Assembly (NCBI GenBank): GCA_965242665.1
Contig: OZ251484.1
Coordinates: 1,470,249 to 1,534,248 of the forward strand
DNA: 64,000 bases
Source of the DNA: Dehalococcoidia bacterium
GTDB taxonomy: Bacteria; Chloroflexota; Dehalococcoidia; Lucifugimonadales; VXLM01
Direction: 5' to 3'
Part shown: one piece after another, positions 1 through 64,000 of the stretch
Layout: every line of letters starts with the position of its first letter
Numbering within the stretch: position 1 is the first letter of the stretch
Position numbers and translations under genes: made by a program
The notes under the pieces: generated by a model
What the model was told of the DNA's origin: nothing
Databases searched by the model: none
What the model saw: the letters and a program-made list of their open reading frames with translations, nothing else

Positions 1-363
1 GAAGTGCGCGGAAAGGCCGCGCTGATCATCGACGAAGAAATCAGCACCGGGGGGACAGTACTCGAAGCATCCAACGTCCTCTTGAAGCATGGAGCGACCG
101 AGGTCTACTGCGGCGCGACGCACGCCGTCTTCGCAGGAGACGCGCACGAGCGCCTCGCCGCCAGCGGAATCAAGGAAATCGTGGTCACCGACACCCTGCC
201 GATCCCCCCGCGGAAACGATTCCCGGGACTCGAGATCATCTCCGTGGCGCCGCTGCTCGGCGAAGCCATCGGACGCATCCACAGCGGCAACTCCATCGGG
301 GCGATGTTCGAGCAAGATTTCGATCTCACCCTCGATCGACAAGTAACGACCGTCGCCGTGTGA
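1..363 (+). CDS. prs: Ribose-phosphate pyrophosphokinase (PRPP synthetase), C-terminal part; the 5' end lies before the window
   Basis: The translation ...ALIIDEEISTGGTVLEASNVLLKHGATEVYCGATHAVFAGDAHERL...VAPLLGEAIGRIHSGNSIGAMF matches the conserved Prs C-terminal PRPP-binding region. The frame is open from base 1. Confidence 0.85.
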   Translation, partial: EVRGKAALIIDEEISTGGTVLEASNVLLKHGATEVYCGATHAVFAGDAHERLAASGIKEIVVTDTLPIPPRKRFPGLEIISVAPLLGEAIGRIHSGNSIGAMFEQDFDLTLDRQVTTVAV

Positions 364-396
364 CACCCGACCGTCCTCGACCGCGCGCCGCCCCGG

Positions 397-1071
397 TCAG
401 TCCTCCACGACCGCATGGAACGCGATCGGACAGACCACGAGGAAGATCGCGTCGAACGCGACGAGGATGGACAGCCATCCGGCGCTGCCGAACGTGCCCT
501 TCCCTGCGATGACCCCGGAGGTGATTTCGACGGCGGCGATGATAACCGGCAACGCCACCGGAAGAAACAACATGGGGAGCATGACTTCCCGCGCGCGGGT
601 ATTGACGGCCATCGACGAGAAGAGTGTCCCCACCGTTACGATGCCCAGAGTGGACGCGAGGGCGGCTGGCGCCAATTCGACGATCTGGAACGAGAAATCG
701 AACAACAGGGTGAAGACAGGCAGAACGAAGACTTCCACGGCCACCATCAACAGGAAGTTGGAGAGGGTCTTGCCAAAGAAGATGACCTCTCGGCTGACCG
801 GAGCGAGCATGAGCGCATGGATGTTTCGGTTTTCCTTCTCGAGGGCGAACGAGCGGTTGAGTCCCAGCGCGCCGCCGAAGACGAAGGCGATCCACAAGAT
901 GCCTGGGGCGACGAGTCCGACGGTCTGCGGCGTCGGATCCATGGCGAAGTTGAAGACTACGATGACGAGCAGAGAGAACGCGAGGACGGCGGCGATGATG
1001 TCCTTCGTCCTCGTCTCGAGGACGATGTCCTTCCAAGCGATCGTGAGAATGGGAGCCAAGTAGCGTTTCAT
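397..1071 (-). CDS. ccmB: Heme exporter protein B / ABC-2 permease (CcmB family)
   Basis: A 224-aa polytopic membrane protein (MKRYLAPILTIAWKDIVLETRTKDII...) resembling CcmB. Its start overlaps the stop of the upstream ABC ATPase by 4 nt (ATGA). Confidence 0.75.
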   Translation of the reverse strand: MKRYLAPILTIAWKDIVLETRTKDIIAAVLAFSLLVIVVFNFAMDPTPQTVGLVAPGILWIAFVFGGALGLNRSFALEKENRNIHALMLAPVSREVIFFGKTLSNFLLMVAVEVFVLPVFTLLFDFSFQIVELAPAALASTLGIVTVGTLFSSMAVNTRAREVMLPMLFLPVALPVIIAAVEITSGVIAGKGTFGSAGWLSILVAFDAIFLVVCPIAFHAVVED

Positions 1072-1802
1072 TTCGTGCTGGCAATGCGCCGCGCGTATAT
1101 CTCGCGCAATGCGTCGGCGTCATGTTCGTCGGAGACCGTCTGACGGTAGACGAGGCGACCCTTGGCCAGAATGGCGATTTGGTCCGCCAGATGCAGGGCG
1201 CGCTCGATGTCGTGAGTCGTCATGACGACCGTCCGGTTTGGACGAGACTCGTCGTCCACGGCGCGCTCGAACGCGGCGATGGCCTGCTGGTCGAGTCCGC
1301 TCTCTGGCTCGTCCATCAAGAGAATCGGGGGGTCGTGGAGGAGGGCGCGGGCGAGAGAGATGCGCTTCTTCCAACCGTGGGAGAGTGTGGCGACGCGGTG
1401 GTCGAGGCGCGCGGAAACGTCGATGCGGTCGGATACGGCGCGGATACGGTCGTCCGCGTCTTCGATATCGAACATTCGCGCGGAGAAACGCAGATTTTCG
1501 CGCCCGGTAAGCTCGTCGTACAGGAGCGGATCATGCGTCACCACTCCGACGAATCTCCTGGCCAACGTCCCATGGCGCGCGAGGTCGAGCCCGGCGATGC
1601 GAGCCGAGCCGGAATCCGGCTTCGATATGGACGCAAGTATCTTGATGAGGGTCGTCTTGCCCGATCCGTTCGGGCCGAGCACGACGAGGGTGCGGCCTCG
1701 ATCCAGGGTGAGGTCGACGTTGTCGAGTGCGGTCGCGCGGCCGTATGCCTTGCTCACGCGCGCAAGCTCGACAGCGGGCCCATGGAAAGCGGCGCTAGTC
1801 AT
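1068..1802 (-). CDS. ccmA: ABC transporter ATP-binding protein (heme exporter CcmA-like)
   Basis: Walker A GPNGSGKTT, ABC signature LSHGWKKRISLARAL and Walker B LLLMDEP are all present. It is translationally coupled to ccmB. Confidence 0.8.
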   Translation of the reverse strand: MTSAAFHGPAVELARVSKAYGRATALDNVDLTLDRGRTLVVLGPNGSGKTTLIKILASISKPDSGSARIAGLDLARHGTLARRFVGVVTHDPLLYDELTGRENLRFSARMFDIEDADDRIRAVSDRIDVSARLDHRVATLSHGWKKRISLARALLHDPPILLMDEPESGLDQQAIAAFERAVDDESRPNRTVVMTTHDIERALHLADQIAILAKGRLVYRQTVSDEHDADALREIYARRIASTK

Positions 1803-1987
1803 CGGCGTCGAGGGCGCAAGCGCGACAGCGGCGCAGCTCTCTCCACGCGCCGGCGACGAGACGCAGCGCCGAGCACACGCCAGAAGCCCAGGACGCCGTA
1901 TGACCCTCCATGCGGGAAAATGCCGCCGTGCGGGTCACGCGCCGCCTTTGGGCCTGTAGAGTTGCAGCCACTGGGGGTTCGGACGTC

Positions 1988-4621
1988 CTATCGTCTCTTG
2001 GCAGCCTTCTTTTCCATGCGTTTGCGTGCGCGGCGCTCCGCGCGGGACATCTGCCCCCCGTTGGATTCCGCGTCCGCGGTCGCAGGCGATGGCTGCGGCG
2101 GCGCAGAACGAGCGACGGCGGAGCGCGAGCCTCTCCGCCTTGCGGACGGACGGTCGTCACGCGGCTCTGTGCTCCGCACCTGGTAGATCATCCGGGCCAC
2201 GTCGGATTGAATGCGCTCCAACAGGGTTTGGAACTGCTCGTATCCCCGTGTCTTGTACATGACGAGGGGATCACGCTGTCCGTAGGAGTAGAGGCCGATA
2301 CCTTGGCGCAAGTTCTCCATGCTGGTCAGGTGCTGCACCCAGTGGGAGTCGATCACGCGCAGCATGATGGCGCGCTCGATATGCCGCATCACGTCCGAAG
2401 AGAACGCTTCTTCCATCTCGGAGTAACGCCGTTTCGCGAGCGCGTGCGTATCGTCGTATATCGCGTCGACCGACATGTCGATCAGTTCGTCCGGGTCGGC
2501 CAGCTTCTCATCGAGAGGAAGTATCTTCCGAAGTTCATCTACCAGTCCATCCACATCCCAGTCATCAGGACGCACGCCCTGAAGGAAGCCGTCGAGTACC
2601 GCAGTAAGCTCCTTCTCCACCATCTCCTCGACATTGCCTCGGATGTCCGAGCCGGAGAGGACCTTGTCGCGCTGCTCGTAGATGACCTGCCGGTGGGTAT
2701 TGACGACGTCGTCGTACTCGACGAGGTGCTTGCGGATGTCGAAATGATGCGACTCGACTTTGACTTGGGCACCCTGAATGGATTTGGTCACCATCTTGTT
2801 CTCTAGGGGGGCGTCATCTTCCAGTCCGGCCCAACCCATGATCGTCTGGATGCGTTCTCCGGCGAAACGCCGCATGAGGTCGTCATCCAGGGCGACGTAG
2901 AAGCGGGACTCGCCTGGGTCGCCTTGGCGTCCGGAGCGCCCGCGCAACTGGTTGTCGATCCGCCGCGCCTCGTGCTTTTCGGATCCGAGGATGAATAGCC
3001 CTCCGAGTTCGATAATCTCTTGATGATCGCGCTCCCACTGTTCTGGGGGGAGTTCGTCGAGGAACTCGGGGTTTCCTCCGAGCACGATGTCGGTTCCCCG
3101 TCCTGCCATATTGGTGGCGACCGTGACCGCGCCCGGCCTTCCCGCCTGGGCGATGACGAGCGCCTCGCGCTCGTGCTGCTTGGCGTTCAATACCTCATGC
3201 TTGATCTTCCGACGAGAGAGCATCTTGCTGATGATCTCCGACTTGGAGATGTCCGTAGTGCCGACGAGGATGGGTTGTCCGCGCGTGTGACGAGCCTCGA
3301 TCTCGTCGCCAATTGCCTTGTACTTGGCCTTCTGGTCCTTGTAGATCAGATCCGGCTGGTCTGCTCGGACCATGGGGAGGTTGGTCGGCACCTCCACGAC
3401 GTCTAGCTTGTATATCTTCCAAAACTCTTCGGCTTCGGTGACGGCGGTGCCCGTCATGCCCGCCAACTTGTCGTACAAGCGGAAGTAGTTTTGCAGAGTG
3501 ATGGTCGCATAGGTTATCGACTCGCGCTGGATGGGTACGCTCTCTTTGGCTTCGATGGCCTGATGCAAGCCGTCGGAGAAGCGGCGGCCTGGAGTCAACC
3601 GGCCGGTGAACTCATCGACGATGACGACTTCACGGTCCTTGACGACGTACTCGCGGTCTCTCTGGAAGATGGCGTGCGCCTTCAATGCGTTTTCCGCGAA
3701 ATGGACGAGCCGGAAATTCTCCGGGGCGTACATATTCTTGACGCGGAGCATCCGCTCCAGCTTGGTCATGCCCTCGGACGTGAGGGATGCGGAGCGCAGC
3801 TTTTCGTCGATGGTGTAGTCGATGTCCGCTTTGAGGGTTGCGACGAACCGCGCGAATTTCACGTAGTCCTTGGCGGACTCCTCGGCCGGGCCGCTGATGA
3901 TGAGCGGAGTTCTGGCCTCGTCGATCAGGATGTTGTCGACTTCGTCGACTATCGCGTAGTTTCGGTCGCGCTGGACGCGCTGAGAAATATCCACCGCCAT
4001 GGCGTCCCGCAAGTAGTCGAACCCAAACTCGCTGTTCGTTCCATAGGTAATGTCCGCCAAGTACGCATCTTGGCGCTCGATTGGACGAAGGTTCTCAAAA
4101 CCCCTCTTTGGATTTTCTACCGTCGGATCGTACAGGTACGCCGATTGGTGCTGGAGGGTGGCGACCGAGGCTCCAAGGGCATGGTACACTCCCCCCATCC
4201 ATTGGGCGTCCCGCTTGGCCAAGTAGTCGTTTACGGTGACGACGTGGACGCCCTTGCCGGTAAGCGCGTTGAGATAGGTCGGGAGAGTTGCCACGAGAGT
4301 CTTGCCTTCTCCCGTCTTCATCTCGGCGATCTTGCCTTGGTGGAGCACGATGCCGCCAATGAGTTGGACGTCGAAGTGACGCATGCCGAGGGTGCGCTTG
4401 GCCGCCTCGCGGACTGCTGCAAACGCCTCCGTCCGGATATCCTCTAGATCGCCGCCGTCCGCGAGAAAGGCCTTGAACTCGTCCGTCTTGGCGCGCAACC
4501 CATCGTCGGACAAGCCCTCGAATTCCGGCTCCAAAGCGTTGATGTCGTCGACATCCGGACGCAGGCGCTTGACGGCTTTGTCGTCTCCTCCGGTGATGAG
4601 CTTCGTCATGGTCTTTAGCAT
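1988..4621 (-). CDS. secA: Preprotein translocase ATPase SecA
   Basis: About 880 aa. The N-terminus MLKTMTKLITGGDDKAVKRLRPDVDDINALEPEFEGLSDD...AFAAVREAAKRTLGMRHFDVQLIGG...EMKTGEGKTL aligns with E. coli SecA from residue 1. The ORF-track start at 4669 is probably a 16-codon upstream extension. Confidence 0.95.
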   Translation of the reverse strand: MLKTMTKLITGGDDKAVKRLRPDVDDINALEPEFEGLSDDGLRAKTDEFKAFLADGGDLEDIRTEAFAAVREAAKRTLGMRHFDVQLIGGIVLHQGKIAEMKTGEGKTLVATLPTYLNALTGKGVHVVTVNDYLAKRDAQWMGGVYHALGASVATLQHQSAYLYDPTVENPKRGFENLRPIERQDAYLADITYGTNSEFGFDYLRDAMAVDISQRVQRDRNYAIVDEVDNILIDEARTPLIISGPAEESAKDYVKFARFVATLKADIDYTIDEKLRSASLTSEGMTKLERMLRVKNMYAPENFRLVHFAENALKAHAIFQRDREYVVKDREVVIVDEFTGRLTPGRRFSDGLHQAIEAKESVPIQRESITYATITLQNYFRLYDKLAGMTGTAVTEAEEFWKIYKLDVVEVPTNLPMVRADQPDLIYKDQKAKYKAIGDEIEARHTRGQPILVGTTDISKSEIISKMLSRRKIKHEVLNAKQHEREALVIAQAGRPGAVTVATNMAGRGTDIVLGGNPEFLDELPPEQWERDHQEIIELGGLFILGSEKHEARRIDNQLRGRSGRQGDPGESRFYVALDDDLMRRFAGERIQTIMGWAGLEDDAPLENKMVTKSIQGAQVKVESHHFDIRKHLVEYDDVVNTHRQVIYEQRDKVLSGSDIRGNVEEMVEKELTAVLDGFLQGVRPDDWDVDGLVDELRKILPLDEKLADPDELIDMSVDAIYDDTHALAKRRYSEMEEAFSSDVMRHIERAIMLRVIDSHWVQHLTSMENLRQGIGLYSYGQRDPLVMYKTRGYEQFQTLLERIQSDVARMIYQVRSTEPRDDRPSARRRGSRSAVARSAPPQPSPATADAESNGGQMSRAERRARKRMEKKAAKRR

Positions 4622-4843
4622 TTCGTCTTCCCTCGACAGTACCCGCTCGACGAGGCGCAGCGCCGGCAACCCCGTGCAAGCGCTCCCCGTCCACTCGATA
4701 CGAATCTCCCTCTTCTATCATACAACGAATCCCGCACGCGCGCAGGGGGTTCGATTGGGCGCCCGTGTTCTCGACTAGCCTCTTGCGCCAGGATTCTGCT
4801 ACAATTCGCATCGATTCCAATTCTCACACAGCGGAGGGAACTC

Positions 4844-5134
4844 GTGTCGCTCACTTCCGACGAAGTACGGCTTATCGCACTGTTGGCGAGAGTCGGCATG
4901 ACCGAAGAAGAGATCGAACTCATGCGGGAGCAGCTCTCGGACATCCTGTCGCACTTTCGCGTGCTTCAGCAAATCGATACCGACGGCGTCGAGCCAACGG
5001 CCTACTCCGTCGAAACGAATTCCGTCATGCGGGACGACGAACCGCGGCCGGGCCTGCCCGCCGAAGACGCCCTGGCGAACGCGCCGCGCCGCGAAGGCGA
5101 CTACGTTCGCGTCCGCCCTGTGCTCGACAACTAG
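4844..5134 (+). CDS. gatC: Asp-tRNA(Asn)/Glu-tRNA(Gln) amidotransferase subunit C
   Basis: A 96-aa protein (MSLTSDEVRLIALLARVGMTEEEIELMREQLSDILSHFRVLQQIDTDGVEPTA) lying immediately upstream of gatA. Confidence 0.9.
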   Translation: MSLTSDEVRLIALLARVGMTEEEIELMREQLSDILSHFRVLQQIDTDGVEPTAYSVETNSVMRDDEPRPGLPAEDALANAPRREGDYVRVRPVLDN

Positions 5135-5137
5135 ACC

Positions 5138-6709
5138 ATGCCATCCATCGAAGTCGAAGCGATGACCGTCCAAAGGGCCAGGCAACTGCTCGATACTGGA
5201 GAAGTCTCCGCGGTCGAGTTGGCAGAAGCATTTCTGGACCGCATCGACGCGATCGACCCCGCGTTGAAGGCGTTCGTCACCGTTACGCCCGAGCGTGCGA
5301 GAGCGCAGGCGCGCAAAGCGGACGAACGCATTGCGGCAGGAGATGCCCACGCACTGACCGGCATCCCAATGCAGTTGAAGGACAACATGGCCACCAAGGG
5401 GGTGCGGACGACGTGCTCCTCGCGGATGCTGGCAGACTTCGTGCCTCCATACGATGCCGCCGTCACGCGCAAGCTGTACGACCAAGGCGCAGTTCTGCTC
5501 GGAAAGGGCAATCTCGACGAGTTCGCAATGGGATCGTCGACGGAGAACTCCGCCTTCTTCCCAACCCGCAACCCGTGGGACACCGCGCGCGTGCCCGGGG
5601 GAAGCAGCGGGGGGCCGGCCGCCGCAGTCGCAGCGGGAGAGTGCGTATACGCCCTGGGCTCCGATACGGGGGGCAGCATCCGCCAACCCGCCTCGTTTTG
5701 CGGCGTCGTCGGCCTGAAGCCAACCTACGGACTCGTGAGCCGATACGGACTGGTCGCCTTCGCCAGCTCCCTCGACCAGATCGGCCCCATCACCAAGAAC
5801 GTCAGCGACGCAGCCATCGTCCTCAACGCCATCGCAGGACACGACCCGCGCGATGCGACGTCGATCGACTCTCCCCCGCACGACTATACTCGATCTCTGA
5901 CCGGAAGCATCGATGGACTCCGGATCGGCATTCCAAAGGAGTACTTCGTCGCCGGGGTGGATCCCGGAGTGGATGCGGCGGTACGGACGGCGGTCGAGAT
6001 GATGGAAAGCTTGGGGGCAATCGTCTCGGAGACATCGCTGCCCAGCACGCCCTACGCAATGGCGGTCTATTACATCGTCGCGCCGTCGGAGGCATCGGCG
6101 AATCTGGCGCGGTACGACGGAGTGAAGTACGGCTACTCGGTGGATTCCCGCCTTCGCGGGAATGACGTGGGAGGGTGCGGGAACGACTGGGGGGCTGGAG
6201 GGAATGACGCGGCGGCTGGCGGGAGCAAGGCGGGGGCTGGAGGGAATGACGTAGCCGGGATGACCACATGGGACGCGCTGGAGAAGACTAGGCAGGATGG
6301 ATTTGGGGCGGAGGTCAAGCGGCGCATCATGCTTGGAACCTATGCGCTCTCGGCCGGATACTACGACGCATGGTACAAGAAGGCGCTTCAGGTGCGTACT
6401 CTCATTCGACGCGAGTTCAATGCTGCATTCGAGGATTTCGACGTGCTGGTATCTCCCACATCTCCAACGACCGCATTCCCATTTGGAGAAAAGACGGAAG
6501 ACCCCTACACGATGTACTTGAACGACGTGTTTACGCAGCCCGCCAATATCGCAGGAATACCCGCCATATCCGTACCAGCGGGAATGTGCGGCGGACTCCC
6601 AGTGGGGCTCCAGTTCATGGCCTCGCACTTCCAGGAAGCCCAGCTCCTCCGGGCAGCCTACGCCTACGAGCAAGCAACGGAGTGGCACACGCTTCGGCCA
6701 GAACTCTAG
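5138..6709 (+). CDS. gatA: Glutamyl-tRNA(Gln) amidotransferase subunit A, carrying an in-frame ~38-aa insertion derived from the repeat element
   Basis: Amidase-signature family with GGSSGG and a TDTGGSIRQP-type motif. The C-terminal region ...GFGAEVKRRIMLGTYALSAGYYDAWYKKALQVRTLI... is canonical GatA. The extra segment [38 protein letters not shown] at nt ~6143-6265 is encoded by the palindromic repeat. Confidence 0.9.
   Translation: MPSIEVEAMTVQRARQLLDTGEVSAVELAEAFLDRIDAIDPALKAFVTVTPERARAQARKADERIAAGDAHALTGIPMQLKDNMATKGVRTTCSSRMLADFVPPYDAAVTRKLYDQGAVLLGKGNLDEFAMGSSTENSAFFPTRNPWDTARVPGGSSGGPAAAVAAGECVYALGSDTGGSIRQPASFCGVVGLKPTYGLVSRYGLVAFASSLDQIGPITKNVSDAAIVLNAIAGHDPRDATSIDSPPHDYTRSLTGSIDGLRIGIPKEYFVAGVDPGVDAAVRTAVEMMESLGAIVSETSLPSTPYAMAVYYIVAPSEASANLARYDGVKYGYSVDSRLRGNDVGGCGNDWGAGGNDAAAGGSKAGAGGNDVAGMTTWDALEKTRQDGFGAEVKRRIMLGTYALSAGYYDAWYKKALQVRTLIRREFNAAFEDFDVLVSPTSPTTAFPFGEKTEDPYTMYLNDVFTQPANIAGIPAISVPAGMCGGLPVGLQFMASHFQEAQLLRAAYAYEQATEWHTLRPEL
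6143..6265 (-). repeat. ATTCCCGC-GAAG-GCGGGAAT palindrome-containing repeat element (reverse orientation) inserted in-frame within gatA
   Basis: The DNA reads ggattcccgccttcgcgggaatgacg...ggagggaatgacg.... The same element recurs at 12 or more intergenic loci. Here it adds ~38 codons with no stop codon. Confidence 0.85.
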
Positions 6710-6749
6710 CCGCCCGCATCCACCTGCCGCAGCGGAAATCTGCCCGCCG

Positions 6750-6846
6750 TGTCATTCCCACACCATCCCATCATTCCCACACCCCTCACGCCATTCCCAT
6801 ACCTCTCCCGTCGTTCCCGCAACCCTTCCGTCATTCCCGCGAAGGC
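6750..6846 (+). repeat. Repeat-element array (tandem cattcccaca-type units plus a terminal gtcattcccgcgaaggcgggaatct palindrome)
   Basis: Read directly from the sequence in the intergenic region downstream of gatA. Confidence 0.85.
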
Positions 6847-6926
6847 GGGAATCTGGCGCCCCCGCGTCCGACGACCCCTCACTCCCGCGCGCCCGGGGCG
6901 AACAACAGCGCCCCCATGAGCCCGCG

Positions 6927-8654
6927 TCACTCCCGCGCGTCTGGGGCGAACTCCACCTCCCAAATGCGGTCGGTGCCGTCGAACTGCCCGGTGACGATCC
7001 GCGCGATGCCGTACTGTGGAAGACCGACCCCGGCCAGACACTTGCCGTCGAACAGCACGCCGCGCACGTCGAAGTCAAAGTCGAGGTTGTCGAACCCATG
7101 CTCCCTACGGCGACTGTCCGGAAGATCGTCGAGAGCCTCGGGAAAGACGTGCAGGAAGAAGGGCACATCAGTATCGGCGCCGCCGCACGGCTCCTTGACG
7201 TAGTACAAATTGCCCCCATCGAGGTACACGTCGAACTCCGAGCGCGCAACGGGTTCGTTGGAAGTGATCGATTGGTACTCGGAGATGAGTTTGGGCCCTT
7301 GCACGACATGCGCTATACTCCAAACCTCCGCCCAATCGAGTCGGACTCGACCTGTGCGAATCCCTGCGATGTCGTACTGCGGGAGATCGACGCTGGCCAG
7401 ACATCTGCCGTCGAATAGCAAGCCGCGGTTGCCGACAGCGAAGTCGAATCTGTCGAACTTATGCTCCCTGCGGCGAATGTCCGGAAGATCGTCGAGGGCC
7501 TCGGGAAAGACGTGCAGGAAGAAGCGCGCATCGAGATCCGATCTGTTGCACGGCTCCTTGAGGAAGTACACCGTGCCGTCAATGAGATACACGTCGAAAT
7601 CCTTCTGAGCCAAGGGCTCGATGGACGTGACCGACCTATACGTGGATCGATGCCATGCCGTCAAGCCGGCCATGTCGTAGAGGAACAATTGCCGGTTCTG
7701 TGGAGTGAGGAGTGCGTCCGTGGCGAATCGTCGGCGAGCGACGAGGAATTTGTGACCCGCAGTAGAAGGGTATCCAAAATCTATGAAGGCCAAGTTTAGA
7801 TAGTACGACACTGCGTGCAGAGGCAGCAGTTCTCGGATGCCGCCGCGATCGGTGACGATGACCGTCCCTCCCGCAGTCGCCTCGCGCATGGCAAGCGCGT
7901 CCCGCTCCGCCGCCTTCGCTGCCTTCGCCGCTCTCTCCTCCGCGTAGTACCCAGCGAAGCCTCTCATCTGGAAGCTGGAGACTGCAAAGAGCGCGGCTGC
8001 GGCCACGGCAACGGCCGCGATGACGCCGTCCCGACCGGCCAGCCTCCTCGCCAACAGCAGGACGATGGTGAAGAAGACCAACGGGAGGCCGATATAGTAG
8101 ATACTCTCGAAGTCATTGAGTGCGGTATTGTGGCGCATTGGCAGCGCCCAGAAGAAGCCGAACGATGCCAGGGTAACGAACAGGATTCTCAGACGAACGA
8201 ACAGAGAGCCGATCAGACACGCCGCAGACAGAACGACGCCGAGTACGACGACCCTGTCTTTCGGCAGCCACGCAGGACCTTGAGCCGTATTGCCCTCCCC
8301 AAGCAAGGCGTAGGGAATGAACATTCGGACGATGTCTCGGAACTGCCCTTCCAGGAAAGAACTCCAGCCTATGTGATCGGCACTTCCGATCCCGCCAGAC
8401 CCGGTGCGCTTCAGCATAGACTTGAAGGACGGCAATTCCGTCAGCGGCGTTTCCCCGCCTAATGCGGCGTACTCCATCGTGAAGTTGAAGGTGAGGATGG
8501 ACAGGCCAAACCCCAGCACAACTGCGCCCAGCAGCAGGTAGCGGCTGCGAAGCAGCGCGGAGGCCGCGCGTTTTACTTGACATAATACGGGGGGGGGGGG
8601 GGGGGGGGGTAGAAGTTGCGGAGGCAGAACGCGCCCGCAACAGGTCGCGCGCAA
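6927..8654 (-). CDS. Large membrane protein, C-terminal portion (TM segments followed by two tandem ~110-aa extracytoplasmic repeat domains). Probably the same gene as 8113..9303, interrupted at the poly-G tract.
   Basis: This ORF begins with a poly-Pro stretch translated from the homopolymer. Hydrophobic helices follow (LLLGAVVLGFGLSILTF...). The segment FDVYLIDGTVYFLKEPC...FFLHVFPEALDDLPD...RRREH... is then duplicated in tandem (nt ~7000-7300 and ~7340-7640). Confidence 0.55.
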   Translation of the reverse strand: MRATCCGRVLPPQLLPPPPPPPVLCQVKRAASALLRSRYLLLGAVVLGFGLSILTFNFTMEYAALGGETPLTELPSFKSMLKRTGSGGIGSADHIGWSSFLEGQFRDIVRMFIPYALLGEGNTAQGPAWLPKDRVVVLGVVLSAACLIGSLFVRLRILFVTLASFGFFWALPMRHNTALNDFESIYYIGLPLVFFTIVLLLARRLAGRDGVIAAVAVAAAALFAVSSFQMRGFAGYYAEERAAKAAKAAERDALAMREATAGGTVIVTDRGGIRELLPLHAVSYYLNLAFIDFGYPSTAGHKFLVARRRFATDALLTPQNRQLFLYDMAGLTAWHRSTYRSVTSIEPLAQKDFDVYLIDGTVYFLKEPCNRSDLDARFFLHVFPEALDDLPDIRRREHKFDRFDFAVGNRGLLFDGRCLASVDLPQYDIAGIRTGRVRLDWAEVWSIAHVVQGPKLISEYQSITSNEPVARSEFDVYLDGGNLYYVKEPCGGADTDVPFFLHVFPEALDDLPDSRRREHGFDNLDFDFDVRGVLFDGKCLAGVGLPQYGIARIVTGQFDGTDRIWEVEFAPDARE

Positions 8655-9303
8655 GCCCGAAGATGACGAACGGCAGCACCAGGGCCAAGACGTGCCATCC
8701 CAACAGCAACGCGATGCACGTCTTGACGAGCAGCTGACGGAAGCGGCCTTCCTGCACGAAGACGACCATGCCGTGGAAGACCAATAACACCCCGAAGAGG
8801 TCGGGCATCCCCTCGTTGGCTGTCATGTCGTTGTGGTAGAGCAGGTGGTACGACGAGAACGCCAGCAGCGTTGCAGTGAGTGCAACCCACCGGTTGGATG
8901 TGAGGCGGCAGAGCGAGAGATATGCGAGGACCGCCGCGACTGCGAAGAACAGCAGCATGAGGATTCTAGCGGCCATGATTTGGGCGGACGGGTTACCGGA
9001 GACTGGCAGGGTGGCCGCCTTCATGGCTGCGTAGCCGGCCGGCGGGAAGCGGTTGTACGGCGCGTAACGGACTGCGCCGTCGTCGTCTATGAACCGACGA
9101 TGAAACCGCTGGAAGCCGTGTTCGGGGGAGAGGTTCACGGCTATCGTCAGGTGTTCCGAGGATGTCCAGTTGTGATAGTCCCCTCGGTAGAAACGCCCTC
9201 GGTCGTCGCCGAACACGAACACCGTCGACAGCGCAAGCAACAGCAGGGCGAGGGGTAGCAACGGGGATCGCAGCGCGGGCGTGATTCTGTCGAGTGATGT
9301 CAT
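8113..9303 (-). CDS. Polytopic membrane protein, N-terminal portion (putative GT-C-like glycosyltransferase). It is truncated by a frameshift at a homopolymeric G/C tract.
   Basis: This 396-aa ORF has multiple TM helices and a first-loop acidic motif (FGDDRGRFYRGDYHNWTSSEHL...). It reads through the poly-G as PPPPPP and ends 160 codons later in what looks like an out-of-frame tail. Confidence 0.55.
   Translation of the reverse strand: MTSLDRITPALRSPLLPLALLLLALSTVFVFGDDRGRFYRGDYHNWTSSEHLTIAVNLSPEHGFQRFHRRFIDDDGAVRYAPYNRFPPAGYAAMKAATLPVSGNPSAQIMAARILMLLFFAVAAVLAYLSLCRLTSNRWVALTATLLAFSSYHLLYHNDMTANEGMPDLFGVLLVFHGMVVFVQEGRFRQLLVKTCIALLLGWHVLALVLPFVIFGLARDLLRARSASATSTPPPPPPRIMSSKTRGLRAASQPLPAAGRSCAGVWPVHPHLQLHDGVRRIRRGNAADGIAVLQVYAEAHRVWRDRKCRSHRLEFFPGRAVPRHRPNVHSLRLAWGGQYGSRSCVAAERQGRRTRRRSVCGVSDRLSVRSSENPVRYPGIVRLLLGAANAPQYRTQ
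8589..8609. repeat. 21-nt homopolymeric G (coding-strand C) tract
   Basis: The run cataatac[g x21]tagaag is visible directly. It lies at the junction of the two membrane-protein ORF fragments. Confidence 0.95.
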
Positions 9304-9367
9304 GCTTGGGAGACGTGCGCGAAGAGAGGCGTATAGGGCATTATACTATACCGACGGCCGGGCGCTG

Positions 9368-9397
9368 TTGACAAGCGCGCGTCGAGTCTGCTAATGT
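9368..9397 (+). promoter_or_regulatory. Candidate sigma70-type promoter upstream of the response regulator gene (TTGACA ... 18 nt ... TAATGT)
   Basis: The -35 element ttgaca lies at 9368-9373 and the -10 element taatgt at 9392-9397. An AAGGAGG ribosome-binding site lies at 9451-9457. Confidence 0.35.
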
Positions 9398-9461
9398 GCG
9401 TTGCGAACGTCCCTGCCCTCGTCGGATCTCATTTCTGCAGCGTCAGAACAAGGAGGCAACC

Positions 9462-9959
9462 ATGGCAACCAACACAGCAAAGGAAGACCCAATCCACATT
9501 CTGCTTGTGGAGGACAACCCGGGTGACGTCGAACTGACGAAGGAAGTCATCGAAGAGTCCGGGCACCAAGCGAACGTCGTCGTCGTCGGAGACGGCGATC
9601 CTGCGATGGCATATCTGCGAAAAGAAGGTGAATACGCCGGGGCGGCCCGTCCTGACCTCATCTTGTTGGATCTGAACCTTCCAATGAAAGACGGTCTCGA
9701 GGTCTTGAAGGAGATGGCGGCCGAAGAGGAGTTGAGCACGATTCCGGTGATGATTCTCACGGGGACCGAAGCGGAGGAGAGCCTACTCGAGGCATACGAC
9801 ATCCCCGTAAGCCGCTTCAGCAGGAAGCCGATCGAGCCGAGTCGATTCAACGACGTGGTCGCCTGGCTCGACAACCCCGCTGCCCACCACCCCATCGTCT
9901 CGCCTCCGGCGCCTCCGCCGCCGCCCGAACCGAAGAAGAAATGGTGGTGGCCGTTCTAA
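9462..9959 (+). CDS. Single-domain response regulator (CheY-like receiver) with a Pro-rich C-terminal tail
   Basis: MATNTAKEDPIHILLVEDNPGDVELTKEVI...PDLILLDLNLPMKDGLEVLKEM... carries the phospho-acceptor Asp context. A strong RBS, AAGGAGG, lies 5 nt upstream of the ATG. Confidence 0.8.
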   Translation: MATNTAKEDPIHILLVEDNPGDVELTKEVIEESGHQANVVVVGDGDPAMAYLRKEGEYAGAARPDLILLDLNLPMKDGLEVLKEMAAEEELSTIPVMILTGTEAEESLLEAYDIPVSRFSRKPIEPSRFNDVVAWLDNPAAHHPIVSPPAPPPPPEPKKKWWWPF

Positions 9960-9989
9960 TGCGGGGAGTCCGCAGAGGGAGCTGTAGCA

Positions 9990-11681
9990 GTGGACGGCGA
10001 AAAGAGCCGCGATGAGCTGATCGCAGAGGTCGCCGAACTGCGCCGTCGCCTTTCGGAACTCGGCGCGCAAGCAGGCGGCAATGCAGAGGGAAGCGCGCGC
10101 GCCGTTCCATCCTTCGCATACTTCAGCCCATCCCCCATCATCCGGTTCGGCATGGATGGAACCGTGCTTGCGATCAACCCCGCGGCGGCAGAGGTGATCG
10201 GCCCGCAAGCAATGGAAGGGTCATCACTCGTCGGCATCCTCCCTGCGCTCGCCAACCTCGACGCAGAGCAGACGATCTCCAACGACGAGCACGTCGACTT
10301 CGAAGCGCAAATCGGAGACCGCTGGTTCCACCTCACAGCAGTGGGGATACACGAATTCGGCGTGGGGCATGTGTACGGCTACGACATCACCGACGGCCAC
10401 CGAGCCCAGAGCGCCCTCAGAACTGGAATGACGGAACAGCGCCGACGCACCCGCCAACAAGAGACGCTGTCCAACATCGCCCGCATCATCGGCTCATCGC
10501 TTGCGATCGACGAAGTCTACGAACGATTCGCCCAAGAAGTCGCGCAACTCATCCCCTTCGACCGTATCGTCATCAACCTCATCACAGACCGGCCAAACTA
10601 CATGGTGGACAGCTACCAGTCGAGCGTCGTCGAAGTTCCCGACCGCGCCCCGGAGCAGGCGTACAGCATCGAAGGCACGCTTTCCCAAGCGGTAATCGAC
10701 TCCCAACGGTGCATAGTCTTTCACCCGGGGAGCGACGAGTCCGCCGCCAGCGAATACGTCGGGCTGATTGGAGCATACGGCATGGGGCTGCGCTCGTTCC
10801 TGTCTGCCCCGCTGGTATACCGTGGAGAGCCGATAGGGTGCCTGAATCTCCACTCACTGGGCGAACGGGCGTACTCGGAACGCCATCGGATTCTGGCGGA
10901 GCGGATCGGGGTCTACATCGCCGGAGCCATCGCCAACGCGGAATTACACGCGCAAGTCACGAACCAAGCGGAAGAGCTCACCCGGTCCAATCGGGAACTC
11001 GAGCAGTTCGCCTACGTCGCATCCCACGACCTGCAGGAGCCGCTCCGCATGGTATCCAGCTACGTATCCCTGCTCGGACGGCGGTACGGCGGTCAACTGG
11101 ACGAACGGGCGGACAAGTACATCCACTTTGCGGTCGACGGCGCGAATCGAATGCAGCGCCTCATCACGGATTTGCTGGCATACTCGCGGGTCGGCACGAG
11201 AGGCGCGGAGATGACGGAGATCGACACCGCCGCCGTCGCGCAACAGGCGTTGATGAACCTCGAAGTCGCCATCCGAGAGAGCGATGCGGAGGTCGTATAC
11301 GCCAACCTCCCCCACGTGACCGGGGACTCCCTGCAGCTAGGCCAGCTCTTTCAGAACATCATCGGCAACGCCTTGAAATTCAAGGCCGAACGCCACCCGC
11401 GCGTCGAAATCGCAGCGGAGCGAACGAACGACCACTGGACATTTTGCATCCGAGACAACGGCATCGGATTCGACCAACGATATGCGGATCGGATATTCGG
11501 AGTATTCAAGAGACTGCACAGAAATACCGACATCCCCGGCACGGGAATAGGTCTTGCCATCTGCCAGCGGATCATCGACCGGCACGGGGGCCGCATCTGG
11601 GCGGAGTCGGAGCCGGACAACGGCGCGCGCTTCTTCTTTACCCTTCCTGCACTACCCGACACGGAGAGCAACGAGCCATGA
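9990..11681 (+). CDS. Sensor histidine kinase with PAS/GAF sensory domains, HisKA and HATPase_c
   Basis: The H-box is ASHDLQEPLRMV. N, G1 and G2 boxes are present (IIGNALKF, IRDNGIGFD, GTGIGLAICQRIIDRHGG). The start codon is GTG. Confidence 0.85.
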   Translation: MDGEKSRDELIAEVAELRRRLSELGAQAGGNAEGSARAVPSFAYFSPSPIIRFGMDGTVLAINPAAAEVIGPQAMEGSSLVGILPALANLDAEQTISNDEHVDFEAQIGDRWFHLTAVGIHEFGVGHVYGYDITDGHRAQSALRTGMTEQRRRTRQQETLSNIARIIGSSLAIDEVYERFAQEVAQLIPFDRIVINLITDRPNYMVDSYQSSVVEVPDRAPEQAYSIEGTLSQAVIDSQRCIVFHPGSDESAASEYVGLIGAYGMGLRSFLSAPLVYRGEPIGCLNLHSLGERAYSERHRILAERIGVYIAGAIANAELHAQVTNQAEELTRSNRELEQFAYVASHDLQEPLRMVSSYVSLLGRRYGGQLDERADKYIHFAVDGANRMQRLITDLLAYSRVGTRGAEMTEIDTAAVAQQALMNLEVAIRESDAEVVYANLPHVTGDSLQLGQLFQNIIGNALKFKAERHPRVEIAAERTNDHWTFCIRDNGIGFDQRYADRIFGVFKRLHRNTDIPGTGIGLAICQRIIDRHGGRIWAESEPDNGARFFFTLPALPDTESNEP

Positions 11682-12148
11682 CTACTACCAAAATGGGCGG
11701 CCCAATCGAAATCCTGATGGTGGAAGACAACCCCGGCGATGTCGAACTAGCGAGAGAGGCCCTCTCCGATTGCGCGCTGCGGAAGAACCTCACGGTCGCG
11801 GAGGACGGGGAGGAGGGCCTCTCGCTCCTGCGCAGAGAAGGACGCTACCATCACGCCGCTCGCCCCGACCTCATCATCCTAGACCTGAACCTCCCGACGA
11901 TCGACGGACGAGAGGTGCTGGCGGAGATCAAGTCCGATCCCAGCCTCTACAGGATCCCAGTCGTGATTCTGACGAGCTCGCAGGACGAAAACGACATCAG
12001 GCAGACCTACGACCTGCACGCGAACGCATACGTCGTCAAACCCGTCGACCTCGACAAGTTCATGGAGGTCATCAGAGCGGTAGAAGTGTTTTGGCTCAAG
12101 TTCGCCCAGCTGCCGACGAGAGGTTCGTTCACGAACGCATCCGAATGA
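11678..12148 (+). CDS. Single-domain response regulator (CheY-like receiver)
   Basis: MTTTKMGGPIEILMVEDNPGDVELAREAL...PDLIILDLNLPTIDGREVLAEIK. Its start overlaps the kinase stop (ATGA). Confidence 0.8.
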   Translation: MTTTKMGGPIEILMVEDNPGDVELAREALSDCALRKNLTVAEDGEEGLSLLRREGRYHHAARPDLIILDLNLPTIDGREVLAEIKSDPSLYRIPVVILTSSQDENDIRQTYDLHANAYVVKPVDLDKFMEVIRAVEVFWLKFAQLPTRGSFTNASE

Positions 12149-12197
12149 GCAAGGCCGGAGTCCGCGGCCGCAGCCTCGCGGCAAGCATTCCCCGCGG

Positions 12198-12896
12198 CTA
12201 TCCCGCGTCGATCGCGTCCTGCGACACCTCCGACCGATCGCCCGGGCAGTACCCGATCCTCTGCCTCCCGTGCTCGACGTCGTAGAGGGGCCAGTTGCTG
12301 TCGGAAACGCCAAAGACCCGCTCATGTCCAATGTCCTTGGCAGTCAACGCCGCTTCGAACACGCGGACGCAGTCGCCGTGGCTCAGCTGGTGCGGATGGA
12401 CGGGCGCCGGGCGGTCTTTGTTGAAATTCCCAATCCGCACGGATACGACGCCGATGCCGTACCGCGCGGAAAACATGTCCCCCATCGCTTCCCCAAAGAC
12501 CTTGGTGATCGTGTAGTAGCTGTCTGGCCGCGTCGGCAGATCCGCCGTCCGCGTGATGCTGCGGGGATAGTACGAAGATGGGTATACCCCCCCGCGGCTG
12601 GCAAAGACGATGCGCCCAACTCCATGCTCCCTCGCAGCCTCGAAGACATGGCGGGTGCCCACCATCGACTGAAGCGCCTGCTCCCATTCTCCCCCCGCGT
12701 TGCTCAAGTGAATGACGGCGTCGACGTCCCTCGACGCATGGCTGACGGCGTCCCAGTCCGTAACGCTCGCGACGACGTAGTCCGCAATTTGCGGCGTCGG
12801 CCTGACGTCGATCCCCCGAAGCTCGTATCTATCCTTGAAGTGAGTGATGAGATGCTGGCCGATCTGTCCGGCCGAGCCCGTAATCAATACTCGCAT
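12198..12896 (-). CDS. NAD-dependent epimerase/dehydratase family protein (short Rossmann-fold protein)
   Basis: The N-terminus MRVLITGSAGQIGQHL is a glycine-rich NAD(P)-binding motif. A YxxxK-like catalytic region is present (YTITK). Confidence 0.7.
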   Translation of the reverse strand: MRVLITGSAGQIGQHLITHFKDRYELRGIDVRPTPQIADYVVASVTDWDAVSHASRDVDAVIHLSNAGGEWEQALQSMVGTRHVFEAAREHGVGRIVFASRGGVYPSSYYPRSITRTADLPTRPDSYYTITKVFGEAMGDMFSARYGIGVVSVRIGNFNKDRPAPVHPHQLSHGDCVRVFEAALTAKDIGHERVFGVSDSNWPLYDVEHGRQRIGYCPGDRSEVSQDAIDAG

Positions 12897-12977
12897 ATCC
12901 GTCTCCTTTCTGGGTTGTGCGAATCACACTGCCGCCGCCTGCGAACGGGTAGACCGGGCGTCGAACCATCGAGGCGC

Positions 12978-14207
12978 TCACTCCTCGACTCGCGACGCGC
13001 GGACGTTCATGCGGTTCGGCGGAGTGTGCCCGGTGAACGAGTAATCTGCGGTCGTAACGTAGTCGCCCGCGGTGACATCTCCGGAGCCGTCGTCGTCGAG
13101 ATGGACTGCGACGGCGTAGTCTCCAAACTGCCTCGGCTCCTGGAAGTCGATGACGTACCTGTACCGGCCTGGGTCGGATTGCTCGGCTGCGAAGTTGGGG
13201 ATAACTCGCTCCGTCACGAGACGAACGCCCATGTCCGGCCTGCTCAGGTCTTCCAACCTTACATAGAGGGTCGCGTCCGAAACCGGGGCCGTTCTTCCGA
13301 CGAACTCAATCGTGCCTCTCAGCGTCCGAAGCGCGGGCGGTTCGGCGTCCGCGGGATCGAGCTTCGGGGAAGCCCCGCGCGTCAACGAGAAGGTCCGGTC
13401 GTTGATGTGGACGTTCGTGCCGGCGTCCGTCTCGGCCTGTGCTCCGATTGCGACGTTCCACTCGACCATACCGAGCACCTCGGCGCATCCCACGTCCGGA
13501 GACGCAGGCACGACGTTGTAGACCTTCACCACGACGCTGTCCTCATCGCGAATGCGGCGGGACAGTTGGTACCCGTTGGGCCGCGCGCAAGCGTTCGGCT
13601 GCAATGAGGTTATGGACAGGACATACGAGTCCGGGTCTTCGGGGTGCTCGGACACGTCGACGGCCTGCAGAGGGGCCTCGACCCGCAGTACGGCCTGCGC
13701 GGCCTCCGGAGGCTCGATCGTTACCGGTTCGACGACCACGTCGACGGCGTTCAAGGTTTCCGTCCCGACCGCCATTGCCGCATGGTAGGAGACCGTGCGC
13801 GCAAAATCCCCCTCGGACACATCGCCGGAGTCGTCGGAGTCGACATGAACGCGGATCCTGTAGGTGTCCTTCGGTTCCAATTCCCGATGCTCGATCAAGT
13901 ATCTGAGCGCGGGAGGGGACGCCGGGTCGACGGACACGCCGCGCATGACCTGTTCCACGATCGTCTTGCCCGCGTCGTCCTGAACGCTTATGTCGTCGAG
14001 CCGCACATACACCGCGGCGCCGCTGATCGGGCTTCCGACGCCCTTGAAGGTGATCTCCCCCTCGATCAGCTTGTTTCCGCGGCGGCTGGGCTGCGGCTTC
14101 GGCGTTGCGGTCGGCTCATCATCTCCGCCGGCGCACGCAAGGAACATCGGCGCCAGCAGCGCAATGAGAACGACTACCAACCCCTTCGTCATCGTCGAGT
14201 CCACCAT
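12978..14207 (-). CDS. Secreted lipoprotein with two internally repeated domains
   Basis: A signal peptide with lipobox (…LLAPMFLAC) is present. The segments ...ITFKGVGSPISGAAVYVRLDDIS...RVHVDSDDSGDVSEGD... and ...IEFVGRTAPVSDATLYVRLEDLS...AVHLDDDGSGDVTAGD... are paralogous halves. Confidence 0.6.
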   Translation of the reverse strand: MVDSTMTKGLVVVLIALLAPMFLACAGGDDEPTATPKPQPSRRGNKLIEGEITFKGVGSPISGAAVYVRLDDISVQDDAGKTIVEQVMRGVSVDPASPPALRYLIEHRELEPKDTYRIRVHVDSDDSGDVSEGDFARTVSYHAAMAVGTETLNAVDVVVEPVTIEPPEAAQAVLRVEAPLQAVDVSEHPEDPDSYVLSITSLQPNACARPNGYQLSRRIRDEDSVVVKVYNVVPASPDVGCAEVLGMVEWNVAIGAQAETDAGTNVHINDRTFSLTRGASPKLDPADAEPPALRTLRGTIEFVGRTAPVSDATLYVRLEDLSRPDMGVRLVTERVIPNFAAEQSDPGRYRYVIDFQEPRQFGDYAVAVHLDDDGSGDVTAGDYVTTADYSFTGHTPPNRMNVRASRVEE

Positions 14208-14418
14208 CCTCCTGGATTCTCTTCTCTAGACAACGGTATCGAGCAGGACTCGTTATCTGCACGCAAAGAACGTATCACTAGCATACCCCCCGCGTCCAGA
14301 GAACCGCAGAGTTCCGCTTGGCTTGTCGCAGCGCACGCATCCCCAATGGATAGGAGGCAGCCGCAGCCGCGCTCTGCCGATGCTACAATGCTACAATAGA
14401 CAGGCATCAATCGAACAT

Positions 14419-15312
14419 ATGGAGACGGCCATGCCCGATTTTGAAGGAGTATACCCCGCGATCGTTACGCCCATGGACGCAGATGGGAACTTGAACGAGG
14501 ATGCGTACCGCACCGTCTACGAGGCCAACGTGCGGGCCGGCGTTCACGGCTTTTGGATTGCGGGCGGGACTGGAGAGAGCGTCTACCTCAGCGAACCCGA
14601 GAACGGCCGCATCGCGGAGGTCTCCGCGGAGCAAAACGGCGGCCGCGTGAGGAACATCATGCACGTCGGAGCCGCCACGACCGCGCAGGCGGCACGCCAG
14701 GCCGAGCGCGCCGCCCGTGCGGGCGTCGATGCCATCTGCGCGGTGCCCCCGTTCTTCTACGGCGTGGGAGACGACGCCATCGTGGAATACTACCGCACCG
14801 TTGCCGGCGCCGCAGACCTGCCCCTCTTCGTCTACAACCTGCCCCACTCCACCGGCGTCGACATCGGCCCAGAACTGATGGAGCGGATTCGAGAACATGT
14901 CCCCCAGCTCCGGGGCCTCAAGCACTCCTCCTACCTGTTTCACAACACCGCCGCATTCGCAGAGATGGGTCTGGATTGCTTCATCGGAAGCGGATTGCTC
15001 ATGGATCCGGCGCTCTCGTACGGCGCCGTCGGGTGCATCGACGGCCCGTTGTGCGTGATACCCGAACTGTGGGTAGACATTTGGAACGCGCATCGGAGCA
15101 GGGATACAGAGGCCGCGCGCGCCGCGCAGAAACGCGCTTCGCAGTTCGTCATGTTCACTCGAACCGTACCGTTTCCCGCAGGGTTCAAAGCCCTTGCGAG
15201 CGCACGCTTCCGCGTCGACTGCGGCGACCCGCGACCGCCGTTTCCGCCCCTAGGGCCCGAACGGAAAGCAGCCTTCACCGCCGAGGCGAAGGCCTTGGGT
15301 TGGTTGGATTGA
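14419..15312 (+). CDS. Dihydrodipicolinate synthase / N-acetylneuraminate lyase family aldolase (paralog 1)
   Basis: Shows the DapA-family motifs (IVTPMDADG, GGTGES, Schiff-base Lys region). The start is taken at METAMPDFEG and an alternative ATG lies 12 nt downstream. A TGCTACAAT extended -10 duplicate lies just upstream. Confidence 0.8.
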   Translation: METAMPDFEGVYPAIVTPMDADGNLNEDAYRTVYEANVRAGVHGFWIAGGTGESVYLSEPENGRIAEVSAEQNGGRVRNIMHVGAATTAQAARQAERAARAGVDAICAVPPFFYGVGDDAIVEYYRTVAGAADLPLFVYNLPHSTGVDIGPELMERIREHVPQLRGLKHSSYLFHNTAAFAEMGLDCFIGSGLLMDPALSYGAVGCIDGPLCVIPELWVDIWNAHRSRDTEAARAAQKRASQFVMFTRTVPFPAGFKALASARFRVDCGDPRPPFPPLGPERKAAFTAEAKALGWLD

Positions 15313-15462
15313 CAACCCCCTTGCCCGGCATCCAGCCGAACCGAAGGCGGGCGGCAGTCCTCTCGATGCGATCCAAAGAGGGAAGAAGCAGGCTGCGCCC
15401 CGATACACGGCGCAGATGGTACAATATGACGCCGAGGTACCGCTAGAATCGAGGAGAACGAC

Positions 15463-16353
15463 GTGTCAGAATTTCATGGAGTAGTCCCTGCTATCATCAC
15501 GCCGATGAACGCCGACGGCGAGGTCGACGAGCGCGCCTTCCGCGCAGTCATGGAGGACAACATCCGCGCGGGCGTACACGGGTTTTGGACGGCCGGGGGC
15601 ACGGGCGAAAGCGTCCTGCTTACCGACGAAGAAAACCAACGGATCGCCAGAGCCGCAGTCGACCAAAACCAGGGTCGGACGAACATCATCATGCACGTGG
15701 GCGCTCAGACCACCCTGCGAGCCGCGCGCAACGCAGAACATGCCGCCCGATCAGGGGTCGACGCGATCTGTGCAGTGCCCCCGTTCTTCGTCCGCCCCGG
15801 AGACGGAGGCATCATCGACTACTACCGCACCGTCGCAACGGCGGCAGACCTCCCGCTCTTCGTCTACAACCTGCCCCAATCGACCGGGGTGGAGATCACC
15901 CCCGACCTGATGCGGCAGCTCAAAGACAGCATCCCCCAGCTCACGGGTTTGAAGCATTCCGCCCCCGACATGAACGACCTCTACCTCTTCGCAAAGATGG
16001 GCCTGCGAGTGTTCACGGGAATGGGCAGGATGATGCTGCCGGCAATGACCGTCGGAGCGGCCGGATGCGTCGACGGCCCTCCCTGCCTCGCTCCAGAACT
16101 ATGGGTGGAGATATGGGACGCATACCAGGCGGGCGATCTGCCGCGCGCAGAGGCCGCCCAGGCAAAGGCGAGCGAGGTCATGGACTCCCTCCTAGACCTC
16201 GGCTATCTTGGAGCGCTCAAGGCGGCGGTCGGAGAGCGGCTTGGCATCGACTGCGGCGACCCGCGCCCCCCGAACGCCAGCGCCGCGCCCGCCCAAAAAG
16301 CGGATGCCCGGAAATTAGTGCACAGACTCGGCCTCGCAAAGGCGAATGCGTAG
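15463..16353 (+). CDS. DapA/NAL-family aldolase (paralog 2)
   Basis: MSEFHGVVPAIITPMNADGEVDERAF...GGTGESVLL... is clearly paralogous to the upstream gene. It has a GTG start with a GAGGAG ribosome-binding site. A TGGTACAAT extended -10 lies upstream. Confidence 0.8.
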   Translation: MSEFHGVVPAIITPMNADGEVDERAFRAVMEDNIRAGVHGFWTAGGTGESVLLTDEENQRIARAAVDQNQGRTNIIMHVGAQTTLRAARNAEHAARSGVDAICAVPPFFVRPGDGGIIDYYRTVATAADLPLFVYNLPQSTGVEITPDLMRQLKDSIPQLTGLKHSAPDMNDLYLFAKMGLRVFTGMGRMMLPAMTVGAAGCVDGPPCLAPELWVEIWDAYQAGDLPRAEAAQAKASEVMDSLLDLGYLGALKAAVGERLGIDCGDPRPPNASAAPAQKADARKLVHRLGLAKANA

Positions 16354-16437
16354 CCGGAGAACCCCGCACGAGTCGGCGCGCAATCGACAGAACCCAAACC
16401 AACCGGCGAAAAGCAATTCAGAAACGGGAGAAGAATC

Positions 16438-17295
16438 TTGACGGCATACACCGAACTCGCGCACCCGCTTGGCATCATGCCAGACGCAGGACTGGACACG
16501 TTGCACCGGCTAGACTTGAACACCGAGGCCTCCATGGGCGACGACATCGACGACATGGCGGAGTTCTCGGACGTCCTCGTCAGCGCCCACGCCCCCTCCA
16601 TGACGGGGGACGCGCGCCTCAACATCGGAGCCACCGACGCGGAATTCCGCAAGACCTCCATCGCAGTAATCGTCGACTACATCGACCGCGCACGCACATA
16701 CCCAAACCTCACGCAGATCAACATGCACTTCGCCCCAAAGCGATGGCGCGACCCCACCCAGAAGACCGGAGGAGAGGGGATATACGACGTGATGATCGAA
16801 GGCATCCGCGAGATCGGAGCGTTCTGCGAGAAGTACGACATCGAACTCGTCCTCGAAAACAGCAACTCCTATTGGACGGACGACATCAGGGGGACGCCCT
16901 ACGACCAGGTCGACTGGTCGGATCGCAACGAGTATTTCGGGATGTCGCCGGAGAATTGGCGAGAGACCGTCATCGACGTCGATATGGACAACGTCGGACT
17001 CTGCCTCGACTCGAGCCACGTCGTCACCTACGCCCACCGCTTCCCGGAAGCACAACGAGAAGAGCGCGTTATGGCCTTCCTAGAACGCCCCGAACTCATC
17101 CGACACGTCCACTGGAACGACAACTACCTCTACGACTACCGCGGACGCACCGACTCCCACGCCGCACTGAACCACGGCTCCCTGCCAACGGAAATGCACC
17201 GCCAGATCAAGTACCTCGACGCCACCCTGCTCATGGAACACTTCCACGGACTCGGCGTCCTCCAAGAAGAACTCGCCTTCATCGACAACCTCTAG
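16438..17295 (+). CDS. Sugar phosphate isomerase/epimerase (xylose isomerase-like TIM barrel) family protein
   Basis: A 285-aa protein with the ...ELVLENSNSYW... and ...HVHWNDN... metal-binding signature of AP-endonuclease-2 / xylose-isomerase-like TIM barrels. The start codon is TTG. Confidence 0.6.
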   Translation: MTAYTELAHPLGIMPDAGLDTLHRLDLNTEASMGDDIDDMAEFSDVLVSAHAPSMTGDARLNIGATDAEFRKTSIAVIVDYIDRARTYPNLTQINMHFAPKRWRDPTQKTGGEGIYDVMIEGIREIGAFCEKYDIELVLENSNSYWTDDIRGTPYDQVDWSDRNEYFGMSPENWRETVIDVDMDNVGLCLDSSHVVTYAHRFPEAQREERVMAFLERPELIRHVHWNDNYLYDYRGRTDSHAALNHGSLPTEMHRQIKYLDATLLMEHFHGLGVLQEELAFIDNL

Positions 17296-17331
17296 GACCG
17301 CAAGTCACCTGTCCGAATCATCCGGCGTTTC

Positions 17332-18366
17332 CTACGGATCCTCATCCTCGTCGGGAGGATCGCGAGGGTACGGCTTCCACGACAGGATTCTGACGTCGTC
17401 GCAGCGGACGTAAGTACGTCCAACATCTAAGTCGTCCGAGGAATCGTCCAGACACCATTGGGGAATCTGACGGATGTACGCCGTGACAGTCACGGCGTCA
17501 GCCTTGGACTCGACGGTGTGGTCCGTTGGCAGCCCAGGTAATGAACCCAACACTTGACCTGCGGGCGTGCCCGGGCTGAGTGAGGAGCCTCCTGGTGCCG
17601 CAATTACACCGAGAGTCCTACTATCTTCGTTCTGGTATGGAGGCGAGCGGCCTAGTTGACGAGTCCACACCCTTTCTGTGCCGGAATCGAAAACGATCCT
17701 AAGGTTTCTGGTGTCTGGCACATTGTAGCAAGCCCGAAGGTTGACTTGAGGGTTATCGCCTTGTGGATTATCGGGACAAGGATCGGTTGTGAGAGCGATA
17801 AGCCCTTTCTCAGATAGCCAGTAAGCCTTGATGGACGGCGGAGTATACGGCGGGTTCTGGAGCCCATCGGATGGCGGATCCTGCGCTGTGGTCGTCGAGT
17901 ATCCCCAACGTATATCTAAGACCGAACCTGCAGGTACATATCGAATGATCTCTTCATAAGGCTCTGCCACCAACGGATTCGGCAACCCGGGACGGATGGC
18001 CTCGGCTGGCATCGGGGTAGCCGTCGGCGGGAGCGTAACCGGCGGGGGGTTGCCGTCAGGAGTGGGAGTAGGAGTAGGAGAGGTGTATGCAGTCACATCC
18101 ACCTTGATGCCGCCGACCATGAGCGGCTCGAGCAGGGTACTTTCCCCCTTTTTGAGCTGCTTCTTCATGGCGGCGATGCCTGCGTCCGCGGCGTAGAGAT
18201 GGAGGAGGGAGTCTGCGTCGTCCGCGCCGGCCTTCAGCAGCGCGGCGGCGTATCCGAGCAGAGCGATCGCAACCATCGCGCCCACTGCTATGACGACGAT
18301 GACTATCGGGAGGGCGTATCCCCCATCGTCTGGCTGGGACTGTCGGCGGTTCGCTTGGAAGGACAT
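17332..18366 (-). CDS. Hypothetical membrane-anchored protein with a Pro/Thr-rich linker
   Basis: An N-terminal TM helix (ALPIVIVVIAVGAMVAIALLGYAA) is followed by a TPTPTP linker. I recognise no catalytic motif. Confidence 0.5.
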   Translation of the reverse strand: MSFQANRRQSQPDDGGYALPIVIVVIAVGAMVAIALLGYAAALLKAGADDADSLLHLYAADAGIAAMKKQLKKGESTLLEPLMVGGIKVDVTAYTSPTPTPTPDGNPPPVTLPPTATPMPAEAIRPGLPNPLVAEPYEEIIRYVPAGSVLDIRWGYSTTTAQDPPSDGLQNPPYTPPSIKAYWLSEKGLIALTTDPCPDNPQGDNPQVNLRACYNVPDTRNLRIVFDSGTERVWTRQLGRSPPYQNEDSRTLGVIAAPGGSSLSPGTPAGQVLGSLPGLPTDHTVESKADAVTVTAYIRQIPQWCLDDSSDDLDVGRTYVRCDDVRILSWKPYPRDPPDEDEDP

Positions 18367-18388
18367 GGCGGGCCCCAGCGCGGAAGCC

Positions 18389-19189
18389 CTACATTTCGAC
18401 CGCGTCGGGCAAGTCGTCCATGCCGTAGTACTGGTGCTCGATGCGGTCGTCGTACATCTTCACGATGCGGATGCCGGACGGATCGTCGCCGAGCGGGAAG
18501 CCGACTGGGCCGGAGATCACCATGAGCATACGCCCATCGGATGCGTAGGCGTTGCGGTGCCAATGGCCGGAGAATACGCCTGATACGCTGCGCCGGCGCA
18601 GGATGTCCAGCAGCGCCATCCTGCGCTCCTTGGGGATGACGCGCACTTCGGGGCCGGGACCGTCAGGCTCGTCCGGATCCTGGGCGAACAACGGGTGGTG
18701 CATGAACACCACGGTGTGAGCGGCGTTCTCGCTGGCGCGGTCGATGTCGCGGCGGAGGAACTCGAGGAGAGACTCCCATTCGTCTTCTACATCCGAGGGA
18801 TCCGCACACACGGAGCTGTTCAAGACGACGAAATGGCTCCCGCCGGCGTCGAACGAGTAGTTGTCGTCCCCAAACTTGTCGCGGTACCGTCGCAGGCTCT
18901 CCGGCGTGGGAGTGTTTCCAACGTCGCAGTTTCCGGGCGCGAGGTAGATGGGGACGTCCTCGCTCAGTTGGTTCGTAATCCGCATCAACTCTTCGTGCTG
19001 CTCCTCGTTGCGCGGATCTTGGACGAGGTCGCCGGTCACGACCACGAATGCGGGTCGCAGACGGTTGGCTGCCGAGACGGCCTTCTCGTACAAGGCCGTC
19101 TCCGGGAACGTCCCGTCGGAAGGCGCTTGCCCGCGCGTCCGAAACATGCCAAACTGCGGATCGCTCAGATGTATGAAGAAAAACGACAC
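18389..19189 (-). CDS. Metallophosphoesterase (calcineurin-like phosphoesterase)
   Basis: Metal-binding motifs HLSDPQFG, VVVTGDLV, GNCD and GHWH are present. Confidence 0.8.
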   Translation of the reverse strand: MSFFFIHLSDPQFGMFRTRGQAPSDGTFPETALYEKAVSAANRLRPAFVVVTGDLVQDPRNEEQHEELMRITNQLSEDVPIYLAPGNCDVGNTPTPESLRRYRDKFGDDNYSFDAGGSHFVVLNSSVCADPSDVEDEWESLLEFLRRDIDRASENAAHTVVFMHHPLFAQDPDEPDGPGPEVRVIPKERRMALLDILRRRSVSGVFSGHWHRNAYASDGRMLMVISGPVGFPLGDDPSGIRIVKMYDDRIEHQYYGMDDLPDAVEM

Positions 19190-19267
19190 GATGCCACGCT
19201 CCTTGAGATTTCGTTTGATTTACGGTGTGCGGGCGCTCCCATGAATAACCGTCCGGTGCCAAGATCT

Positions 19268-19380
19268 GGATTCCCGCCTTCGCGGGAATGACGATGGCGG
19301 GTGCGGGAATGACGATGACGGGTGCGGGAATGACGATGACGGGTGCGGGAATGACGATGACGGGTGCAGGAATGACCGGG
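19268..19380 (-). repeat. Repeat element: palindrome plus four exact 21-bp tandem units (gcgggaatgacgatgacgggt)
   Basis: The sequence reads ggattcccgccttcgcgggaatgacg, then atggcgggtgcgggaatgacg, then three further units. Confidence 0.9.
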
Positions 19381-19511
19381 CCGCCCGCAGAAATGACGGC
19401 AAGCACACTTCCGATATGGGGGGCAACTCACGCTGCCGATACATCGACTAGAACCCTCCATGATGACGCCTCGATTTTCCGAGGCCATCCTAATTCCGTT
19501 GGCGGCTTCTC

Positions 19512-20024
19512 TCAGTACTGCACCAGGGAGAAGACGCCGTAGCCGCTCAGACGCTCTCGTCCGTCCAAGTCGATCAACTCGATCACGGCGGCCAGCCCTG
19601 CAACTACTCCGTCCAGCGACTCGACGAGATCCGCAGCGGCGGCCATCGATCCGCCCGTGGCCAGTACGTCGTCGAGGATGATGGCGCGCTGCCCCTCGGA
19701 GATCGCATCGGTGTGGACTTCGATCACGTTGCTACCATACTCGAGCGCATACCTGACCGATCGCGTCTCGAACGGGAGCTTGCCCTCTTTTCGCACTGGG
19801 ACGAACGGCTTCCGGAGCCGATAGGACAGGGGGGCTCCGATCAAGAACCCGCGCGCCTCGATTGCCAGTATCACATCGATCGACTCGTCCTCGTAGTGTT
19901 CCGCCAGTTGGTCGATGACGTATTGGAACACCGCAGGGTCTTGGAGCAAGGGGGTGATGTCGCGGAACTGGACGCCCTCGACCGGAAAGTCTTGGATTTC
20001 TCGAATGTACTGCTTCAGATCCAT
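19512..20024 (-). CDS. apt: Adenine phosphoribosyltransferase
   Basis: A 170-aa protein (MDLKQYIREIQDFPVEGVQFRDITPLLQDP...VILAIEARGFLIGAPLSY...IILDDVLATGGSMAAAADLV). The ORF-track upstream extension to 20459 is not coding. Confidence 0.9.
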   Translation of the reverse strand: MDLKQYIREIQDFPVEGVQFRDITPLLQDPAVFQYVIDQLAEHYEDESIDVILAIEARGFLIGAPLSYRLRKPFVPVRKEGKLPFETRSVRYALEYGSNVIEVHTDAISEGQRAIILDDVLATGGSMAAAADLVESLDGVVAGLAAVIELIDLDGRERLSGYGVFSLVQY

Positions 20025-20215
20025 GGTTGGTCCCTCCAGGTCGGTAGGATCGATCGGTAGGATCGAGCGGTTGTGCAGAAAATGATAGAACCCCCCTGCG
20101 CCGCGGTCAATACCGTTGGGTTCGCCGGTTCGATCCACAATTACGAAGCGCGGACAATCCACCGCGGTAAATCGAACGGAGCCCGGGGAATATCCGACAC
20201 GCGCGCCGCCTCGCA

Positions 20216-20971
20216 TCAGCCCGCGGCGAGAAGCCGTTCGAGGTTGCCCGAGCATACGGCGCGCAGCTCCGCATCGGAAAGGCCGCTGCGGTGCAGGCTG
20301 TAGAGCATCGGAGCCATGGGCGAGTCCGGAAAACGCGACCCGAACATGACACGCTCGACACCGACGGCGTCTATGAGCGTATTGACACCGTCCGGAATGA
20401 GGAAGCGAGAAATCTCGATGGAGAGGTTGGGCAACCGCTTGAGAAGGGGAAGCGCCCATCCACTATGGGAATAGTGCACCTCGCTCAAGACGATCTGGGT
20501 ATCAGGGAACTGCTTTGCGGAATCATGGAGATCGACAGGGTCGAATTGCGCCGCGTCCAACCAGAGAGGCAGCCCTTCCGAGGCCATCCACTCGAGCCAT
20601 GGACCGACTACCCATTCGCGGAAGGGGTAGTGGTGCTTCTCTGGCGCCATTCGGACCGACCGCACGCCCAGCTCGTGGAGCGTCGCCCCGAACGCGCCCA
20701 TGTCATCGTAGCTAGGATTGACGGCAAACTGCGGAACGAGCCTCGATTGGCCGCGTATCTCCCCCATGAGCAGCGCGTTCCCCTCCTCGGCGTCGAAATC
20801 GATCGAGTGGGGAGAATAGACCAAAGCCTTGTCCACGCCGGCCTTGTCCATGACGGACAACGTGCCCTCGACCGTATCCTCGCGGACGTATCGGTCGTAC
20901 CGTCTACCCAGCGCGACGCACGCGTCGAAAGACGGCACAGACGACTTGAAGTGCAGATCTACCTCTCCCAT
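20216..20971 (-). CDS. Amidohydrolase-2 family metal-dependent hydrolase (TIM barrel)
   Basis: The start MGEVDLHFKSS... follows a GAGGAGG ribosome-binding site. The family is Amidohydro_2-like (HxH-type motif DLHF...; ...LSEVHYSHSG...). The 100-codon upstream part of the ORF (to 21271) has no RBS and is probably non-coding. Confidence 0.65.
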   Translation of the reverse strand: MGEVDLHFKSSVPSFDACVALGRRYDRYVREDTVEGTLSVMDKAGVDKALVYSPHSIDFDAEEGNALLMGEIRGQSRLVPQFAVNPSYDDMGAFGATLHELGVRSVRMAPEKHHYPFREWVVGPWLEWMASEGLPLWLDAAQFDPVDLHDSAKQFPDTQIVLSEVHYSHSGWALPLLKRLPNLSIEISRFLIPDGVNTLIDAVGVERVMFGSRFPDSPMAPMLYSLHRSGLSDAELRAVCSGNLERLLAAG

Positions 20972-21189
20972 ATGTCCTCCTCGCGGATGCCCGCAACACC
21001 GCCGTCGAAGAACGGCCGAGCTCCGTATGCCCCAGCGTATTACGTTGGCAGTCAAAGTGTAGCAACCGCGCGCCAAACAGTCAACACAAGATCCTGGGAG
21101 TTCCCTCTGCTCTATCGGCATCGATCGTTCCCAGACTCCAGCGGAGTGGATACATCGCTTGGAGCCGCCGTGCCCCATGCGCGCCCCTG

Positions 21190-21600
21190 CAAGGTAAACG
21201 GAAACCGGCTTACCGTTTACCTTTGCGGCATGGATTGCGCCCGGGCCGCAAAAGGTTGGACTCTCCGTCATTCCCGCCGGGTCTCGTCATTCCCACACCC
21301 TCCCACGTCATTCCCGCGTAGGCAGGAATCTCCTCAGGCAGCAAGAGGGCGAGACAGGCCGTTGGTGTCATTCCCGCGCAGGCGGGAATCTCCGGTATCT
21401 GCCTATGCCGCCGGATCCGACCCCCCGGTCATTCCCGCGCAGGCGGGAATCTCCGTCTACGTCATTCCCACGAAGGCAGGAATTTCTGTCATTCCCGCGC
21501 AGGCGGGAATCTCCCGTTGCGCGATTGGACGCACCGCTTTGAGAGTTGCCGTCCCCCAGCCGTCATGTCGCAAAACGGAAACCGGCGGGGCATTGACGAA
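21190..21600 (+). repeat. Composite MITE-like element: 5' hairpin, a conserved left flank, an array of gtcattccc units and palindromes, and a conserved ~90-bp right flank
   Basis: The left and right flanks are nearly identical to those of the copy at 40455-40735. They include ...gggccgcaa(a/c)aggttgga(c/t)tctccgtcattcccgccg... and ...ttgcgcgattggacgcaccgc...gccgtcatg(t/c)cgcaaaa. Confidence 0.85.
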
Positions 21601-21657
21601 TGACGTGCGGACATGATATAACCTTTTGCAAAATTCCTGCGGACAGTAGAGGCAGAA

Positions 21658-22407
21658 ATGCGCTTTTCCGGCAAGCTGGTCATCATCATCGCCCTAGCAG
21701 TTACCGTGCTGCTGGTGAGCAACATCATCGCAAGCAAACTTCTGGTGCTCTTCCAACTCCCCTTCGAGTTCTTTGGCAGCAAGAACGTGGTGGTCTCCAT
21801 ATCCGTCATTTGCTTCCCCCTGAGCTACATCATCAGCGACGTGCTTACGGAGGTATACGGTTTCCGCGTCGCCCGCGGAACGATATGGCTGGGATTCGGC
21901 TGCAACCTCGTCATGGTCATCCTGTTCTGGATCGCCATCAATATCCCGCCTGTAGGCTTCTGGGGGAATCAGGAAGCGTACGAGACGATACTCGGCTCGG
22001 CCTTCTGGCTGTTGGCTGGCAGCTTCGCGGCGTACATCGTGGGCGAATTCTCCAACGCTTCCGTCATGGTCGTCCTCAAGAACCGGACGGAAGGCCGCCA
22101 TCTATGGATGCGGACCATAAGCTCCACGATAGTCGGACAGGGAATCGACTCGATCCTGTTCTACTCCATCGCCTTCGGAGTATCGGGCGATCAGCCTTGG
22201 TCCGTAGCGATCGGCGCGGCGATAACCGCATGGATCGTCAAGAGCCTCTACGAAGCAGCCGCGACACCGCTCACGTATGCGGTCGTCGGATGGCTCAAGC
22301 GCACGGAGAAGATGGACATCTACGACGCGCCGCACTCCCTGAACCCGTTCGCCGTATTCGGCGACGATGACGGAACGAGCGTCAACCGGGCGGCCGCAGC
22401 CGCGTAA
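21658..22407 (+). CDS. yhhQ: Queuosine precursor transporter (YhhQ/DUF165 family)
   Basis: A 249-aa, ~6-TM protein with the YhhQ family signature (...IISDVLTEVYGF...NLVMVILFWIAI...). Confidence 0.8.
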   Translation: MRFSGKLVIIIALAVTVLLVSNIIASKLLVLFQLPFEFFGSKNVVVSISVICFPLSYIISDVLTEVYGFRVARGTIWLGFGCNLVMVILFWIAINIPPVGFWGNQEAYETILGSAFWLLAGSFAAYIVGEFSNASVMVVLKNRTEGRHLWMRTISSTIVGQGIDSILFYSIAFGVSGDQPWSVAIGAAITAWIVKSLYEAAATPLTYAVVGWLKRTEKMDIYDAPHSLNPFAVFGDDDGTSVNRAAAAA

Positions 22408-22416
22408 TCACGGTAG

Positions 22417-22459
22417 CAGCCGTGTGGACGGGCGTGAGAAGCGTCCGTTCACACGGCTG
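22417..22459 (+). terminator. Stem-loop (10-bp stem cagccgtgtg/cacacggctg) immediately downstream of yhhQ
   Basis: An inverted repeat is visible and is followed by tagtgttgacttt. It is not a classic U-tract terminator. Confidence 0.3.
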
Positions 22460-22558
22460 TAGTGTTGACTTTGGGTTGATTGGCATAGTGGTTCAGTCAA
22501 GTTGACCATGCAACACAACCGGTCGGCAGTCGCATAGACAAAGAAAGGGAGCAAACCA

Positions 22559-22744
22559 ATGGGCAAGAACATACAACTCGGAATCCTAGGGCTTGCGCTG
22601 GTCGCAGTGTTCTGTGCGCTCGTAGCATTCGGTGCAGTACGCAGCGGCTCGACCGGCGAGTGCGAAGATGTACAAGTCACATATGCGGACGGCAGGGTCA
22701 TTGACGAGCAGCTCTGCGGTGCTTGGATTCGCATCGACAACTAG
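22559..22744 (+). CDS. Small (61-aa) membrane/secreted protein
   Basis: An AAGGGAG ribosome-binding site lies 8 nt upstream. An N-terminal hydrophobic helix (LGILGLALVAVFCALVAFGAV) is followed by a Cys-containing tail. Confidence 0.45.
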   Translation: MGKNIQLGILGLALVAVFCALVAFGAVRSGSTGECEDVQVTYADGRVIDEQLCGAWIRIDN

Positions 22745-22946
22745 GCGAACAGGTGGCGGGGTTGCACCCGCCAATCGACCCAAAGTCAACACAACCCACG
22801 CAACCAGGCTCACCCGTTACGACGCCGGGAAGGGAAGCGGCAGACAGGTTGCCTCCCCCTGCCTTGCCTAGGGACACCGTCCAATTGGGGAAGGCAACTT
22901 CTCTCGCGGAATAGAAAAGCACCCCCGGTGCCCGCTAATGCGCGCG

Positions 22947-24698
22947 CTACCCGTGCGTCGCGGAGCGCGTCCAGTTCTCGCCGGTCTCTGCGACCCACTC
23001 CGGCCGCTTGCCGGAGGCCTCCTTGGTGATACTGGCCCCAAAGAGGAAGATGAGTCCTCCCACGAATGCCCAGGTCAGCAGGAGCACGACAGAGGAGAAC
23101 GGCAGATAGAGGAGATTTTGCTGTCCGGTCACGCTGACGAACCAGAAGAAGGTATGTTTGACGATCTCGAATAGGACGACTGCGACGATGGCTCCGAAAG
23201 TCGCGTCTCGCCAACGAACGTAGGTAGTGGGCAGCGTTCGATAGACGACCCCAAACACCACGGCGGTCAAGAACAACGGCAAGACAGCCGAGGCCACCCC
23301 GGTTACGCTGACGACCACTTGGTTTATGGGGCCGCCGACGATGGGCAGCGCCGCGCTGATGCTCATGACCAGTTGGAACACAACGGTCAACCCAATCGAC
23401 ACGAGGAAGATCAACACAACGCAGATCGCCATTATGATTTCAAAGAGCGTGGCGCTGAGGATCTTGCGGTGCGGCACGCCGAATATGCGGTTGATCGCTC
23501 GGTTCGCCGCCATGTTGAGTCCGTTGGCGCCAATGACGATTCCAACGACGGCGACGACTCCGACGGCGAGGCTGGCGTCGAAGAGGTGGTCGACGGCGGC
23601 GTCGAAGAAGTCCGACGACGCAGGAAAGAAGAAGAGGAAGATGTCCGCAAGTTCCATCTTGATGGTGGGGGGATCTACGAACGCGGAGAACATCAAGATG
23701 ACGATCGCGACGAGGGGGAAGAACGACAGCAGCGTGAAGAAGGCCAACGACGCAGCGAGGTCGATCCCGCCCGCATTCACCAAAGTCCGGACCGCGCGCC
23801 ATAGGGCCTTGGCTCTCCACACGCCCGGCCCCTGAGGATGGTACGCAGCGATACGCGGCGCAAGGTCGAACACCAGGGGAGCCGCGGGGTGCAGGGCGCT
23901 GGATGGAGAGGTTCTTCCGAGCATATCTGCAATGGATCCGCGGGTGTGGTCCCCCGCCCGCTCACTCACCGCATATGCAGCGTCGATAGATCCTCTCGCA
24001 GCAGCGGCGACGCACTCGACCGCGCTGGCGTGATCGACGTTCTGCACCTCGAGCGCCCCCTCGACCACGTTTCTCGACACATGCGACAAACGCTCCGGCT
24101 CCCGGCCCACGCTGCCCACGAGGAGCCTGGCCGTGTCCTGGGTGAGCTGGGGAACATTCCCTCCGGTTGCAGAGACGCCGGTAATGACTCCGACGATAGC
24201 CGCCTTCGCCGCGCCGCCCTCATCGACCCCAGCGTCCAAGATGGCCTCGAACGCGCCAAACGACGCCTCGGAAACCGCTTTGCCCCGCTCAACCCCGACG
24301 GATACCGCGCCCTCGATCGCCCCCTCCACCGCGTCCGCCCCCGCAACCCCAATCTCCAACCCGACCTCGTTCGATCCGCGTATCGCCCCTTCCACCGCCT
24401 CCCGAATGAGCGGCCGAGTAGATTTCGATGCCCCGGACGTGCCCTGCACGACCCCAAGCACGACGTCTCTGGCCAAGCCCGTAGCCTCGTTCCGTATCTC
24501 GGTCAAGGCCCCTATTGCGCCTCGCGCCGCCTCGCGCGCGAGAAATCCCGCCCCCCTTCCGTCGCCGTCCGACCCCTTGATCGCAAGCTGCGACGCGATC
24601 CGCACCCTGTCGCCCCAACGTCCGTTCGCGCGTCCGCCCTCGGAGGCAGAGTCGACGAGCAGTTCGTGGACTAGCCGTCCCAGTCTCCCCAGTTTCAT
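22947..24698 (-). CDS. YihY/BrkB (ribonuclease BN-like) family membrane protein, fused to an N-terminal ~270-aa Ala/Gly/Glu-rich repeat domain
   Basis: The C-terminal half (…GIDLAASLAFFTLLSFFPLVAIV…) is a typical ~6-TM YihY protein. The N-terminus has degenerate AVEGAIxG repeats. Confidence 0.65.
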   Translation of the reverse strand: MKLGRLGRLVHELLVDSASEGGRANGRWGDRVRIASQLAIKGSDGDGRGAGFLAREAARGAIGALTEIRNEATGLARDVVLGVVQGTSGASKSTRPLIREAVEGAIRGSNEVGLEIGVAGADAVEGAIEGAVSVGVERGKAVSEASFGAFEAILDAGVDEGGAAKAAIVGVITGVSATGGNVPQLTQDTARLLVGSVGREPERLSHVSRNVVEGALEVQNVDHASAVECVAAAARGSIDAAYAVSERAGDHTRGSIADMLGRTSPSSALHPAAPLVFDLAPRIAAYHPQGPGVWRAKALWRAVRTLVNAGGIDLAASLAFFTLLSFFPLVAIVILMFSAFVDPPTIKMELADIFLFFFPASSDFFDAAVDHLFDASLAVGVVAVVGIVIGANGLNMAANRAINRIFGVPHRKILSATLFEIIMAICVVLIFLVSIGLTVVFQLVMSISAALPIVGGPINQVVVSVTGVASAVLPLFLTAVVFGVVYRTLPTTYVRWRDATFGAIVAVVLFEIVKHTFFWFVSVTGQQNLLYLPFSSVVLLLTWAFVGGLIFLFGASITKEASGKRPEWVAETGENWTRSATHG

Positions 24699-25244
24699 TC
24701 CTTATCGACTCCGCAGACCGGATGCCGTCAATCCGATCGATCACAACTCCGCGGTACGCTCCAACCCTTCCTATGCAGTCACCGCCGAGGGGGCATTAAA
24801 GGCATAGAAGGGAACAGCCTCCACGCGTGCAGCGGCGACGCGCCGGCACACGCAGTCTCGCAGCGCCCCGCTTCCGATGCTACGAGCGGCGGCCGTGCTT
24901 CCTCGCAGGGGCGAATATCGAATCATCGGGGAACGCGGCGGCGCGGCGGCGCATGGCAGACGGCAACCACCTGCCTCCGATACCAGCCAACACGACCATT
25001 CCGCCCCCGACGCCAATCAGAGCCCTCTTCAAGAACCCTCTTCTAGAAACGCCGTCTACGCCCTCGTAACGTTTGCCCATACTTCAAGAACACTCCACAG
25101 GTGTCTCAGTACACTCCCGGCCATTATAGCGCAAGGCGCGCATGTTGGGAAGGGCGCTGGGGCTATCGTTCCGTTCGATCTATCGCCGCGGATCGACCCC
25201 AGTTCGCCGGTATGAACCGCCCCTAGACCATAAATCCACCTGTC

Positions 25245-25507
25245 CACGTCATTCCCACACCCTACCCACGTCTTCCCGCGAAGGCGGAAATCTCCCCCGG
25301 CTGTACCGCAAGCCAGGTCAAGTCCGCCCGTCATTCCCGCGAAGGCAGGAATCTCCCCCCGGCTGTACCGCAAGCAGGTCAAGTCCGCCCGTCATTCCCG
25401 CGAAGGCGGAAATCTCCCCGTCTGTACCGCAAGCAGGTCAAGCCCGCCCGTCTGTACCGCAAGCCAGGTCAAGTCCGCCCGTCATTCCCGCGAAGGCGGG
25501 AATCTCC
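25245..25507 (+). repeat. Repeat-element array with a ~60-bp period (four palindromes, each preceded by ccggctgtaccgcaagc(c)aggtcaagtccgccc)
   Basis: Four tandem copies of ...ctgtaccgcaagcaggtcaagtccgcccgtcattcccgcgaaggcgg(g/a)aatctcc... are visible. Confidence 0.9.
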
Positions 25508-25576
25508 CGTTGCCCCCATGCCAATAGATCGAACCGATCCCCGGGGTCGACAGCGACTCGACGAAGAGAGCCTCCG

Positions 25577-26812
25577 CTACAACTCGAACGCCCCCTCCGC
25601 GGCGTCGACCACATGCCGCGCGATCTGCAAGCTCGACGTCGCAGCCGGCGACGGCGCGTTGAGGACGTGCACAGCACGAGCGCCGCGCACGATCCGAAAG
25701 TCCTGCAAGAGATTCCCACCATCGTCGACGGCCTGCGCCCGCACTCCAGCATTGGGGCGCCACAAATCCTCGCCCCGAATCTCCGGCAGCAACTTCTGCA
25801 GCGACCGAACGAAAGAACGCTTGAACAACGAACGGTACTGCTCCCGCAACCCAGTCGACCAATGCCCCATCGCCATGCGCCAAAATCCCCCATACGCCGC
25901 AGTCTCCACCGCGTCCCGCACATCGAACGACGCCTTCCCGTACCCCTCGCGCGCCAGCGCCAACACCGCGTTCGGACCTGCCTCCACGCTCCCATCGATC
26001 CGCTTCGTGAAATGCACACCCAAGAACGGCAACCGTGGATCAGGCACAGGATAGATCAAACCATTTACGAGATGCCCCCGCTCCGGCCGCAAAGAATAAT
26101 ACTCCCCCCGAAACGGTATGATACGCAGACCCTCCCCCGCGCCCATCCACCGAGCCGCCCTGTCCGCGTGAAGCCCGGCGCAGTTGATGACGTTCCCCGC
26201 CCTGAACACGCCGCCCGTCGTTTCGAGATACACCCCGTCGCCGCGCGCCTCCACGCCCAACACCCCCGTGCCAAGCCGAATCTCTCCCCCGTCCGCCGTG
26301 AAATCGTCGGCATACGCCCCGCAAACCCGCGCATAGTCCACGATCCCCGTCTCCGGCGACCATAGAGCCTTGATCCCCGCGGCGTGCGGCTCGATCTCCC
26401 GCAGACGCTCCTTGCCAATCAACTCCAACCCCTCTACCCCGTTGGCCGCCCCGCGCTCGAACAACCCATCCAGACGAGACGCCTCCTCCTCATCCGTCGC
26501 CGCAATCACCTTCCCGCACATCTCATAGTCGATGCCCCGCTCGTCGCAGTACCGACGCAGCGCCCGGTTCCCCGCATAGCAGAAATTCGCCTTCTGCGAA
26601 CCCGGCGCGTAGTATATCCCCGCATGGATGACCCCGCTGTTATGCCCCGTCTGATGCGACGCAAGCGCACCCTCCTTCTCCAAGACGACGAACCGCCGGC
26701 CAGGATGCCTCCGCGCCAGAGTCATCGCAGTCGCAAGACCGATGATCCCCCCTCCGATCACCGCAGCATCATATCGAGTCCCACTCTCACTCATTCGCAG
26801 CATCCGTGCCAA
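25577..26812 (-). CDS. lhgO: L-2-hydroxyglutarate oxidase (FAD-dependent)
   Basis: YDAAVIGGGIIGLATAM...LEKE...ASHQTGHNSGVIHAGIYYAPGS.KA.FC..GNRA aligns closely with E. coli LhgO. The start may instead be the internal M at 26794. Confidence 0.8.
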   Translation of the reverse strand: MARMLRMSESGTRYDAAVIGGGIIGLATAMTLARRHPGRRFVVLEKEGALASHQTGHNSGVIHAGIYYAPGSQKANFCYAGNRALRRYCDERGIDYEMCGKVIAATDEEEASRLDGLFERGAANGVEGLELIGKERLREIEPHAAGIKALWSPETGIVDYARVCGAYADDFTADGGEIRLGTGVLGVEARGDGVYLETTGGVFRAGNVINCAGLHADRAARWMGAGEGLRIIPFRGEYYSLRPERGHLVNGLIYPVPDPRLPFLGVHFTKRIDGSVEAGPNAVLALAREGYGKASFDVRDAVETAAYGGFWRMAMGHWSTGLREQYRSLFKRSFVRSLQKLLPEIRGEDLWRPNAGVRAQAVDDGGNLLQDFRIVRGARAVHVLNAPSPAATSSLQIARHVVDAAEGAFEL

Positions 26813-26942
26813 GTCGAAACGAATATGCCGCTATGATACCCCATGACAGATCCTCACACCGCGGCGGGTTGCCCGCACACCGGAAATCCCCCTCCCCGTC
26901 ACTCCAGCCATGCAACAGTCTCCAAATGCGGAAACCTCCCCG

Positions 26943-27569
26943 TCACTCCACCCAGCGGTACAGCGCATCCAACCCGTAATACGCCGCATACGACACCGCG
27001 AAATACTTCACCATCTTCCCCAACAAGCAAGCGCCCACGAACCTCCAGAGAGAGTAGCGCAGAGACCCCGCCGCAAATCCAGCCGCATCGAAGAACGGAT
27101 TCGGAGTCGCCGCAAACGCGAATATCGTCACCGCCCCACGCCTCTCGATCCACCCCTGAACTCGCCGATACCACCGATTCCTCCCCAACGCACGCTCCAC
27201 CGCGCCATGAGAACCCCGCCCAGCCAAATACCCCGAAACCTCCCCAATCGTCGACCCTGCAGCTCCAGACGCAGCAACCATATACGGCGCCCACCCAGGA
27301 ATCGTCGCCCCCAAAATCGCCGCCCCAAGACCAGGCACAGGCAGCACGAACGTCCCGCTGCCAACCACATTCACCAAGAATATCCCCGCATACCCCCACT
27401 CATCCAACGACGCCAACCGATCCCGAAAGACCAACGCCGCCACAGTAACCGCCGCTATCGGCAAGAACGGCGCCGCAACCCACACCCACCGCACAAACCC
27501 CCGACCCGCGCGCCCCGACGCCGATTCACTCCGACCCTCCAACTCCTCCCCCGCACAGCCCCCGCTCAT
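26943..27569 (-). CDS. DedA / SNARE-associated (VTT-domain) family membrane protein
   Basis: The segment ...GYAGIFLVNVVGSGTFVLPVPG...GAVTIFAFAATPNPFFDAAGFAAG... is the DedA signature. The ORF-track N-terminus (to 27647) overlaps the upstream gene and is Arg/Trp-rich junk, so the start is placed at MSGG... Confidence 0.65.
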   Translation of the reverse strand: MSGGCAGEELEGRSESASGRAGRGFVRWVWVAAPFLPIAAVTVAALVFRDRLASLDEWGYAGIFLVNVVGSGTFVLPVPGLGAAILGATIPGWAPYMVAASGAAGSTIGEVSGYLAGRGSHGAVERALGRNRWYRRVQGWIERRGAVTIFAFAATPNPFFDAAGFAAGSLRYSLWRFVGACLLGKMVKYFAVSYAAYYGLDALYRWVE

Positions 27570-27570
27570 C

Positions 27571-28914
27571 TCACCGCACCAACCTCCGAAACGGCTCCCG
27601 ACCAATCTCCGCCTCCAACAACGTATCCAACTCCCCCTCCAACGCACGCATGATCACACGCATCGACGCCTCCGCAGCATCCGCCGTAACCGCAATATCC
27701 TCATCCGTATGCGCCAACGTCGCCTTGAACGACGTCGGACAAAACACCCCCCGCTTCGACATCTCCTGAATGAACAGCGTATCGATCCCCTTCTTCATCG
27801 ACGGATCCGGAACCTCGAACGACAACGTCGGCGCAGTATGAAGCCCCGTAACCTCCGCAGCTATCCCCACCGAATCCACCGCACCCTGCAGCGCCGCCGC
27901 CATCTTCTCCCCAATCTCTCGAAACCGCTCCGTCGAATTCCGACGCTTCAACTCAGTGATCGTCGACACAGACGCCGCAAGACCAATGTTGTCGCTCCAA
28001 TACGAACTCGATATGAACATCCGGTCCGCAGGCTCCATCGCCTCACGCGAACCCACCACACAACCCATCGCATACCCATTCGACATCGCCTTCGCAAACA
28101 CCGACATATCCGGCGTCACCCCAAGCCACTCCTGAACGCTCCCCAACGATATCCGCCACCCAGACGAAACCTCATCGAAGATCAGCAGCGCCCCATTCGC
28201 ATGACACAACGCCTTCACCTCCTCCAAATACCCCTCCCTCGGACGCTCCGAACGCATCGGCTCCATCATCACCGCCGCCACCTCCCCCTCATGCTCACCG
28301 AACAACCCCCGCAAATTCTCGATGTCCCCATAGATGAACGGAACCGCCGTCCCCGCCAACGCACGAGGAACCCCAATCGGCTCAATCCCCGCAAACGGAA
28401 ACTCCCCAGACTCCGGATCCACCAAATAGTTCGCAGACTGATACCAATCATGCCAACCGTGATACCCCGAAAACAACACCTTGTCCCTCCCAGTCGCCCC
28501 CCGCGCTATCCGCACAGCCACCGCGCAAGACTCCCCTCCACCCTTCGTATACCGCACCATCTCCGCGCTCGGAATCGTATCCACCAACAACTCCGCAAGC
28601 TCGATCTCCAACGGACTGTTCAACGTAAACAAACTCCCCCGACCCACCTGCTCCCGCACAGCGCCATCCACCACATCATCCGCATGACCCAAGATGATCG
28701 CCGTCACCGCGTTCACCCAGTCGATATACTCGTTCCCATCCACATCCACGAACCGCGACCCCTTCGCACGCTCCGCATAGATCGGACTAATCGGATGAGC
28801 AAAACTGCTCGCCCTCCGACTAATCAACTGCGTCTTCCCCGGTATCAGCGTCTCCGCCCGCTCATACAACTCCAACGACCGTCCAACCCGACTCTCTCCC
28901 GATGCCATACCCAC
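27571..28914 (-). CDS. Class-III (PLP-dependent) aminotransferase, glutamate-1-semialdehyde aminomutase-like
   Basis: A 447-aa protein with ...GYHGWHDWY... and a PLP-Lys region ...VFAKAMSNGYAMG.... It lies in an operon with dedA and lhgO. Confidence 0.75.
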   Translation of the reverse strand: MGMASGESRVGRSLELYERAETLIPGKTQLISRRASSFAHPISPIYAERAKGSRFVDVDGNEYIDWVNAVTAIILGHADDVVDGAVREQVGRGSLFTLNSPLEIELAELLVDTIPSAEMVRYTKGGGESCAVAVRIARGATGRDKVLFSGYHGWHDWYQSANYLVDPESGEFPFAGIEPIGVPRALAGTAVPFIYGDIENLRGLFGEHEGEVAAVMMEPMRSERPREGYLEEVKALCHANGALLIFDEVSSGWRISLGSVQEWLGVTPDMSVFAKAMSNGYAMGCVVGSREAMEPADRMFISSSYWSDNIGLAASVSTITELKRRNSTERFREIGEKMAAALQGAVDSVGIAAEVTGLHTAPTLSFEVPDPSMKKGIDTLFIQEMSKRGVFCPTSFKATLAHTDEDIAVTADAAEASMRVIMRALEGELDTLLEAEIGREPFRRLVR

Positions 28915-29040
28915 TCCCTCCTTACAAGAAATCTCCCTCGCCCCTCATCCACCACACACCCCATCACCCCCACATTCTACCACACCCCGCACAACAGCGC
29001 CCAAGCTCCCTGCTCCAATGTAAAAAGCGACGATGTGTCT

Positions 29041-29300
29041 CCCGTCATTCCCACCCACGTCTACGTCACTCCCGCACCGCCTACGTCATTCCCACCCATG
29101 TCTACGTCATTCCCGCGAAGGCGGGAATCTCCCCCTCATACCACACAACCCCCACGTCCGGCACATCCTGCACCGCCTCCCGTCATTCCCACACCCTCCA
29201 CGTCACTCCTGCACCGCCCACGTCATTCCCACAACACACCCACGTCATTCCCGCGAAGGCGGGAATCTCCCCAATCGACAATCAGAAATCACAAATCATC
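29041..29300 (+). repeat. Repeat-element array (two palindromes plus about eight gtcattccc units), followed by the secondary caatc(g/a)acaatc repeat
   Basis: Read directly from the intergenic region. Confidence 0.9.
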
Positions 29301-29760
29301 AATCCCCCTCCACCGCCTCATACACCCTCACCCCCCTCCTGCTCACAGCCCGCAGCCGTCCCTCCCTCTCCAACGACCGCATCGCCCCCTGAACCGCCGG
29401 CGCGCCATGCCTCCGAAACTTCCCCATGATCTTCCCCTGCGCCTTCGGACGCTCGCAATACTCCAACACCTGCTCCGCAAGCAAATCATCCACCTCAGGA
29501 AGCGCCGAACGCGGCACGACCAACGTAACCCCCGCGTTCCCATCCACATCCTCCCCAAACATGTACTCCAACCGACCCTCATGCCTCCGCAAGAACGCCC
29601 GCAAACGCTTCCGCAGCACGCCCCCCACCCCGCTCGCGCCGTACCCATGCACCACCTCCAATCCTCCCCCAGACCGACGCAGCGCCCCGTTATACGCCTC
29701 AATGAACGCAGGCAGCGCCTCCGACCACGTCTGCCCATGCAAATCCAACGTCTCCATCAC
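29299..29760 (-). CDS. Smr-domain protein
   Basis: METLDLHGQTWSEAL carries the LDLHG motif that is diagnostic of Smr (MutS2 C-terminal-like) nicking-nuclease domains. Confidence 0.7.
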   Translation of the reverse strand: MMETLDLHGQTWSEALPAFIEAYNGALRRSGGGLEVVHGYGASGVGGVLRKRLRAFLRRHEGRLEYMFGEDVDGNAGVTLVVPRSALPEVDDLLAEQVLEYCERPKAQGKIMGKFRRHGAPAVQGAMRSLEREGRLRAVSRRGVRVYEAVEGD

Positions 29761-29825
29761 TCCCTACCCCCGCAAAACTACTCCGCCCCTACGCATCCAC
29801 CCATCACTGCCCCAAATCTGCCCAC

Positions 29826-29893
29826 GCCACTCCCGCACCGCCTACGTCATTCCCACAACACTCACGTCATTCCCGCGAAGGCGGGAATCTCCC
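29826..29893 (+). repeat. Repeat element (units plus a palindrome)
   Basis: The sequence reads cactcccgcaccgcctacgtcattcccacaacactcacgtcattcccgcgaaggcgggaatctcc. Confidence 0.9.
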
Positions 29894-29912
29894 CCCCATA
29901 CTACCACCCCCC

Positions 29913-30626
29913 TCACGGCCTGCACACCTTGCAACCCACAACATCCCGCCCCGTCTCCCCAGCCCGCCCAAAAGCATCCTCCCGAGAACCAAACGGCCCA
30001 TGCCACTCATTCTCATGGACATTGATAGGACCGCGCTTCCTACCTTGCCAGTACGTGCAAGTCTCCCTGTGAACCCGCGCATAGTTGTATATCTTCTCCT
30101 CGTACACCCCGTAACCCACGGCACTCCCATCCGGTGCCGGTTGCCGCGGCGGAACGCCCGGCTGCAGATTATCCCGTATCCTCTCCACCTCCCGCTTCTC
30201 CTCCTCCGCACCAATCCGCCCAAGCACCTCGGCAAAGTCTGTCAACCGACTCTCCACGTACCGCACGGACAAGTCTTTCCCACCCGGGTGCGAGGACTCG
30301 TTTCGCGCGTCCACGATCACGCGAACCAAGTTCAAAGACGACCGGTCGTGCTCAAACGCAGATCCGAAAACATCCTTCCAATAGAGGTCGACGATGTGGG
30401 GAATGGCGTTGAGGTCTATCGCCCCCTCGACCCCTTCTCCGCGCCGGCGGCGCCGTTGGAACGCCTTCCGCCCAGCATCATTCAAAGACGACCGTATCGC
30501 CTCCTCCGCCCCATCGCCGAAAACACACCGCATATGCCGCACGACGAACGCACGCATCGCATCCCGAAAGATATCCACCGCCCGATTCAGCGCATCCCTA
30601 TTCGGTCGCTCCCTCATCGTACTCAC
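29913..30626 (-). CDS. Swt1-like HEPN-domain protein with a conserved Cys/His-containing C-terminal domain that is shared with the SPFH protein downstream
   Basis: The N-terminal half contains ...VRVIVDARNESSHPG..., an Rx4H HEPN motif in a Swt1-like context. The C-terminal ~65 aa, YGVYEEKIYNYARVHRETCTYWQG...EWHGPFGSREDAFGRAGETGRDVVGCKVCRP, is paralogous to residues ~270-340 of the 562-aa neighbour. A GTG start follows a GGAGG ribosome-binding site. Confidence 0.6.
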   Translation of the reverse strand: MSTMRERPNRDALNRAVDIFRDAMRAFVVRHMRCVFGDGAEEAIRSSLNDAGRKAFQRRRRRGEGVEGAIDLNAIPHIVDLYWKDVFGSAFEHDRSSLNLVRVIVDARNESSHPGGKDLSVRYVESRLTDFAEVLGRIGAEEEKREVERIRDNLQPGVPPRQPAPDGSAVGYGVYEEKIYNYARVHRETCTYWQGRKRGPINVHENEWHGPFGSREDAFGRAGETGRDVVGCKVCRP

Positions 30627-30649
30627 CAGCCGAACGCCTCCAACGAATA

Positions 30650-30697
30650 CTCACTCCCGCACCCTCCCCGTCATTCCCGCGTAGGCGGGAATCTCCC
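30650..30697 (+). repeat. Repeat element (single palindrome copy)
   Basis: The sequence reads ccgtcattcccgcgtaggcgggaatctcc. Confidence 0.9.
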
Positions 30698-30764
30698 CAC
30701 GGCCGGCACGCCCCTCACCCAACGCGCCGTCTCCGGCAACTACCCAAATATAAACGAGGCTGAC

Positions 30765-30908
30765 TCAGGACATCATGACACCGACGATACCAAACACGAT
30801 GGCCAAGGCCCCTATTATGAGAAAAGCACCGCGGCCCCAGATCCTCCAACCAATGGCAGCGATAAAAAGCCCCCCAACTATGGACAGTGCGAATGTGTCG
30901 TATCCCAT
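30765..30908 (-). CDS. Small (47-aa) hydrophobic membrane peptide
   Basis: The minus strand reads AAAGGAGGATCAA-ATG GGA TAC GAC ACA ..., giving MGYDTFALSIVGGLFIAAIGWRIWGRGAFLIIGALAIVFGIVGVMMS. It has a near-perfect ribosome-binding site and lies in the lower-GC patch. It is below the 60-aa cutoff of the ORF track. Confidence 0.45.
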   Translation of the reverse strand: MGYDTFALSIVGGLFIAAIGWRIWGRGAFLIIGALAIVFGIVGVMMS

Positions 30909-31156
30909 TTGATCCTCCTTTCCGATTTCAAGAATTTCTCCTGAACATTAGTAAGGAATTATATACCAGCGCATCACAATAGTCAACCACGCAAGCATTG
31001 ATCCATTTAATGTATTGGCGTAGGTTACCCCTACAAAACTCGCGGTACCTACCCCCTTCCCTGACACATTCTCCAATAGAAAGGCTTTGAACTGTATAAC
31101 ATCTGCTTCCCTCTTTCAGAAAAGTAGAGCCCTACTCACCATAAACGCAATGCCTA

Positions 31157-32845
31157 CTATGGCAAGTAAGACGCAATCCGGGCTAGCGCGAACGGCATCG
31201 TCAATATGCAAATCAATAGAAGGAGTGCTGCTATCTTCAGAAATGCGTCTTTCTCTGTGGACACCCCGACTGACGCGGCGATTAAACTCAGAACGAATAT
31301 CCCAGCGTATATCTGCAGCGGAAGAAGGGCCACAACAATGACCACAACAATGACCACCCCCACCAGCACCCCGCAACCAGCGATATAATAACCTAGACTT
31401 AGTCCCTTATGGCCAGAATCCGAGACTTCATCCGTGGCGCTCGGACTCCTCTTCCAACTGCGAGGTGGGTTATTGCGTGAGATGACTTCATCCGTACCGC
31501 TTGGATTCCTCGGTCTCATGTCCGAGGAACTGCGGCGGCGCAAATGTTCCTGCCTGCGCGGCGGCGTATAGTACGACGCATTGGCCTGACCGCCGTGGTC
31601 TGGCGGCGGCTCGTTAGAAACCGCCCCCGAGTTCTCCCTCAATGTTCGAGAAATCCGCACGTCAGCGCCCCCGTGCACACGTGCGAAAGAAATCCGATAG
31701 GTGACGTTTCTTCCGTCCAAATAATAAGACGTCCTACGCGAATGCGGATCGGTCGTATGAAACATGCGGTTGTATTTGGGTATCTGTTTCCTCACCCAAT
31801 CCGGCACATTCTGCATAGATTTCCTTCCATTCTTGAACGAGTAACCAATCTCTTCCCACTCTCCATCGACGCTATGCGGCCTACATACCTTGCACCCTCG
31901 AACATCCTTTTGCCCCGTCGCCTCCGCCCTCCGAAACGCCTCCTCCAGAGACCCATACGGCCCGTACCACTCGCTATCGCCCGGAATCCGCCCGCGCCCC
32001 ATACCCGCGCCGTGATTGCAGTAACGACACCCCCCATCATGAACCTTCGCCTGACTGGTCACCCGATCCTCATACACCCAGTAACTGGAGCCAAGTGTCG
32101 GCGGTGTTGCGGGAGGTATCACAGGCGGGGCGGGCGAATCACGCCGCGGCTTGCGCTCGGTAACTTCGTCAACCTCATGCCGCCGCTTGATCTCCCGCAA
32201 CTCCTCCTCATGCCGCCGCTCCCTAATCCGCTCCCGCTCCTCCGACGTCAACCCCCAGTTCACCGTGAAATTGTCCAACCGCAGACCGTAGAACCGAATC
32301 GTCGACGCCAGCTCGATGTTCACCGACTCGTAGATCCCCCGAAACAACTCCCGATTCCCCCGCAACTCCTCCGCCGTGTACCTGTGAATATCCAACGCCA
32401 GCACCTTGTCCAACAACTCGTCCTTGATCACATCCGAAACGTCCCGCCTCGTGACGACACCGCTCCCCGGCCGCAGCTTCATCAGATGCTCCACGTTCTC
32501 CCGCACGACCCGCATCGTAAGGACAAGCCTCCCAGTCACCGCCTCGTCGTCCGACGTCAGCACCGGCTGCCCCAGCACGACGCCGTCATCAGGCTCCTCC
32601 CGATCCATCGGATCCATCAGCCAAAACGTCAGGGTAAACGGCGCAGTAGAAGCCACATACGTCCGAACCTCCCCCTTCCCAGGCAGATTTCGCTTCCCCG
32701 ACTCGAACACGTCCACCACTTCCCCGTCCTGGATCACGATCCCAATCTGAAAGGGCATGACCGTCAGCGACCATCGCACGCCAAGGAACCCAGCGCTCGG
32801 CCACGCCTCCCGCAATATCGCATCGTCTCGCATTCCCTCGTTCAT
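31157..32845 (-). CDS. SPFH/band-7-like domain membrane protein with a coiled coil, the shared Cys/His C-terminal-type domain, a disordered segment and two C-terminal TM helices
   Basis: The start is placed at MNEGMRDD, which has a GGAGAGG ribosome-binding site. The ORF-track start at 32884 lacks one. The N-terminal ~230 aa look SPFH-like (...VSDVIKDELLDKVLALDIHRYTAEELRGNRELFRGIYESVNIELASTIRFYGLRLDNFTVNW + EERERIRERRHEEELREIKRRHE). The mid domain SYWVYEDRVTSQAKVHDGGCRYC...EWYGPYGSLEEAFRRAEATGQKDVRGCKVCRP matches the HEPN protein's C-terminus. The C-terminal TM helices are hydrophobic. Confidence 0.6.
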   Translation of the reverse strand: MNEGMRDDAILREAWPSAGFLGVRWSLTVMPFQIGIVIQDGEVVDVFESGKRNLPGKGEVRTYVASTAPFTLTFWLMDPMDREEPDDGVVLGQPVLTSDDEAVTGRLVLTMRVVRENVEHLMKLRPGSGVVTRRDVSDVIKDELLDKVLALDIHRYTAEELRGNRELFRGIYESVNIELASTIRFYGLRLDNFTVNWGLTSEERERIRERRHEEELREIKRRHEVDEVTERKPRRDSPAPPVIPPATPPTLGSSYWVYEDRVTSQAKVHDGGCRYCNHGAGMGRGRIPGDSEWYGPYGSLEEAFRRAEATGQKDVRGCKVCRPHSVDGEWEEIGYSFKNGRKSMQNVPDWVRKQIPKYNRMFHTTDPHSRRTSYYLDGRNVTYRISFARVHGGADVRISRTLRENSGAVSNEPPPDHGGQANASYYTPPRRQEHLRRRSSSDMRPRNPSGTDEVISRNNPPRSWKRSPSATDEVSDSGHKGLSLGYYIAGCGVLVGVVIVVVIVVALLPLQIYAGIFVLSLIAASVGVSTEKDAFLKIAALLLLICILTMPFALARIASYLP

Positions 32846-33003
32846 ATCGCCTCTCCAGTCATTCCTACCACTTGCCTGCCCCAACCCTCCCCCCAGTCAC
32901 ACGGCCCGGCCATCCCACCGCCCCGGCACAGGCCGGAGCCCGGCCCCCGCCGAACTCCCACGCACGCCAGAGCGGCGAAACACCGATCCCTGCCGTCATT
33001 CCC

Positions 33004-33567
33004 TCAAACGCGCGAACCTACCCCATCGCCCTCCGCCTTCTCCCGCGCCGCAAGCTCGATCTCCGCCCGCGCACGGTCGAACTCCGCGCCCCGCTCGAAC
33101 TTCACATCGTCCGCGTCCGGCTCCAACATGCGCACGATAGTCTCCAGCTTGTTACCCGACTCCTTCGTGCTGACCGCGATCGCATCCAACTGATCCTCCA
33201 GCGCCTCCTCGTCCAACTCGTTGATCCGCTTCCAAACCCCACGCTTCTCCAACTCCCGCTTCATCCGAAGCACGTCCATCGCAGCATCCAACGCCGCCAT
33301 CCGCGTAATCGTCCGCTGCAAATCCGCCTCCGACCTCGTCTTCCGCTTGGACGCGATCGACATCTGGTACGCATGAACATCACGCTCCGCACTGCCCACG
33401 CCCGGATCCGAAGCCAACCCCAACCGCCGGTCGTACTCCTCCTGCAGCCGCTTGATACCCCGCAACTGCTTGTCCTGCTCCACCTCCTGAACAGCCCGCT
33501 CCTTCCGCAACTCCCCCATCTTCAGATCCTCCAACCTCTTCGCCCTGCCAAATCCCAGTATCCCCAT
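33004..33567 (-). CDS. PspA/IM30/ESCRT-III (Snf7)-superfamily-like coiled-coil protein
   Basis: A 187-aa, charged and heptad-rich protein. The N-terminus MGILGFGRAKRLEDLKMGELRKERA resembles the PspA (MGIFSRF...) and Snf7 N-termini. An AGGAGG ribosome-binding site lies upstream of the ATG. Confidence 0.45.
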   Translation of the reverse strand: MGILGFGRAKRLEDLKMGELRKERAVQEVEQDKQLRGIKRLQEEYDRRLGLASDPGVGSAERDVHAYQMSIASKRKTRSEADLQRTITRMAALDAAMDVLRMKRELEKRGVWKRINELDEEALEDQLDAIAVSTKESGNKLETIVRMLEPDADDVKFERGAEFDRARAEIELAAREKAEGDGVGSRV

Positions 33568-33636
33568 GTCATCTCCTCCTTTTCTCGTTCTTCGTCCTAC
33601 GTTCTCGCCGCGTTCGCGCTATGTTCTCGCCCCCCA

Positions 33637-33797
33637 TCATTCCCACACCCGTCTACGTCATTCCCGCGTAGGCGGGAATCCACACCCCCCGTCATTCCCT
33701 TCGCCATCCCGGTCGTCCCCTTTCTCCAACGTCATTCCCACACCCGTCTACGTTATTCCCGCACCCACCCCCGTCATTCCCGCGCAGGCGGGAATCC
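33637..33797 (+). repeat. Repeat-element array (two palindromes plus gtcattccc units)
   Basis: Read directly. It lies between the helix-turn-helix gene and the PspA-like gene. Confidence 0.9.
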
Positions 33798-33806
33798 ACG
33801 CCCCCA

Positions 33807-34328
33807 TCACCACACACCCTTGTCTGTCCGCTTGATGATCTTCATCTTCTGACCATCCCGATCCTTCATATCCGACTCGATGATCCGCTTCTCCTTCCGC
33901 AGCAACTCCACAGCCTCCCGCACCGCGTCCTCCCCAAAATCCTCGTTGAGATGAGCGATCAAGAGCACTGTCCGCCCCCCCCGGGTCAACATATCATTGA
34001 TAGCGTTCTTGCACGACTTCACCAACGCCGCGCGCTCCTCCTCGTCCATCTCCCGCACCCGCCACCGCGTCGGCTCCAAATCCACATCCGGCGTAATCGG
34101 CACCTTTGACCCTCCCCCCGACCGATGCCCCTCCAACCACTCATCCACCTCCGACCGCCGAAACCTCCACGCCGAACCCAACTTGAACGCAGGAATCTTG
34201 CCCTCCTGCGCCCAACCATATATCGTACGCTCGGACATGCCCAAATACCGCGACACCTCCGCCAACGACATCAACCCAGGCACGCCCGCGCTCCCTCCGC
34301 TATCTCCCACGATCACTCCTGCCAACAC
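33807..34328 (-). CDS. Excisionase-family helix-turn-helix (HTH_17-type) DNA-binding protein with a ~110-aa C-terminal domain of unknown function
   Basis: LMSLAEVSRYLGMSERTIYGWAQEGKIPAFKLGSAWRFRRSEVDEWL is a canonical HTH_17/excisionase-type helix-turn-helix. The start is uncertain: GTG at 34328, or the internal M at 34271. Confidence 0.6.
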   Translation of the reverse strand: MLAGVIVGDSGGSAGVPGLMSLAEVSRYLGMSERTIYGWAQEGKIPAFKLGSAWRFRRSEVDEWLEGHRSGGGSKVPITPDVDLEPTRWRVREMDEEERAALVKSCKNAINDMLTRGGRTVLLIAHLNEDFGEDAVREAVELLRKEKRIIESDMKDRDGQKMKIIKRTDKGVW

Positions 34329-34514
34329 CAGATTTCCCGCAGCTCATGTCACCCCGCAGCCAACTATGACACCATACAACAACCAATATCATACATCTCA
34401 ACCTCATGTCAAGCTATGTCAAGAAATAGCAAACCCCCAAAATCTCCACTCCCCAAGAAATCCCCGAACCACCCCACCTCCAACCCAACCCCCGTCTACC
34501 TACCGCCACCTCCC

Positions 34515-34668
34515 CCATCATTCCTGCACCCCGTCTACGTCATTCCCGCACCCCGTCTACGTCATTCCCGCACCCGTCTACGTCATTCCCGCGTAGGCGG
34601 GAATCCCCAACTCCCACCCACCTACCGCCTCCACTCACCCACGTCATTCCCGCGTAGGCGGGAATCCC
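34515..34668 (+). repeat. Repeat-element array (two palindromes plus four units)
   Basis: Read directly from the intergenic region. Confidence 0.9.
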
Positions 34669-34682
34669 CAACCCCCACCCAT

Positions 34683-35768
34683 CTACCGCCTCCGCAGCAA
34701 GTAGATACTCGGCGCGATATACCCCCGATGAAACGACACCCGCAGCGGAACCTCCGCCGCACGCCTCCACAACCCGCCATGCCGCGCAAGCGCCGCCTCG
34801 AACAGCCGCCGACGCGCAGTGTACGCCGCAAAAGCCCCCCCAGAACGCACCAACCGCCCAGCCTCCTGCAGCGCAGCGTCATACAGCTCATCCAACCCTT
34901 CTCCCCTGTTCCTCGCCATCCCAAACGGAAGATCCGACGACGCCGTGTCGAACGACCCATCCCGCAGCGGCGCCCGCCGCATATCCCCGCGCAGAAGCTC
35001 CACCTCTCCCAACACGCCCGCAGCAGCCACATTCTCCCGCGCGCACGCCAACGCCCCCGCATCCGCATCCACCCCAACGATCCGTCCCGCCCCGCCAACC
35101 GCCGCCCGCTCGATCGGCAGCGTCCCAGAACCGCACCCCAAGTTCACGAACCGCTCCCCCATACCATCCCCGGGCAGCATCACCATCGCGTGCGCAATCG
35201 TAGCATTCATCGCATCCGACCGATTGCACACCCGCCAAGCCCGCGCAGACAGCGGCATCGGCGTCAACCGAATCAGCGCCTCCCATCCAACTCCGCCCCC
35301 CGCCCTGCGAATCGACACATTCAAGTGACCCGCATCCTCTCGATCCTCCAACCCAAAGACCGACGCAATCTCGCCCCGCAACCGCCGCAGCACACTCGAG
35401 TTCGAACCCGCCGCCCGAACGCGGAGCGTCCGAAACGACCCAGCCGGATGCATCCCCATCACCCGCTCGATCGACGCCGCCAACCGCGTGAAACTCTCAT
35501 GCCCCAGCAGAGCCCTCGGACGCGGCGCGTCGAACCGCTCCACCGCATGAACCGCCGCCGCGCTCCGCAGACCCAGCAGCGAACCCGCAGGCCCCCCGTA
35601 CCTGATCGACAAACGCCCCTCTCGATGGATCCCCAGCGAGCGGTACCCCCGCCTGCCCAGCTCCCTCGACAACTCGTCGTCGACGAACCGCTCCAACCCG
35701 CTAACGAGCTCGATCTCATACCGATCGAAGACGTCGGACGAAGCGCTGTCGATTCCGCGGCGAGACAT
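34683..35768 (-). CDS. THUMP-domain class I SAM-dependent RNA methyltransferase
   Basis: An N-terminal THUMP-like region is followed by the methyltransferase motif I VNLGCGSGTLPIE and the (D/N)PPF-like motif SDLPFG. Confidence 0.7.
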   Translation of the reverse strand: MSRRGIDSASSDVFDRYEIELVSGLERFVDDELSRELGRRGYRSLGIHREGRLSIRYGGPAGSLLGLRSAAAVHAVERFDAPRPRALLGHESFTRLAASIERVMGMHPAGSFRTLRVRAAGSNSSVLRRLRGEIASVFGLEDREDAGHLNVSIRRAGGGVGWEALIRLTPMPLSARAWRVCNRSDAMNATIAHAMVMLPGDGMGERFVNLGCGSGTLPIERAAVGGAGRIVGVDADAGALACARENVAAAGVLGEVELLRGDMRRAPLRDGSFDTASSDLPFGMARNRGEGLDELYDAALQEAGRLVRSGGAFAAYTARRRLFEAALARHGGLWRRAAEVPLRVSFHRGYIAPSIYLLRRR

Positions 35769-35880
35769 GACCCGTACTATCCTACCCTACCCACGCCACA
35801 TGCGCTCGACCGCTCGATACGCTATAATACAGACCCAGCCTCCGCGGTAGCCCCGGAGAGTCCCGCATTGAGAGCGTGAG

Positions 35881-36315
35881 ATGCCAACGGTTTTCGTCCC
35901 CCCATTGATGCAAAAACTCACGGACGGCAAGCCCACCGTCCCAGTACAAGGCAAATCCGTCCGCGAAGTGATCGACAACCTCGACCACGCGTACCCGGGC
36001 GTGAAAGCCCGCCTCGTCGACGGCTTCAAACTCAAACCAAACATATCCGTCGCCGTAGACGGAGAAGTCAGCCCCATAGGAATGCTCCAAAGAGTCCAGG
36101 AAGATAGCGAAGTCCACTTCCTGCCCGCGATCGGAGGCGGAAGCCAGACGAAGCCGCCGCGCGCGAAAAGTTCCCCAACGCCCACTCCTGCACCGCAGGA
36201 CAAGCAAGCAGCCTCCTCGACCGCATCCTCGCAAAGAACACGGTGTAGCGCGCTGAACCCCGCCCTCCTCGAAACCGACCGACGCGCATCCATGGAAATA
36301 CCTCCGCCGCGATAA
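35881..36315 (+). CDS. MoaD/ThiS-family ubiquitin-like sulfur-carrier protein with a ~55-aa extension beyond the Gly-Gly
   Basis: The β-grasp pattern ...VAVDGEVSP...SEVHFLPAIGGG is followed by an S/P/T/Q-rich tail up to the stop. Confidence 0.55.
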   Translation: MPTVFVPPLMQKLTDGKPTVPVQGKSVREVIDNLDHAYPGVKARLVDGFKLKPNISVAVDGEVSPIGMLQRVQEDSEVHFLPAIGGGSQTKPPRAKSSPTPTPAPQDKQAASSTASSQRTRCSALNPALLETDRRASMEIPPPR

Positions 36316-36434
36316 GCCATACCGAATATGACCCCCTGGCAAGCTCCCACCAGTCCCGTTGTATGCGCTATAATGAGACCGCGCAGCCGAGCAGCGCAAG
36401 CGCCAAAGAAACCATCCCCGTCCGGAGAAGATAC

Positions 36435-37358
36435 ATGACAGGCCTACACTTCCAAGGAGTCATCGCACCAATAGTCACGCCTCTAACCCCAGACGAGCGC
36501 GTCGACGCATCATCCCTGCGCCGCCTGGTCAACTACCTGATCGATTCAGGCGTGCACGGAATATGGGCCGCGGGGACGAACGGCGAATTCGCCGCACTCC
36601 GAGACGACCAACGCCTCCTCGCCATCGAAACCATAGCCGAAGAAGCCGACAGACGCGTCCCCGTCATCGGCAACGTCTCCGCCCCAGGCACGGCCGCAGC
36701 CATCGACCTCGCCCGCTCCCTGGCCGGATCCAAACTCGACGGCATCGCAGCCACTCCCCCCTACTACTACCACTACGACCAAGCAGAACTCTCCAACCAC
36801 TTTCGCGCAATCAACGCCGCATCCGAACACCCCCTCTGGATATACAATTTCCCGGCCATGACCAAACTCACCGTGGAGCCCCCAACGATCGCCGACCTGG
36901 CAGCCGACGGCGCTGTCGTCGGCGTGAAAGACTCGTCCGGCGCAGGAGAAGCCCTGGCCGAACTCGTCACCATCTGCGACCGGCGCTGCATCGACCTCTA
37001 CCGCTTCCTCGGCTCAGTCTACCGCGCCCCCGCCGCCAAGCGAGTCGGAGCCCACGGCGTAATACCAGGTATCGGAAACCTCGCCGCAACCTCCATCTCC
37101 AGCGCATGGGAAGCAGGAGAAGCAGGCGACAGCGCGAAAGCGGCCAAACACCTCGACGCAGCCATCGAAGCCCAACGAGTCACCCGCCTCGCACAATCCG
37201 GCGGAAGAAACGCCGCCGCCGCTTCCGGAATCAAGGCCAGCCTCAAGATCATGGGCATCATCGAACACGACACGGTAACGTCCCCAATGCGCTCCCTCAC
37301 CAAAGAAGAGAAAGCGTTGATACCCCCCATCCTTCGACGCGCAGGACTGATGAACTAA
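36435..37358 (+). CDS. DapA/NAL-family aldolase (paralog 3)
   Basis: MTGLHFQGVIAPIVTPLTPDERVD...GTNGEFAAL...YNFPAMT... A TATAAT -10 element lies at 36381-36386. Confidence 0.75.
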   Translation: MTGLHFQGVIAPIVTPLTPDERVDASSLRRLVNYLIDSGVHGIWAAGTNGEFAALRDDQRLLAIETIAEEADRRVPVIGNVSAPGTAAAIDLARSLAGSKLDGIAATPPYYYHYDQAELSNHFRAINAASEHPLWIYNFPAMTKLTVEPPTIADLAADGAVVGVKDSSGAGEALAELVTICDRRCIDLYRFLGSVYRAPAAKRVGAHGVIPGIGNLAATSISSAWEAGEAGDSAKAAKHLDAAIEAQRVTRLAQSGGRNAAAASGIKASLKIMGIIEHDTVTSPMRSLTKEEKALIPPILRRAGLMN

Positions 37359-37406
37359 CCCCAAAAACGACTCTGCCCCCAAACTTGCCGTCGACGGCTC
37401 CAGAAG

Positions 37407-37415
37407 TGGTATAAT
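37407..37415 (+). promoter_or_regulatory. Extended -10 promoter element TGGTATAAT upstream of rpsU
   Basis: tggtataat lies ~50 nt upstream of the TTG start. A possible -35 element ttgccg lies at 37385-37390. Confidence 0.45.
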
Positions 37416-37467
37416 GGAACTCGACGCGGCCTACCAACCGCACGATTCGCATTGGAGAAGAAAGAAT

Positions 37468-37656
37468 TTGGCACATGTAACACTCCGTGACGGAGAAGAC
37501 GGCGATCAGCTTCTGAAACGCTTCCAAACCCAGATGCAGCGGTCCGGAATCCTCCGTGAACTGCGGAACAGAAAGTTCTTCAGATCGAGAGGAGAACAAA
37601 AACGCCTCGACAAGGCACGGAGCCTCCGGAGAATTCGCAGACGACGCAGCCGGTAG
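37468..37656 (+). CDS. rpsU: 30S ribosomal protein S21
   Basis: A 62-aa basic protein (AHVTLRDGEDGDQLLKRFQTQMQRSGILRELRNRKFFRS..KRL.KAR). It has a TTG start with a GGAGAAG ribosome-binding site. Confidence 0.85.
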   Translation: MAHVTLRDGEDGDQLLKRFQTQMQRSGILRELRNRKFFRSRGEQKRLDKARSLRRIRRRRSR

Positions 37657-37813
37657 ACCGACAGCGTCCGGCGCTCCCACGCGCACCGAATTCCGCACGC
37701 GCCAACGTCGTCACTGCTACCATGCAGAGCGTTCCGAACGTGTAGCCGCGGTCAGGCAACGAAACATCCCGCGGGATTAGCTGCATTCCCAGCGGAGAGA
37801 AAGGGGATTTGAA

Positions 37814-39454
37814 GTGGCCAGACGCCGGCTAACCGCACTCTGCGCTTGCGCGCTGGCAGGCGCACTAAGCGCCGCCTGTTGGTCCGCCCCTGCATCACCC
37901 GACCCGGCCCCCAATACCCCAGCTCACCGAACCGCAGAACCCGCCGCTGCCGTCCTCACGCCCCCGCGCCCAACGAACACGCCCAACCCCCTTCCCCCCA
38001 CCGCAACCCCCATCGTGATCTACGTCGGCCCCTCCGTGGCCACCATGGTCGTCCTCCTGTCCGATACTCCCACCCCAACCCTCACCCCAACACCCACCCA
38101 AACCCCAACCCGCACTCCGTCCCCCACACGGACGCCCGCACCGACGCACACGCCAACACCCATCATCCCCACACCCACGCCTACCCCCACTCCGACTACT
38201 GCTCCGAGCGCCTCCACGGTCGATACCCCAACCTCGCAACTCCCATCGACCGACACGACGCCTACGCCCATTCCCACGCAGACACCCACTCCAGAACCCA
38301 CCCCAACACCTTCACCGTCCCCCACACAGACGCCCACACCAGAACCTACCCCAACACCTTCACCGTCCCCCACGCAGACACCCACCGCCACACCGTCTCC
38401 CGTCATAGTCCACAGTCCAACGGCAACCCCAACACCATCGCCGTCCCCAACCCCCACTCCCACCCCCGCCACTCCGCAGCCAACCCCTGACGGATCCGAC
38501 GACCCCAGCTTGACCCCCGCAGAAATCTTCTCCATCGTCAGACCATCCATCGTCCACATAGCAGTCGCCAAGGAACCGGAAGTCGGGCAAAACGCGGGAA
38601 CGCAGAGAAGCGACGCCGTCGGTACAGGCATCGTCTGGAACGATGAAGGCCACATCCTGACCAGCGCCCACCTCGTCGAAAACGCCCAATCCATTACCGT
38701 CACCCTCCACGACGGCAGAAGCTTCTTCGCAGAACTCAAAGGCAGCGACACCAACTCCGATACCGCCGTAATCGAACTGCCCCCCCTGAACTTCGACCTC
38801 CAACCAGCAACCCTAGGCGACTCCTCCACACTCACCGTCGGACAACCCATCTTCGCAATCGGTCACGCCCTAGCCATCCCCGGAGACCCCATCTTCACCG
38901 ACGGCATCGTAAGCAGAACCGGAGTCACCATATCCGCAAACGCCCAACTATCCCTCATCGACCTCATCCTCCATACCGCACCCATCAACGAAGGCAACAG
39001 CGGCGGACCCATCGTCGACGCAAACGCCCTCGTCGTCGGAATCAACACCGCCGTCCTCGACCAAGCACGCGGCATCGGATTCGCCATCAACGTAAACGTC
39101 GCAACAACCGTCGCACGCCAACTCATCGAATTCACCGAAGTCCGACGCGGCTCCATCGGCATAACCCCCATCGACCTATCACCGCAACTAATCGCACAAC
39201 TCGGCATTACAGGCCTCCCAGACGACCTCCAAACCGGCGTCTACGTCGTCCGCGTCCGCGAAGGCTCCCCCGCACACGACGCAGACATGCGAAGAGGCGA
39301 CGTCATCGTGCGCATCGACCAAACCCCCATCCAAAACACCCAAGACCTCTCGAACTTCCTCCTAGAACACCAACCCGGCGAACCCGTCCAAATCTTCTAC
39401 TACCGCGGATCCACCGAACGCTCCGCCTTCATCACCCTAGCAGAACAACCCTAA
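37814..39454 (+). CDS. HtrA/DegP-family trypsin-like serine protease with a C-terminal PDZ domain and a ~170-aa Pro/Thr-rich N-terminal linker
   Basis: A signal/lipobox-like N-terminus is present. The catalytic triad context is HILTSAH…DTAVIEL…GNSGGPIV. The PDZ region reads ...[31 protein letters not shown].... The start codon is GTG. Confidence 0.85.
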
Positions 39455-39790
39455 CCCCCCACGTCATTCCCGCGCAGGCGGGAATCCAACCCCCCACGTC
39501 ATTCCCGCGCAGGCGGGAACCCACCGCACCGAATTTGACACAACAGAACCCACGTACTACCATAGACCCATGACCACTCCAACAAAACCACAGCCCAAGG
39601 AGCCACCTTGCAACCCCCAATCATCAATCTGCAACCTGCAATCATCAATCGACAATCTGCAATCACAGATTCCACGCCCCCGTCATTCCCGCACCCTCCC
39701 ACGTCATTCCCGCGCAGGCGGGAATCTAGCACTCTGCAACCCCCAATCATCAATCGACAATCATCAATCATCAATTCCCCCCTCTCGCCC
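39455..39790 (+). repeat. Cluster of palindrome elements plus the secondary repeat tgcaacccccaatcatcaatcgacaatc
   Basis: Three ...gtcattcccgcgcaggcgggaa... copies are present. The 28-bp motif is repeated twice. Confidence 0.9.
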
Positions 39791-39986
39791 TCGGCAAAAA
39801 TCGACAAAATACTACAGAATACGACAAAATACTACAGAAACTCGTGCGCGCGCGTGGAACTTCCGGGCCTCAGTTCCCTCTCACAGAACAGGAATACCGG
39901 CCTTGCACACGCCAGCGCCCTCATATAGAATACCCAGACCCAAATGAGACATACCATCCGAAACTCACCACCGCGGAGAAACAACC

Positions 39987-40439
39987 ATGGACATGCTCAA
40001 AAAAGCCCTCGCCCTCATCCTCGGACTGACAGCCCTCGCAGTCCTCGCCCACTTCGTGCTCGAGCCGTTCTACGAAGACTCCATAGACACCGTCCGAGTA
40101 TGGGGTATCCTCAACGTGTTCATGGCTTTCGGCGCCGTCGTAGCCCTTGCCGCAACCTTCATCGACAAGCGAAGAATCGGATCAGGCGAAAACTCCACCA
40201 CCAAAGAATACATCGCCGTCAACACCGCCTTCTACGCCGCCGCACTCCTCGCCATCTGGTTCTTCTGGAACTGGGTATACGCAACGCCCCTATTCGCACC
40301 CGTGGCATCTGATGATATAGGCTCCGACCTATTCAACATCCATCTACTCTACTGGGCCTTCATCGACCCCCTCTACATCATCATCACCACCGTCGTCAGC
40401 ATCCACCTCTGGCACGACGAACCATCGAAACAGGAGTAG
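39987..40439 (+). CDS. Hypothetical 4-TM small membrane protein
   Basis: A GGAGAAAC ribosome-binding site is present. The 150-aa protein has four hydrophobic helices. Confidence 0.55.
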   Translation: MDMLKKALALILGLTALAVLAHFVLEPFYEDSIDTVRVWGILNVFMAFGAVVALAATFIDKRRIGSGENSTTKEYIAVNTAFYAAALLAIWFFWNWVYATPLFAPVASDDIGSDLFNIHLLYWAFIDPLYIIITTVVSIHLWHDEPSKQE

Positions 40440-40454
40440 CCAGACACGAGCGCG

Positions 40455-40735
40455 CGGCTTACCGTTCACTGTTGCGGCCCGGGCGCAATCCGGGCCGCAA
40501 CAGGTTGGATTCTCCGTCATTCCCGCCGAGTCTCGTCACTCCCGCACCCTCCCACGTCATTCCCGCACCCTCCCACGTCATTCCCGCACCCTCCCACGTC
40601 ATTCCCGCACCCTCCTACGTCATTCCCGCGTAGGCGGGAATCTCCCATTGCGCGATTGGACGCACCGCCTTGGAGAGTCGCCGTCCTCCAGCCGTCATGC
40701 CGCAAAAGGAAACGGAACCGGGCGCGGCATTGCCA
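40455..40735 (+). repeat. Composite MITE-like element (second copy): hairpin ttgcggcccgg-gcgcaat-ccgggccgcaa, the left flank, four cgtcattcccgcaccctcccac units and a palindrome, and the conserved right flank
   Basis: Its flanks match the 21190-21600 copy. Confidence 0.85.
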
Positions 40736-40796
40736 CTCTGGGCGCTGTTCGTGTATGCTATGGCATCGCAGTCATCATCGGTCGGAGGTCGTCAGT

Positions 40797-41303
40797 ATGA
40801 AATTCGCTTGGATTTTCGTCATCGCGCTCACCGCGTTCGCATCCGTGGCGTGCGATGCGATCGACAACCTAACGGCTACTGCAACTCCGAAGGCGCTGAC
40901 CTTCCCAGACGGTTGGGAAGACCTGCCCCCCAGAGAGAAGGCTGAAGCATCTTTCGACCACTACATCAATACGACGCCGGGATGCGACAAGGAGACCATA
41001 GCCCGAAAGAGATTGCAGGCTGGCGTTATGGAAGGGTATACACTGAAAGTCAGAGAACAACTGAAGTGCGTTGAAGAGTACGCCGCACTGGGAGGGGCAG
41101 AAATCATCTGCGAGTATGGGTTTATCCCAGATGAAGTCGTGCGGTATACGAACTTCGAACCGTCATACAACTGGATTTATTTCTGCGGCTTGGTGCCCCC
41201 GACGCCGACGCCCATTCCGCCCACTCCCACACCACTCCCCCCCAACTGGTCGGACGATGACATCGCCCCAGAGATACCAGTGGAAGCGCAAACCTACAAA
41301 TGA
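40797..41303 (+). CDS. Lipoprotein of unknown function
   Basis: A signal peptide with lipobox (MKFAWIFVIALTAFASVAC) is present and a GGAGG ribosome-binding site lies upstream. A Pro/Thr-rich tail is present. The ORF-track start at 40656 lies inside the repeat element. Confidence 0.6.
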   Translation: MKFAWIFVIALTAFASVACDAIDNLTATATPKALTFPDGWEDLPPREKAEASFDHYINTTPGCDKETIARKRLQAGVMEGYTLKVREQLKCVEEYAALGGAEIICEYGFIPDEVVRYTNFEPSYNWIYFCGLVPPTPTPIPPTPTPLPPNWSDDDIAPEIPVEAQTYK

Positions 41304-41402
41304 AGAGGCATCATGGTACAACCAAACGTCCCATCGGACGATGAACTGGCAGGCGACCGAGGACAGTATCTTCCCGGCTGCCGGGTATGGGATGTAGGAC
41401 GA

Positions 41403-42533
41403 TCAAGGTCCTCCGCGCCGCCGACGCCCCATAATCCTGTTGCGCTTGGCCCCTTCCGACCGGTTCTTCGCTAGTTCCGCGACTGACGGGTAGCGTCGTT
41501 TGGCGCGCTTACTCCCTGCCGACCGCTTCCCCCCAAGTGGATAAGGTTGTTTGAACGACTTGTTCCGCTCTCCGTCTTTTGTGAGCCTCCACCTGTAGGC
41601 GTCCAGGAAAAGTCCATCCACAATTCGTACAGTGTTCGGTGGACAAGGTATCTTGAAGTCCAGGTCAAGCTTGCCATCAAAAGTGAGAACCCAGCGATCC
41701 TTGTCCAAGGGGCGTCTGTCCACGATATACATCGTGTTAGGCGGATATGGCTGCTCGTACTGCTTGTCGCGTTTGCCGTTGGAGTCAAGTAGTCGGCCGG
41801 CGGCATCCAGGGAATGTCCATCCACAACCCACTTCGTGCCGCGCGGGCGCCCCCCGTACCCCTTGTGGCGCTTGCCGCTCTTGGTAAGTACATACCCAGC
41901 GGCGTCCACACGCATCCCATGTACAAACTCACGGGTTTGATTCTTGGGGGGTTGCACAGGAGGTTTTTTACCAGGTTCCCTCCCCTTGTCTACTAGATTG
42001 ACGCCTTGCCTCCATAGAACCGTTGCCCGCAGGCAATCATCAACCGCGGATTCTGCCATCAGATCGAAGGAGGTTTTCAGTTTCTTGTCCATGAACCCCT
42101 TTTCGCACGCGTCGTAGATGTACCAGTGACGACCGTTTGTCACAGCGAGATACTGCACTTCGGCTGCGAGGCAATAGCCGATACCCTGTATCGCCGCGTC
42201 TCGAAGGCGAAGGGTTTTCGATGGATTCCCAGTTTCTGGCATACCCTCTAGGGGTGTGCTTTCCACGGGGTCTGAGATCCTCTTTGCCTCTATCAGAACC
42301 GCAGGCTTCTGCTCACCGTCCTTGAAGAGGGCGTAGTCTACTTTACCGCGTCCTACCGAGTACTGGCGTCTCACCTGTGACAAGTCATCGGTAGCCCATC
42401 CCAACTCTCGAAGCAACGGGTCGATCAGAACGGAGCAGGTATTCGCCTCGTCCCACGTCCGCCCGTCGGGGTTAGCATTGATTTGCTCCCTGAGCTTCTC
42501 GATCTGTAACCACAGATTCTCCTCAACCGACAT
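41403..42533 (-). CDS. PD-(D/E)xK (HsdR-N-like) nuclease-domain protein with C-terminal ~33-aa repeats (paralog C)
   Basis: The segments ...CSVLIDPLLRELGW..., ...VDYALF... and ...AVLIEAKR... form the type I restriction enzyme R-subunit N-terminal (HSDR_N-like) PD-(D/E)xK core. A conserved promoter/leader shared with the two paralogs lies upstream. Confidence 0.6.
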   Translation of the reverse strand: MSVEENLWLQIEKLREQINANPDGRTWDEANTCSVLIDPLLRELGWATDDLSQVRRQYSVGRGKVDYALFKDGEQKPAVLIEAKRISDPVESTPLEGMPETGNPSKTLRLRDAAIQGIGYCLAAEVQYLAVTNGRHWYIYDACEKGFMDKKLKTSFDLMAESAVDDCLRATVLWRQGVNLVDKGREPGKKPPVQPPKNQTREFVHGMRVDAAGYVLTKSGKRHKGYGGRPRGTKWVVDGHSLDAAGRLLDSNGKRDKQYEQPYPPNTMYIVDRRPLDKDRWVLTFDGKLDLDFKIPCPPNTVRIVDGLFLDAYRWRLTKDGERNKSFKQPYPLGGKRSAGSKRAKRRYPSVAELAKNRSEGAKRNRIMGRRRRGGP

Positions 42534-42605
42534 TCCCGCAGACCCCCTTCTCATCTCCTGCGCATTCTACCACAGCCGCCCTCGCCGCTCCCGACTCACA
42601 CAGTC

Positions 42606-43652
42606 TTATCGCCGCGGGCGTGGTGAGGGTTCATCTGTGGTGGAAGGATATATCTTCCACGGATGAGTAGCTGGTTTGGAGTAAGGCTCAGGATAGCCAC
42701 GAGCGCGCTGATGGCGCGTGTTCTGTTTGGTGAGTATGTAGCCGTCGGCATCCAGATAGTGTCCATCCTCAATCCGCACGGCACTAGGCGGATAGGGATT
42801 AGGTCTGCGTTTGTGGATCCGTTGGTCCGGCTCGCCACTGGCTGTGAGTACGAAGCCGTCGGCGTTCAGGAAACGCCCATCCACGATTCGCTTGGTGTTC
42901 GGCGGCAAGGGGTTCTTGAATTTCCCGTCTCGTCTGCCTTTGGGTGTGATTACCCTCCCATCCTCGTTCACGGGATATCCATCCACGATTCGCTTCGTGC
43001 TCGGCGGGTACGGCTTCTTGTAGTTCTCGTCTCGTTCGCCGTCGGGGTTGAGAACGAAGCCGTCGGCGTCTAGATGATGTCCATCTACAACCCGTTTCGT
43101 GCCGGGAGGTTGTCCACGGTTCTCGTCCTTGGGCTTACTGTCTGGCTGTATCGTCCCCCTGGTTGCTGGGCCGCGCGGTTGCAACTCACGCGCCCTTAGA
43201 CAATCCACAGCTGCAGTCGGAGACTTCAGATCAAATTCTACGACCCGCTTTTCGCTGAGCGGAACCTGCTTGTGCGTATCGTAGACTTCCCACCGCTGTC
43301 CGTCCGTCACAGCGAAGTGTGATATTGCCTGTGGAGCGCAGTACTCTAGTCCTTGGGCGGCCGCACGTTGGAGGTCTTCCGATAGTTTCTTGGCTTCGAT
43401 TACCACAGCAGGCCTCTCTCGACCGTCGTTGAAGAGTGCATAATCTCCCCATCTATCACTCCTACCAGGCACCTCCAGCTTATACTCGGGTTTCACCTGG
43501 GCCCGGTCCCCGGTGTCCCAACCCATCCCCTGCAACAACGGATCGATGAGCGCGTACCTGGTTGCCCACTCGCTTTTCGCAAGTTCCTCCCCATGATCAT
43601 CGATACGCTTCTTGAGCGTCTCGATCAGTCCCTGTAGCTCCTTGACGTTCAT
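42606..43652 (-). CDS. PD-(D/E)xK (HsdR-N-like) nuclease-domain protein with four C-terminal ~33-aa repeats (paralog A)
   Basis: MNVKELQGLIETLKKRIDD...TRYALIDPLLQGMGWDT...DYALF...AVVIEAKK. The repeats read KRIVDGxxLDADGFVLTxxGxxDxxYKKPYPP. Confidence 0.6.
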   Translation of the reverse strand: MNVKELQGLIETLKKRIDDHGEELAKSEWATRYALIDPLLQGMGWDTGDRAQVKPEYKLEVPGRSDRWGDYALFNDGRERPAVVIEAKKLSEDLQRAAAQGLEYCAPQAISHFAVTDGQRWEVYDTHKQVPLSEKRVVEFDLKSPTAAVDCLRARELQPRGPATRGTIQPDSKPKDENRGQPPGTKRVVDGHHLDADGFVLNPDGERDENYKKPYPPSTKRIVDGYPVNEDGRVITPKGRRDGKFKNPLPPNTKRIVDGRFLNADGFVLTASGEPDQRIHKRRPNPYPPSAVRIEDGHYLDADGYILTKQNTRHQRARGYPEPYSKPATHPWKIYPSTTDEPSPRPRR

Positions 43653-43752
43653 TCCCGCAGAACCCCCTTGTCATCTCCCGCGCATTGTACCACGCCGCTT
43701 CCGCAACCGCTACATCCTCCTCGCTCCCGCGCACATTCTACCACAGCCGCCC

Positions 43753-44571
43753 TCAGCGACGGCGGCCCCTCGGTCTGATTTCCTTGCCGTTGGCGTCAAA
43801 GAATTTTCCGTCCACGATTCGCGCCGTGCCAGGCGGGCAGGGGTACTCGAAATTCGAGGATCGATTGCCCTTGTCTGTGAGCACCCAGCCTGCGGCGTTC
43901 AGGAACCTTCCATCTAGAATCCATCTCGTGCCGCGCGGACGGAGTTTCCTGAAGCCTTTGTTTTCCTTGCCGTTTTCTGGGGAGCGTACTTTGCCGTCAG
44001 CGTCCACGCGCCATCCATGCACAAACTCTATGTGCCAGGTGCTCCTCCACAGCTCCTTCGCTTGCATACAGTCTTTGATTGCCTTCTTGCCCTCCATCAG
44101 ATCGAAGGATCTGATCTGTCTCTCTGCAGGTCCATATCCAAGCTTTCTGTCGTAAACATACCAGCGCAAGCCATCCGTCGCCGCGAAGTATCGTACTCCG
44201 TCGGTGCTGGAATAGTTCTCAGCCTGCAAAGCCGCTGCTAGTTCTTTTTTCACATCGCGTTTCCCAGCCCCAAATAGGCTCTTGGCCTCTATCAGGAGGA
44301 CCGGCTTCGTCTCTAGGAAGAATCCACGCCCATCGAGGTCGTCCCCGAAGAGAGCGTAGTCCGCTCTACCGTCCTTGGACTTGAGCGGATACTCTGGTCG
44401 TACTTGCGCCGGGTCCTCAGTGTCCCACCCCAGCTCCCGTAGCAATGGGTTGACGAGTGCATACCGCGTCAAAGCCTCGCTCTCCTCAAGTCTGCTCCCA
44501 TGATTGAGGATGCGCGCCTTGAGCGTCTCGATCAGTTCCCGCAGAGATTCGACTTTAGCCTTCTTCAACAT
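43753..44571 (-). CDS. PD-(D/E)xK (HsdR-N-like) nuclease-domain protein with C-terminal repeats (paralog B)
   Basis: MLKKAKVESLRELIETLKARI...TRYALVNPLLRELGWDT...DYALF...VLLIEAKS. Confidence 0.6.
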   Translation of the reverse strand: MLKKAKVESLRELIETLKARILNHGSRLEESEALTRYALVNPLLRELGWDTEDPAQVRPEYPLKSKDGRADYALFGDDLDGRGFFLETKPVLLIEAKSLFGAGKRDVKKELAAALQAENYSSTDGVRYFAATDGLRWYVYDRKLGYGPAERQIRSFDLMEGKKAIKDCMQAKELWRSTWHIEFVHGWRVDADGKVRSPENGKENKGFRKLRPRGTRWILDGRFLNAAGWVLTDKGNRSSNFEYPCPPGTARIVDGKFFDANGKEIRPRGRRR

Positions 44572-44658
44572 TCCCGCAGCACCCCTCTGTATCTTGCGCG
44601 CATTGTACCACCACGCTTCCGCATCCGCTACATCCCCTTCGCCCCCGCGCGCATTCTA

Positions 44659-44850
44659 TCACGGCCGGCCTCGCCGCTCCTGATCCTCGTAATCCCCCGA
44701 CGTGGGAATGAACAGCCCGCGAAACAGGTACAATAGGAAGACGATGATCACCCCAATGCCGCCGATGGTAACGTTCAGTGTGAACACCCCAACGCAGAAC
44801 ATCGCGATTGCGAGTACGAACAACCCCACGAAGACCCAATAGCGCTTCAT
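44659..44850 (-). CDS. Small (63-aa) 2-TM membrane protein
   Basis: A GGAGGGACGGC-ATG ribosome-binding site is present. The sequence MKRYWVFVGLFVLAIAMFCVGVFTLNVTIGGIGVIIVFLLYLF... is hydrophobic. Confidence 0.45.
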   Translation of the reverse strand: MKRYWVFVGLFVLAIAMFCVGVFTLNVTIGGIGVIIVFLLYLFRGLFIPTSGDYEDQERRGRP

Positions 44851-44981
44851 GCCGTCCCTCCATGCCAAAGACATGCTGGAATCATACACCCTTGCGCGCC
44901 AAATGCGCCGCCTGCGGGGTAGCAAGCGGCCGCGAAATAGCATAGAGTAAACCCTGCAACCCCCAGGAGCGTGAAACGCCG

Positions 44982-46382
44982 ATGGACGATACCGCCAGAA
45001 TCCAAGAAGAGATCGACCGGCTGAACGAAGAGACCGGCGGCGCAATCCGCCGCTACGGATTCGACTTCGACCGCCCGCAGATAGAAGCCTTCCTCCGCAG
45101 CCGCACGGTCGACGAGACCATCGACGCACTCCGCCAGCTGGCGGAGTGGCAGCAAGTCGTCAACCGCCAAAACCACGACGGCGTAACCCTCACTCCCGCC
45201 CTCGCGGACTTCCTCGCAGGCCCCGGCGCCGTTGGTGAAAAGCTGGCGCACCTCGAACGACTGCGCCAACGCACGCGCAACGGCGAATTCGACCGCGCCA
45301 ACACCATCCAACGCGACCTCGAATACCACCGCTACAACTGGGCCTACCGCGAAGAAATCTCGGACGCATCCACCCGTCCCGCAAACGGCCCCTACGACGA
45401 GTTCGCGGCCCTGCCCACCCTTCCCCCGCAAACCTGCGAACCATTCGTCCTCGATGGGCAGCATCTGGTCGAGGCTCGCCGCGCGGCATTCGAGGCATAC
45501 ACCCTCCTGCGATTCCTCCAAGAATTCGCATCCTGCACGTCCCGCCCCATCCTCCTCGTCGGAAACGACCGATACGGACGACAATGGGGCGTCGAACCCC
45601 TAGAAGACCGCCTGAGCCGCAGCTTCACCATCCTCTATCCCCGCGTCCCCTCTCACAAATCGACCCGCCTGACCGTCCCCAACCAAATCGAAAACACCGG
45701 CGTCCGCTCCGGATTCGACCGCCAAACGATTCGCCTCCTCAGCGAACGAATGCCGCACGTCATCATCGTCGACGCCAGGAACGTGGGACAAGGAAAAGAC
45801 CGCGCACTCATGCGGATGTCCCGCGGATGCCGCGACTACGCAAACTGGTTCATCGCCTTCAACGACCTGCGCGCAGACGGCGACGCCTCGAAATACGAAC
45901 ACAAGATGCCGCACCCCCCAAATCACTACCCCGAACTAAAGCGATGGTTCGAGTTCGTCCAAGTACAACGAAAGATACGCCCATGGATCCAGCCGGGCGA
46001 CACATACTCCATGACGATGTGGGCCCCAAAGTTCACCGACGAGACCGTCCTCGGAGACTTCAAGGTGAAGACCAGACCCGTCGAGTACGGCTCCGACGAT
46101 CCCCAGGTCGTCCTAGCCAACCCGCTCGTCTACCGCACAGACCAAGACGAGCCCAACCTCCATGAGAACTTGCGCGGCAACCGCCCGTACTACTTCGACG
46201 GGCCCGAGCGCCACGTCCGCGCAAAGTTGCAGTTCGGGTTCGGAGAGCACGGCCTGGAGTCCAGGGTAGAGGGGAACACCACGGACGAGTTCGTCGAGGC
46301 CGTCCAACAGTTCATTCGGCAAGAGGTCGCGCGGTTGGCGGAAATGGAACCGCAGCTTATTGAGGATGCAGCCGTCCAATGA
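44982..46382 (+). CDS. Hypothetical cytoplasmic protein (466 aa). It is the first gene of the ABC permease/ATPase operon.
   Basis: A long ORF with ordinary codon usage and no recognisable motif. It is on the same strand as the downstream ABC genes, though a ~200-nt gap with its own extended -10 separates them. Confidence 0.55.
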   Translation: MDDTARIQEEIDRLNEETGGAIRRYGFDFDRPQIEAFLRSRTVDETIDALRQLAEWQQVVNRQNHDGVTLTPALADFLAGPGAVGEKLAHLERLRQRTRNGEFDRANTIQRDLEYHRYNWAYREEISDASTRPANGPYDEFAALPTLPPQTCEPFVLDGQHLVEARRAAFEAYTLLRFLQEFASCTSRPILLVGNDRYGRQWGVEPLEDRLSRSFTILYPRVPSHKSTRLTVPNQIENTGVRSGFDRQTIRLLSERMPHVIIVDARNVGQGKDRALMRMSRGCRDYANWFIAFNDLRADGDASKYEHKMPHPPNHYPELKRWFEFVQVQRKIRPWIQPGDTYSMTMWAPKFTDETVLGDFKVKTRPVEYGSDDPQVVLANPLVYRTDQDEPNLHENLRGNRPYYFDGPERHVRAKLQFGFGEHGLESRVEGNTTDEFVEAVQQFIRQEVARLAEMEPQLIEDAAVQ

Positions 46383-46400
46383 TGCCAGTCCGTTCCCTGT

Positions 46401-46410
46401 TTTGGGTATA
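46401..46410 (+). promoter_or_regulatory. Extended -10 element TGGGTATAAT upstream of the ABC permease genes
   Basis: ttttgggtataatgagg lies within the 200-nt leader. Confidence 0.35.
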
Positions 46411-46587
46411 ATGAGGCGAGACAATACAGCCTGCACCCAGAAACCATCGTCCGCGTGCGGACGCGCACTCTCTCGCAAGGGCATTCCCCACGCCGTCTCG
46501 CAAGGAACGCGCGGCGAGAGCCTGCCCCCGCCCACTCCCGCTGCAGGACACTCCCAAAATCTCCGAACGGCCGCCCCGCTGCAATAG

Positions 46588-49500
46588 ATGCGCAAACTAA
46601 CGAACGCACGCCTCGTATCCAATCGCCTCCTGGACGAGTGGAAGCTGCTCTCGAGCGTCTTCATCGGCATCCTCGTCGCCGTCGCAATCAGCGTCGCATC
46701 CACCGCATACCTCACCGCCCTCGAACAACTCGCGTTCCGCGTATCCCTCAACCAAATATCGGCCCCCCTCCTCAACCTCACGGTATTCACCAAGCGCATC
46801 CCCCTAACCCGCAGCGCCATCGAACGCATGGACGACGTCATGACATCGTCCTCCACAACCCATATCGAAGACCTCTACGTCGGCCACGAAACCTACATCA
46901 AGGGCGCCTCCTCGATCGTCGGCATGGACGGCGCGCCCCTCCCCCCCGTCGGCGGCGCGGAGTCGACCACGCAGGTACTCGAAGGCTTCTTCCACTCACT
47001 CAGCAGCGTCGAAGACCACGCAGAATTCGTCGACGGACGCGCCCCCAGCTCATCCCCCGTCGAAACGCCGTCCGGCGCCGCCGTCGAAGCAATGATATCC
47101 GAGCAAGTGGCCGAGGAGTCGAAACTCGGACCGGGAGACTCCGTCGTGGTCGCTCGGGACGTGTTCACACAGACGAGGATCACCGCCAACATCGTCGGCG
47201 TCTTTCGAGCGGACGACCTCCGAGACGACTACTGGAGCACCGCCGCCATCGTCCTAACGTCCCAATCAGCCGCCGCACAGGGCGGCGCAGAAGCAGGATT
47301 CCCCCCGCCAGACGGCGTCGTATGGGACCCAAACCAAGACCTCGCCATCGGCCTATTCGTCCACACGGACATCCTGACAGACGTCGTCGGCCCAGCTGCC
47401 TCCCGATCCCTAACCAACCCCATCATCTTCGGCAAGATCGACAAGGCAAGACTCGGCTCCTGGACTGCGTCTACCTTCGTAGAACGCCTCGACCTCCTCG
47501 AAAATGACATCCTCGACGCAATGCCAGGATCCACCGTGAGCTCCGGCGCGCTGCGCGGCCTGATAGACAACGTCGGACGACGCGCGTTCTTCTCCAGGAT
47601 ACCCCTCCTGCTATTGCAAACCGTCATGGTCGTAACCGTCATGTTCTACATGACCATGATGATCTCCTACCTCGCCAGAAGCCGAGAACGCGACGCCGCG
47701 CTGATGCGAACCCGCGGCGTTGGAATCGCAGACCTCATCAGACTCTACGCAATAGAAGGCGCAGTGATGGCGGCGGCCGCACTCGTCATCGGCTCCCCAA
47801 TCGCCCTCGGGGCGATCGCCCTGCTCGGACTCGTCCCTCCCTTCCGAGCAACCACAGGCGGCGAGCTCCTCCTCGTCAGTCCAGACCCGCTCGCCTTCGG
47901 CATCGGCGCGTCCGTCGCCCTCGCCTGCCTGCTGCTGTACGTCCTGTTCGGAGCGGCCGGCGCCCGAAGCGGCCTGCTGGCGCAAAAGATGCGAGCCGCC
48001 CGGCCGGCAACCATGTCCTTCTTCCATCGCCGCTATCTGGACATAGGACTCGTCAGCATCGGAGGACTCGTGTTTTGGGAGCTCCAAAACAGAGAACAGA
48101 TCGTGTCGAGCGGTCTATTCACCGAGCTCCAGGTAAACGAAATTCTCCTGTTCGGCCCCATCCTGTTCTTGGTCGTCGTAGCCCTGTTCTTCATGCGCTT
48201 CTTCCCCCTCCTCGTCCGCTACATCGCCGGCGAATCCACCGCACTCACCCACATCCTCGCGGCCCTGTCAGTCTGCGGACTCACAGTCGGCATCCTCTAC
48301 CTCGCGTTCTGGGACAGCCAAGAATCCGCCTCCTACCTGCCCGCGGTCGTCGTGTTGGCTGTAGGCTGTGCATACTACCTAACGAACCGCTTCCGAAGCA
48401 GCGCATGGTGGTGGCTCGGCATCGCCGCCCAAACGGCATTGGTCGCCGCTTACGTCCTCACCGCGGACGGCATCCACCCCGACCGCGGCCTCCTGTTCGC
48501 CGCAGAGGCAGGCCTCCTCTCCATCGTGCCCGCCCAAATGCTATACCGCCTCCTATCTCTCGTCACCCGATCCGCCCCGGTATGGCTCTCCATCAGCCTT
48601 TGGCACATGGCGCGCAACCCCCTCCAATACACATGGCTCGTCCTCCTCCTAGTCCTGGTAACCGGACTCTGCATCTTCGCCACCACCGTGGGAGGAACCC
48701 TCACTCGCAGCCAAGAAGACCAGGTGCAGTTCGACACCCCGACCGACATGCGCATCCAAGGCCGCCCGCTGTTCATGAGCGATGGACTCCGCGAAATGCG
48801 CGATCGTTTCGTCGATACCCCGGCGGTCTCGCATGGCGCGTTGGGGCACCGCGCCGGCGCATCGATCGGCTCCACCTCCGTGCAGCTGCTCGCGCTCGAA
48901 CCCGACAGATTCGCAGAAGTCGGGTGGTTCAGAGAAGACTTCGCAGACACGACACTCGAAGAGCTCATGGCCCGAATAACCGTGCGCCCCCCAGACGATT
49001 CGATAACCCTCCCTCCAGAAGCGCAAAGCATCGGCCTCTGGCTGAAGCCCCTGGAGTTTCAGCCCCTCATCTCCGTATGGGTCGTCGTTCGAGACGCCAA
49101 CGGTGAAGTGCGCACCATCTCGCTTGGCGAAGCCGGAGAAACCAACTGGCACAAGGCAAGCAACTCATTGCCCGAAGACTTGGCACGCCCTCTGGACTTG
49201 CTGGCAGTCACCCTCTACGAGCCCGGCGCTGCGACGCAGAACGAAGGCGGCGGAACCCCCGGCACCATCATATTCGACGACATCCACGTCACCCTCCCAG
49301 ACGGCTCCGACCGACTCCTCGAAGGCTTCGAAGGCGAAAACGTCTGGTCGCCAATTCCCACAAGCGCCCTGGGGTCCGACGTCCTGTACCCCACCCCGGA
49401 CAATCCGTTCTCCGGCGCCCGCTCCGGCCAATTCACCTTTGGAACGGACAGAAACCGCTCCATACGCGGGATATACTACACCAAGGGCGGCGGCGTGATA

Positions 49501-50286
49501 CCCGTCATCATCAGCCAAGGAGCCGCCGACGTTACCGGACTCCGCCAAGGTATGGCCCAGGTCGTCAACGTATCCGGCTGGCAGGTGCCCATCGAAATCG
49601 CCGCAGTGATCGACCTATTCCCTACTCTCGACACCACGAGCTCCGGATTCCTGATAGCCGACATGGAAGCCCTACTCACGTTCATGAACATCATGAGCCA
49701 GCTGTCCACCGTCGAGCCCAACGAACTACACCTCCAAAAGTCCGGCCTCGCCCCAGGCATCATCGAAGATATCTCCAAAGACCTCTCAGCCATTCTCCTA
49801 AAGGTCAGCGACCGCACAGCGCAACTCGAAGAAATACGCCTCGACCCGCTCCAAAACACCGGGTGGAGGGCGCTCGTCCTCGTTGCCCTAGTAGTCGCCG
49901 CGCTCTCCGCAGTATTCGGCTACGTCGCATACATGCTCCTAGTCGGAGAGCAGAGCCAGCACGAGACGGGGTTCCTACAGTCCCTCGGGCTTTCGCGGCT
50001 TCAGCTGCTCGGACTGCTCTGCTTCGAGCACCTGACGGTCGTCGCACTGGGACTGGGCGTCGGAACGTGGGCGGGTTTCCAAATGAGCCGGCTCATGGTC
50101 GCCCCATTGGCAGTCTCCGACATCGGACAGCCCATCGTCCCCCCGTTCATCCTCATCACCGACTGGTCGATGATGATCCCAACATATGCCGCCATCCTCG
50201 CCGTCTTCGTCTCCACGCTGTTCGTTCTCTACCGTTCCATCGGAAGGACGAATCTGTTCGAGCTGGCAAGGGGCGTCGAGGCCTAA
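46588..50286 (+). CDS. Giant ABC transporter permease with two FtsX (MacB-like) transmembrane modules and large extracytoplasmic domains
   Basis: A 1232-aa protein. FtsX-type 4-TM modules occur twice, and the second ends ...LQSLGLSRLQLLGLL.... Confidence 0.8.
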   Translation: MRKLTNARLVSNRLLDEWKLLSSVFIGILVAVAISVASTAYLTALEQLAFRVSLNQISAPLLNLTVFTKRIPLTRSAIERMDDVMTSSSTTHIEDLYVGHETYIKGASSIVGMDGAPLPPVGGAESTTQVLEGFFHSLSSVEDHAEFVDGRAPSSSPVETPSGAAVEAMISEQVAEESKLGPGDSVVVARDVFTQTRITANIVGVFRADDLRDDYWSTAAIVLTSQSAAAQGGAEAGFPPPDGVVWDPNQDLAIGLFVHTDILTDVVGPAASRSLTNPIIFGKIDKARLGSWTASTFVERLDLLENDILDAMPGSTVSSGALRGLIDNVGRRAFFSRIPLLLLQTVMVVTVMFYMTMMISYLARSRERDAALMRTRGVGIADLIRLYAIEGAVMAAAALVIGSPIALGAIALLGLVPPFRATTGGELLLVSPDPLAFGIGASVALACLLLYVLFGAAGARSGLLAQKMRAARPATMSFFHRRYLDIGLVSIGGLVFWELQNREQIVSSGLFTELQVNEILLFGPILFLVVVALFFMRFFPLLVRYIAGESTALTHILAALSVCGLTVGILYLAFWDSQESASYLPAVVVLAVGCAYYLTNRFRSSAWWWLGIAAQTALVAAYVLTADGIHPDRGLLFAAEAGLLSIVPAQMLYRLLSLVTRSAPVWLSISLWHMARNPLQYTWLVLLLVLVTGLCIFATTVGGTLTRSQEDQVQFDTPTDMRIQGRPLFMSDGLREMRDRFVDTPAVSHGALGHRAGASIGSTSVQLLALEPDRFAEVGWFREDFADTTLEELMARITVRPPDDSITLPPEAQSIGLWLKPLEFQPLISVWVVVRDANGEVRTISLGEAGETNWHKASNSLPEDLARPLDLLAVTLYEPGAATQNEGGGTPGTIIFDDIHVTLPDGSDRLLEGFEGENVWSPIPTSALGSDVLYPTPDNPFSGARSGQFTFGTDRNRSIRGIYYTKGGGVIPVIISQGAADVTGLRQGMAQVVNVSGWQVPIEIAAVIDLFPTLDTTSSGFLIADMEALLTFMNIMSQLSTVEPNELHLQKSGLAPGIIEDISKDLSAILLKVSDRTAQLEEIRLDPLQNTGWRALVLVALVVAALSAVFGYVAYMLLVGEQSQHETGFLQSLGLSRLQLLGLLCFEHLTVVALGLGVGTWAGFQMSRLMVAPLAVSDIGQPIVPPFILITDWSMMIPTYAAILAVFVSTLFVLYRSIGRTNLFELARGVEA

Positions 50287-50370
50287 CCCCAGGGACGAAG
50301 AGCAACCAACGGAGCCAAGCAACGTTCTTTATATCCATGGAGAGTTTGGGCTACAATTCAAAGTACGGAG

Positions 50371-53300
50371 GTGGCCCGCATTGAGGAATCTGGAATGATA
50401 TCCGCCGTCCAGCGGTTCGCAGCAGCCTGGCAGTTCGTAATCAAGCGCAGCCTTGCGCATTGGCGGCTGCTATCCTCCGTGGTGTTGGGCGTCCTGCTCG
50501 CGTCCGCCATCATGTCCGGAACCGTCGTCTACTTCGACGCCCTCCGCGAAATCGCCCTCCGCAGCGCCCTTTCCCAGCACTCTCAGCCCGACCTGAACAT
50601 CATCATGCAAGGGCAGCGGGGGCCCGTCAATGCGGAAGAGGCCGCGCGGGTAGAGCGCGTCGTCGACAACGCCGTCGACAGCAGGCTGGAGTGGCTCATC
50701 GACGGCGTCCGCACCGCCGCGAAGACTCCGACCATGTTCCTCACCGCCGCGGGCGAGGAAGAGGGCGCCGGCGACGACAACGCCCGCGCCTACTTCACCT
50801 ACTCCCCGGACATCGCAGAGGAGATCGTCATCCGCGGAGGCAGCCTGCCCCGACCCGAACCAGTCAACGCACCGGGAGAGCCCTTCGCCATCGAAGCCAT
50901 GATCCCAATCGAAGCATCCGAAACCTTCGGCGCCCGCATTGGAGACCGGATGTCCGCCGTCCTACCTTGGTCGGACGACCTCTCACGCGTCGAGGTCGTC
51001 ATCAGCGCCATCTTCCAGCGGAAGAACCCCAACGCCGATATCTGGCGCCTCGATGAAACCGTCCTCCAAGCCGCAACCGGACAAAGCTTCCGAACCATGC
51101 CCCTGCACGTATCGCGCGAGGCGTTCCTAGAAACCCTGGGCCCGCGCCTCCGCAGAATGCAGGCCACCTACGCATGGCTGCTCATAACCGACACCAGCCG
51201 CATCCACGCCAGAAACAGCGCCGACACCCTCGCAGACATCAGACAAACGAACGCCGCCCTCAACGCCACCCTGGGCAGCTTCCGACAGACCACATCCCTG
51301 GACAACGCCCTCGCAGAGTACGACCGCCGATTGTTCTTCAGCAAGCTGCCCATGTTCGTCGTCCTCGTACTCATCGCAATCGTCATCCTCTACTACGTGG
51401 CCACCCTGTCATCCCTCATCGTCGAAGACCGGCGCAGCGAAGTCGCCCTGCTCAGAAGCCGAGGAGCCACATCCTCGCAAATCCTCATGGTATTCGTCAT
51501 GGAAGGGTTGACCATCGCCGTCCTGTCTGTCCTCTTGGGGCCCATCCTCGCCGCGGGAGTAGTAAGCGTACTTGGACTAACGCCCGCATTCTCCGGGCTG
51601 ACCGCAGGCGGCGTCTTGACGGTCAGCCTGTCGAGCGGCGCGTACCTCATGGCCGCCCTCGGCGGCCTACTGAGCTTCGCCGCGCTCATCTTCCCGGCAT
51701 TCCGCGCCTCCCGAATCAACGTCACCCAAGAACGACAACGCTCCGCAAGACCCACCGACCTCCCGATCTTCCAACGTTACTACCTCGACGTACTCTTGCT
51801 CATCGTCGGCATATTCCTGTTTCGTCAACTGACCGAGCAAGGCTCCGTCGTCGCCCGAAACCTATTCGGCGAAATCGCCGTCAACCAAATGCTCCTGGCC
51901 GTCCCAGGCATCATCCTGATCGCCTCCGCAATGGTGCTTCTGCGCCTCTTCCCCATTGCCATGAATATCGTCAGCCGCACTCTCTCCTCCTGGCTCCCCG
52001 CAGGAATGGTCATGGGCGTCTGGCAGATGGCGCGCAACCCCGCACACTACGCCCGCTTGTCTCTCCTGCTCATACTCACCGCAGGACTCGGAATCTTCGC
52101 ATCCAGCTTCAGCGCCACTCTCGACCGCAGCTTCGTGGAGAGAGTCCTCTTCTTCACCGGCAGCGATGTGCGCCTCAACGGAAACGTCCCCGTCTCCTCA
52201 TACCGACGCAGCCCGTCCGCAGACACCCAGTTCGAATCGACCAGCAGCCTAACCGAGCGGTACGAACGAATCCCAGGCGTGGACAACGTCAGCCTAGTAC
52301 GCAGAAGCTCCGGCCACGACCTCTCGAAACTGTTTGGCGGAACCTACGACATGCTGGCGGTCGACCCACAGAGCTTCCTCGAAGTCGCCTGGTTCCGAAG
52401 CGACTTCGCAGACCAACCAATGCGCGGCCTCCTCTCCTCCCTGCAATCCCAAGGCGGACCCCAGGGAATCCCTCTCCCGAACGGATCGAAACGCTTGAGC
52501 GTGCGTGTCAAACCCGACCGACCCCATCCGTCGATCCGCATGACCGCGCGCGTAACCGACGCGAACGGACGATACCACAGCTACTGGTTGGGCAGCATCA
52601 ACTTCGGCAGCTGGGAAACCTTGGACGTCGACCTCTCCGAACGGCGAGGAAGAGGCCAACCCCCCTCCCCTCCGACCGAACCCCTCACCCTCACCTCCCT
52701 GTGGATCCAGGAGTTCAGAGGCGACCGCAACCTCCAACCCGGCTCCGTCCTAATCAACGAAATCCGTGTGACCGACGACCAGGGAACAACGACCGTCATA
52801 GAACCGTTCGATTCCGTAGACCAGTGGAGCCTATTGCGCACATCCGACAGCGCAGTCGTGGACGTCCTGCGACCCTCCGACGTCGGGTTCGACGGGGAGT
52901 CCGGCTCTGCCCTCTATTCATGGGGCGAAGGTGCAGCGCTATCCCCCCGCGGTATCTTCCACGGACAACTTACGCCCTTGCCAGTGATCGCAAGCAAAGG
53001 CTTCAACAAGAACACCGGACACAAGATAGGCGAAGAATTCGACGTCTCATTCTCCGGACACCGCGTCCCCATCCGCATCGTCGACGAAGTATCTCTGTTC
53101 CCAACCATGAACATCCGCGACAAGAGCTTCCTGGTCTCGGACGTGGATTCCATAGTCAAGTACGCCAGCATCGGATCGATCACCGGAGAAGTCCTGCCGA
53201 ACGAACTATGGATATCCTCCAGCTCCACAGGAACGCAACGAGAAGCCCTAATCGAGAGATTGAATCTCGACGGCGCGTTCCTCATCGACTCCTTCCAAGA

Positions 53301-53778
53301 CCGGGACGCCCTCCTCGCAGAATCGGAAGTCGATCCCCTCGTCAAGGCAGGATGGCGCTCGCTCCTCTTCATCGCCTTCTCATCCGTGCTGGCCCTGAGC
53401 TGCCTCGGATTCCTCGTCCACGCATACGTATCGTTCAGAAACAGGCAACTCCAATTCGCCCTACTCAGAACAGTAGGATTTTCGATGCGCCAACTCGTCA
53501 CCATGGTCTGGCTCGAGCAGATCCTGGTCATCCTCGTCGGACTCGCGCTCGGAACATGGATGGGCGGGCGCTTGGGCGCGGTCATCATGCCGTTCCTCGG
53601 CCACGACGACTTCGGTTCGCAGGTCATGCCCCCCTTCGTCATGCAGACCAACTGGAGCATACTACTAATCACCTACGGGATCATGTTCGTCGTATTCGCC
53701 GTGATAATACTCGGACTGATATGGCTCGTGAACCGCATCTCGTTGCAGCGTGTCCTACGCCTGGGCGAAATCGGGTAG
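50371..53778 (+). CDS. Second giant FtsX-domain ABC transporter permease
   Basis: A 1135-aa protein with the same architecture as the upstream gene (…LRSRGATSSQILMVFVMEGL… / …LLRTVGFSMRQLVTMVWLEQ…). The start is either 50371 or the M at 50395. Confidence 0.8.
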   Translation: MARIEESGMISAVQRFAAAWQFVIKRSLAHWRLLSSVVLGVLLASAIMSGTVVYFDALREIALRSALSQHSQPDLNIIMQGQRGPVNAEEAARVERVVDNAVDSRLEWLIDGVRTAAKTPTMFLTAAGEEEGAGDDNARAYFTYSPDIAEEIVIRGGSLPRPEPVNAPGEPFAIEAMIPIEASETFGARIGDRMSAVLPWSDDLSRVEVVISAIFQRKNPNADIWRLDETVLQAATGQSFRTMPLHVSREAFLETLGPRLRRMQATYAWLLITDTSRIHARNSADTLADIRQTNAALNATLGSFRQTTSLDNALAEYDRRLFFSKLPMFVVLVLIAIVILYYVATLSSLIVEDRRSEVALLRSRGATSSQILMVFVMEGLTIAVLSVLLGPILAAGVVSVLGLTPAFSGLTAGGVLTVSLSSGAYLMAALGGLLSFAALIFPAFRASRINVTQERQRSARPTDLPIFQRYYLDVLLLIVGIFLFRQLTEQGSVVARNLFGEIAVNQMLLAVPGIILIASAMVLLRLFPIAMNIVSRTLSSWLPAGMVMGVWQMARNPAHYARLSLLLILTAGLGIFASSFSATLDRSFVERVLFFTGSDVRLNGNVPVSSYRRSPSADTQFESTSSLTERYERIPGVDNVSLVRRSSGHDLSKLFGGTYDMLAVDPQSFLEVAWFRSDFADQPMRGLLSSLQSQGGPQGIPLPNGSKRLSVRVKPDRPHPSIRMTARVTDANGRYHSYWLGSINFGSWETLDVDLSERRGRGQPPSPPTEPLTLTSLWIQEFRGDRNLQPGSVLINEIRVTDDQGTTTVIEPFDSVDQWSLLRTSDSAVVDVLRPSDVGFDGESGSALYSWGEGAALSPRGIFHGQLTPLPVIASKGFNKNTGHKIGEEFDVSFSGHRVPIRIVDEVSLFPTMNIRDKSFLVSDVDSIVKYASIGSITGEVLPNELWISSSSTGTQREALIERLNLDGAFLIDSFQDRDALLAESEVDPLVKAGWRSLLFIAFSSVLALSCLGFLVHAYVSFRNRQLQFALLRTVGFSMRQLVTMVWLEQILVILVGLALGTWMGGRLGAVIMPFLGHDDFGSQVMPPFVMQTNWSILLITYGIMFVVFAVIILGLIWLVNRISLQRVLRLGEIG

Positions 53779-53800
53779 AATGAATTTCGGAGGAAACGCC

Positions 53801-54685
53801 ATGCGAACGGAAGAATATATCGTCTGCGGAGACCTCTTCAAGATATACAAGATCGCCGACCTCGAGGTCGTAGCGCTGAGAGGACTCGATCTCGTCGTCG
53901 CACATGGAGAAGTCATCGCCATCGTCGGCGCCAGCGGCAGCGGAAAAACTACCCTGTTGAACATCCTCGCAGGATACGACACCCCCTCTGCAGGCAAAGT
54001 CCGCGTCGGCGACCGCGACCTCCTCCGCATGAGAGGACGAGAAGTCGAAGAATACCGCCGACGCGAAGTAGGCTTCGTCTGGCAGCAAACAAGCCGCAAC
54101 CTCTTCCCCTACCTCACCGCGATCGAAAACGTCGCCCTCCCCATGATGCTCACCAACCTCTCCCCCAAAGAACGGCAGGAAAGGTCCCAAGACCTCCTCA
54201 ATCTCGTAGGACTCGGACACCGCCTCGACCACATCCCAGAACGACTCTCCGGCGGCGAGCAACAGCGCGTCGCAATCGCCGTCGCCCTTGCCAACCATCC
54301 CCCCCTCCTCCTAGCAGACGAACCCACAGGCGAACTCGACGACACCACCGCCAGCGAAATACTCGACCTGTTCGGATCCGTCAATACCGAACTCGGCACC
54401 ACCATCGTCGTCGTCACCCACGACCGAGACATCGCCTACAAGGTCGGGCGCGTCGTCCTCATCCGCGACGGCAAGACATCCACCGAAATACGCCGCACGC
54501 ACAGCTACGAACGGCAAATCAGCGGCGAACTCGACGTCCAAACCCCCTTGGAAGAGTACACCCTCGTCGACGGCGCAGGACGAGTCCAACTGCCGCGAGA
54601 GTTCCTGGAAGAAGTGAAAATCCGAGACCGAGCCCGCGTCAAGGTAGAGGATGGCAAAGTAACGATAGTGTCTGGAGAAGAATAA
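53801..54685 (+). CDS. ABC transporter ATP-binding protein (MacB/LolD-type) with a C-terminal extension
   Basis: Walker A GASGSGKTT, signature LSGGEQQRVAIA, Walker B LLLADEPTGELD and H-loop VVVTHD are present. A GGAGGA ribosome-binding site lies upstream. Confidence 0.9.
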   Translation: MRTEEYIVCGDLFKIYKIADLEVVALRGLDLVVAHGEVIAIVGASGSGKTTLLNILAGYDTPSAGKVRVGDRDLLRMRGREVEEYRRREVGFVWQQTSRNLFPYLTAIENVALPMMLTNLSPKERQERSQDLLNLVGLGHRLDHIPERLSGGEQQRVAIAVALANHPPLLLADEPTGELDDTTASEILDLFGSVNTELGTTIVVVTHDRDIAYKVGRVVLIRDGKTSTEIRRTHSYERQISGELDVQTPLEEYTLVDGAGRVQLPREFLEEVKIRDRARVKVEDGKVTIVSGEE

Positions 54686-54686
54686 C

Positions 54687-55592
54687 ATGACCGCATCCCA
54701 GATCATCATCGACATCGAAAACCTCACCCGCGTATACGACGTCGGCGCGGAACAAGTGACCGCAGTCGACGACGTAACCCTGCAAGTCCCACCAGGTCAG
54801 TTCATCGCCCTCATCGGAAGATCCGGATCGGGCAAGACGACCCTCCTGAACCTCATGGCGGGCCTCGACAAGCCAACATCAGGCAAGATCCTGTTCGAAG
54901 GCGAAGACCTAACCCAAATGGGCGAAAAGGCGCTCACGAACATCCGACGCCACAAAATCGGATTCGTCTTCCAAGCATTCGGACTCCTCCCCCTCCTATC
55001 GGCGTTCGAAAACGTCGAACTCCCACTCAGAATCTCCGGATACCGAGCCCGAGAACGCGACGAACGCACGAAAGAAGCGCTCGAAATCGTCGGCCTCCTC
55101 CCCCGCTCCAACCACCGACCCTACGAGCTCTCCGGCGGAGAACAGCAGCGAGTCGCCATCGCACGCGCCATCGTCACCAAGCCCCCCCTCATCCTCGCCG
55201 ACGAGCCCACTGGCGAACTCGACTCTACCAACGCCCAATCGATCTTCGGGCTATTCCGCGAAATGGTCGAAACACGCGGCATCACCGTCGTCGCAGCTAC
55301 CCACGACTCGACCCTCCTCGCCATGGCAGACCAAGTGAACGAAATGCGAGACGGACGCATCGTCGGGCACCTAGAGGGCGAAGACCTTCAACACCGACTG
55401 GAAGAAATCCACGCAAGCCGCTACAGGGACACCCCGCAAGACAGCGCCACACCCAAGCCCGACGATCAGCCAAGACGCGGCGTCGCCCCGGCGGATTCCC
55501 CCGCCCCAAGCAGAGAGCCCGATCAGCCCGAAGCGACGCCTCCATCCGACGAGGACTACATCAGCCGCTTCCGTCGACCATCCGACCGTTAG
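54687..55592 (+). CDS. ABC transporter ATP-binding protein (second ATPase of the system)
   Basis: Walker A GRSGSGKTT, signature LSGGEQQRVAIARA, Walker B LILADEPTGELD and H-loop AATHD are present. Confidence 0.9.
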   Translation: MTASQIIIDIENLTRVYDVGAEQVTAVDDVTLQVPPGQFIALIGRSGSGKTTLLNLMAGLDKPTSGKILFEGEDLTQMGEKALTNIRRHKIGFVFQAFGLLPLLSAFENVELPLRISGYRARERDERTKEALEIVGLLPRSNHRPYELSGGEQQRVAIARAIVTKPPLILADEPTGELDSTNAQSIFGLFREMVETRGITVVAATHDSTLLAMADQVNEMRDGRIVGHLEGEDLQHRLEEIHASRYRDTPQDSATPKPDDQPRRGVAPADSPAPSREPDQPEATPPSDEDYISRFRRPSDR

Positions 55593-57352
55593 ACCGCCGG
55601 CCGAGACGATGCCCGCGTCCCATAGTTCGCACGGGGCCGATACTGCGGTGGCTCGGAATACGACGCAGGATCGCAGTAACGAAGGTCCGGCGTCCGATAA
55701 TCGAGCGTCAATTCTCCCCCGGCAGACTGCCGGTACAAGATATTCCTCAACCAGTTGACATTGTCCGTATCGGGATAATCGTCCCGGAAGAACGCCCCCC
55801 TGCTTTCCTTGCGCTCCAGAGAGCCAATGAACAGCAGCTCCGCAGAGAGGAACAGGTTGCGCACCTCGAGCGCCCGCGCCCAATCGTATCCATTCCTCGC
55901 CCGAATCTTCCCCGTCTCCTCACGAACCCGCCTGATGCGCGACAACCCCCGCATCAGGCCATCCTCATCCTTGATGACCCATGCGTACCGCCGCGTCGCC
56001 CCCTTCACCTTGCGCTTGACATCACTGGCCTTCACACCCTCGGAGTCGCTCACCGCGTCCGCCGCTTCGTCGAAGATCGCCGCCGCACAAGCCGGATCGA
56101 CCTCAGCCGCGCAGGACTGCTTCGCCGCTTCCGCCGCATACTCCCCAGCTCGCTTCCCAAACACCACCGTTATCATCGACGTATACCCCTCCGGACGCGC
56201 GTGCCCATAGACTCCGCCCGCAACCGCCCCCGCAGCGTACAGACCAGGCACAGTCGTCTCGCACCGTTCGTTGATCGCCACCCCCCCAATGGTCGTATGC
56301 GCGCGCGGCTCCGATGCTACCGGCTTGACCCGAAGGTCGATCCCCCGCTTCTCGGTCTGCTCACGCACCAGGTCCATGAACCACCAAGGCAAGTTGCCCC
56401 TCTCGAACACCCCGCTCATGTCCAACAAGATCTTCTCGCCCTTGAACCCACGCCCTTCCTTGACCTCGTTCCATACCGCATACGTCAACGGCTCCTTGGC
56501 GAAACTCCGCGGGTCGTCGATGCCGTACCGATGCAAGAACTCCTCATGCTCGGAGTTGAGAAACCGAGTCCCAGGAGGAAACCCGATCGACGTCGCCACG
56601 AACTGGGACGCCTCCATGTCGATCAGATCGGCCCCCGCGCGGTAGGCCGCCGCTTGTCCGTCCCCCGTCTCGAATGGAGACACCGTCGTCGGCGCAAATA
56701 TGTGACTGTATGTGCCAGTGGCCAGAATCGTAGATTTTGCCTGCACGAGAACCAGCGCAGACCGGCGGCAGTCCAGAACCGCCGCCCCAACGACACGCCC
56801 CTCGTTCGTCAACAAGTCGATGAGTACAGCGTCGTCCATCACCTCGACGCCCCGCTTCTCGACCTGATCCATCAACGCGTCCATCATCGCAATGCCCGGA
56901 GGAGCCCCATACGAGTGCTTCCTCGAACTGCCCCCAGGCTTCAACGTGAAATTCCTCGCGTGGGTATGCGCCGCCGAGCGGTACAGCGTGATCCCCCCGT
57001 CCTCCCCCCGCTGGAAGTCCACCCCCCAATCGACCAACTCCTCCACCCGCTCCATCGTCTCATCCACCAATATCTTGGACAGCGTCTGATCCCCCAAGAA
57101 TCCCCCAAAGGAAATCAGGTCGCACATCGATGAAGCGTTGGAATCGCCGTTCCGACCGTCGAGACCAACCACCGCGCTCGTCCCCACGTTCAGCGTACAT
57201 CCACTGTCGCCGAACTTCCCCTTGACGACCATCAGCGCATCCACCCCCATATCCCGCGCCCCAATAGCCGCCCGACAGCCAGCGCCCCCTCCCCCAATGA
57301 TGAGAACGTCAGTCGACAAGACCTCGTGCATCGCAACACTGCCCCTATGCAA
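55589..57352 (-). CDS. FAD-dependent oxidoreductase of the succinate dehydrogenase/fumarate reductase flavoprotein / L-aspartate oxidase family
   Basis: VLIIGGGGAGCRAAIGA is a dinucleotide-binding motif. Later motifs (...HTTIGGVAI..., ...YAAGAVAGGVYGHARPEG...) fit this family. The likely real start is MHEVL at 57331. Confidence 0.75.
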   Translation of the reverse strand: MHRGSVAMHEVLSTDVLIIGGGGAGCRAAIGARDMGVDALMVVKGKFGDSGCTLNVGTSAVVGLDGRNGDSNASSMCDLISFGGFLGDQTLSKILVDETMERVEELVDWGVDFQRGEDGGITLYRSAAHTHARNFTLKPGGSSRKHSYGAPPGIAMMDALMDQVEKRGVEVMDDAVLIDLLTNEGRVVGAAVLDCRRSALVLVQAKSTILATGTYSHIFAPTTVSPFETGDGQAAAYRAGADLIDMEASQFVATSIGFPPGTRFLNSEHEEFLHRYGIDDPRSFAKEPLTYAVWNEVKEGRGFKGEKILLDMSGVFERGNLPWWFMDLVREQTEKRGIDLRVKPVASEPRAHTTIGGVAINERCETTVPGLYAAGAVAGGVYGHARPEGYTSMITVVFGKRAGEYAAEAAKQSCAAEVDPACAAAIFDEAADAVSDSEGVKASDVKRKVKGATRRYAWVIKDEDGLMRGLSRIRRVREETGKIRARNGYDWARALEVRNLFLSAELLFIGSLERKESRGAFFRDDYPDTDNVNWLRNILYRQSAGGELTLDYRTPDLRYCDPASYSEPPQYRPRANYGTRASSRPAV

Positions 57353-57387
57353 GAATGACCACCCGAAAATATGCTACACCAACCGAA

Positions 57388-58041
57388 TCAAACGTGGTAG
57401 ACATAGATGGCCGTCGATGTAGAAAACCACGCCCCGCTCAGACGCCGCGTCTCGGACGCCCGCCACGTAGGAACCTCGAACGTGTTCGACAAAACCAAGC
57501 ACCCAGGACGCAGCTCCCGCTCGAACTTCTCCCGCAGCCTCCGCATCGCCGCCGGATGCAAGAACACGACGACCACATCGACATCCCTCAAGTCCGCGTC
57601 GAAGACGTTCCGCCGGTGCAACGCCAAATTCCCCCTCCGAACCAACACCCCCTTCAACCGCGAGTACAACCACGGAATAGGCGACAACTCGTACCCCACG
57701 ACTTCCGAGCCAGAAAACCGCGCGGATATCGGGTACGCCAAAGAACCCCACCCAGACCCCAAATCGACGATCTTCCCCTCCGTCAACTCCGGAATTAACC
57801 CAACGATCGCACGCACCGCACTCGGCGAACTCGGCATCGGCGTAATCCCAAGCCGTATCCCATAGTACACAATGGAAACGGCCGACAAGACCAGCGCCCC
57901 ATTCAATACATATGCCGCCCAATCGGGCATCTCGACCGACATCCTACCCCACCCCAGCAATCCCCAGTTGGTGCATCGACGCAGCCTGCTCGCCGCCAGG
58001 ATCGCGCCGCGCCACGACCAGCAGCAACAACGCAGCCGCAA
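57388..58041 (-). CDS. Small class I SAM-dependent methyltransferase
   Basis: Motif I VDLGSGWGSL and an acidic motif II are present. The start probably lies at the internal M (MSVEMPDW). Confidence 0.55.
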   Translation of the reverse strand: MRLRCCCWSWRGAILAASRLRRCTNWGLLGWGRMSVEMPDWAAYVLNGALVLSAVSIVYYGIRLGITPMPSSPSAVRAIVGLIPELTEGKIVDLGSGWGSLAYPISARFSGSEVVGYELSPIPWLYSRLKGVLVRRGNLALHRRNVFDADLRDVDVVVVFLHPAAMRRLREKFERELRPGCLVLSNTFEVPTWRASETRRLSGAWFSTSTAIYVYHV

Positions 58042-58162
58042 TCAGAGCCAAGAACAACGCCGCACCGATCATCTGTCTCCGATCCATCATGCTACGCCCC
58101 TATACTCTCTCGTTTCCCAACTCTACTCCGTTCGACATTCTTCCTGACCAATACAACTTATA

Positions 58163-60319
58163 TCAGTACACACTCTCCCCCGTAGGAGGCATAAGCGAAG
58201 TTCCCTGAATATGTATAGAATTCACAGAATGCCATACTTCCGATGGAACCCTCCCCGTAAGACCAGAATTGCCGTCGACATATATATTAAGATACTTGCT
58301 GATACCCCCTAACTCCAATGGAATGTTTCCCATAAGATCATTGTTCGAGAGAACCAACCCCCTAAGATTCCGCAGATTCCCCAACTCAGACGGGATCTCA
58401 CCCGCAAGACCGTTATTAGAGAGGTCCAGGGCCCGAAGCTTGGACAGATTCCCCAACTCAGACGGGATCTCACCCGCAAGAGATTGATGAGTAATGAACA
58501 CCATCTCCAGTTCATCGAGTTCCCCTAACTCCGCAGGAAGAATCCCAGTGAGTCTGGGGTATCCCGTAAAATCTTGATAATTCAATCCTCGAACGCGGAG
58601 TGGGAATGAAGTAGATGGATAGGACGGGTGAAAAACAAGGCCTTGCCATTCTGTTATGGGGACATCAAAACTCCAGTTCAGCGCAGCGTCTCCCGCCAAA
58701 ACATCTCGAATACGGAGAAGCGCTTCACAGTCCCGCACCAACCCAGGATTGTCCTGCGGATCAGGAACCACATACCCATCCGAGCACACCTCTACGTTCT
58801 TCCATTCAGACGCCGCCGCCAACTTCTCACTCGGCGTCCTTCTCACTAGAATGCGCTTGTCGGATCCATTTGACGACAACGTGTATAGCACAACTCCAAA
58901 GTCAGGATCGCTAGAGAAGATAGTCTCGAGCATGATCCGAACCGCGACCCGCGAACCATCCGGAGACCACGACACCAACGACGGCCACTCGATCTCCTCA
59001 ATTATCCGCATATCGGATCCATCTATCCCGACCGAGAATATCCCAGCATAGACAGGCGCCCCATCGTCCGACCCCATAGACTCAGGAACCCCGACGAACC
59101 GTATCTCAGAGCCATCTGGAGACCACGCTATGGATGTGGCTACAAGATTCGCTGCAACCCGCTGTTCCCCAGAATCCGTCGACTCAGGAATCGCGCTAAA
59201 CCGTACATCAGAACCATCCGACGTCCACAGCGAAATCCCCTTGAGACCCGCTATCGCCCGTTGATCCGAACCATCAGGCGACGAGACCACGATGTCCGAT
59301 ATGTCTTCGCTCGACCTCGCAAACGCTACCAAACCCCCATCTGGAGACCACACAGGCGACTCCAATACCATATCAATCAGTCGTGTCAAGTTCGATCCGT
59401 CCTCACCAACTGTGTACGCATGTCCACGTGCAAAGAACGCCAACCTCCTCCCATCTGGAGACCACGCAGGCGGACTCAACGCAATATGACGAGGCCCGAT
59501 GTCGTCTCGCAAGCCCGATCCATCAGGAGCAATTATAGACAGCCTGCCACTGCCCACGAACGCTATACGACTCCCATCTGGAGACCACACAGGAAAATGG
59601 TCAACACCAACGTTCTCGGTTAGCCGACGCGGGTCAGTCCCGTCTATCTTCCGCGTGACTATCTCGTAGTTATACCGCTTTCGATCCCATACATGGTGAT
59701 ACCCTGCACCGTAATACCTATACCCAGCAGTGGTGGTATCCACTTCCGGTCCCGTAGGATACTCGCATGAGGCATACACCACCTGTGTCCCGTCCGGTGA
59801 AACGTCCGCGTACGTGCCATGGAGAGAAACATAGCCCGGATTCGCGTCAACTATCATCCGAAGGCGCGTTCCTCCCGCATCCACCAAGTAAATGTTCGAG
59901 CCATCGGTCGGGTCTCCTCTACCAGAGAGTGGATTACCTCGAGGTTGGTCGAGTATGATGTCAGTTCCATCTTGTGTCCATCTGAGAAGGTCAGGGATCA
60001 CATCTCCTATGTCTCCAAAGAAAATATGCCCAGTCCTCGGTCCACAGTTAGGATTCGAACTTACTGCATCAGCAGGAGGAGCAGGAGGAGGAGTTGTAGG
60101 ATATACTGCAGGAGTATAGTTTGGGTTGGGGATATAGCTTTGAGGTGTAGGAGCAGACGTAGGAGTTGGTCTAGGAAGGGAGACTTCAGGCGTAGGAGAT
60201 GGGTCATACGGAAGGGGCGGATCATCACCGCAGGCCAACGTGAGTATCCCTCCACCCAACGCGAGGGTGAACGATATCCAAACCCACTTGCTCAACGTCC
60301 GCAGCAACATCTTTCTCAC
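58163..60319 (-). CDS. Lipoprotein with a TolB-like WD40 β-propeller (WSPDG repeats) and C-terminal plant-type leucine-rich repeats
   Basis: A signal peptide with lipobox (...TLAC) and a PT linker are present. The motif (V/A)WSPDG(S/T)xIAF occurs at least 8 times. The C-terminal LRRs read LxGxIPxELGNLxxLxxLxLSNNxLxGxIP. Confidence 0.75.
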   Translation of the reverse strand: MRKMLLRTLSKWVWISFTLALGGGILTLACGDDPPLPYDPSPTPEVSLPRPTPTSAPTPQSYIPNPNYTPAVYPTTPPPAPPADAVSSNPNCGPRTGHIFFGDIGDVIPDLLRWTQDGTDIILDQPRGNPLSGRGDPTDGSNIYLVDAGGTRLRMIVDANPGYVSLHGTYADVSPDGTQVVYASCEYPTGPEVDTTTAGYRYYGAGYHHVWDRKRYNYEIVTRKIDGTDPRRLTENVGVDHFPVWSPDGSRIAFVGSGRLSIIAPDGSGLRDDIGPRHIALSPPAWSPDGRRLAFFARGHAYTVGEDGSNLTRLIDMVLESPVWSPDGGLVAFARSSEDISDIVVSSPDGSDQRAIAGLKGISLWTSDGSDVRFSAIPESTDSGEQRVAANLVATSIAWSPDGSEIRFVGVPESMGSDDGAPVYAGIFSVGIDGSDMRIIEEIEWPSLVSWSPDGSRVAVRIMLETIFSSDPDFGVVLYTLSSNGSDKRILVRRTPSEKLAAASEWKNVEVCSDGYVVPDPQDNPGLVRDCEALLRIRDVLAGDAALNWSFDVPITEWQGLVFHPSYPSTSFPLRVRGLNYQDFTGYPRLTGILPAELGELDELEMVFITHQSLAGEIPSELGNLSKLRALDLSNNGLAGEIPSELGNLRNLRGLVLSNNDLMGNIPLELGGISKYLNIYVDGNSGLTGRVPSEVWHSVNSIHIQGTSLMPPTGESVY

Positions 60320-60469
60320 CTCCTCGATTTGTCGTCTATCACCACCGCTGCACTCGAGCAGCGCCCCCGTATCGTCTACTGATTTGTCTTCCGTACAACC
60401 CCGGATGGAATGCGCGGCGGCATTTCTGCGCGTGGACGGGCGTCCGCGCCGCCGCGCATTCCCCGCGCG

Positions 60470-62539
60470 CTACCTCTGCGGCTCCGAATCATCCTGCGCT
60501 TCCCGATCCTCGCCCGGATCGGCGGGCCTCCGAGGTTTCGAGGCCGCGCGGCGTCGGGAGGACATCCGTCCAAGCACGACAGCGATTGCGATGCAGCCGC
60601 CCCAGAACGGGCTGAACACGATCAACCAAATGGCCGCAGTCGTCGCCGCACGTACCAGAGCCGATAGCGCGCGGACGGCCTCCTTGCTAGTGCCGGTCAG
60701 ATCGTACCCGCCCACAATCCAACCCTCGCCCTGTATCACTCTGACGGTGACCTCGCTGGACGCCTCGACGAGCCCGCCCTCGCTGTCCCCGGTTACCGTA
60801 AGCTTGGCCGTGTACTGCGACGAATCCTCCCTGATGAGGATGTACGTGTGCTCGACCTCAATCGAGTTGCCCTCGTCGAGCGCGCCCTCCACCGGAGACG
60901 TGCCGTCCCCAAAGTCCCAGCGGTAGCGCATGTTGCCAACCCCGTCCGGACGGTTGAGCGTCCCCCGCAGCCGAACCGCCGACCCAGCCTCGACAGTCAT
61001 CCACTCGCCCGCAGACACGTTTATCACAGGAACCTCGGTAACCGTAACCACGATCTTGTCCGACCCGCGCACGCTCCCAGCTTCTCCCGTCCCCACCATC
61101 TTGATCTGCACGATGTACGGCGACTCCTCCGCGCTCTGATAGGCGTGGCTCGCGACCGCCGTCACCATGCGGCTGGCATCCTCCGTCAAGATAACGCGGG
61201 TGTTCTCCACCAAGTACGAACCGTCCCCAAAGTCCCACGTGTATGTGAACTCGTCGATACCCTCCGGCGGCTCGAAGAACGCGCGAAACCGCATATCCCG
61301 CCCGACCGCGCCAGTCTGGTCATCGCCCGCATCAACACGCATCTGCTCCGTATCGACGACGGTCACCTGCACCGTGTCCCGCCCAAACAGCGGGCTCGAT
61401 TCGGATGCCCCGCTGATCCGCACCTCCACGAAATACGGGGAGTCCCGATGATCCCCAAATACGTGCTGCACAGCCGCGGTCACGCGCGTCCCAGGCTCGG
61501 ACGTCGGCGCGGTGAACGTCGAAGAGACCGGCGCCGAATTGTCCCCGAAGTTCCACTCCACTAGGTACTCGGACGACTCGTCCGTCGTCTGGAAGGTCGC
61601 CTTGAAGCGCACCGTCTGCCCAACGTTCACGGTCAAGTCGGGCCCCGCGTTCACGGAAAGATCGACGCGTTGAAGCTGCAGACGTATCCTCATCAGCGAG
61701 AACGCCGCTGTCTCCTCCAAACGCTTCAGCGTACCAAGCAGCCGCTCGATATCCTCCTGCACATTGAACAACTCCCTCTGTATCTCCAATGCATCGCGCG
61801 CGTTCTGGGCCTGCTCCAAGAGATTGAGCATCGCCGTCTCCGTCGCCCGGTAGTTGTTCAACCGCGCCTGCGCGTCGAAGTACTCGTCCGTTACATCCTT
61901 GCTCGTCGTAACTTCCGACTCAACCGCAGCCGCCAGCATTCTCATCCGCGAAATCGCCTCGTCCAGACGAGCCGCAGGAACCCGCACGGCAATGTCTCCA
62001 ACGAACTCGCTGCCCCGGCTGGATGACACCGTCCAACCCCCCATATTGGCGGCAACGGACGCCACGCCGTCCATGGACGACTGGATGTCCTCGACCACGA
62101 GGCTCATGTCCACCGTCCGCACGACGATGCGCTGCTGCTGGACGAGCGTCGCCTGCTCTCCCCCGTCGGCTGCATCCGACGCGGTATCCCCGGCTTCGCC
62201 CCCAGCCGCCGCGGACTGTGCAGCCGTATCATCGGCTGCGGACTCCTCCGCAACTGCAGCGTCCGACGCGCTCGTGACCATGGGCGCCGGCGTTGCTGCC
62301 GGCGCTGCAAAGGCGGCAGGGGCCGGCGTCGGAGCCACAGACGCGGGCGCGGACATAGCGGCCGGTGCGTCCGCGGCAGCTTCGCCAGATCCGTGGCTCT
62401 CCAAGTAGGAGATGGATTCACCGCTGTCGTCGCTTCCACCGCACGCCAACAACGCCGCGCTCATCAGCGCGACCCCAACGAGCAATACCGCCGTCCATAG
62501 ATTCATGCTAACGTTCTTCATATGTCCATCTCCTCTCAC
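60470..62539 (-). CDS. DUF4349-like domain lipoprotein with three PKD domains and a C-terminal membrane anchor
   Basis: A signal peptide with lipobox (LLAC) and an Ala-rich linker are present. The DUF4349-like region reads ...VVRTVDMSLVVEDIQSSMDGVASVA...YRATETAMLNLLEQAQ.... Three WxFGDG(S/T) PKD motifs and a C-terminal TM helix follow. Confidence 0.65.
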   Translation of the reverse strand: MRGDGHMKNVSMNLWTAVLLVGVALMSAALLACGGSDDSGESISYLESHGSGEAAADAPAAMSAPASVAPTPAPAAFAAPAATPAPMVTSASDAAVAEESAADDTAAQSAAAGGEAGDTASDAADGGEQATLVQQQRIVVRTVDMSLVVEDIQSSMDGVASVAANMGGWTVSSSRGSEFVGDIAVRVPAARLDEAISRMRMLAAAVESEVTTSKDVTDEYFDAQARLNNYRATETAMLNLLEQAQNARDALEIQRELFNVQEDIERLLGTLKRLEETAAFSLMRIRLQLQRVDLSVNAGPDLTVNVGQTVRFKATFQTTDESSEYLVEWNFGDNSAPVSSTFTAPTSEPGTRVTAAVQHVFGDHRDSPYFVEVRISGASESSPLFGRDTVQVTVVDTEQMRVDAGDDQTGAVGRDMRFRAFFEPPEGIDEFTYTWDFGDGSYLVENTRVILTEDASRMVTAVASHAYQSAEESPYIVQIKMVGTGEAGSVRGSDKIVVTVTEVPVINVSAGEWMTVEAGSAVRLRGTLNRPDGVGNMRYRWDFGDGTSPVEGALDEGNSIEVEHTYILIREDSSQYTAKLTVTGDSEGGLVEASSEVTVRVIQGEGWIVGGYDLTGTSKEAVRALSALVRAATTAAIWLIVFSPFWGGCIAIAVVLGRMSSRRRAASKPRRPADPGEDREAQDDSEPQR

Positions 62540-62606
62540 TCTCGCCTCTTGTCTCTAACGATAGCATATATCGCCGCTGGGCCCGCGGGCCCAGCGGCGT
62601 CTGGCG

Positions 62607-64000
62607 CTACCAGCGCGAAAGTCCGGCCGCCATGCCGACGAGCCGCGCAAACTCCGTCACGTCCGGATCGTCTTGCAGCATCCCCCCGACGCGGTCGGCG
62701 TGGTACTGCACATCTCCCATGCTCGTATGCTGCGCCCAGTAGCTCTCGCGAAGCACCTCCGCATACTGTGCGACGGTCGCCGCAAGCTGGAAGCGAGGAG
62801 ACGCATCCTCGAACCGTCCCCGAAGGTCGCGGCGGTTGAAGTTCTCGCTCGCCTCGTGAATCCGCAGCGAGTCCGGATCCTGGTATCGGACGCTCACCTT
62901 TGCGATAGGACCGTCTGCGTATTCGTGCAGGCGCAGCTCGTACAAAGCCGTAACGCTGTGCCCGGCCCCAACCTCTCCAGCGTCCACCCGGTCGTTGCGA
63001 AAGTCACGGTCGGCCACGTCGCGGTTCTCGTACCCAATCAGACGGTAACTCCGAACCACCTCGGGATTGAAGGAAACCTGCACCTTTGCATCCTTGGCGA
63101 TTACCTGCAGAGTGGCGGCCAGGTTGTCCACGAATGAACGCCACGCCTCGGTCAAGTTGTCGATGTAGATGTAGTTGCCGTTGCCGTCGTTCGCCAACTG
63201 CTCCATCAGCACGTCGTTGTAGTTCCCCATGCCGACCCCGACGGTCGACAGCGTCACTCCCTCGTTGACGTAGTAGCGCACCTGCTGCAAGATTGCCTCC
63301 GGCCCGGTTTGCCCCACGTTCGCTACGCCGTCCGACAGCAGCACGACCCGAGTGATCCGCTCCGGATCCAACCACCGATCCGCCATCTCGTACCCAAGCC
63401 GCAATCCCTCCTCGGCGTTGGTAGAACCGCCCGGCTGCAGACCGTCGATGACCTCCAAGATGTAGTCGTCGTGCCGAGCCTCCGTGGGATTCAACACCGA
63501 GTAACCCCGGTCCCCATAAGTGACGATTCCGATGAGGTCGGTAGGGCGAAGCTCGCGCACCAGCAAGCGCAGGGCCCGCTTGACCAATTCGAGTCGGCTC
63601 TCCCTCGACATCGAGCCGGACGTATCGATCACGAAGACCAACGTCGCATCCTTCCGCCGATGGTCCGGAACATCGCGCCCCTGAATGCCCACCCGCGCGA
63701 TCCACGTATCGGACGTGAAGGGCGAACGCGAGCCGTCGATCTGAATACCGAACGCCCCGCTCCGCGGCTGACGGTACCCCTGATCGAAGTAGTTGACGAA
63801 CTCCTCCACGCGCACAGAGTCCGGATCGGGGCGGTTGCCGTCCAACACGAAGCGGCGGGCCACCGAATAGGACGCCGTATCGACATCCATGGCGAACGTC
63901 GAGAGATGGTCGGCGCGCGCGTCGATGAACGGATTCACCCCATAGTTCTGGAAGAACGTCGTGTCGTATGCAGGGGGCGGCGCCGGCACGTACCCAGTGT
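62607..64000 (-). CDS. von Willebrand factor type A (vWA) domain protein, YfbK-like; the 5' end lies beyond the window
   Basis: The vWA MIDAS motif VIDTSGSMS and ...LLSDGVANVG... are present. The frame stays open to the window edge upstream of the GTG at 63989. Confidence 0.7.
   Translation of the reverse strand, partial: TGYVPAPPPAYDTTFFQNYGVNPFIDARADHLSTFAMDVDTASYSVARRFVLDGNRPDPDSVRVEEFVNYFDQGYRQPRSGAFGIQIDGSRSPFTSDTWIARVGIQGRDVPDHRRKDATLVFVIDTSGSMSRESRLELVKRALRLLVRELRPTDLIGIVTYGDRGYSVLNPTEARHDDYILEVIDGLQPGGSTNAEEGLRLGYEMADRWLDPERITRVVLLSDGVANVGQTGPEAILQQVRYYVNEGVTLSTVGVGMGNYNDVLMEQLANDGNGNYIYIDNLTEAWRSFVDNLAATLQVIAKDAKVQVSFNPEVVRSYRLIGYENRDVADRDFRNDRVDAGEVGAGHSVTALYELRLHEYADGPIAKVSVRYQDPDSLRIHEASENFNRRDLRGRFEDASPRFQLAATVAQYAEVLRESYWAQHTSMGDVQYHADRVGGMLQDDPDVTEFARLVGMAAGLSRW

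Follow-up and report, generated by a model that had tools for sequence, protein, structure and literature searches.

We confirmed an in-frame insert within gatA, at about 6141–6265 and in reverse orientation, that is a copy of a hairpin repeat family found across the 64,000-nucleotide stretch of Dehalococcoidia DNA that was analyzed (the window). The explanation that we consider likely is that a lineage-specific repeat of the CGTC-1 REP / dRS3 / NTS type inserted once into a variable loop of gatA and is now a frame-neutral minisatellite in a working enzyme. In-frame insertions of REP and Rickettsia palindromic elements (RPE) are already known; what is new is the Dehalococcoidia host, the arrays of half units and the variation in copy number within gatA.

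The gatA gene and the anatomy of its insert

The gene, its upstream neighbor and the parts of the insert are given below in window coordinates. The gatC–gatA order was the same in gene calls on related loci. Another neighboring gene of the window is broken into two ORFs, whose overlap contains a G21 homopolymer.

4844–5134, plus strand: gatC, an ORF matching Pfam GatC (E=3.6e-22), directly 5′ of gatA
5138–6709, plus strand: gatA, an ORF of 523 aa, an intact amidase-signature enzyme with the insert
6141–6167, minus strand: 27-nt hairpin module of the insert, containing a perfect palindrome and encoding (V)DSRLRGND
6167–6164, minus strand: tag CGTC, parsed from the module
6163–6156, minus strand: stem ATTCCCGC, parsed from the module
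6155–6152, minus strand: loop GAAG
6151–6144, minus strand: stem GCGGGAAT
6143–6141, minus strand: tail CCA
6167–6250, minus strand: four 21-bp half units, two of them degenerate, each made up of a tag, a 5′ arm and ~9 nt, in a region where Tandem Repeats Finder (TRF) detected the period
6167–6187, minus strand: heptad VGGCGND, codons 344–350
6188–6208, minus strand: heptad WGAGGND, codons 351–357
6209–6229, minus strand: heptad AAAGGSK, codons 358–364
6230–6250, minus strand: heptad AGAGGND, codons 365–371
6251–6268, minus strand: terminal piece VAGMTT (GGGATGAC, a unit-like motif minus one A), present as xxGMTT in 21/21 insert-bearing orthologs

Base 6167 belongs to both the first heptad and the hairpin tag because the codon phase and the unit phase are offset by one base. 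The terminal VAGMTT piece may be a final unit that has degenerated, or what is left of the original gatA loop.

Comparison of the gatA product with solved GatA chains (E=1e-154) gave two aligned blocks flanking the insert: the alignment ran to residues ~334–338 and resumed at ~379–382, leaving the insert residues unmatched. Foldseek confirmed the GatA fold and nothing beyond it. The original prediction had put GatA at 523 aa and about 38 aa longer than usual; the length is correct, and the excess amounts to 36 aa over the nearest insert-free orthologs (487 aa) and 38–52 aa over solved GatA chains (471–485 aa). At the insert site, 4–11 residues of solved GatA structures remained unaligned, and an AF2 model placed residues 335–377 in coil with a pLDDT of 25–41, although this model is shallow (mean pLDDT 68.5) and supports only the statement that the insert has no confident structure. 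Together, the length variation of homologs and the low-confidence model suggest that the insert lies in a surface loop. K81, S156 and S180, which are catalytic, and R396, which binds the substrate, were invariant, the insert site being 19 residues upstream of this Arg, and dN/dS in the flanks of the insert was 0.09–0.17, which indicates strong purifying selection. These residues and the flank dN/dS argue, in line with the original proposal, that the enzyme was not inactivated.

At the DNA level, the insert has the same tag, stem, loop, tail and upstream 21-bp units as the intergenic copies. It is a member of the repeat family beyond any resemblance of peptides, and the extra peptide does derive from a family copy in reverse orientation, as predicted. 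The copy had been called a palindromic element; it is indeed a family copy in frame, but only 20 of its ~123 nt are palindromic, in the form of a perfect 20-nt palindrome (ATTCCCGC-GAAG-GCGGGAAT, 6144–6163, minus strand). The remainder consists of tandem 21-bp half units, and TRF returned a period of 21 bp (also 42 bp) across 6156–6252. One peptide predicted from the insert is GNDVGGCGNDWGAGGNDAAAGGSK. Positions 6143–6265 correspond exactly to codons 336–376 (41 codons), in agreement with the claim that the copy length is a multiple of three; the missing stop codon, to which weight had also been given, is unremarkable because five of the six reading frames of the consensus element are open.

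The gatA hairpin module of the window is the same as that of the nearest relative, L083, and subclade B differs from it by a synonymous loop change only. About two synonymous changes would be expected in this hairpin and one was observed, an estimate from too few sites for a claim of extra conservation. Folding of the whole 146-nt region was no better than that of shuffled sequences (z −0.6 for DNA, −1.4 for RNA), giving no evidence of a long structured element spanning the whole array, and a terminator scan at the hairpin showed no terminator-like site.

The hairpin itself (8-bp stem, computed at about −13.7 kcal/mol) would form in mRNA, an indirect hint that the insert might be removed before GatA functions, by an intein-like or intron-like route or by translational bypass. 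We regard such removal as highly improbable: an Rfam scan of the window matched neither introns nor any further RNA family, the insert, which lacks a nucleophile and HN-type ends, is much shorter and more variable than an intein could be, and a strict frame with 21-bp units is expected only under translation. An intein or a self-splicing intron was rejected as a candidate, with no Rfam family found and an insert of 16–87 variable, low-complexity residues. Under the preferred explanation, the element would be translated as part of GatA because its module and unit lengths, 27 and 21, are each divisible by three and the frame in use is stop-free (DSRLRGND, then xxGxGND heptads); the open frame and the selection on the flanks are consistent with translation.

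The repeat family and its known relatives

The window contains 24 hairpins and 22 half units, the half units always lying on the tag side. With up to three mismatches, the family pattern gave 29 matches in the window against 0 expected (100 shuffles), and GTCATTCCC occurred 47 times against 0.77 expected. The element comprises a 27-nt module, CGTC-ATTCCCGC-GAAG-GCGGGAAT-CCA, and, on its tag side, 21-bp half units arranged head to tail (tag, 5′ arm and ~9 nt). All 24 hairpins have an 8-bp stem starting with AT and a 4-nt GNAG loop (GAAG, GCAG or GTAG). The tag is CGTC in 20 of the 24 (TGTC in 2, GGTC in 1), and a 3-nt tail starting with C is present in 23 (CTC 13, CCA 6, CCC 2); the gatA copy has CGTC and CCA. 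It is also the sole hairpin inside a gene, the other 23 being intergenic. The copies outside gatA are as follows.

6751–6855, plus strand: second family copy, half units followed by the module at 6829–6855; 42 bp past the gatA stop codon, in the opposite orientation to the gatA copy
19266–19398, minus strand: intergenic copy with four near-identical 21-bp half units and a hairpin (TRF 97% matches, period 21)
40516–40644, plus strand: intergenic copy with 21-bp half units (GTCATTCCCGCACCCTCCCAC) and a hairpin (TRF 97% matches, period 21)
21267–39728, plus strand: 20 further hairpins, all intergenic and all in plus orientation, with or without half-unit arrays, at ~21267–21513, 25248–25506, 29044–29269, 29846–29891, 30669–30695, 33657–33798, 34518–34668, 39462–39523 and 39682–39728

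The copy at 40516–40644 is the clearest example of the family architecture, and that at 6751–6855 is set apart from its L083 counterpart by a 21-bp indel. Accessory-looking genes lie on either side of the clustered repeats, and PADLOC returned nothing solid for these genes; scans of the window for Rfam families and for tRNAs were negative. The arrays also generate spurious ORFs (DSRLRGND..., VIPAKAGI..., SFPRRRES...).

Rickettsia elements are selfish and occur in frame within housekeeping genes, including translation-related ones, where the host protein remains functional and loops are thought to accommodate the insert. RPE-1 is ~100–150 bp long and palindromic along its length. We know of no description of copy-number variation between relatives as a feature of RPE inserts. 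Ogata and colleagues (2000, as cited in PMC3733652) are reported to have described such elements (RPE-1 and relatives) within protein-coding genes. The gatA element resembles RPEs in behavior, being in frame in a functional housekeeping gene and absent from orthologs of family-free relatives. Unlike RPE-1, it is palindromic only at 6144–6163 (20 nt), the rest being a tandem array, and its host is a Chloroflexota of free-living type rather than an obligate intracellular alphaproteobacterium.

The parallel with Rickettsia, put forward as an analogy, proved to be closer than that: the hairpin fits the definition of the CGTC-1 REP class, which includes Neisseria dRS3 and R. conorii RPE-6 (Di Nocera et al., 2013; PMC3733652). 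CGTC-1 repeats are defined by an unpaired CGTC at one end (TGTC and CCTC variants allowed), an 8-bp stem with complementary A and T at positions one and two, a 4-nt loop and an unpaired 3-nt tail, mostly CCA (PMC3733652). The window hairpins have the tag, the stem and loop and the tail so defined, and share with CGTC-1 REPs a mostly intergenic location, occasional in-frame intragenic copies and the lack of an adjacent transposase. Head-to-head dimers are the rule in this class and head-to-tail ones are negligible, a habit that lies outside the sequence definition (PMC3733652); in the window, by contrast, no head-to-head dimers were seen, a single hairpin follows head-to-tail half units that lack the 3′ arm, and tails are more often CTC (13) than CCA (6). 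CGTC repeats have been reported in five phyla, Chloroflexi not among them (PMC3733652).

Two other classes were rejected. A REP mobilized by RAYT (IS200/IS605 Y1 transposase) would carry GTAG rather than CGTC as its tag and would flank a Y1 transposase gene, and the scanned window ORFs gave no Y1_Tnp match. A MITE does not fit a palindrome at one end only, with a plain tandem array at the other, and no duplication visible at the gatA junctions.

The family also coincides with the NTS / Ssn-related motifs (SRM), hairpins in single-stranded DNA that are described as being targeted by the GIY-YIG nuclease SsnA (Chenal et al., 2025; PMC11893778). In the window, 3 hairpins match the 28-nt Neisseria NTS consensus CGTCATTCCCGCGMAVGCGGGAATCYRG exactly, one being the copy at 6751–6855, 3 match it with one mismatch, the tolerance given in PMC11893778 (the gatA copy is among these), and 21 match it with up to three. 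The SRM regular expression is matched by 17 window hairpins, placing the family within NTS / SRM by sequence. The bases reported as key to SsnA binding and cleavage (PMC11893778), a C following the palindrome and GTC preceding it, are retained, the C in 23/24 window hairpins. The main text of PMC11893778 includes neither Chloroflexi nor tandem half-unit arrays, whereas the window has both.

The ssnA gene is reported to encode a GIY-YIG protein of ~94 aa (cd10448) and to be often flanked by the motif (PMC11893778). Within the ~150 kb covered of a ~3.5-Mb genome, no GIY-YIG gene was found, either by Pfam on 20 window genes and 88 small ORFs, by motif search, or among the called genes of the related loci L001, L082–L084, L087 and L088; a search for the reference SsnA near hairpins on two plasmids also found nothing. 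Hairpin-capped 21-bp arrays might be footprints of an Ssn-type single-strand nuclease that nicks its own target just upstream of the hairpin, with slipped repair following, so that a rapidly varying gatA length would give heritable strain differences in mistranslation. We consider this quite unlikely. If true, the arrays would be a nuclease-driven mutable minisatellite, with length polymorphism built into an enzyme of Gln/Asn decoding fidelity.

Orthologs, copy number and reading frame

All of the 21 closest GatA orthologs carry an insert in one shared position, where 16–87 residues separate YGYS from WDALE; this extra segment, which the original prediction expected to stand out against orthologs and structures, is unmatched in solved GatA. 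Their GatA lengths of 495–567 aa step by 7 residues. The next clade, at 73–78% identity, has 487-aa orthologs with 7 residues at the site and no insert. In a neighbor-joining tree built without the insert, the carriers were monophyletic, and dS between their two subclades was ~0.5. The repeat family was absent from 80 other loci, the nearest insert-free genome included. Relatives free of the family thus do not carry the segment: the sister clade lacks both, in favor of the original claim. The insertion is most likely a single, old, clade-wide event, judging from these sequences. No target-site duplication was visible at the gatA junctions, and the insert-free sister, at dS ~1.5, was too divergent for the target site to be reconstructed.

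Searches that started from the insert added little. Among the best 80 species representatives listed in a GatA search of genome contigs, no insert-bearing genome was present, and the organism was assigned by 73% identity to Dehalococcoidia MAGs. A word-indexed protein search with the 43-aa insert gave four candidates and two weak matches and was uninformative. With phmmer against 1.84 billion cluster representatives, the insert retrieved nothing but short spurious ORFs across arrays between genes and two repeat proteins unrelated to it; this test has low sensitivity, since a cluster with an insert-free representative can conceal members that have the insert, as happened with GatA.

The number of heptads ranged from 1 to ~11 per insert among the 21 orthologs, with 5–11 in most lineages, and near-identical GatA proteins differed in it. 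The gatA arrays of the window and L083 are set apart by a clean indel of 21 bp, one whole unit; two alleles from one sample, 1.6% divergent, differed by 84 bp, or four units, although exact copy numbers from short-read assemblies may be unreliable. Unit spacing was 21 bp in 20/20 cases in gatA and in 22/50 cases in intergenic arrays (range 18–29), and spacings that are or are not multiples of three were distributed differently between the two (Fisher p=1.6e-5). Across 42 array codons, the window and L083 differed by 6 changes that were nonsynonymous and 4 that were synonymous, against a flank dN of 0.009; dN several-fold above that of the flanks suggests relaxed constraint within the array.

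Variable unit number and a preserved frame identify the gatA insert as a coding-region minisatellite (VNTR). Bacterial coding VNTRs, such as those of surface proteins, and the MIRUs of mycobacteria usually lie in surface or contingency genes or between genes. As in VNTRs, close strains differ in the number of tandem units and a unit length divisible by three keeps the frame; unlike them, the gatA array is in a core translation enzyme and has a dispersed REP hairpin as both its source and its cap.

Assemblers are prone to errors at repeats of this kind, one long contig with two copies of the entire locus in inverted orientation looks chimeric, and the split neighbor with its G21 homopolymer in the ORF overlap could likewise suggest a sequencing or assembly artefact in which an intergenic repeat was joined into gatA. 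This is next to impossible as the origin of the insert: the same site is occupied in 21 cluster representatives drawn from ENA, JGI and Logan assemblies of many samples, some on contigs of 0.7–3.6 Mb; the frame is always kept, gatA is contiguous on both flanks, and its unit spacing is always 21 bp, unlike that of intergenic arrays. Misassembly, named at the outset as a possible refutation, is excluded as the origin.

It is very unlikely that the array arose in place from a unit-like loop, with the intergenic family unrelated to it or derived from it. The terminal GGGATGAC is unit-like and could be old gatA sequence, and the sister clade has CCGGGGAGCATG at the insert position. Against this, gatA holds a complete 27-nt tagged hairpin that has identical counterparts between genes and in other phyla and could not be built codon by codon from a loop; the sister clade has neither the insert nor the family; and no heptad array without a hairpin was seen among the 21 alleles.

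Maintenance of the array and its implications

In the preferred explanation, a family member would have inserted once into the variable gatA loop in the ancestor of a small uncultured clade of Dehalococcoidia (Chloroflexota). Once translated, it would form a Gly/Asp/Asn-rich, probably disordered loop of GatA while the enzyme continued to work. The array would then behave as a minisatellite gaining and losing whole 21-bp units, with replication slippage or unequal recombination among them as the most plausible routes, perhaps aided by the pairing of each 5′ arm with the single 3′ arm, and frame-breaking changes would be purged by selection. Where the family decays, the array would collapse to a scar of 9–16 residues. 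L001 and L087 indeed have short scars only (9 or 16 residues) with decayed hairpins, and L001 also has decayed family remnants at two other, intergenic, sites; none of the gatA alleles compared was a clean excision. Variation of the array is probably neutral, although the retention of long arrays over dS ~0.5 in most lineages could mean that they are useful.

Such usefulness would imply that the heptad array was co-opted, its length adaptively tuning the stability, assembly or activity of GatCAB, and hence Gln/Asn decoding fidelity, or offering a new interaction surface. Every clade member has kept the insert over dS ~0.5, mostly as a long array, the G-x-G-N/Y-D pattern is fairly regular, the site is close to the substrate-binding Arg, and mycobacterial gatA mutations are reported to alter mistranslation and drug tolerance (PMC8406222, PMC7541841). 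We nevertheless consider co-option unlikely. The regular pattern is what the DNA unit (5′ arm) encodes anyway, heptads vary freely between subclades (GAGGND versus MGRGYD / AVCGND) with the elevated dN noted above, array length shows no trend and differs even among near-identical strains, decay of the family was accompanied by collapse of the array, and the model predicts no structure for it.

The finding joins three literatures, on CGTC-1 REP, dRS3 and NTS/SRM, around the same 24–28-nt hairpin and adds a fifth or sixth phylum to those in which it occurs, with hardly any change to its sequence. Half-unit arrays, an architecture not described before, may inform how repeats without a transposase multiply, and annotation and orthology pipelines should expect array-derived spurious ORFs and length-variable orthologs. 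The in-frame selfish-repeat phenomenon, best known in Rickettsia, is extended to uncultured environmental Chloroflexota and to GatA. Unlike in the classic cases, the inserted repeat continues to evolve as a minisatellite inside a working core enzyme, and the natural series of 1 to 11 heptads at one site provides a ready-made test of loop tolerance in a conserved enzyme.

The repeat array inside gatA

The following features were located around gatA, with secA divergently oriented upstream of gatC-gatA:

4844..5134, + strand: gatC, directly upstream of gatA
5138..6709, + strand: gatA, an ORF of 523 aa
6141-6167, reverse orientation: hairpin module of the gatA copy; next come four 21-bp units, then an end piece resembling a unit
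6144-6163, - strand: perfect palindrome ATTCCCGC-GAAG-GCGGGAAT in gatA
6751-6855, forward: second family copy, 42 bp past the gatA stop

The original prediction placed a palindromic repeat element in gatA at 6143-6265, which is exactly codons 336-376. Solved GatA chains (4WJ3, 2DF4, 3H0L, and others) matched the product with E ~1e-154 in two blocks, one extending up to residues 334-338 and the other from residues 379-382 onward; the solved proteins differ among themselves by 4-11 residues at this site. Alignment to orthologs and solved structures thus confirmed the extra segment, leaving ~40 residues unmatched, and the ORF, the palindrome, the structure alignment and a comparison of the family established an in-frame family copy in reverse orientation. 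Tandem Repeats Finder reported a period of 21/42 bp over 6156-6252. The predicted feature is real and its interpretation correct, with some adjustments: the protein exceeds the closest insert-free orthologs by 36 aa (~38 had been claimed), only 20 of the ~123 nt are palindromic, and the stop-free frame is unsurprising because the consensus element is open in five of its six frames.

The gene next to gatA is split on the minus strand (6927-9303) into overlapping ORFs at 8113..9303 and 6927..8654. Its counterpart in L083, the closest relative, is a single 783-aa ORF (11834-14185). The ORF overlap contains a G21 run (8589-8609; poly-Pro on the coding strand) that is absent from L083. Possible explanations are an error in sequencing the homopolymer, a pseudogene, or a tract prone to slippage.

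The repeat family and its hairpin class

The palindrome pattern (≤3 mismatches) had 29 matches in the window versus 0 in 100 shuffles, and the tag-plus-arm word GTCATTCCC occurred 47 times versus 0.77 expected. Side-by-side comparison of all copies, in total 24 hairpins and 22 half units, revealed one common architecture at ~13 loci. Each locus terminates in one complete 27-nt hairpin module, consisting of a tag (CGTC in 20/24, TGTC in 2/24), an 8-bp stem (ATTCCCGC, second arm GCGGGAAT), a GAAG, GCAG or GTAG loop, and a tail (CTC in 13 and CCA in 6 of the 24 hairpins). At 10 of the 13 loci compared, half units run head-to-tail on the tag side of the hairpin; a typical half unit, GTCATTCCCGCACCCTCCCAC, comprises the tag, the 5' arm and ~9 C-rich bases but lacks the 3' arm. 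Apart from the gatA copy, all window hairpins are intergenic, and in the intergenic arrays Tandem Repeats Finder detected a 20-22-bp period.

Several intergenic arrays (18663-19406, 40517-40705, 39499-39807, and similar) yield open frames reading VIPAPVIVIPA... and SFPRRRES. Such short ORFs occur as predicted proteins in public collections (P0125-P0130) and are an annotation artefact to be expected. All 20 hairpins at 21-41 kb point in the + direction, whereas of the three located before 20 kb two are reversed; GC skew is ~0 over 1-24 kb and then -0.1 to -0.5 through 64 kb, regardless of gene strand. A preference of the repeat family for one replication strand, or proximity to an origin or terminus, might explain the uniform orientation and the skew.

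PADLOC returned nothing solid for a series of small accessory-looking genes at 29000-45000, several of which have repeat arrays between them:

29299-29760: Smr
29913-30626: Swt1-like HEPN
31157-32884: SPFH/Band 7
33807-34328: HTH_17 excisionase-like protein
41403-44571: three HSDR_N-like proteins

The Swt1-like and SPFH/Band 7 proteins (29913-30626 and 31157-32884) have a C-terminal ...GCKVCRP motif in common. The ORF at 37814-39454 encodes a putative HtrA-like serine protease, and a hairpin pair starts 8 bp past its stop. Tandem repeats of 24 and 48 bp (38273-38385) encode the protein's long Pro/Thr-rich linker; they are the window's second coding-region tandem repeat and are unrelated to the hairpin family.

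In CGTC-tagged REPs, the CGTC tag is unpaired, the stem has 8-9 bp and starts with AT, the loop has 4-5 nt, and the 3-nt tail is mostly CCA; they have no dedicated transposase, and in-frame genic copies are occasional (Di Nocera et al., PMC3733652). Both Neisseria dRS3 and R. conorii RPE-6 belong to the CGTC-1 family, in which the stem has 8 bp and the loop 4 nt (PMC3733652). The window hairpins satisfy every CGTC-1 sequence criterion; the Rickettsia analogy drawn originally therefore holds as a family relationship for the hairpin, through RPE-6, and not for the long RPE-1 type. The 28-nt Neisseria NTS, CGTCATTCCCGCGMAVGCGGGAATCYRG, contains dRS3 (Chenal et al., PMC11893778). As a single-stranded hairpin, it is bound by the 94-aa GIY-YIG nuclease SsnA, which cuts a few bases upstream, and NTS-related motifs co-occur with ssnA across many phyla (PMC11893778). 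The NTS consensus matched 21 window hairpins at ≤3 mismatches, three of them exactly and the gatA copy with one mismatch. The C that follows the palindrome and the GTC that precedes it, critical for binding and cleavage (PMC11893778), are conserved among the window hairpins. No GIY-YIG or Y1-transposase gene was found in the window and related loci (~150 kb of a several-Mb genome).

A blastn search of plasmid records with the hairpin found the 25-mer unchanged in Azospirillum, sphingomonads, Neisseria, Legionella, Ca. Manganitrophus and others. The 25-nt hairpin lies under annotated rbbA in Azospirillum lipoferum 4B (NC_016587.1) and ileS, the isoleucine-tRNA ligase gene, in Sphingopyxis indica (NZ_CP076395.1); both could represent additional in-gene copies, in translation-related genes of Proteobacteria.

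The insert among relatives

The 21 best GatA matches, cluster representatives from ENA, JGI and Logan assemblies with 86-97% identity outside the insert, all carry the insert at the same place (21/21; proteins of 495-567 aa). Matches at 73-78% identity have no insert, and the site reads YGYSTDTPGSMWDALE. Carriers have 16-87 residues between S334 and W378, laid out as a hairpin octapeptide, 0 to ~10 heptads (each encoded by one half unit) and xxGMTT. In a neighbour-joining tree that left out the insert and covered the carriers and the six closest insert-free GatA proteins (487 aa), carriers formed a single clade with two subclades: A (the window and P0001-P0004), whose heptads are of the GAGGND type, and B (P0005-P0021), in which MGRGYD and AVCGND heptads alternate.

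Proteins at near-zero branch distance differ by 1-3 heptads. At the DNA level, the window and the related loci L082, L083, L084 and L088 share the same hairpin and 21-bp units. Between the window and L083 (dS 0.054), gatA differs by one clean 21-bp indel and one 3-bp indel, and the downstream intergenic copy by a further 21-bp indel. One contig (ena:ERZ25070167:ctg394128; 720,692 bp) carries the secA-gatC-gatA-response-regulator locus twice, inverted, at 144-152 kb and 617-625 kb (L092 and L093). These copies are 1.6% divergent, and their gatA arrays differ by 84 bp, or four units (566 versus 538 aa); the contig may be misassembled, as a fold-back or a strain chimera, or the large inverted duplication may be real. 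The insert has persisted over dS ~0.5. Taken together, the sequence comparisons indicate one old insertion and many later copy-number changes.

Presence of the insert was compared with that of the family. Family words and hairpins occur in all long-array loci (L082, L083, L084, L088), with 3-6 hairpins per 13-22 kb. Among GatA loci of the best 80 species-representative genomes, family words are rare (≤5 8-mer matches per locus) and no hairpin copy was found, including in L002, the closest insert-free Dehalococcoidia chromosome among the matches listed. Had relatives without the family carried the same extra segment, it would have spoken against an invading element; the opposite was found, insert-free loci also lacking hairpins. 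Two relatives, L001 and L087, retain short scars in gatA (net inserts of 9 and 16 residues) with mutated hairpins (DSRHRGKD and DSRSGEND), and no intact family copy was present in their 13 kb and 5 kb, respectively. Upstream of gatC, at the position of the L082 arrays, L001 also keeps a lone decayed hairpin, and it has a fragment at one further site. These short-scar relatives show the outcome when the repeat family dies.

Reading frame, enzyme integrity and copy-number change

Inside gatA, unit-to-unit spacing is 21 bp in 20/20 cases, versus 22/50 for these genomes' intergenic arrays (range 18-29; Fisher p 1.6e-5 for spacing as a multiple of three or not). The 21-nt modal unit and the 27-nt module are both multiples of three, and therefore the family is near frame-neutral by construction; in gatA, selection removes frame-breaking variants. 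The gatA-flank dN/dS was 0.17 against L083, 0.12 against subclade B and 0.09 against insert-free L002. The amidase-signature residues K81, S156 and S180 and R396, which binds the substrate, are invariant; by structure-chain alignment they align to S. aureus K79, S154, S178 and R358, respectively. As proposed originally, flank dN/dS of 0.09-0.17 and invariant key residues indicate that the enzyme is not inactivated. A terminator scan found no terminator-like site at the gatA hairpin. Between the window and L083, the hairpin module is identical, and the array shows six nonsynonymous and four synonymous differences in 42 codons; constraint is relaxed within the array.

The AF2 model, of moderate quality overall (mean pLDDT 68.5), reproduces the GatA fold (TM 0.75-0.81 against solved GatA), with residues 335-377 modelled as coil (pLDDT 25-41). 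The insert site is a predicted surface loop, because its length varies naturally, the insert is hydrophilic, and insert-free orthologs have variable, Pro/Gly-rich sequence there.

In the best-supported account, a single ancestral insertion into a permissive gatA loop would be translated as a flexible segment rich in Gly/Asp/Asn; units would be gained and lost through slippage or unequal exchange, and selection would act only on frame and stops. Unit gain and loss is directly observed; we infer slippage or unequal exchange as its molecular cause. Slippage fits because the only 3' arm is a possible pairing partner for the 5' arm of every unit, and alternative pairings of this kind occur in the mRNA-sense fold; the whole array region folds no better than shuffled sequence. 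Array length might instead be functional, for example by tuning GatCAB stability and decoding fidelity, for which mycobacteria offer a precedent: gatA mutations there change mistranslation and drug tolerance (PMC8406222, PMC7541841). However, the heptad sequences diverge freely and the array collapsed where the repeat family decayed, both of which argue for neutrality.

In-frame REP insertion is already well known and this hairpin class is published, which lessens the interest of the general phenomenon. Head-to-tail arrangements of CGTC repeats are negligible (Di Nocera et al., PMC3733652), and the Neisseria, Novosphingobium and Azospirillum samples checked had the same hairpin alone, without upstream half-unit arrays. 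The main texts of PMC3733652 and PMC11893778 contain no report of CGTC or NTS repeats in Chloroflexi. Compared with CGTC/NTS repeats as described, the window adds half-unit minisatellites with a hairpin cap, Dehalococcoidia as a host, and an array of variable copy number inside gatA. The added interest is a live minisatellite in a core enzyme, made from a hairpin common to several phyla.

Follow-up and report, generated by a model that had tools for sequence, protein, structure and literature searches.

As judged from their sequence, the dense hairpin repeats of the window (i.e., the whole 64-kb stretch of DNA analyzed here) belong to the known dRS3/NTS family and do not form a new one. They probably act at the DNA level, together with an Ssn-type nuclease whose gene would lie outside the window. 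The name dRS3 is that used in the older Neisseria literature for the NTS/SRM repeat, which forms NIME arrays. The G+C content of the window is 61%, the named proteins closest to those it encodes come from Dehalococcoidia, SAR202 or Chloroflexi MAGs, and the host is, on these sequence grounds, a SAR202/Dehalococcoidia-type Chloroflexota.

Exact ATTCCCGC-N4-GCGGGAAT palindromes were identified 18 times in the window and never in 100 dinucleotide shuffles. They start at positions 6144, 6833, 19270, 21370, 21431, 21491, 25484, 29109, 29247, 29869, 30673, 33660, 33776, 34585, 34646, 39466, 39706 and 40622, and five further hairpin copies show 1–3 mismatches. The repeats are mainly intergenic and their density is about 1 per 3.8 kb. 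The dRS3 palindrome ATTCCC-N8-GGGAAT likewise gave 18 exact matches in the window and none in 100 shuffles. All 18 palindromes have in common the oriented 24-nt core GTCATTCCCGCG[A/C/T]AGGCGGGAATC, and the 24-nt core GTCATTCCCGCGNAGGCGGGAATC, which is the Neisseria dRS3/NTS repeat, is present in all 18 hairpins. The loops are GAAG, GCAG or GTAG, and the single-stranded hairpin, which has an 8-bp stem, has a predicted energy of -8.9 kcal/mol (z = -3.3; a prediction made with DNA parameters). The published SRM pattern, HGTCWYN(0-2)YYVSBRHN(0-5)WNVSBRGN(0-2)RNCYNB (PMC11893778), is matched by 17 copies in the window and by 0.66 in shuffles, while the Neisseria NTS consensus CGTCATTCCCGCGMAVGCGGGAATCYRG, with at most 1 mismatch allowed (PMC11893778), has six matches in the window, one of which is perfect. 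The flanks of the palindromes are fixed and asymmetric, with GTC directly 5' and C directly 3' in all 18 copies (consensus: CAC-GTC...C-TCCC). Since the GTC and the 3' C have been reported to be critical for cleavage and binding by SsnA (PMC11893778), their invariance supports the NTS/SRM identity.

The 13 loci listed in the original prediction are the sites of all 18 exact palindromes, and the dense hairpin family described there is genuine, as are its three loop types and its direct repeats. The claim that the family was previously uncharacterised has to be abandoned, since the published pan-bacterial SRM motif covers the sequence, which is that of the Neisseria dRS3/NTS repeat, so that a known repeat family accounts for the pattern. 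The direct-repeat units (TCATTCCC[AG]C; 41 on the + strand and 7 on the - strand of the window) are 19–22 bp long, with array periods of 20–22 according to Tandem Repeats Finder, and are copies of the "first half" of the site, i.e., the cleavage-side GTC and the 5' arm. One to five such units accompany 11 of the 18 hairpins, invariably on the 5' side. The loci are as follows:

6140–6260, - strand: NTS hairpin (6144–6163), then degenerate first-half units, in frame inside gatA
6749–6856, + strand: four first-half units, then NTS hairpin (6833–6852), in the convergent spacer after gatA
19266–19398, - strand (reverse orientation): perfect Neisseria-type NTS CGTCATTCCCGCGAAGGCGGGAATCCAG (19266–19293) with four to five 21-bp first-half units
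21265–21514, + strand: NIME-like array of half-units, then five hairpins (perfect at 21370, 21431 and 21491, degenerate at 21307 and 21461), inside a second repeated element and upstream of the Vut_1 transporter gene
25246–25507, + strand: one half-unit, three 61-bp units each with a slightly degenerate hairpin, and a perfect hairpin (25484–25503)
29043–29270, + strand: two arrays of half-units plus hairpin (29109 and 29247), related via a 137-bp tandem duplication
29826–29892, + strand: one to two half-units and a hairpin (29869–29888), between the Smr and HEPN genes
30650–30696, + strand: one degenerate half-unit, then a hairpin (30673–30692)
33634–33799, + strand: hairpins at 33660 and 33776, with one to two half-units in front of each
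34515–34669, + strand: three 22-bp half-units, a hairpin at 34585 and another at 34646
39460–39524, + strand: perfect hairpin at 39466 and, 35 bp on, a one-mismatch copy (39498–39521), directly after the HtrA-like gene
39680–39729, + strand: one half-unit and a hairpin (39706–39725)
40514–40645, + strand: five 21-bp half-units (97% alike) and a hairpin (40622–40641), inside the second copy of the element also present at 21207–21600

The original description of the copies as mostly intergenic and in + orientation is correct in general, but those at 6144 and 19270 are reversed and the array at 6140–6260 lies inside gatA. Nor does each copy end in a single hairpin, since several loci hold two to five complete ones (e.g., 21307–21511, 25269–25504 and 29063–29333). 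At the multi-hairpin loci (21307–21511, 25269–25504, 29109/29247, 33660/33776, 34585/34646 and 39466/39498), the hairpin-to-hairpin spacing is 35–137 bp, and the spacers between hairpins within arrays measure 15–118 bp.

The polarity of the arrays extends beyond the window: 5' half-units occur at 152 of 229 oriented hairpins and 3' half-units at none of the 229, and the layout consisting of half-units plus a hairpin was found in at least 116 stretches belonging to many phyla. As originally suspected, array length changes by whole units, which have been gained and lost between the arrays of close relatives: genomes 92–96% identical to the window show differences in steps of about 21 bp at the same sites, and the close relatives L237 and L238 share array sites with the window and differ in unit numbers. 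Units may be gained and lost via slipped-strand mispairing, which might be helped by the fact that a single 3' arm can pair with any 5' arm; the folding predicted for the arrays includes such alternative pairing of the 3' arm with upstream 5' arms. The arrays also contain spurious ORFs, the peptides of which include VIPAKAGI, SFPRRRES and DSRLRGND, match CRISPR and sRNA families below threshold, and probably act as break or join points in metagenome assemblies.

The arrays of Neisseria consist of dRS3 copies separated by RS spacers of 19–214 bp, occupy syntenic positions with variable copy numbers, and were thought in 2007 to be specific to that genus (PMC1797815). Those of the window have the identical 20-bp palindrome, in the commonest Neisseria form ATTCCCGCG.AGGCGGGAAT, as well as the intergenic arrays with short spacers, the conserved positions, the variable copy number and the bracketing of variable genes. 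They differ from the Neisseria NIME (PMC1797815) in their host, a Chloroflexota of 61% G+C, in that many arrays are composed of 19–22 bp first-half units whereas those of Neisseria are complete hairpins separated by RS elements, and in that GatA includes the translation of one array. The 3' tail is mainly CTCC here and CYRG in the Neisseria NTS (PMC11893778).

In Neisseria and Wolbachia, small single-domain GIY-YIG Ssn nucleases bind the hairpin and cleave the strand that carries it a few nucleotides upstream; NTS on single-stranded DNA are bound and cut by SsnA (PMC11893778). A profile HMM built from 120 Ssn homologs was searched against the 236 loci fetched via the repeat and matched 12 of them, at least eight of the genes being bracketed by inward-facing SRMs. 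Two of the bracketed genes belong to Dehalococcoidia, one in locus L169 and the other in the complete chromosome OZ242210.1 (L243), where canonical copies of the repeat are also present. The repeats of the window therefore share with the published NTS/SRM-Ssn systems (PMC11893778) the oriented CGTC-palindrome-C motif, the high density, the mostly intergenic placement and the occurrence, within their bacterial class, of Ssn genes lying between inward-facing repeats. Neither the 64-kb window nor the close relatives L237–L240 yielded a single-domain GIY-YIG gene of this kind (cd10448-type, 150 aa or less), which the repeats usually bracket, and a cognate Ssn gene of the genome under study would therefore lie elsewhere. 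An Ssn nuclease is nevertheless the best-supported trans-acting partner, in preference to the IS200/IS605 TnpA-like transposase originally proposed: the same 236 loci contain a single IS200 (L173). The repeats would function as in Neisseria and Wolbachia and mark the chromosomal DNA for this nuclease. Its substrate would be single-stranded DNA that includes the forward strand, incoming or repair DNA for instance, and cleavage would shape recombination around repeat-flanked genes; the repeat and the nuclease would together constitute a semi-selfish module which has spread across phyla.

The cleavable strand tends to coincide with the C-rich DNA strand: 68–84% of the loci are concordant (Fisher p 2.5e-4 to 1e-5), and on the chromosome OY762063.1, from which six loci were read, all 59 copies are. 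The skewed part of the window carries 31 forward repeats and no reverse ones. Neither the viral-contig set nor one gammaproteobacterial chromosome shows this bias. The cleavable strand may be placed preferentially on the C-rich strand because the other strand is the one most often left single-stranded during replication; alternatively, the bias could result from compositional erosion of the C-rich half-units on the C-depleted strand. About 16 kb of the window, a repeat-dense part, are extremely C-depleted on one strand. The Ssn-repeat pair might also act on the chromosome's own single-stranded DNA, so that placement, arrays and C loss would have one process behind them, which we consider rather unlikely. 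Nicking by Ssn at forward sites, or its avoidance, would then expose the complementary strand to strand-specific mutation, and the half-site arrays would grow as by-products of repair. If this were true, mutation and recombination would be organised locally by the repeats, which would also create a hypervariable loop in the essential enzyme GatA.

The REP-like analogy drawn in the original prediction is reasonable, and was also drawn by the authors who characterised the family. Like REP/BIME elements and the REPIN-RAYT systems (bioRxiv 10.1101/2021.07.10.451892), the repeats are short, palindromic, mainly extragenic, present in hundreds of copies and clustered in mosaics, and, as in the latter systems, single-stranded DNA hairpins are recognised by a dedicated, vertically maintained nuclease-like protein. 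The hairpins might be REPs copied and maintained by a RAYT, a single-copy domesticated IS200-like tyrosine transposase. Such a system has been put forward for the identical sequence in Neisseria, the REPIN master sequence of which is, according to Bertels and Rainey, ATTCCCGCGCAGGCGGGAATC, with a Group 2 RAYT as its partner. In addition, a weak RAYT-like match was obtained in one fetched locus (L157). This one match has to be set against the 12 loci with Ssn, however, and no RAYT or IS200 match was obtained in the window (by tblastn with RayT and IS200 TnpA queries, a weak test). The inverted doublets that define REPINs, with less than about 130 bp between the two copies, are also absent from the window, where the reverse copies (6144 and 19270) lie at least 690 bp from any forward one. 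The active strand of IS200/IS605-type elements would moreover be expected on the G-rich lagging-strand template, and the opposite seems to be the case here. We therefore regard a RAYT as an improbable partner; the protein associated with the repeats would be a hydrolytic GIY-YIG nuclease, in contrast to the HUH tyrosine transposase of the REPIN-RAYT systems (bioRxiv 10.1101/2021.07.10.451892).

It seems quite unlikely that the repeats function at the RNA level, as transcript 3'-end stabilisers, terminators or insulators resembling the REP hairpins of E. coli operons. The stem is stable, nearly all spacers between the co-directional genes at 25.5–35.8 kb contain a hairpin, and gatA and the HtrA-like gene each have one just past the stop codon, but their orientation follows strand composition rather than transcription, being the same beside - genes (25–36 kb) and + genes (36–41 kb), and one copy lies within the gatA coding sequence. 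Downstream of the hairpins come CTCC, CCAC or similar sequences instead of a T-run, so a role as intrinsic terminators is not supported; the terminator scan does not call them, and the terminator-like sites at 21–41 kb are no commoner than in shuffles, none being an NTS hairpin with a T-tail. The invariant asymmetric flanks fit the needs of a DNA-binding nuclease such as Ssn, which does not bind RNA (PMC11893778), and any effect at the RNA level may be a side effect of the hairpins.

A role as integration or recombination sites is highly improbable, although it could coexist with the Ssn explanation: the Neisseria dRS3 is an integration target of Nf/MDA prophages and a proposed recombinase site, and the repeats of the window bracket small accessory genes (Smr, HEPN, HTH_17, methyltransferase) in place of which relatives carry others, but the window ORFs scanned include no gene for a recombinase, an integrase or a filamentous phage, and both the half-unit arrays and the strand bias are left unaccounted for. 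MITEs were rejected, as no target-site duplication of the kind originally envisaged is visible around the 18 copies, the flanks of which show the family consensus only, and element length varies with the number of units; so were CRISPR arrays, as the 21-bp units share the same "spacer" within an array and no cas domains occur in the ORFs scanned. The Rfam search proposed in the original prediction gave a sole match, to CRISPR-DR28, which at 23 bits is below the threshold of 35.

The array at 6140–6260, where the repeat is read in reverse on the + strand, encodes a segment ...GND of GatA, and the length of this insert differs between relatives in 7-residue steps. Like the Rickettsia palindromic elements (PMC10969869), it is an in-frame palindromic repeat which adds a peptide segment to an intact housekeeping gene; those elements are about 150 bp in size and of fixed length, however, whereas the insert is an array varying by 7-residue units, and as far as tested, they belong to a different sequence family. 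The words "tandem", "lagging", "skew" and "in-frame" do not occur in the text describing the NTS/SRM repeats (PMC11893778), which mentions no half-site arrays, in-frame insertions or strand bias, and arrays of 5' half-units only, the in-frame gatA array and the C-rich-strand bias were not found in the literature searched.

These findings extend the Neisseria dRS3/NTS repeat to Chloroflexota, free-living or symbiotic, in which it is about as dense as in Neisseria. The exact 24-nt site and the polar half-site array recur from Patescibacteria to Proteobacteria, which supports the idea of an ancient or highly mobile module formed by Ssn and the repeat. Three handles on the role of this module outside Neisseria are provided by the half-site arrays, by the strand bias and by the variable in-frame insert in GatA.

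The palindrome ATTCCCGC-N4-GCGGGAAT occurs 18 times in the window and gave no matches in 100 dinucleotide-preserving shuffles. All 18 copies share an oriented 24-nt core, GTCATTCCCGCG[A/C/T]AGGCGGGAATC, and five further copies of this core carrying one to three differences are also present in the window. The palindromes all map to the 13 loci named in the original prediction, in which a dense series of hairpin repeats had been described. The short direct repeats reported along with them were borne out as well: units of the form TCATTCCC[AG]C number 41 on the + strand and 7 on the - strand of the window, where the array periods given by Tandem Repeats Finder are 20-22. One to five of these half-units lie upstream of 11 of the 18 hairpins, and no mirror-image unit was found downstream of any of the 18. 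The orientation that had been given for almost all copies holds for 16 of the 18 cores, which are forward on the + strand, but not for those at 6144 and 19270, which are reversed. Each copy had likewise been thought to end in a single hairpin, whereas several loci carry more than one complete hairpin, with spacings of 35-137 bp. In single-stranded DNA, the unit is predicted to fold into an 8-bp hairpin (-8.9 kcal/mol, z = -3.3). The arrays also produce spurious ORFs on both strands (6749-6919, 19165-19542, 28902-29429, 39499-39947, and 40517-40705), in which peptides such as VIPAKAGI, SFPRRRES, DSRLRGND, and AGMT repeats recur, and which gene callers may report as hypothetical proteins.

A full-text search with the palindrome retrieved the Neisseria literature. 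The dRS3 repeat is a 20-bp sequence, ATTCCC-N8-GGGAAT, which builds the neisserial intergenic mosaic elements (NIME arrays), the chromosomal position of which is kept between strains while the copy number changes (PMC1797815). Its extended, oriented form CGTCATTCCCGCGMAVGCGGGAATCYRG, named NTS in 2025, is bound and cut a few nucleotides upstream by SsnA, a 94-residue single-domain GIY-YIG nuclease acting on ssDNA only and on the forward strand only; cutting depends most on the GTC that precedes the palindrome, and binding on the C that follows it (PMC11893778). A degenerate Ssn-related motif (SRM) is found across phyla, and an Ssn homolog, usually with the repeats on both sides of its gene, is encoded in 81% of the genomes that contain more than 200 SRMs (PMC11893778). 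The window contains 17 matches to the published SRM pattern, vs. 0.66 in shuffles, and six matches to the Neisseria NTS consensus with at most one mismatch; a perfect NTS is located at 19266-19293. All 18 copies in the window keep both this GTC and the 3' C. Judging by their sequence, the repeats are members of the dRS3/NTS/SRM family already described and not a new one, so that they can no longer be called previously uncharacterised; the term REP-like was a fair analogy, but the novelty attached to it does not stand. Their host is not Neisseria. The closest organism-named proteins are those of Dehalococcoidia, SAR202, and "Chloroflexi" metagenome-assembled genomes, the window has a G+C content of 61%, and metagenome contigs are 92-96% identical to its first 16.7 kb.

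No match was obtained in the window at the Rfam gathering thresholds. In E-value mode, the hairpin showed only sub-threshold matches, to CRISPR-DR28 (RF01356; 19-23 bits vs. a threshold of 35, hairpins at 21370-21514 and 40622-40645) and to the Francisella sRNA FtrB (RF02748). Taken together with the presence of the motif in a Francisella sRNA paper, these matches suggest that earlier catalogues already list the repeat under different names, and the CRISPR-DR28 and FtrB families may be built on NTS-like repeats.

Other readings of the hairpins were rejected. REPINs are not consistent with the absence of inverted doublets in the window, and the IS200/IS605-type partner that had been envisaged was not seen there either, since no recognisable RAYT (the IS200-like transposase tied to REPINs) or IS200 transposase was picked up by tblastn, which was a weak test with approximate query sequences. 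The flanks of the copies were checked and showed no target-site duplications, which does not favour the MITE-like mobile element suggested. The proposed role in termination is not supported, as the hairpins have no T-run, a terminator scan gave no excess over shuffles, and hairpin orientation does not follow the direction of transcription. CRISPR arrays can be dismissed, as unique spacers are lacking and the ORFs scanned include no cas genes.

No Ssn gene was detected in the window either by tblastn with a GIY-YIG consensus or by an HMM of 120 homologs run against the six-frame translation, even at E < 50; these screens were used in place of a gene-by-gene Pfam analysis of small ORFs, and the window may encode a very divergent partner protein. 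NCBIfam has no model matching the Dehalococcoidia Ssn. When one genome per species was scanned for a half-unit plus hairpin, at least 116 stretches were obtained; among those listed, about 38 are from Dehalococcoidia and other Chloroflexota, and the others include Alpha-, Beta-, and Gammaproteobacteria, Patescibacteria, Planctomycetota, Bacteroidia, Campylobacteraceae, Clostridia, Zixibacteria, Omnitrophota, and others. Viral contigs were scanned for the hairpin alone, and the matches listed for them are a lower bound. Nucleotide comparison between the window and 236 repeat-bearing loci gave no homology longer than 200 bp. Among these 236 loci as listed, the Ssn HMM identified 12 genes, at least eight of which are bracketed by inward-facing SRMs, and two of which have Dehalococcoidia hosts (fetched loci L169 and L243).

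Ssn-type GIY-YIG genes of Dehalococcoidia (proteins within the fetched set P0121-P0240)
L169, 2197-2511: Ssn-type GIY-YIG gene
L243, 2573-2884: Ssn-type GIY-YIG gene
L243, 10001-10315: Ssn-type GIY-YIG gene

In L169, a 104-residue PF01541 protein is encoded between CGTCATTCCCGTGAAAACGGGAATCCAG and the reverse complement of CGTCATTCCCGTGAAAACGGGAATCCAG. In OZ242210.1, the complete 2.87-Mb chromosome carrying L243, the Ssn gene is bracketed by the co-varying stem variant CGTCATTCCAGCGAAAGCTGGAATCCAG, and canonical repeat copies and a second GIY-YIG gene are present nearby. The occurrence of bracketed Ssn genes in two Dehalococcoidia establishes the defining association of the family at the level of the class, not for the genome of the window. 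The stems of the bracketing repeats co-vary (CCCGC/GCGGG, CCCGT/ACGGG, and CCAGC/GCTGG). The Dehalococcoidia proteins share 70-75% identity with homologs assigned by name to Dyella, Rhodanobacter, and Halopseudomonas, and so high an identity across phyla suggests that the nuclease-repeat module has spread horizontally.

The unit of the arrays (19-22 bp) consists of the GTC, the 5' arm, and about 10 further bases, and thus corresponds to the first half of the site. Such units, 1-15 in number and with a modal period of 21, precede 152 of the 229 oriented hairpins at the genome loci, and none of the 229 is followed by 3'-arm units, the locus search having demanded at least one array per locus while in no way barring 3' arrays. 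The units are 96-97% alike within an array, and their tails vary from one array to another. In genomes with 96% and 92% identity to the window, these arrays recur at the corresponding sites but differ in their number of units, in agreement with the variable array lengths originally noted. Arrays would grow and shrink by slipped-strand mispairing, and in a folded array a single 3' arm is predicted to be able to pair with alternative 5' arms. Alternatively, the arrays might descend from tandem full sites stripped of their second halves. The word "tandem" is absent from the Ssn paper (PMC11893778), and no description of half-unit arrays was found in the literature searched for the unit and its translated peptides.

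The copies had been said to be almost all intergenic, to which one array is an exception.

6140-6260: NTS array, in frame within gatA (5138-6709; Pfam Amidase, E = 7e-158)

From the reading frame, this array is predicted to add about 40 residues to GatA. All the GatA homologs at 79-95% identity have an insert at the same point, starting with VDSRLRGND, and are 495-567 residues long vs. 487 in uninserted homologs; the lengths in one subclade (496, 503, 538, 545, 552, 559, and 566) differ by steps of 7 residues (21 bp). At the DNA level, the site is empty in one close relative (L240) and holds a decayed single unit in another (L239). In the alignment with solved structures, residues 12-338 and 379-521 of the window GatA are aligned, and the gap between them indicates that the array replaces about 4 residues (between 334 and 339 in PDB 4wj3) with about 40. 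The nearest known parallel is that of the Rickettsia palindromic elements, which are also inserted in frame (PMC10969869).

Another repeated element, about 150 bp long and exemplified by CGGCTTACCGTT...CCGGGCCGCAA.AGGTTGGA.TCTCC and TTGCGCGATTGGACGCACCGC...GCCGTCATG.CGCAAAA, is present in two copies.

21207-21600: second repeated element (about 150 bp without arrays), first copy
40462-40735: second repeated element, second copy

Both copies are interrupted by an NTS array and have a + strand gene downstream (the Vut_1 transporter at 21658 for the first and the ORF at 40656 for the second). This element gave no convincing Rfam match, and may represent a 5' leader or a further mobile element. 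The stretch 8589-8609 consists of 21 consecutive G and is situated either at the end of the long - strand ORF 6927-8654 or just upstream of this ORF; it may be prone to slippage or reflect an assembly artefact. Repeat arrays also bracket small accessory genes at 29299-35768 and 41403-44571 (Smr, Swt1-like HEPN, SPFH/Band 7, HTH_17 (AlpA-like), and a UPF0020-type methyltransferase), which are followed by three paralogous HSDR_N-domain genes without strand skew; the region looks like a variable island. In relatives, the genes beside the aminotransferase are ADH, or a methylase, HicB, and a helicase.

The + strand is very G-poor over about 24.0-40.6 kb, where the third-position (G-C)/(G+C) lies between -0.41 and -0.78 for all genes, regardless of their orientation, and more weakly so over 44600-64000; there is no skew in the first 24 kb or in 40.6-44.6 kb. 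The aminotransferase encoded at 27571-28914 is 87-89% identical at the protein level to those of two relatives and only 75-77% identical at the DNA level. Among the 179 ancestral Cs in third position on the coding strand of this gene, 148 are now T or G (C>T 97, C>G 76), and a single NNC codon, one GGC, is left in the eight four-fold codon families examined. The relatives have no skew and, in 21 kb, no repeats, and 14 of the 18 perfect hairpins of the window are in the 24.0-40.6 kb zone. Candidate explanations for this depletion of C are a lineage-wide replication skew, an assembly join near 24 kb or chimera at a repeat array, and a process tied to the repeats. At 38069-38466, the N-terminal part of the gene for an HtrA-like protease contains C-rich tandem repeats (periods of 12, 24, and 48; e.g., CCCACCCCAACC) that encode a Pro/Thr-rich low-complexity stretch, possibly as a by-product of the strand bias.

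Forward copies show a preference for the C-rich strand. When the repeats are masked, the proportion of concordant loci is 68% among the 116 genome loci listed (Fisher p = 2.5e-4, loci from the same genome not being independent), and it rises to 77-84% at |skew| values above 0.05-0.1 (p between 3e-5 and 3e-3). This bias is present separately in Chloroflexota and in other phyla, and absent in the viral-contig set and in one gammaproteobacterial chromosome. All 59 copies in six loci of the similar Dehalococcoidia chromosome OY762063.1 are concordant; in the window, 31 units are forward and none reverse over the skewed 24-48 kb, vs. 9 forward and 7 reverse over the unskewed 1-24 kb. On the standard view, the strand exposed as the lagging-strand template is the G-rich one, and the bias would then keep the cleavable strand off the exposed strand; alternatively, the C-rich half-units may have undergone compositional erosion. 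The half-site arrays, the variable in-frame insert in GatA, and the strand bias are worthwhile additions to what is known about this family.

Follow-up and report, generated by a model that had tools for sequence, protein, structure and literature searches.

Within the window, the whole 64,000-nt stretch of Dehalococcoidia DNA that was analysed, six co-oriented genes occupy positions 29299-34328 of the minus strand (Table 1). All six ORFs proposed in the first-pass annotation were recovered at these coordinates, and four of its domain calls (HTH_17, Band_7/SPFH, HEPN_Swt1 and Smr) were upheld by Pfam matches above the curated cut-offs; the other two genes encode a helical-hairpin protein (CC187) and a small hydrophobic peptide.

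Table 1. Genes, protein modules, repeats and promoter-like sites of the locus (positions counted from the first nucleotide of the window).
Feature	Position (nt)	Strand	Description
HTH_17/excisionase-family gene	33807-34328	-	173 aa
Helical-hairpin gene (CC187)	33004-33567	-	187 aa
SPFH gene	31157-32845	-	562 aa from ATG; 575 aa from upstream TTG
SPFH/Band_7 domain, aa 1-235	32141-32845	-	Pfam Band_7 (PF01145), 26.8 bits, cut-off 23.6
Domain X of SPFH protein, aa 253-323	31877-32089	-	BLASTP against HEPN protein, 3e-18
Domain Y of SPFH protein, aa 326-404	31634-31870	-	Local HMM matches in 33/114 SPFH homologues (frequency biased upward by the query)
C-terminal TM module of SPFH protein, aa 472-553	31187-31432	-	About three helices; hydrophobic sequence; inside low-GC patch
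Small hydrophobic ORF	30765-30908	-	47 aa
HEPN gene	29913-30626	-	237 aa; HEPN_Swt1 domain aa ~8-152 (Pfam)
Domain X of HEPN protein, aa 172-237	29916-30113	-	Fused C-terminal domain; BLASTP
Smr gene	29299-29760	-	153 aa
Hairpin-repeat cluster, right edge of island	29043-29272	.	Repeat families D1-D4
Further hairpin-repeat clusters	29818-29894, 30651-30698, 33628-33820, 34509-34690	.	Repeat families D1-D4
Promoter-like site TTGACA-16-GATATT	34385-34412	-	Upstream of HTH gene; consensus scan
Promoter-like site TTGACT-17-TATAAT	30958-30986	-	11/12 matches; upstream of 47-aa ORF and HEPN gene; consensus scan

The genes are spaced 150-250 nt apart, with hairpin repeats in the gaps. The hairpin ATTCCCGC-N4-GCGGGAAT is present in 22 copies in the window against 0 expected, eight of them within 29109-34665, and the positions of the repeat clusters mean that each gene cassette is bounded by repeats. 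The mobile repeat described earlier between the genes is thus real, and it also occurs genome-wide, hence is not peculiar to the cluster. The edges of the island coincide with synteny breaks relative to two related loci (L014 and L016); the flanks share 95-97% identity with syntenic relatives and the island segments are 81-93% identical or missing, a contrast that bears out the accessory character attributed to the region. The low-GC patch noted in the first-pass annotation was also found, with a GC content of 0.47-0.50 at 30750-31500 compared with ~0.60-0.65 around it. As a whole, the locus forms a variable island of mosaic make-up. A consensus scan returned three promoter-like sites where 1.9 were expected, a total not above chance, so that their positions alone are suggestive. 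The wide gaps, the repeats and the second promoter-like site before the HEPN gene make co-transcription in the window uncertain.

The HTH protein matches Pfam HTH_17 (PF12728) with 67.4 bits (cut-off 27, E 1.3e-18) and the TIGR01764 'excise' model with 58.2 bits (cut-off 28.8), and carries a C-terminal extension of ~100 aa. Translation probably begins at the ATG at 34271, since the alignments with homologues start at residue 17-20. PADLOC matched this protein to mad1 (2.6e-9), a generic HTH match; as the MADS component MAD1 (NF047737) it scored 72.8 bits, under the cut-off of 80, and PADLOC found no other MADS component. No matches to PADLOC-DB v2 were obtained for the SPFH, hairpin, HEPN and Smr proteins, and no known anti-phage system in that database fits the cluster.

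CC187 belongs to a family with only 72 representatives in 1.84 billion proteins, characterised by an invariant N-terminal motif (MGILGFG+AK.LEDLK), which suggests membrane binding, and by a GVW motif; the protein had no match in Pfam, NCBIfam, PHROG or PADLOC. Its earlier description as PspA/Snf7-like was not upheld in that form. The PspA component falls away: neither the window protein nor 44 family members matched PspA/IM30 (PF04012) in Pfam, a PDB profile search found neither PspA nor Vipp1, and hhalign gave a probability of 1% for the hairpin protein against E. coli PspA and of 0.2% (score 12.9) for the family against PspA plus Vipp1. Pfam Snf7 (PF03357) had no match among the 44 family members either. 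A remote kinship to Snf7-type ESCRT-III is weakly suggested by hhalign of the family against Snf7, CHMP4B and CHMP3, with template sequences checked against the PDB: this comparison yielded a weak match with a score of 28.5 (E 1.2e-3, probability 19.5%, 129 collinear columns), set against 17.0 for a reversed control, 19.2 for the best of 30 shuffles and 32.8 for the accepted relationship between ESCRT-III and PspA. CC187 may be a remote, very divergent member of this superfamily.

In the SPFH protein, the Band_7 match (E 6.2e-6) covers residues 42-209, and the SPFH domain is common to 114 homologues at 40-100% identity, many of them with a precomputed PF01145 match, and has unrelated C-termini attached to it. 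These C-termini are highly variable, featuring X, Y and TM modules, ankyrin, PQQ, PD40, OpuAC and kinase domains—a pattern consistent with a C-terminal part made up of freely exchangeable sensor, anchor or adaptor modules. The window protein holds the X, Y and TM modules only, and a charged helical stretch, EERERIRERRHEEELREIKRRHE, comes after its SPFH domain. Domain Y has no Pfam match and is, as judged from the local HMM matches, an uncharacterised module common to SPFH paralogues. The C-terminal TM helices ascribed to the 562-aa protein are visible as a hydrophobic module, in keeping with membrane association; homologous modules exist in 12 of the 114 paralogues and, as a detached 112-aa ORF, in locus L001 (7e-11). 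The putative anchor is C-terminal, whereas SPFH proteins usually carry theirs at the N-terminus, and a TM segment is missing from many paralogues.

The HEPN protein matches Pfam HEPN_Swt1 (PF18731) with 33.7 bits (cut-off 27.5). The Rx4H motif previously assigned to it is present as R108-N-E-S-S-H113 ('DARNESSHPG'), with both residues invariant in 26 homologues, and the best structural matches of its fold are AbiF and Swt1; for these two reasons the protein looks catalytically competent. A HEPN-MNT toxin-antitoxin pair was also considered, and no nucleotidyltransferase domain was found in the six proteins or in the called neighbours of loci L014, L016 and L019. Domain X, of ~65 aa, is common to the SPFH and HEPN proteins and forms a small beta-beta-(short helix)-beta-alpha-beta module with the invariant residues H17, C21, C66 and C69 (alignment A4), a putative zinc-binding domain. 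It occurs in 29 of 36 HEPN matches and in 31 of 114 SPFH matches, the latter count being biased upward since the homologues were retrieved with the full-length query, including X and Y. No relative of domain X was found in the PDB, and its best comparison with DUF6233 (8e-4) is weak and under the cut-off. DUF4268 serves as an alternative C-terminus on both SPFH and HEPN proteins.

The two remaining genes behave differently among relatives. The 47-aa ORF has the ribosome-binding site claimed for it (AAGGAGG, 6 nt before the ATG); it forms a singleton cluster, with no homologue in any locus examined or outside this genome, and its resemblance to the SPFH TM module (E ~0.1-0.8 only) is driven by composition. 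By these comparisons it is an orphan, not a conserved component. The Smr protein matches Pfam Smr (PF01713) with 50.7 bits (cut-off 25.7, E 2.1e-13); its domain spans aa 5-82 with 'LDLHG' and 'VHGYG' motifs, followed by a C-terminal region of ~70 aa. Smr genes are found in L019 (87% aa) and, split by an IS, in L013, and are missing from the syntenic L014 and L016, which makes Smr a facultative neighbour.

Conservation across genomes defines which genes belong together. The HTH and hairpin genes lie directly upstream of the SPFH gene in L004-L011 and L013, that is, in 9 of the 11 assessable SPFH-seeded Dehalococcoidia loci, with gaps of ~10-45 nt in several of them and flanks that vary from locus to locus. 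The same arrangement extends to marine metagenomes, where an HTH gene directly precedes the hairpin gene in all 29 assessable loci, at GC contents from 37% to 59%, and, of the 12 loci in which the sequence extends far enough, 11 have an SPFH-domain gene downstream of the pair. The conserved unit is thus a triad—HTH_17, then hairpin, then SPFH—organised as an operon across marine Chloroflexota. Some marine relatives have a Pkinase domain fused N-terminally to SPFH together with sensor-type C-terminal domains; OpuAC is fused to SPFH in one and a double zinc ribbon in another. Since none of the marine triad loci contains a HEPN gene, the link to the RNase is lineage-specific. It is nevertheless recurrent, as HEPN lies next to SPFH in four genomic contexts: loci of the window type (L014, L016, L019), loci flanked by R-M genes (L017, L053), L002, in which three HEPN-X genes come after an SPFH-X gene, and L003, in which a PaREP1/HEPN gene overlaps the SPFH start by 4 nt. 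L002, L003, L017 and L053 have SPFH and HEPN without the HTH or hairpin gene, and the triad and the HEPN pair are therefore separable. The six-gene unit proposed originally accordingly stands for its HTH_17, hairpin and SPFH genes, which are kept together across divergent genomes, and not for the lineage-restricted HEPN, the facultative Smr or the orphan 47-aa ORF; among the loci compared, all six genes occur together in the window only. Related loci are neighboured by type IIG/ISP R-M, AAA_21+DUF4276, PIN and Uma2 genes, and no relatives of the cluster were found on viral contigs.

We tentatively favour, at somewhat short of an even chance, a Chloroflexota triad operon to which a HEPN RNase has been coupled through domain X in the window's GC-rich Dehalococcoidia lineage, so that together they would make up a membrane-linked module for stress or defence of a kind not described before; the defence role is read from genomic context. 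In such a module, the SPFH protein would oligomerise at the membrane and the hairpin protein would assemble on or with it, while adaptor-like X-X contacts would couple the HEPN RNase to the SPFH-hairpin assembly. Membrane perturbation or invasion could then release or activate RNA cleavage, leading to growth arrest or abortive infection, with expression presumably controlled by the HTH protein; Smr and the 47-aa ORF would be optional cargo of the variable island rather than core components. A bolder version, which we regard as unlikely, would see an unrecognised bacterial immune or stress-suicide system, in which the sensor of membrane integrity, and its scaffold, consists of an SPFH cage together with a highly divergent Snf7-like ESCRT-III protein, the HEPN RNase is tethered by a zinc-binding adaptor X interchangeable with DUF4268, and membrane damage or phage entry triggers RNA cleavage.

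Several features of the island would also suit a collage of uncoupled parts, in which the triad is a housekeeping, Psp-like operon for envelope stress or membrane organisation, and unrelated genes of a selfish or accessory kind (HEPN, Smr and the small ORF) have arrived beside it in a recombination-prone, repeat-bounded region. The genome-wide hairpin repeat around each cassette, the gain and loss of Smr and the 47-aa ORF among syntenic relatives, the HEPN-free marine triads, the occurrence of HEPN-DUF4268 without SPFH (beside GmrSD, integrase and Rep3) and the additional promoter-like site ahead of the 47-aa ORF and HEPN all point in this direction. However, such a collage leaves unexplained why domain X or DUF4268 should be common specifically to SPFH paralogues and adjacent HEPN proteins, and why SPFH-HEPN adjacency recurs in four contexts, in one of which a gene of another HEPN family overlaps the SPFH gene by 4 nt; we consider it the less probable account, while giving it real weight.

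The marine kinase fusions and sensor-type C-terminal domains argue for yet another possibility, namely signal transduction: SPFH proteins would serve as receptors close to the membrane and sense ligands through their variable domains (PD40, LRR, OpuAC, PKD, ankyrin and PQQ, with a Ser/Thr kinase in marine forms), with neither remodelling nor defence involved, and the hairpin protein would relay signals by sequestering the HTH protein, much as PspA does PspF. A PP2C phosphatase gene inserted at one locus and the HTH-hairpin pair, which is conserved more strictly than the rest of the module, fit this picture. Yet the window SPFH protein lacks both a kinase domain and any recognisable domain for ligand binding, a HEPN partner bearing domain X has no role in the scheme, and sequestration of the regulator is drawn purely by analogy, which makes this reading rather improbable. 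Most doubtful is the reading that follows the first-pass annotation, in which all six genes make up one dedicated anti-phage abortive-infection system and both nucleases, HEPN and Smr, serve as its effectors. Two nuclease-type domains with intact catalytic motifs, the proximity of Smr to the triad in three loci and two genomic contexts (the window and L019; L013) and the R-M and toxin neighbours of related loci speak for it. Against it stand the absence of Smr from the otherwise matching loci L014 and L016, the orphan status of the 47-aa ORF, the restriction of the full set to the window and the lack of any PADLOC system match or relative on viral contigs; standalone Smr proteins, besides, also have housekeeping roles in ribosome rescue.

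Should the coupling through domain X be true, this would be the first SPFH scaffold and ESCRT-III-like protein wired to a nuclease effector, linking membrane surveillance to growth arrest at the RNA level. The weak Snf7 match, if it reflects true kinship, would add a bacterial branch to the ESCRT-III superfamily nearer to Snf7 than to PspA, of note for the evolution of these proteins. The analysis also defines three uncharacterised protein modules—the ~180-aa hairpin family, putative Zn-binding domain X and domain Y—and shows that the SPFH proteins of marine Chloroflexota are diversifying as a family, in which sensor, adaptor and kinase modules can be swapped.

Among systems on record, SPFH-NfeD operons (stomatin or flotillin with an NfeD protease or OB protein) likewise encode SPFH with membrane partners, whereas the conserved partners here are the HTH_17 and hairpin proteins; no NfeD domain was found in the six window proteins or in most related loci, an SDH_protease/NfeD1b_N gene being present in L019 only. 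The HEPN protein resembles the Abi2/AbiF/Swt1-clade RNases (PMC3710099; PbAbiF structure 8vz6) in its fold, its Rx4H motif and its variable loci near R-M genes, and differs in that neither an ncRNA antitoxin nor an MNT partner nor a fusion to AAA+ came to light, and in its C-terminal domain X or DUF4268, which SPFH proteins also carry. We did not find an SPFH-HEPN pairing through such a common domain in the searchable literature. The arrangement recalls the published logic of effector-associated domains (EADs), with one domain on a core protein and on an adjacent effector (PMC7159879): NTPase-centred conflict systems, some with Band7-like scaffolds, also combine a small non-enzymatic domain on the scaffold with an adjacent effector and show strong architectural diversification. 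Unlike those systems, the locus has no vWA-MoxR, GTPase or STAND NTPase core, and domain X, as far as tested, is apparently none of the described EADs, with DUF6233 as its only, weak, match.

Operons combining PspA/ESCRT-III and Band-7 proteins have been described previously (PMC8581546; PMC11237479; PMC10936438). In archaeal 'Meth_adaptin' loci (PMC10936438), genes for SPFH proteins with added coiled-coil and zinc-ribbon parts accompany those for ESCRT-III-family proteins, with a binding protein of the ProX/OpuAC type nearby, paralleled here by the marine fusions of OpuAC and of a double zinc ribbon to SPFH. The present module is bacterial (Chloroflexota), its hairpin protein's ESCRT-III kinship is weakly indicated, and the analysis turned up neither a Vps4 ATPase nor an adaptin-appendage protein nor any further ESCRT component. 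The PspA-Band-7 operons, such as B. subtilis pspA-ydjGHI with YdjI (PMC8581546; PMC11237479), also encode a ~180-220-aa helical-hairpin protein beside SPFH, have membrane-anchoring partners or modules and Zn-ribbon or other C-terminal SPFH additions, and sometimes include a dedicated transcription factor (ClgR, PspF). In contrast, no kinship to PspA is detectable in the hairpin protein of this locus, regulation falls to an HTH_17 protein of the excisionase type, and YdjG/H, PspB/C and Toastrack partners are absent from the locus; the SPFH domain occupies the very N-terminus, ahead of hypervariable C-terminal modules, and a HEPN RNase is attached in the lineage of the window. In our reading, the locus is probably a further variation on the established PspA/ESCRT-III-Band-7 theme, one to which an RNase effector has been joined.

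The stretch between positions 29299 and 34328 is occupied by six co-oriented ORFs on the minus strand, as the first-pass annotation had described, and its HTH_17, SPFH, HEPN_Swt1 and Smr calls were all reproduced by Pfam above the curated cut-offs. Searches of Pfam, NCBIfam, PHROGs and PADLOC gave no match for either the 187-aa protein or the 47-aa ORF. No window protein had an exact-sequence record, and homologs were used instead. Several finer details were likewise borne out, including the Rx4H motif of the HEPN protein (invariant across 26 homologs), the C-terminal TM segment of the SPFH protein, which ends in a hydrophobic module, the ribosome-binding site of the 47-aa ORF (AAGGAGG, 6 nt 5' of the ATG) and a low-GC patch, with GC down to 0.47-0.50 at 30750-31500. 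Membership in MADS was ruled out by a score under the curated cut-off. We also observed a very strong strand bias, with a plus-strand GC skew of -0.2 to -0.6 across window positions 24000-40000; the minus (coding) strand is therefore G-rich, and the bias yields long spurious antisense ORFs. One of them, at 27709-30072, runs to 787 aa with a high content of P, R, H and T.

Coordinates of the six genes and of the repeat clusters in the window
Feature	Positions	Strand	Evidence
HTH_17	33807-34328	minus	Pfam E 1.3e-18
187-aa hairpin protein	33004-33567	minus	
Band_7/SPFH	31157-32845	minus	Pfam E 6.2e-6, residues 42-209
47-aa ORF	30765-30908	minus	
HEPN_Swt1	29913-30626	minus	Pfam E 5e-8
Smr	29299-29760	minus	Pfam E 2.1e-13
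Repeat cluster	21310-21510		
Repeat cluster	25333-25503		
Repeat cluster	29043-29272		
Repeat cluster	33628-33820		
Repeat cluster	34509-34690		
Repeat cluster	39466-39725		

When the products of the six genes were compared by tblastn with 12 genome loci seeded on SPFH, an HTH_17 gene and then the 187-aa gene fell immediately upstream of SPFH in nine of 11 assessable loci (L004-L011 and L013), with intergenic gaps down to 10-45 nt and flanking genes that vary from locus to locus. The species-representative genomes with relatives were Dehalococcoidia MAGs in every case. A metagenome scan, queried with a five-sequence subset of distant 187-aa family members (broader alignments were too diverse), yielded 32 marine loci with GC contents from 37% to 59%. 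The HTH gene lies directly upstream of the 187-aa gene in all 29 marine loci with enough upstream sequence, and an SPFH-domain gene lies downstream in 11 of the 12 with enough downstream sequence. Run across genome and marine loci, the gene-neighborhood comparison suggested at first pass thus found the HTH_17, hairpin and SPFH genes co-conserved, and the conserved unit is therefore this triad, not six genes. The claim of a single six-gene unit stands for these three; it fails for the HEPN gene, which is lineage-specific, the Smr gene, which is optional, and the 47-aa ORF, which lacks homologs. No second triad copy was found within the window. In L013, a related locus, positions 8963-14608 hold a decaying copy of the module, with HTH and SPFH genes frameshifted into split tblastn segments.

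The hairpin protein belongs to a small family, with 72 representatives at E <= 1e-3 in 1.84 billion proteins; among 44 diverse members there was no consistent Pfam family, and neither PspA_IM30 nor Snf7 was matched. An invariant N-terminal motif (MGILGFG+AK.LEDLK) precedes a long alpha-hairpin (residues 17-52 and 59-101) and short helices in the AF2 model (pLDDT 81). The earlier PspA/Snf7-like label fared unevenly. PspA homology is ruled out (no Pfam or PDB profile match, hhalign probability 0.2-1%). Against an alignment of Snf7, CHMP4B and CHMP3, whose sequences were checked against the PDB, hhalign returned a score of 28.5 (E 1.2e-3, probability 19.5%) over 129 collinear columns, with the hairpin tip and an alpha4 'D..KVDE.MDEI'-like segment in register. 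Scores fell to 17.0 for the reversed alignment and peaked at 19.2 among 30 block-shuffles; an accepted ESCRT-III versus PspA/Vipp1 pair, with equally thin alignments, scored 32.8 as a positive control. On these profile scores, descent as a remote Snf7-type relative is plausible but unproven.

The SPFH N-domain (aa 1-235) is common to 114 proteins at 40-100% identity, and their C-termini are mutually unrelated—ankyrin repeats, PQQ and PD40 beta-propellers, Excalibur, DUF4268, TM modules and two modules that we term X and Y. A protein encoded on a 3.48-Mb contig matches the window's SPFH protein at every residue. Marine SPFH proteins frequently carry a Ser/Thr kinase N-terminally and a PD40/LRR, OpuAC, PKD or double-zinc-ribbon domain C-terminally, and in one marine locus (L037) a PP2C phosphatase is inserted ahead of the kinase gene. 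We know of no prior description of kinase-SPFH fusions. Giant proteins of 1,000-1,450 aa were seen downstream of HTH and hairpin genes in L024, L028, L029, L039, L041 and L047; the giant marine proteins combine a Ser/Thr kinase, SPFH and sensor-type domains (a PD40 propeller with LRR, or an OpuAC glycine-betaine-binding domain).

Domain X is common to the SPFH and HEPN proteins. The last ~65 residues of the latter form this beta-beta-(short helix)-beta-alpha-beta module with invariant H, C, C and C residues, and the same domain occupies aa 253-323 of the SPFH protein (BLASTP 3e-18); it is present in 31 of 114 SPFH matches and 29 of 36 HEPN matches. DUF4268 is an alternative C-terminus for both protein types; elsewhere, it is fused mostly to GmrSD restriction enzymes (PMC4619093). 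Domain X had no relative among PDB sequences, its sole family match was a below-threshold one to DUF6233, and fold searches with a two-domain model gave nothing beyond HEPN-type or generic helical matches, leaving X unplaced. Four separate genomic settings place a HEPN gene next to an SPFH paralog: the window-type locus (L014, L016 and, twice, L019); L017 and L053, R-M-flanked and without an HTH or hairpin gene; L002, with three HEPN-X genes in tandem behind an SPFH-X gene; and L003, with a 4-nt overlap between a PaREP1-type HEPN gene and the start of SPFH. The marine triads contain no HEPN gene, and the SPFH-HEPN link is hence lineage-specific. Directly 3' of the L003 pair, at 11159-11778, two 86-aa ORFs look, judged by sequence, like a putative DUF433/DUF5615-type toxin-antitoxin pair. 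In L054 (1-9086), a HEPN_Swt1-DUF4268 fusion lies beside a tyrosine integrase, a Rep3 replication gene, a GmrSD restriction enzyme and a Hypoth_Ymh gene; HEPN-DUF4268 is therefore also carried by a mobile element that has no SPFH gene.

An 87% identical Smr gene occupies the same position in L019, next to an aminotransferase gene; in L013, close to the degraded triad, it is IS-disrupted, split by a 568-aa ORF whose sequence suggests a transposase; and L014 and L016, which have both flanks in common with the window, lack it. The 47-aa ORF has no homolog in any compared locus, and in relatives its slot holds different small membrane ORFs, that of L001 being a detached copy of the SPFH-paralog TM module (7e-11). 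In L014 (6291-6635) and L016 (11043-11399), a 114-118-aa single-pass membrane protein sits in this slot, its soluble part resembling domain Y by eye (W.KIG.G..GVP.WVR..., ...YRYKIVLKG), a likeness that would point to C-terminal modules of SPFH proteins being able to occur as separate genes.

The proposal of an accessory, variable island was upheld. Relative to L014 and L016, the flanks (34580-37500 and 26001-29172) are 95-97% identical; identity is 81-93% over the HTH, hairpin, SPFH-N, Y and HEPN segments, and the X, TM/47-aa and Smr segments have no counterpart there. Copies of a hairpin repeat, ATTCCCGC-N4-GCGGGAAT, do lie between the six genes as first noted, though the element is not cluster-specific; with 22 copies counted in the window where 0 are expected, it is a REP-like element of the genome at large. 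The 22 sites span 6144-40641, with none outside 6-41 kb, and tandem units of ~21 nt (GGGAATGACGTAGACGGGTGC) often precede the repeat. Intrinsic terminators were ruled out as its identity (no T-run, terminator-like count at chance level). The defense and toxin genes of related loci are varied: type IIG/ISP R-M genes, a PIN gene, an AAA_21+DUF4276 pair, a Uma2 endonuclease and an NfeD-like protease. An origin from a prophage or phage was rejected, with only generic HTH matches in PHROGs and no relatives on viral contigs. Rfam families are absent from 27000-37000, so curated families give no hint of a type III-like ncRNA antitoxin. Near the island, at 41403-44571 on the minus strand, the motif 'ALIDPLL.ELGW' recurs in three paralogous genes arranged in tandem (376, 348 and 272 aa), and their positional equivalents in L001 and L016 have only faint HSDR_N/HSDR_N_2 matches (type I restriction R-subunit N-terminal); the trio may be another accessory or defense-related expansion.

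The main rival explanation is an unconnected collage within a recombination-prone island. Synteny breaks against L014 and L016 coincide with repeat clusters and cassette boundaries, which suggests a role for the repeats in recombination; on the other side of the balance stand the X or DUF4268 domains common to SPFH paralogs and adjacent HEPN proteins, and the recurrent HEPN-SPFH adjacency. A pure signaling role for the triad is possible, to be weighed between the marine kinase fusions and the domain shared with HEPN proteins. The observation is confirmed and its six-gene interpretation partly supported. Our best reading is that the SPFH and hairpin proteins would form a membrane-associated assembly under HTH control, on which a HEPN RNase may dock through X, with stress or invasion triggering its putative RNA cleavage and with Smr and the small ORF as probable optional cargo.

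In the literature searched, of incomplete coverage and leaving novelty unproven, no paper connects SPFH, as a system, to HEPN or to anti-phage defense. The presence of X on both a scaffold and an adjacent nuclease follows the same adaptor logic as the 'effector-associated domain' of other conflict systems, some of which use Band7-like scaffolds (PMC7159879), and the triad itself is comparable to the documented pairing of a PspA/ESCRT-III-family protein and a Band-7 protein with a dedicated regulator (PMC8581546; PMC11237479; PMC10936438).
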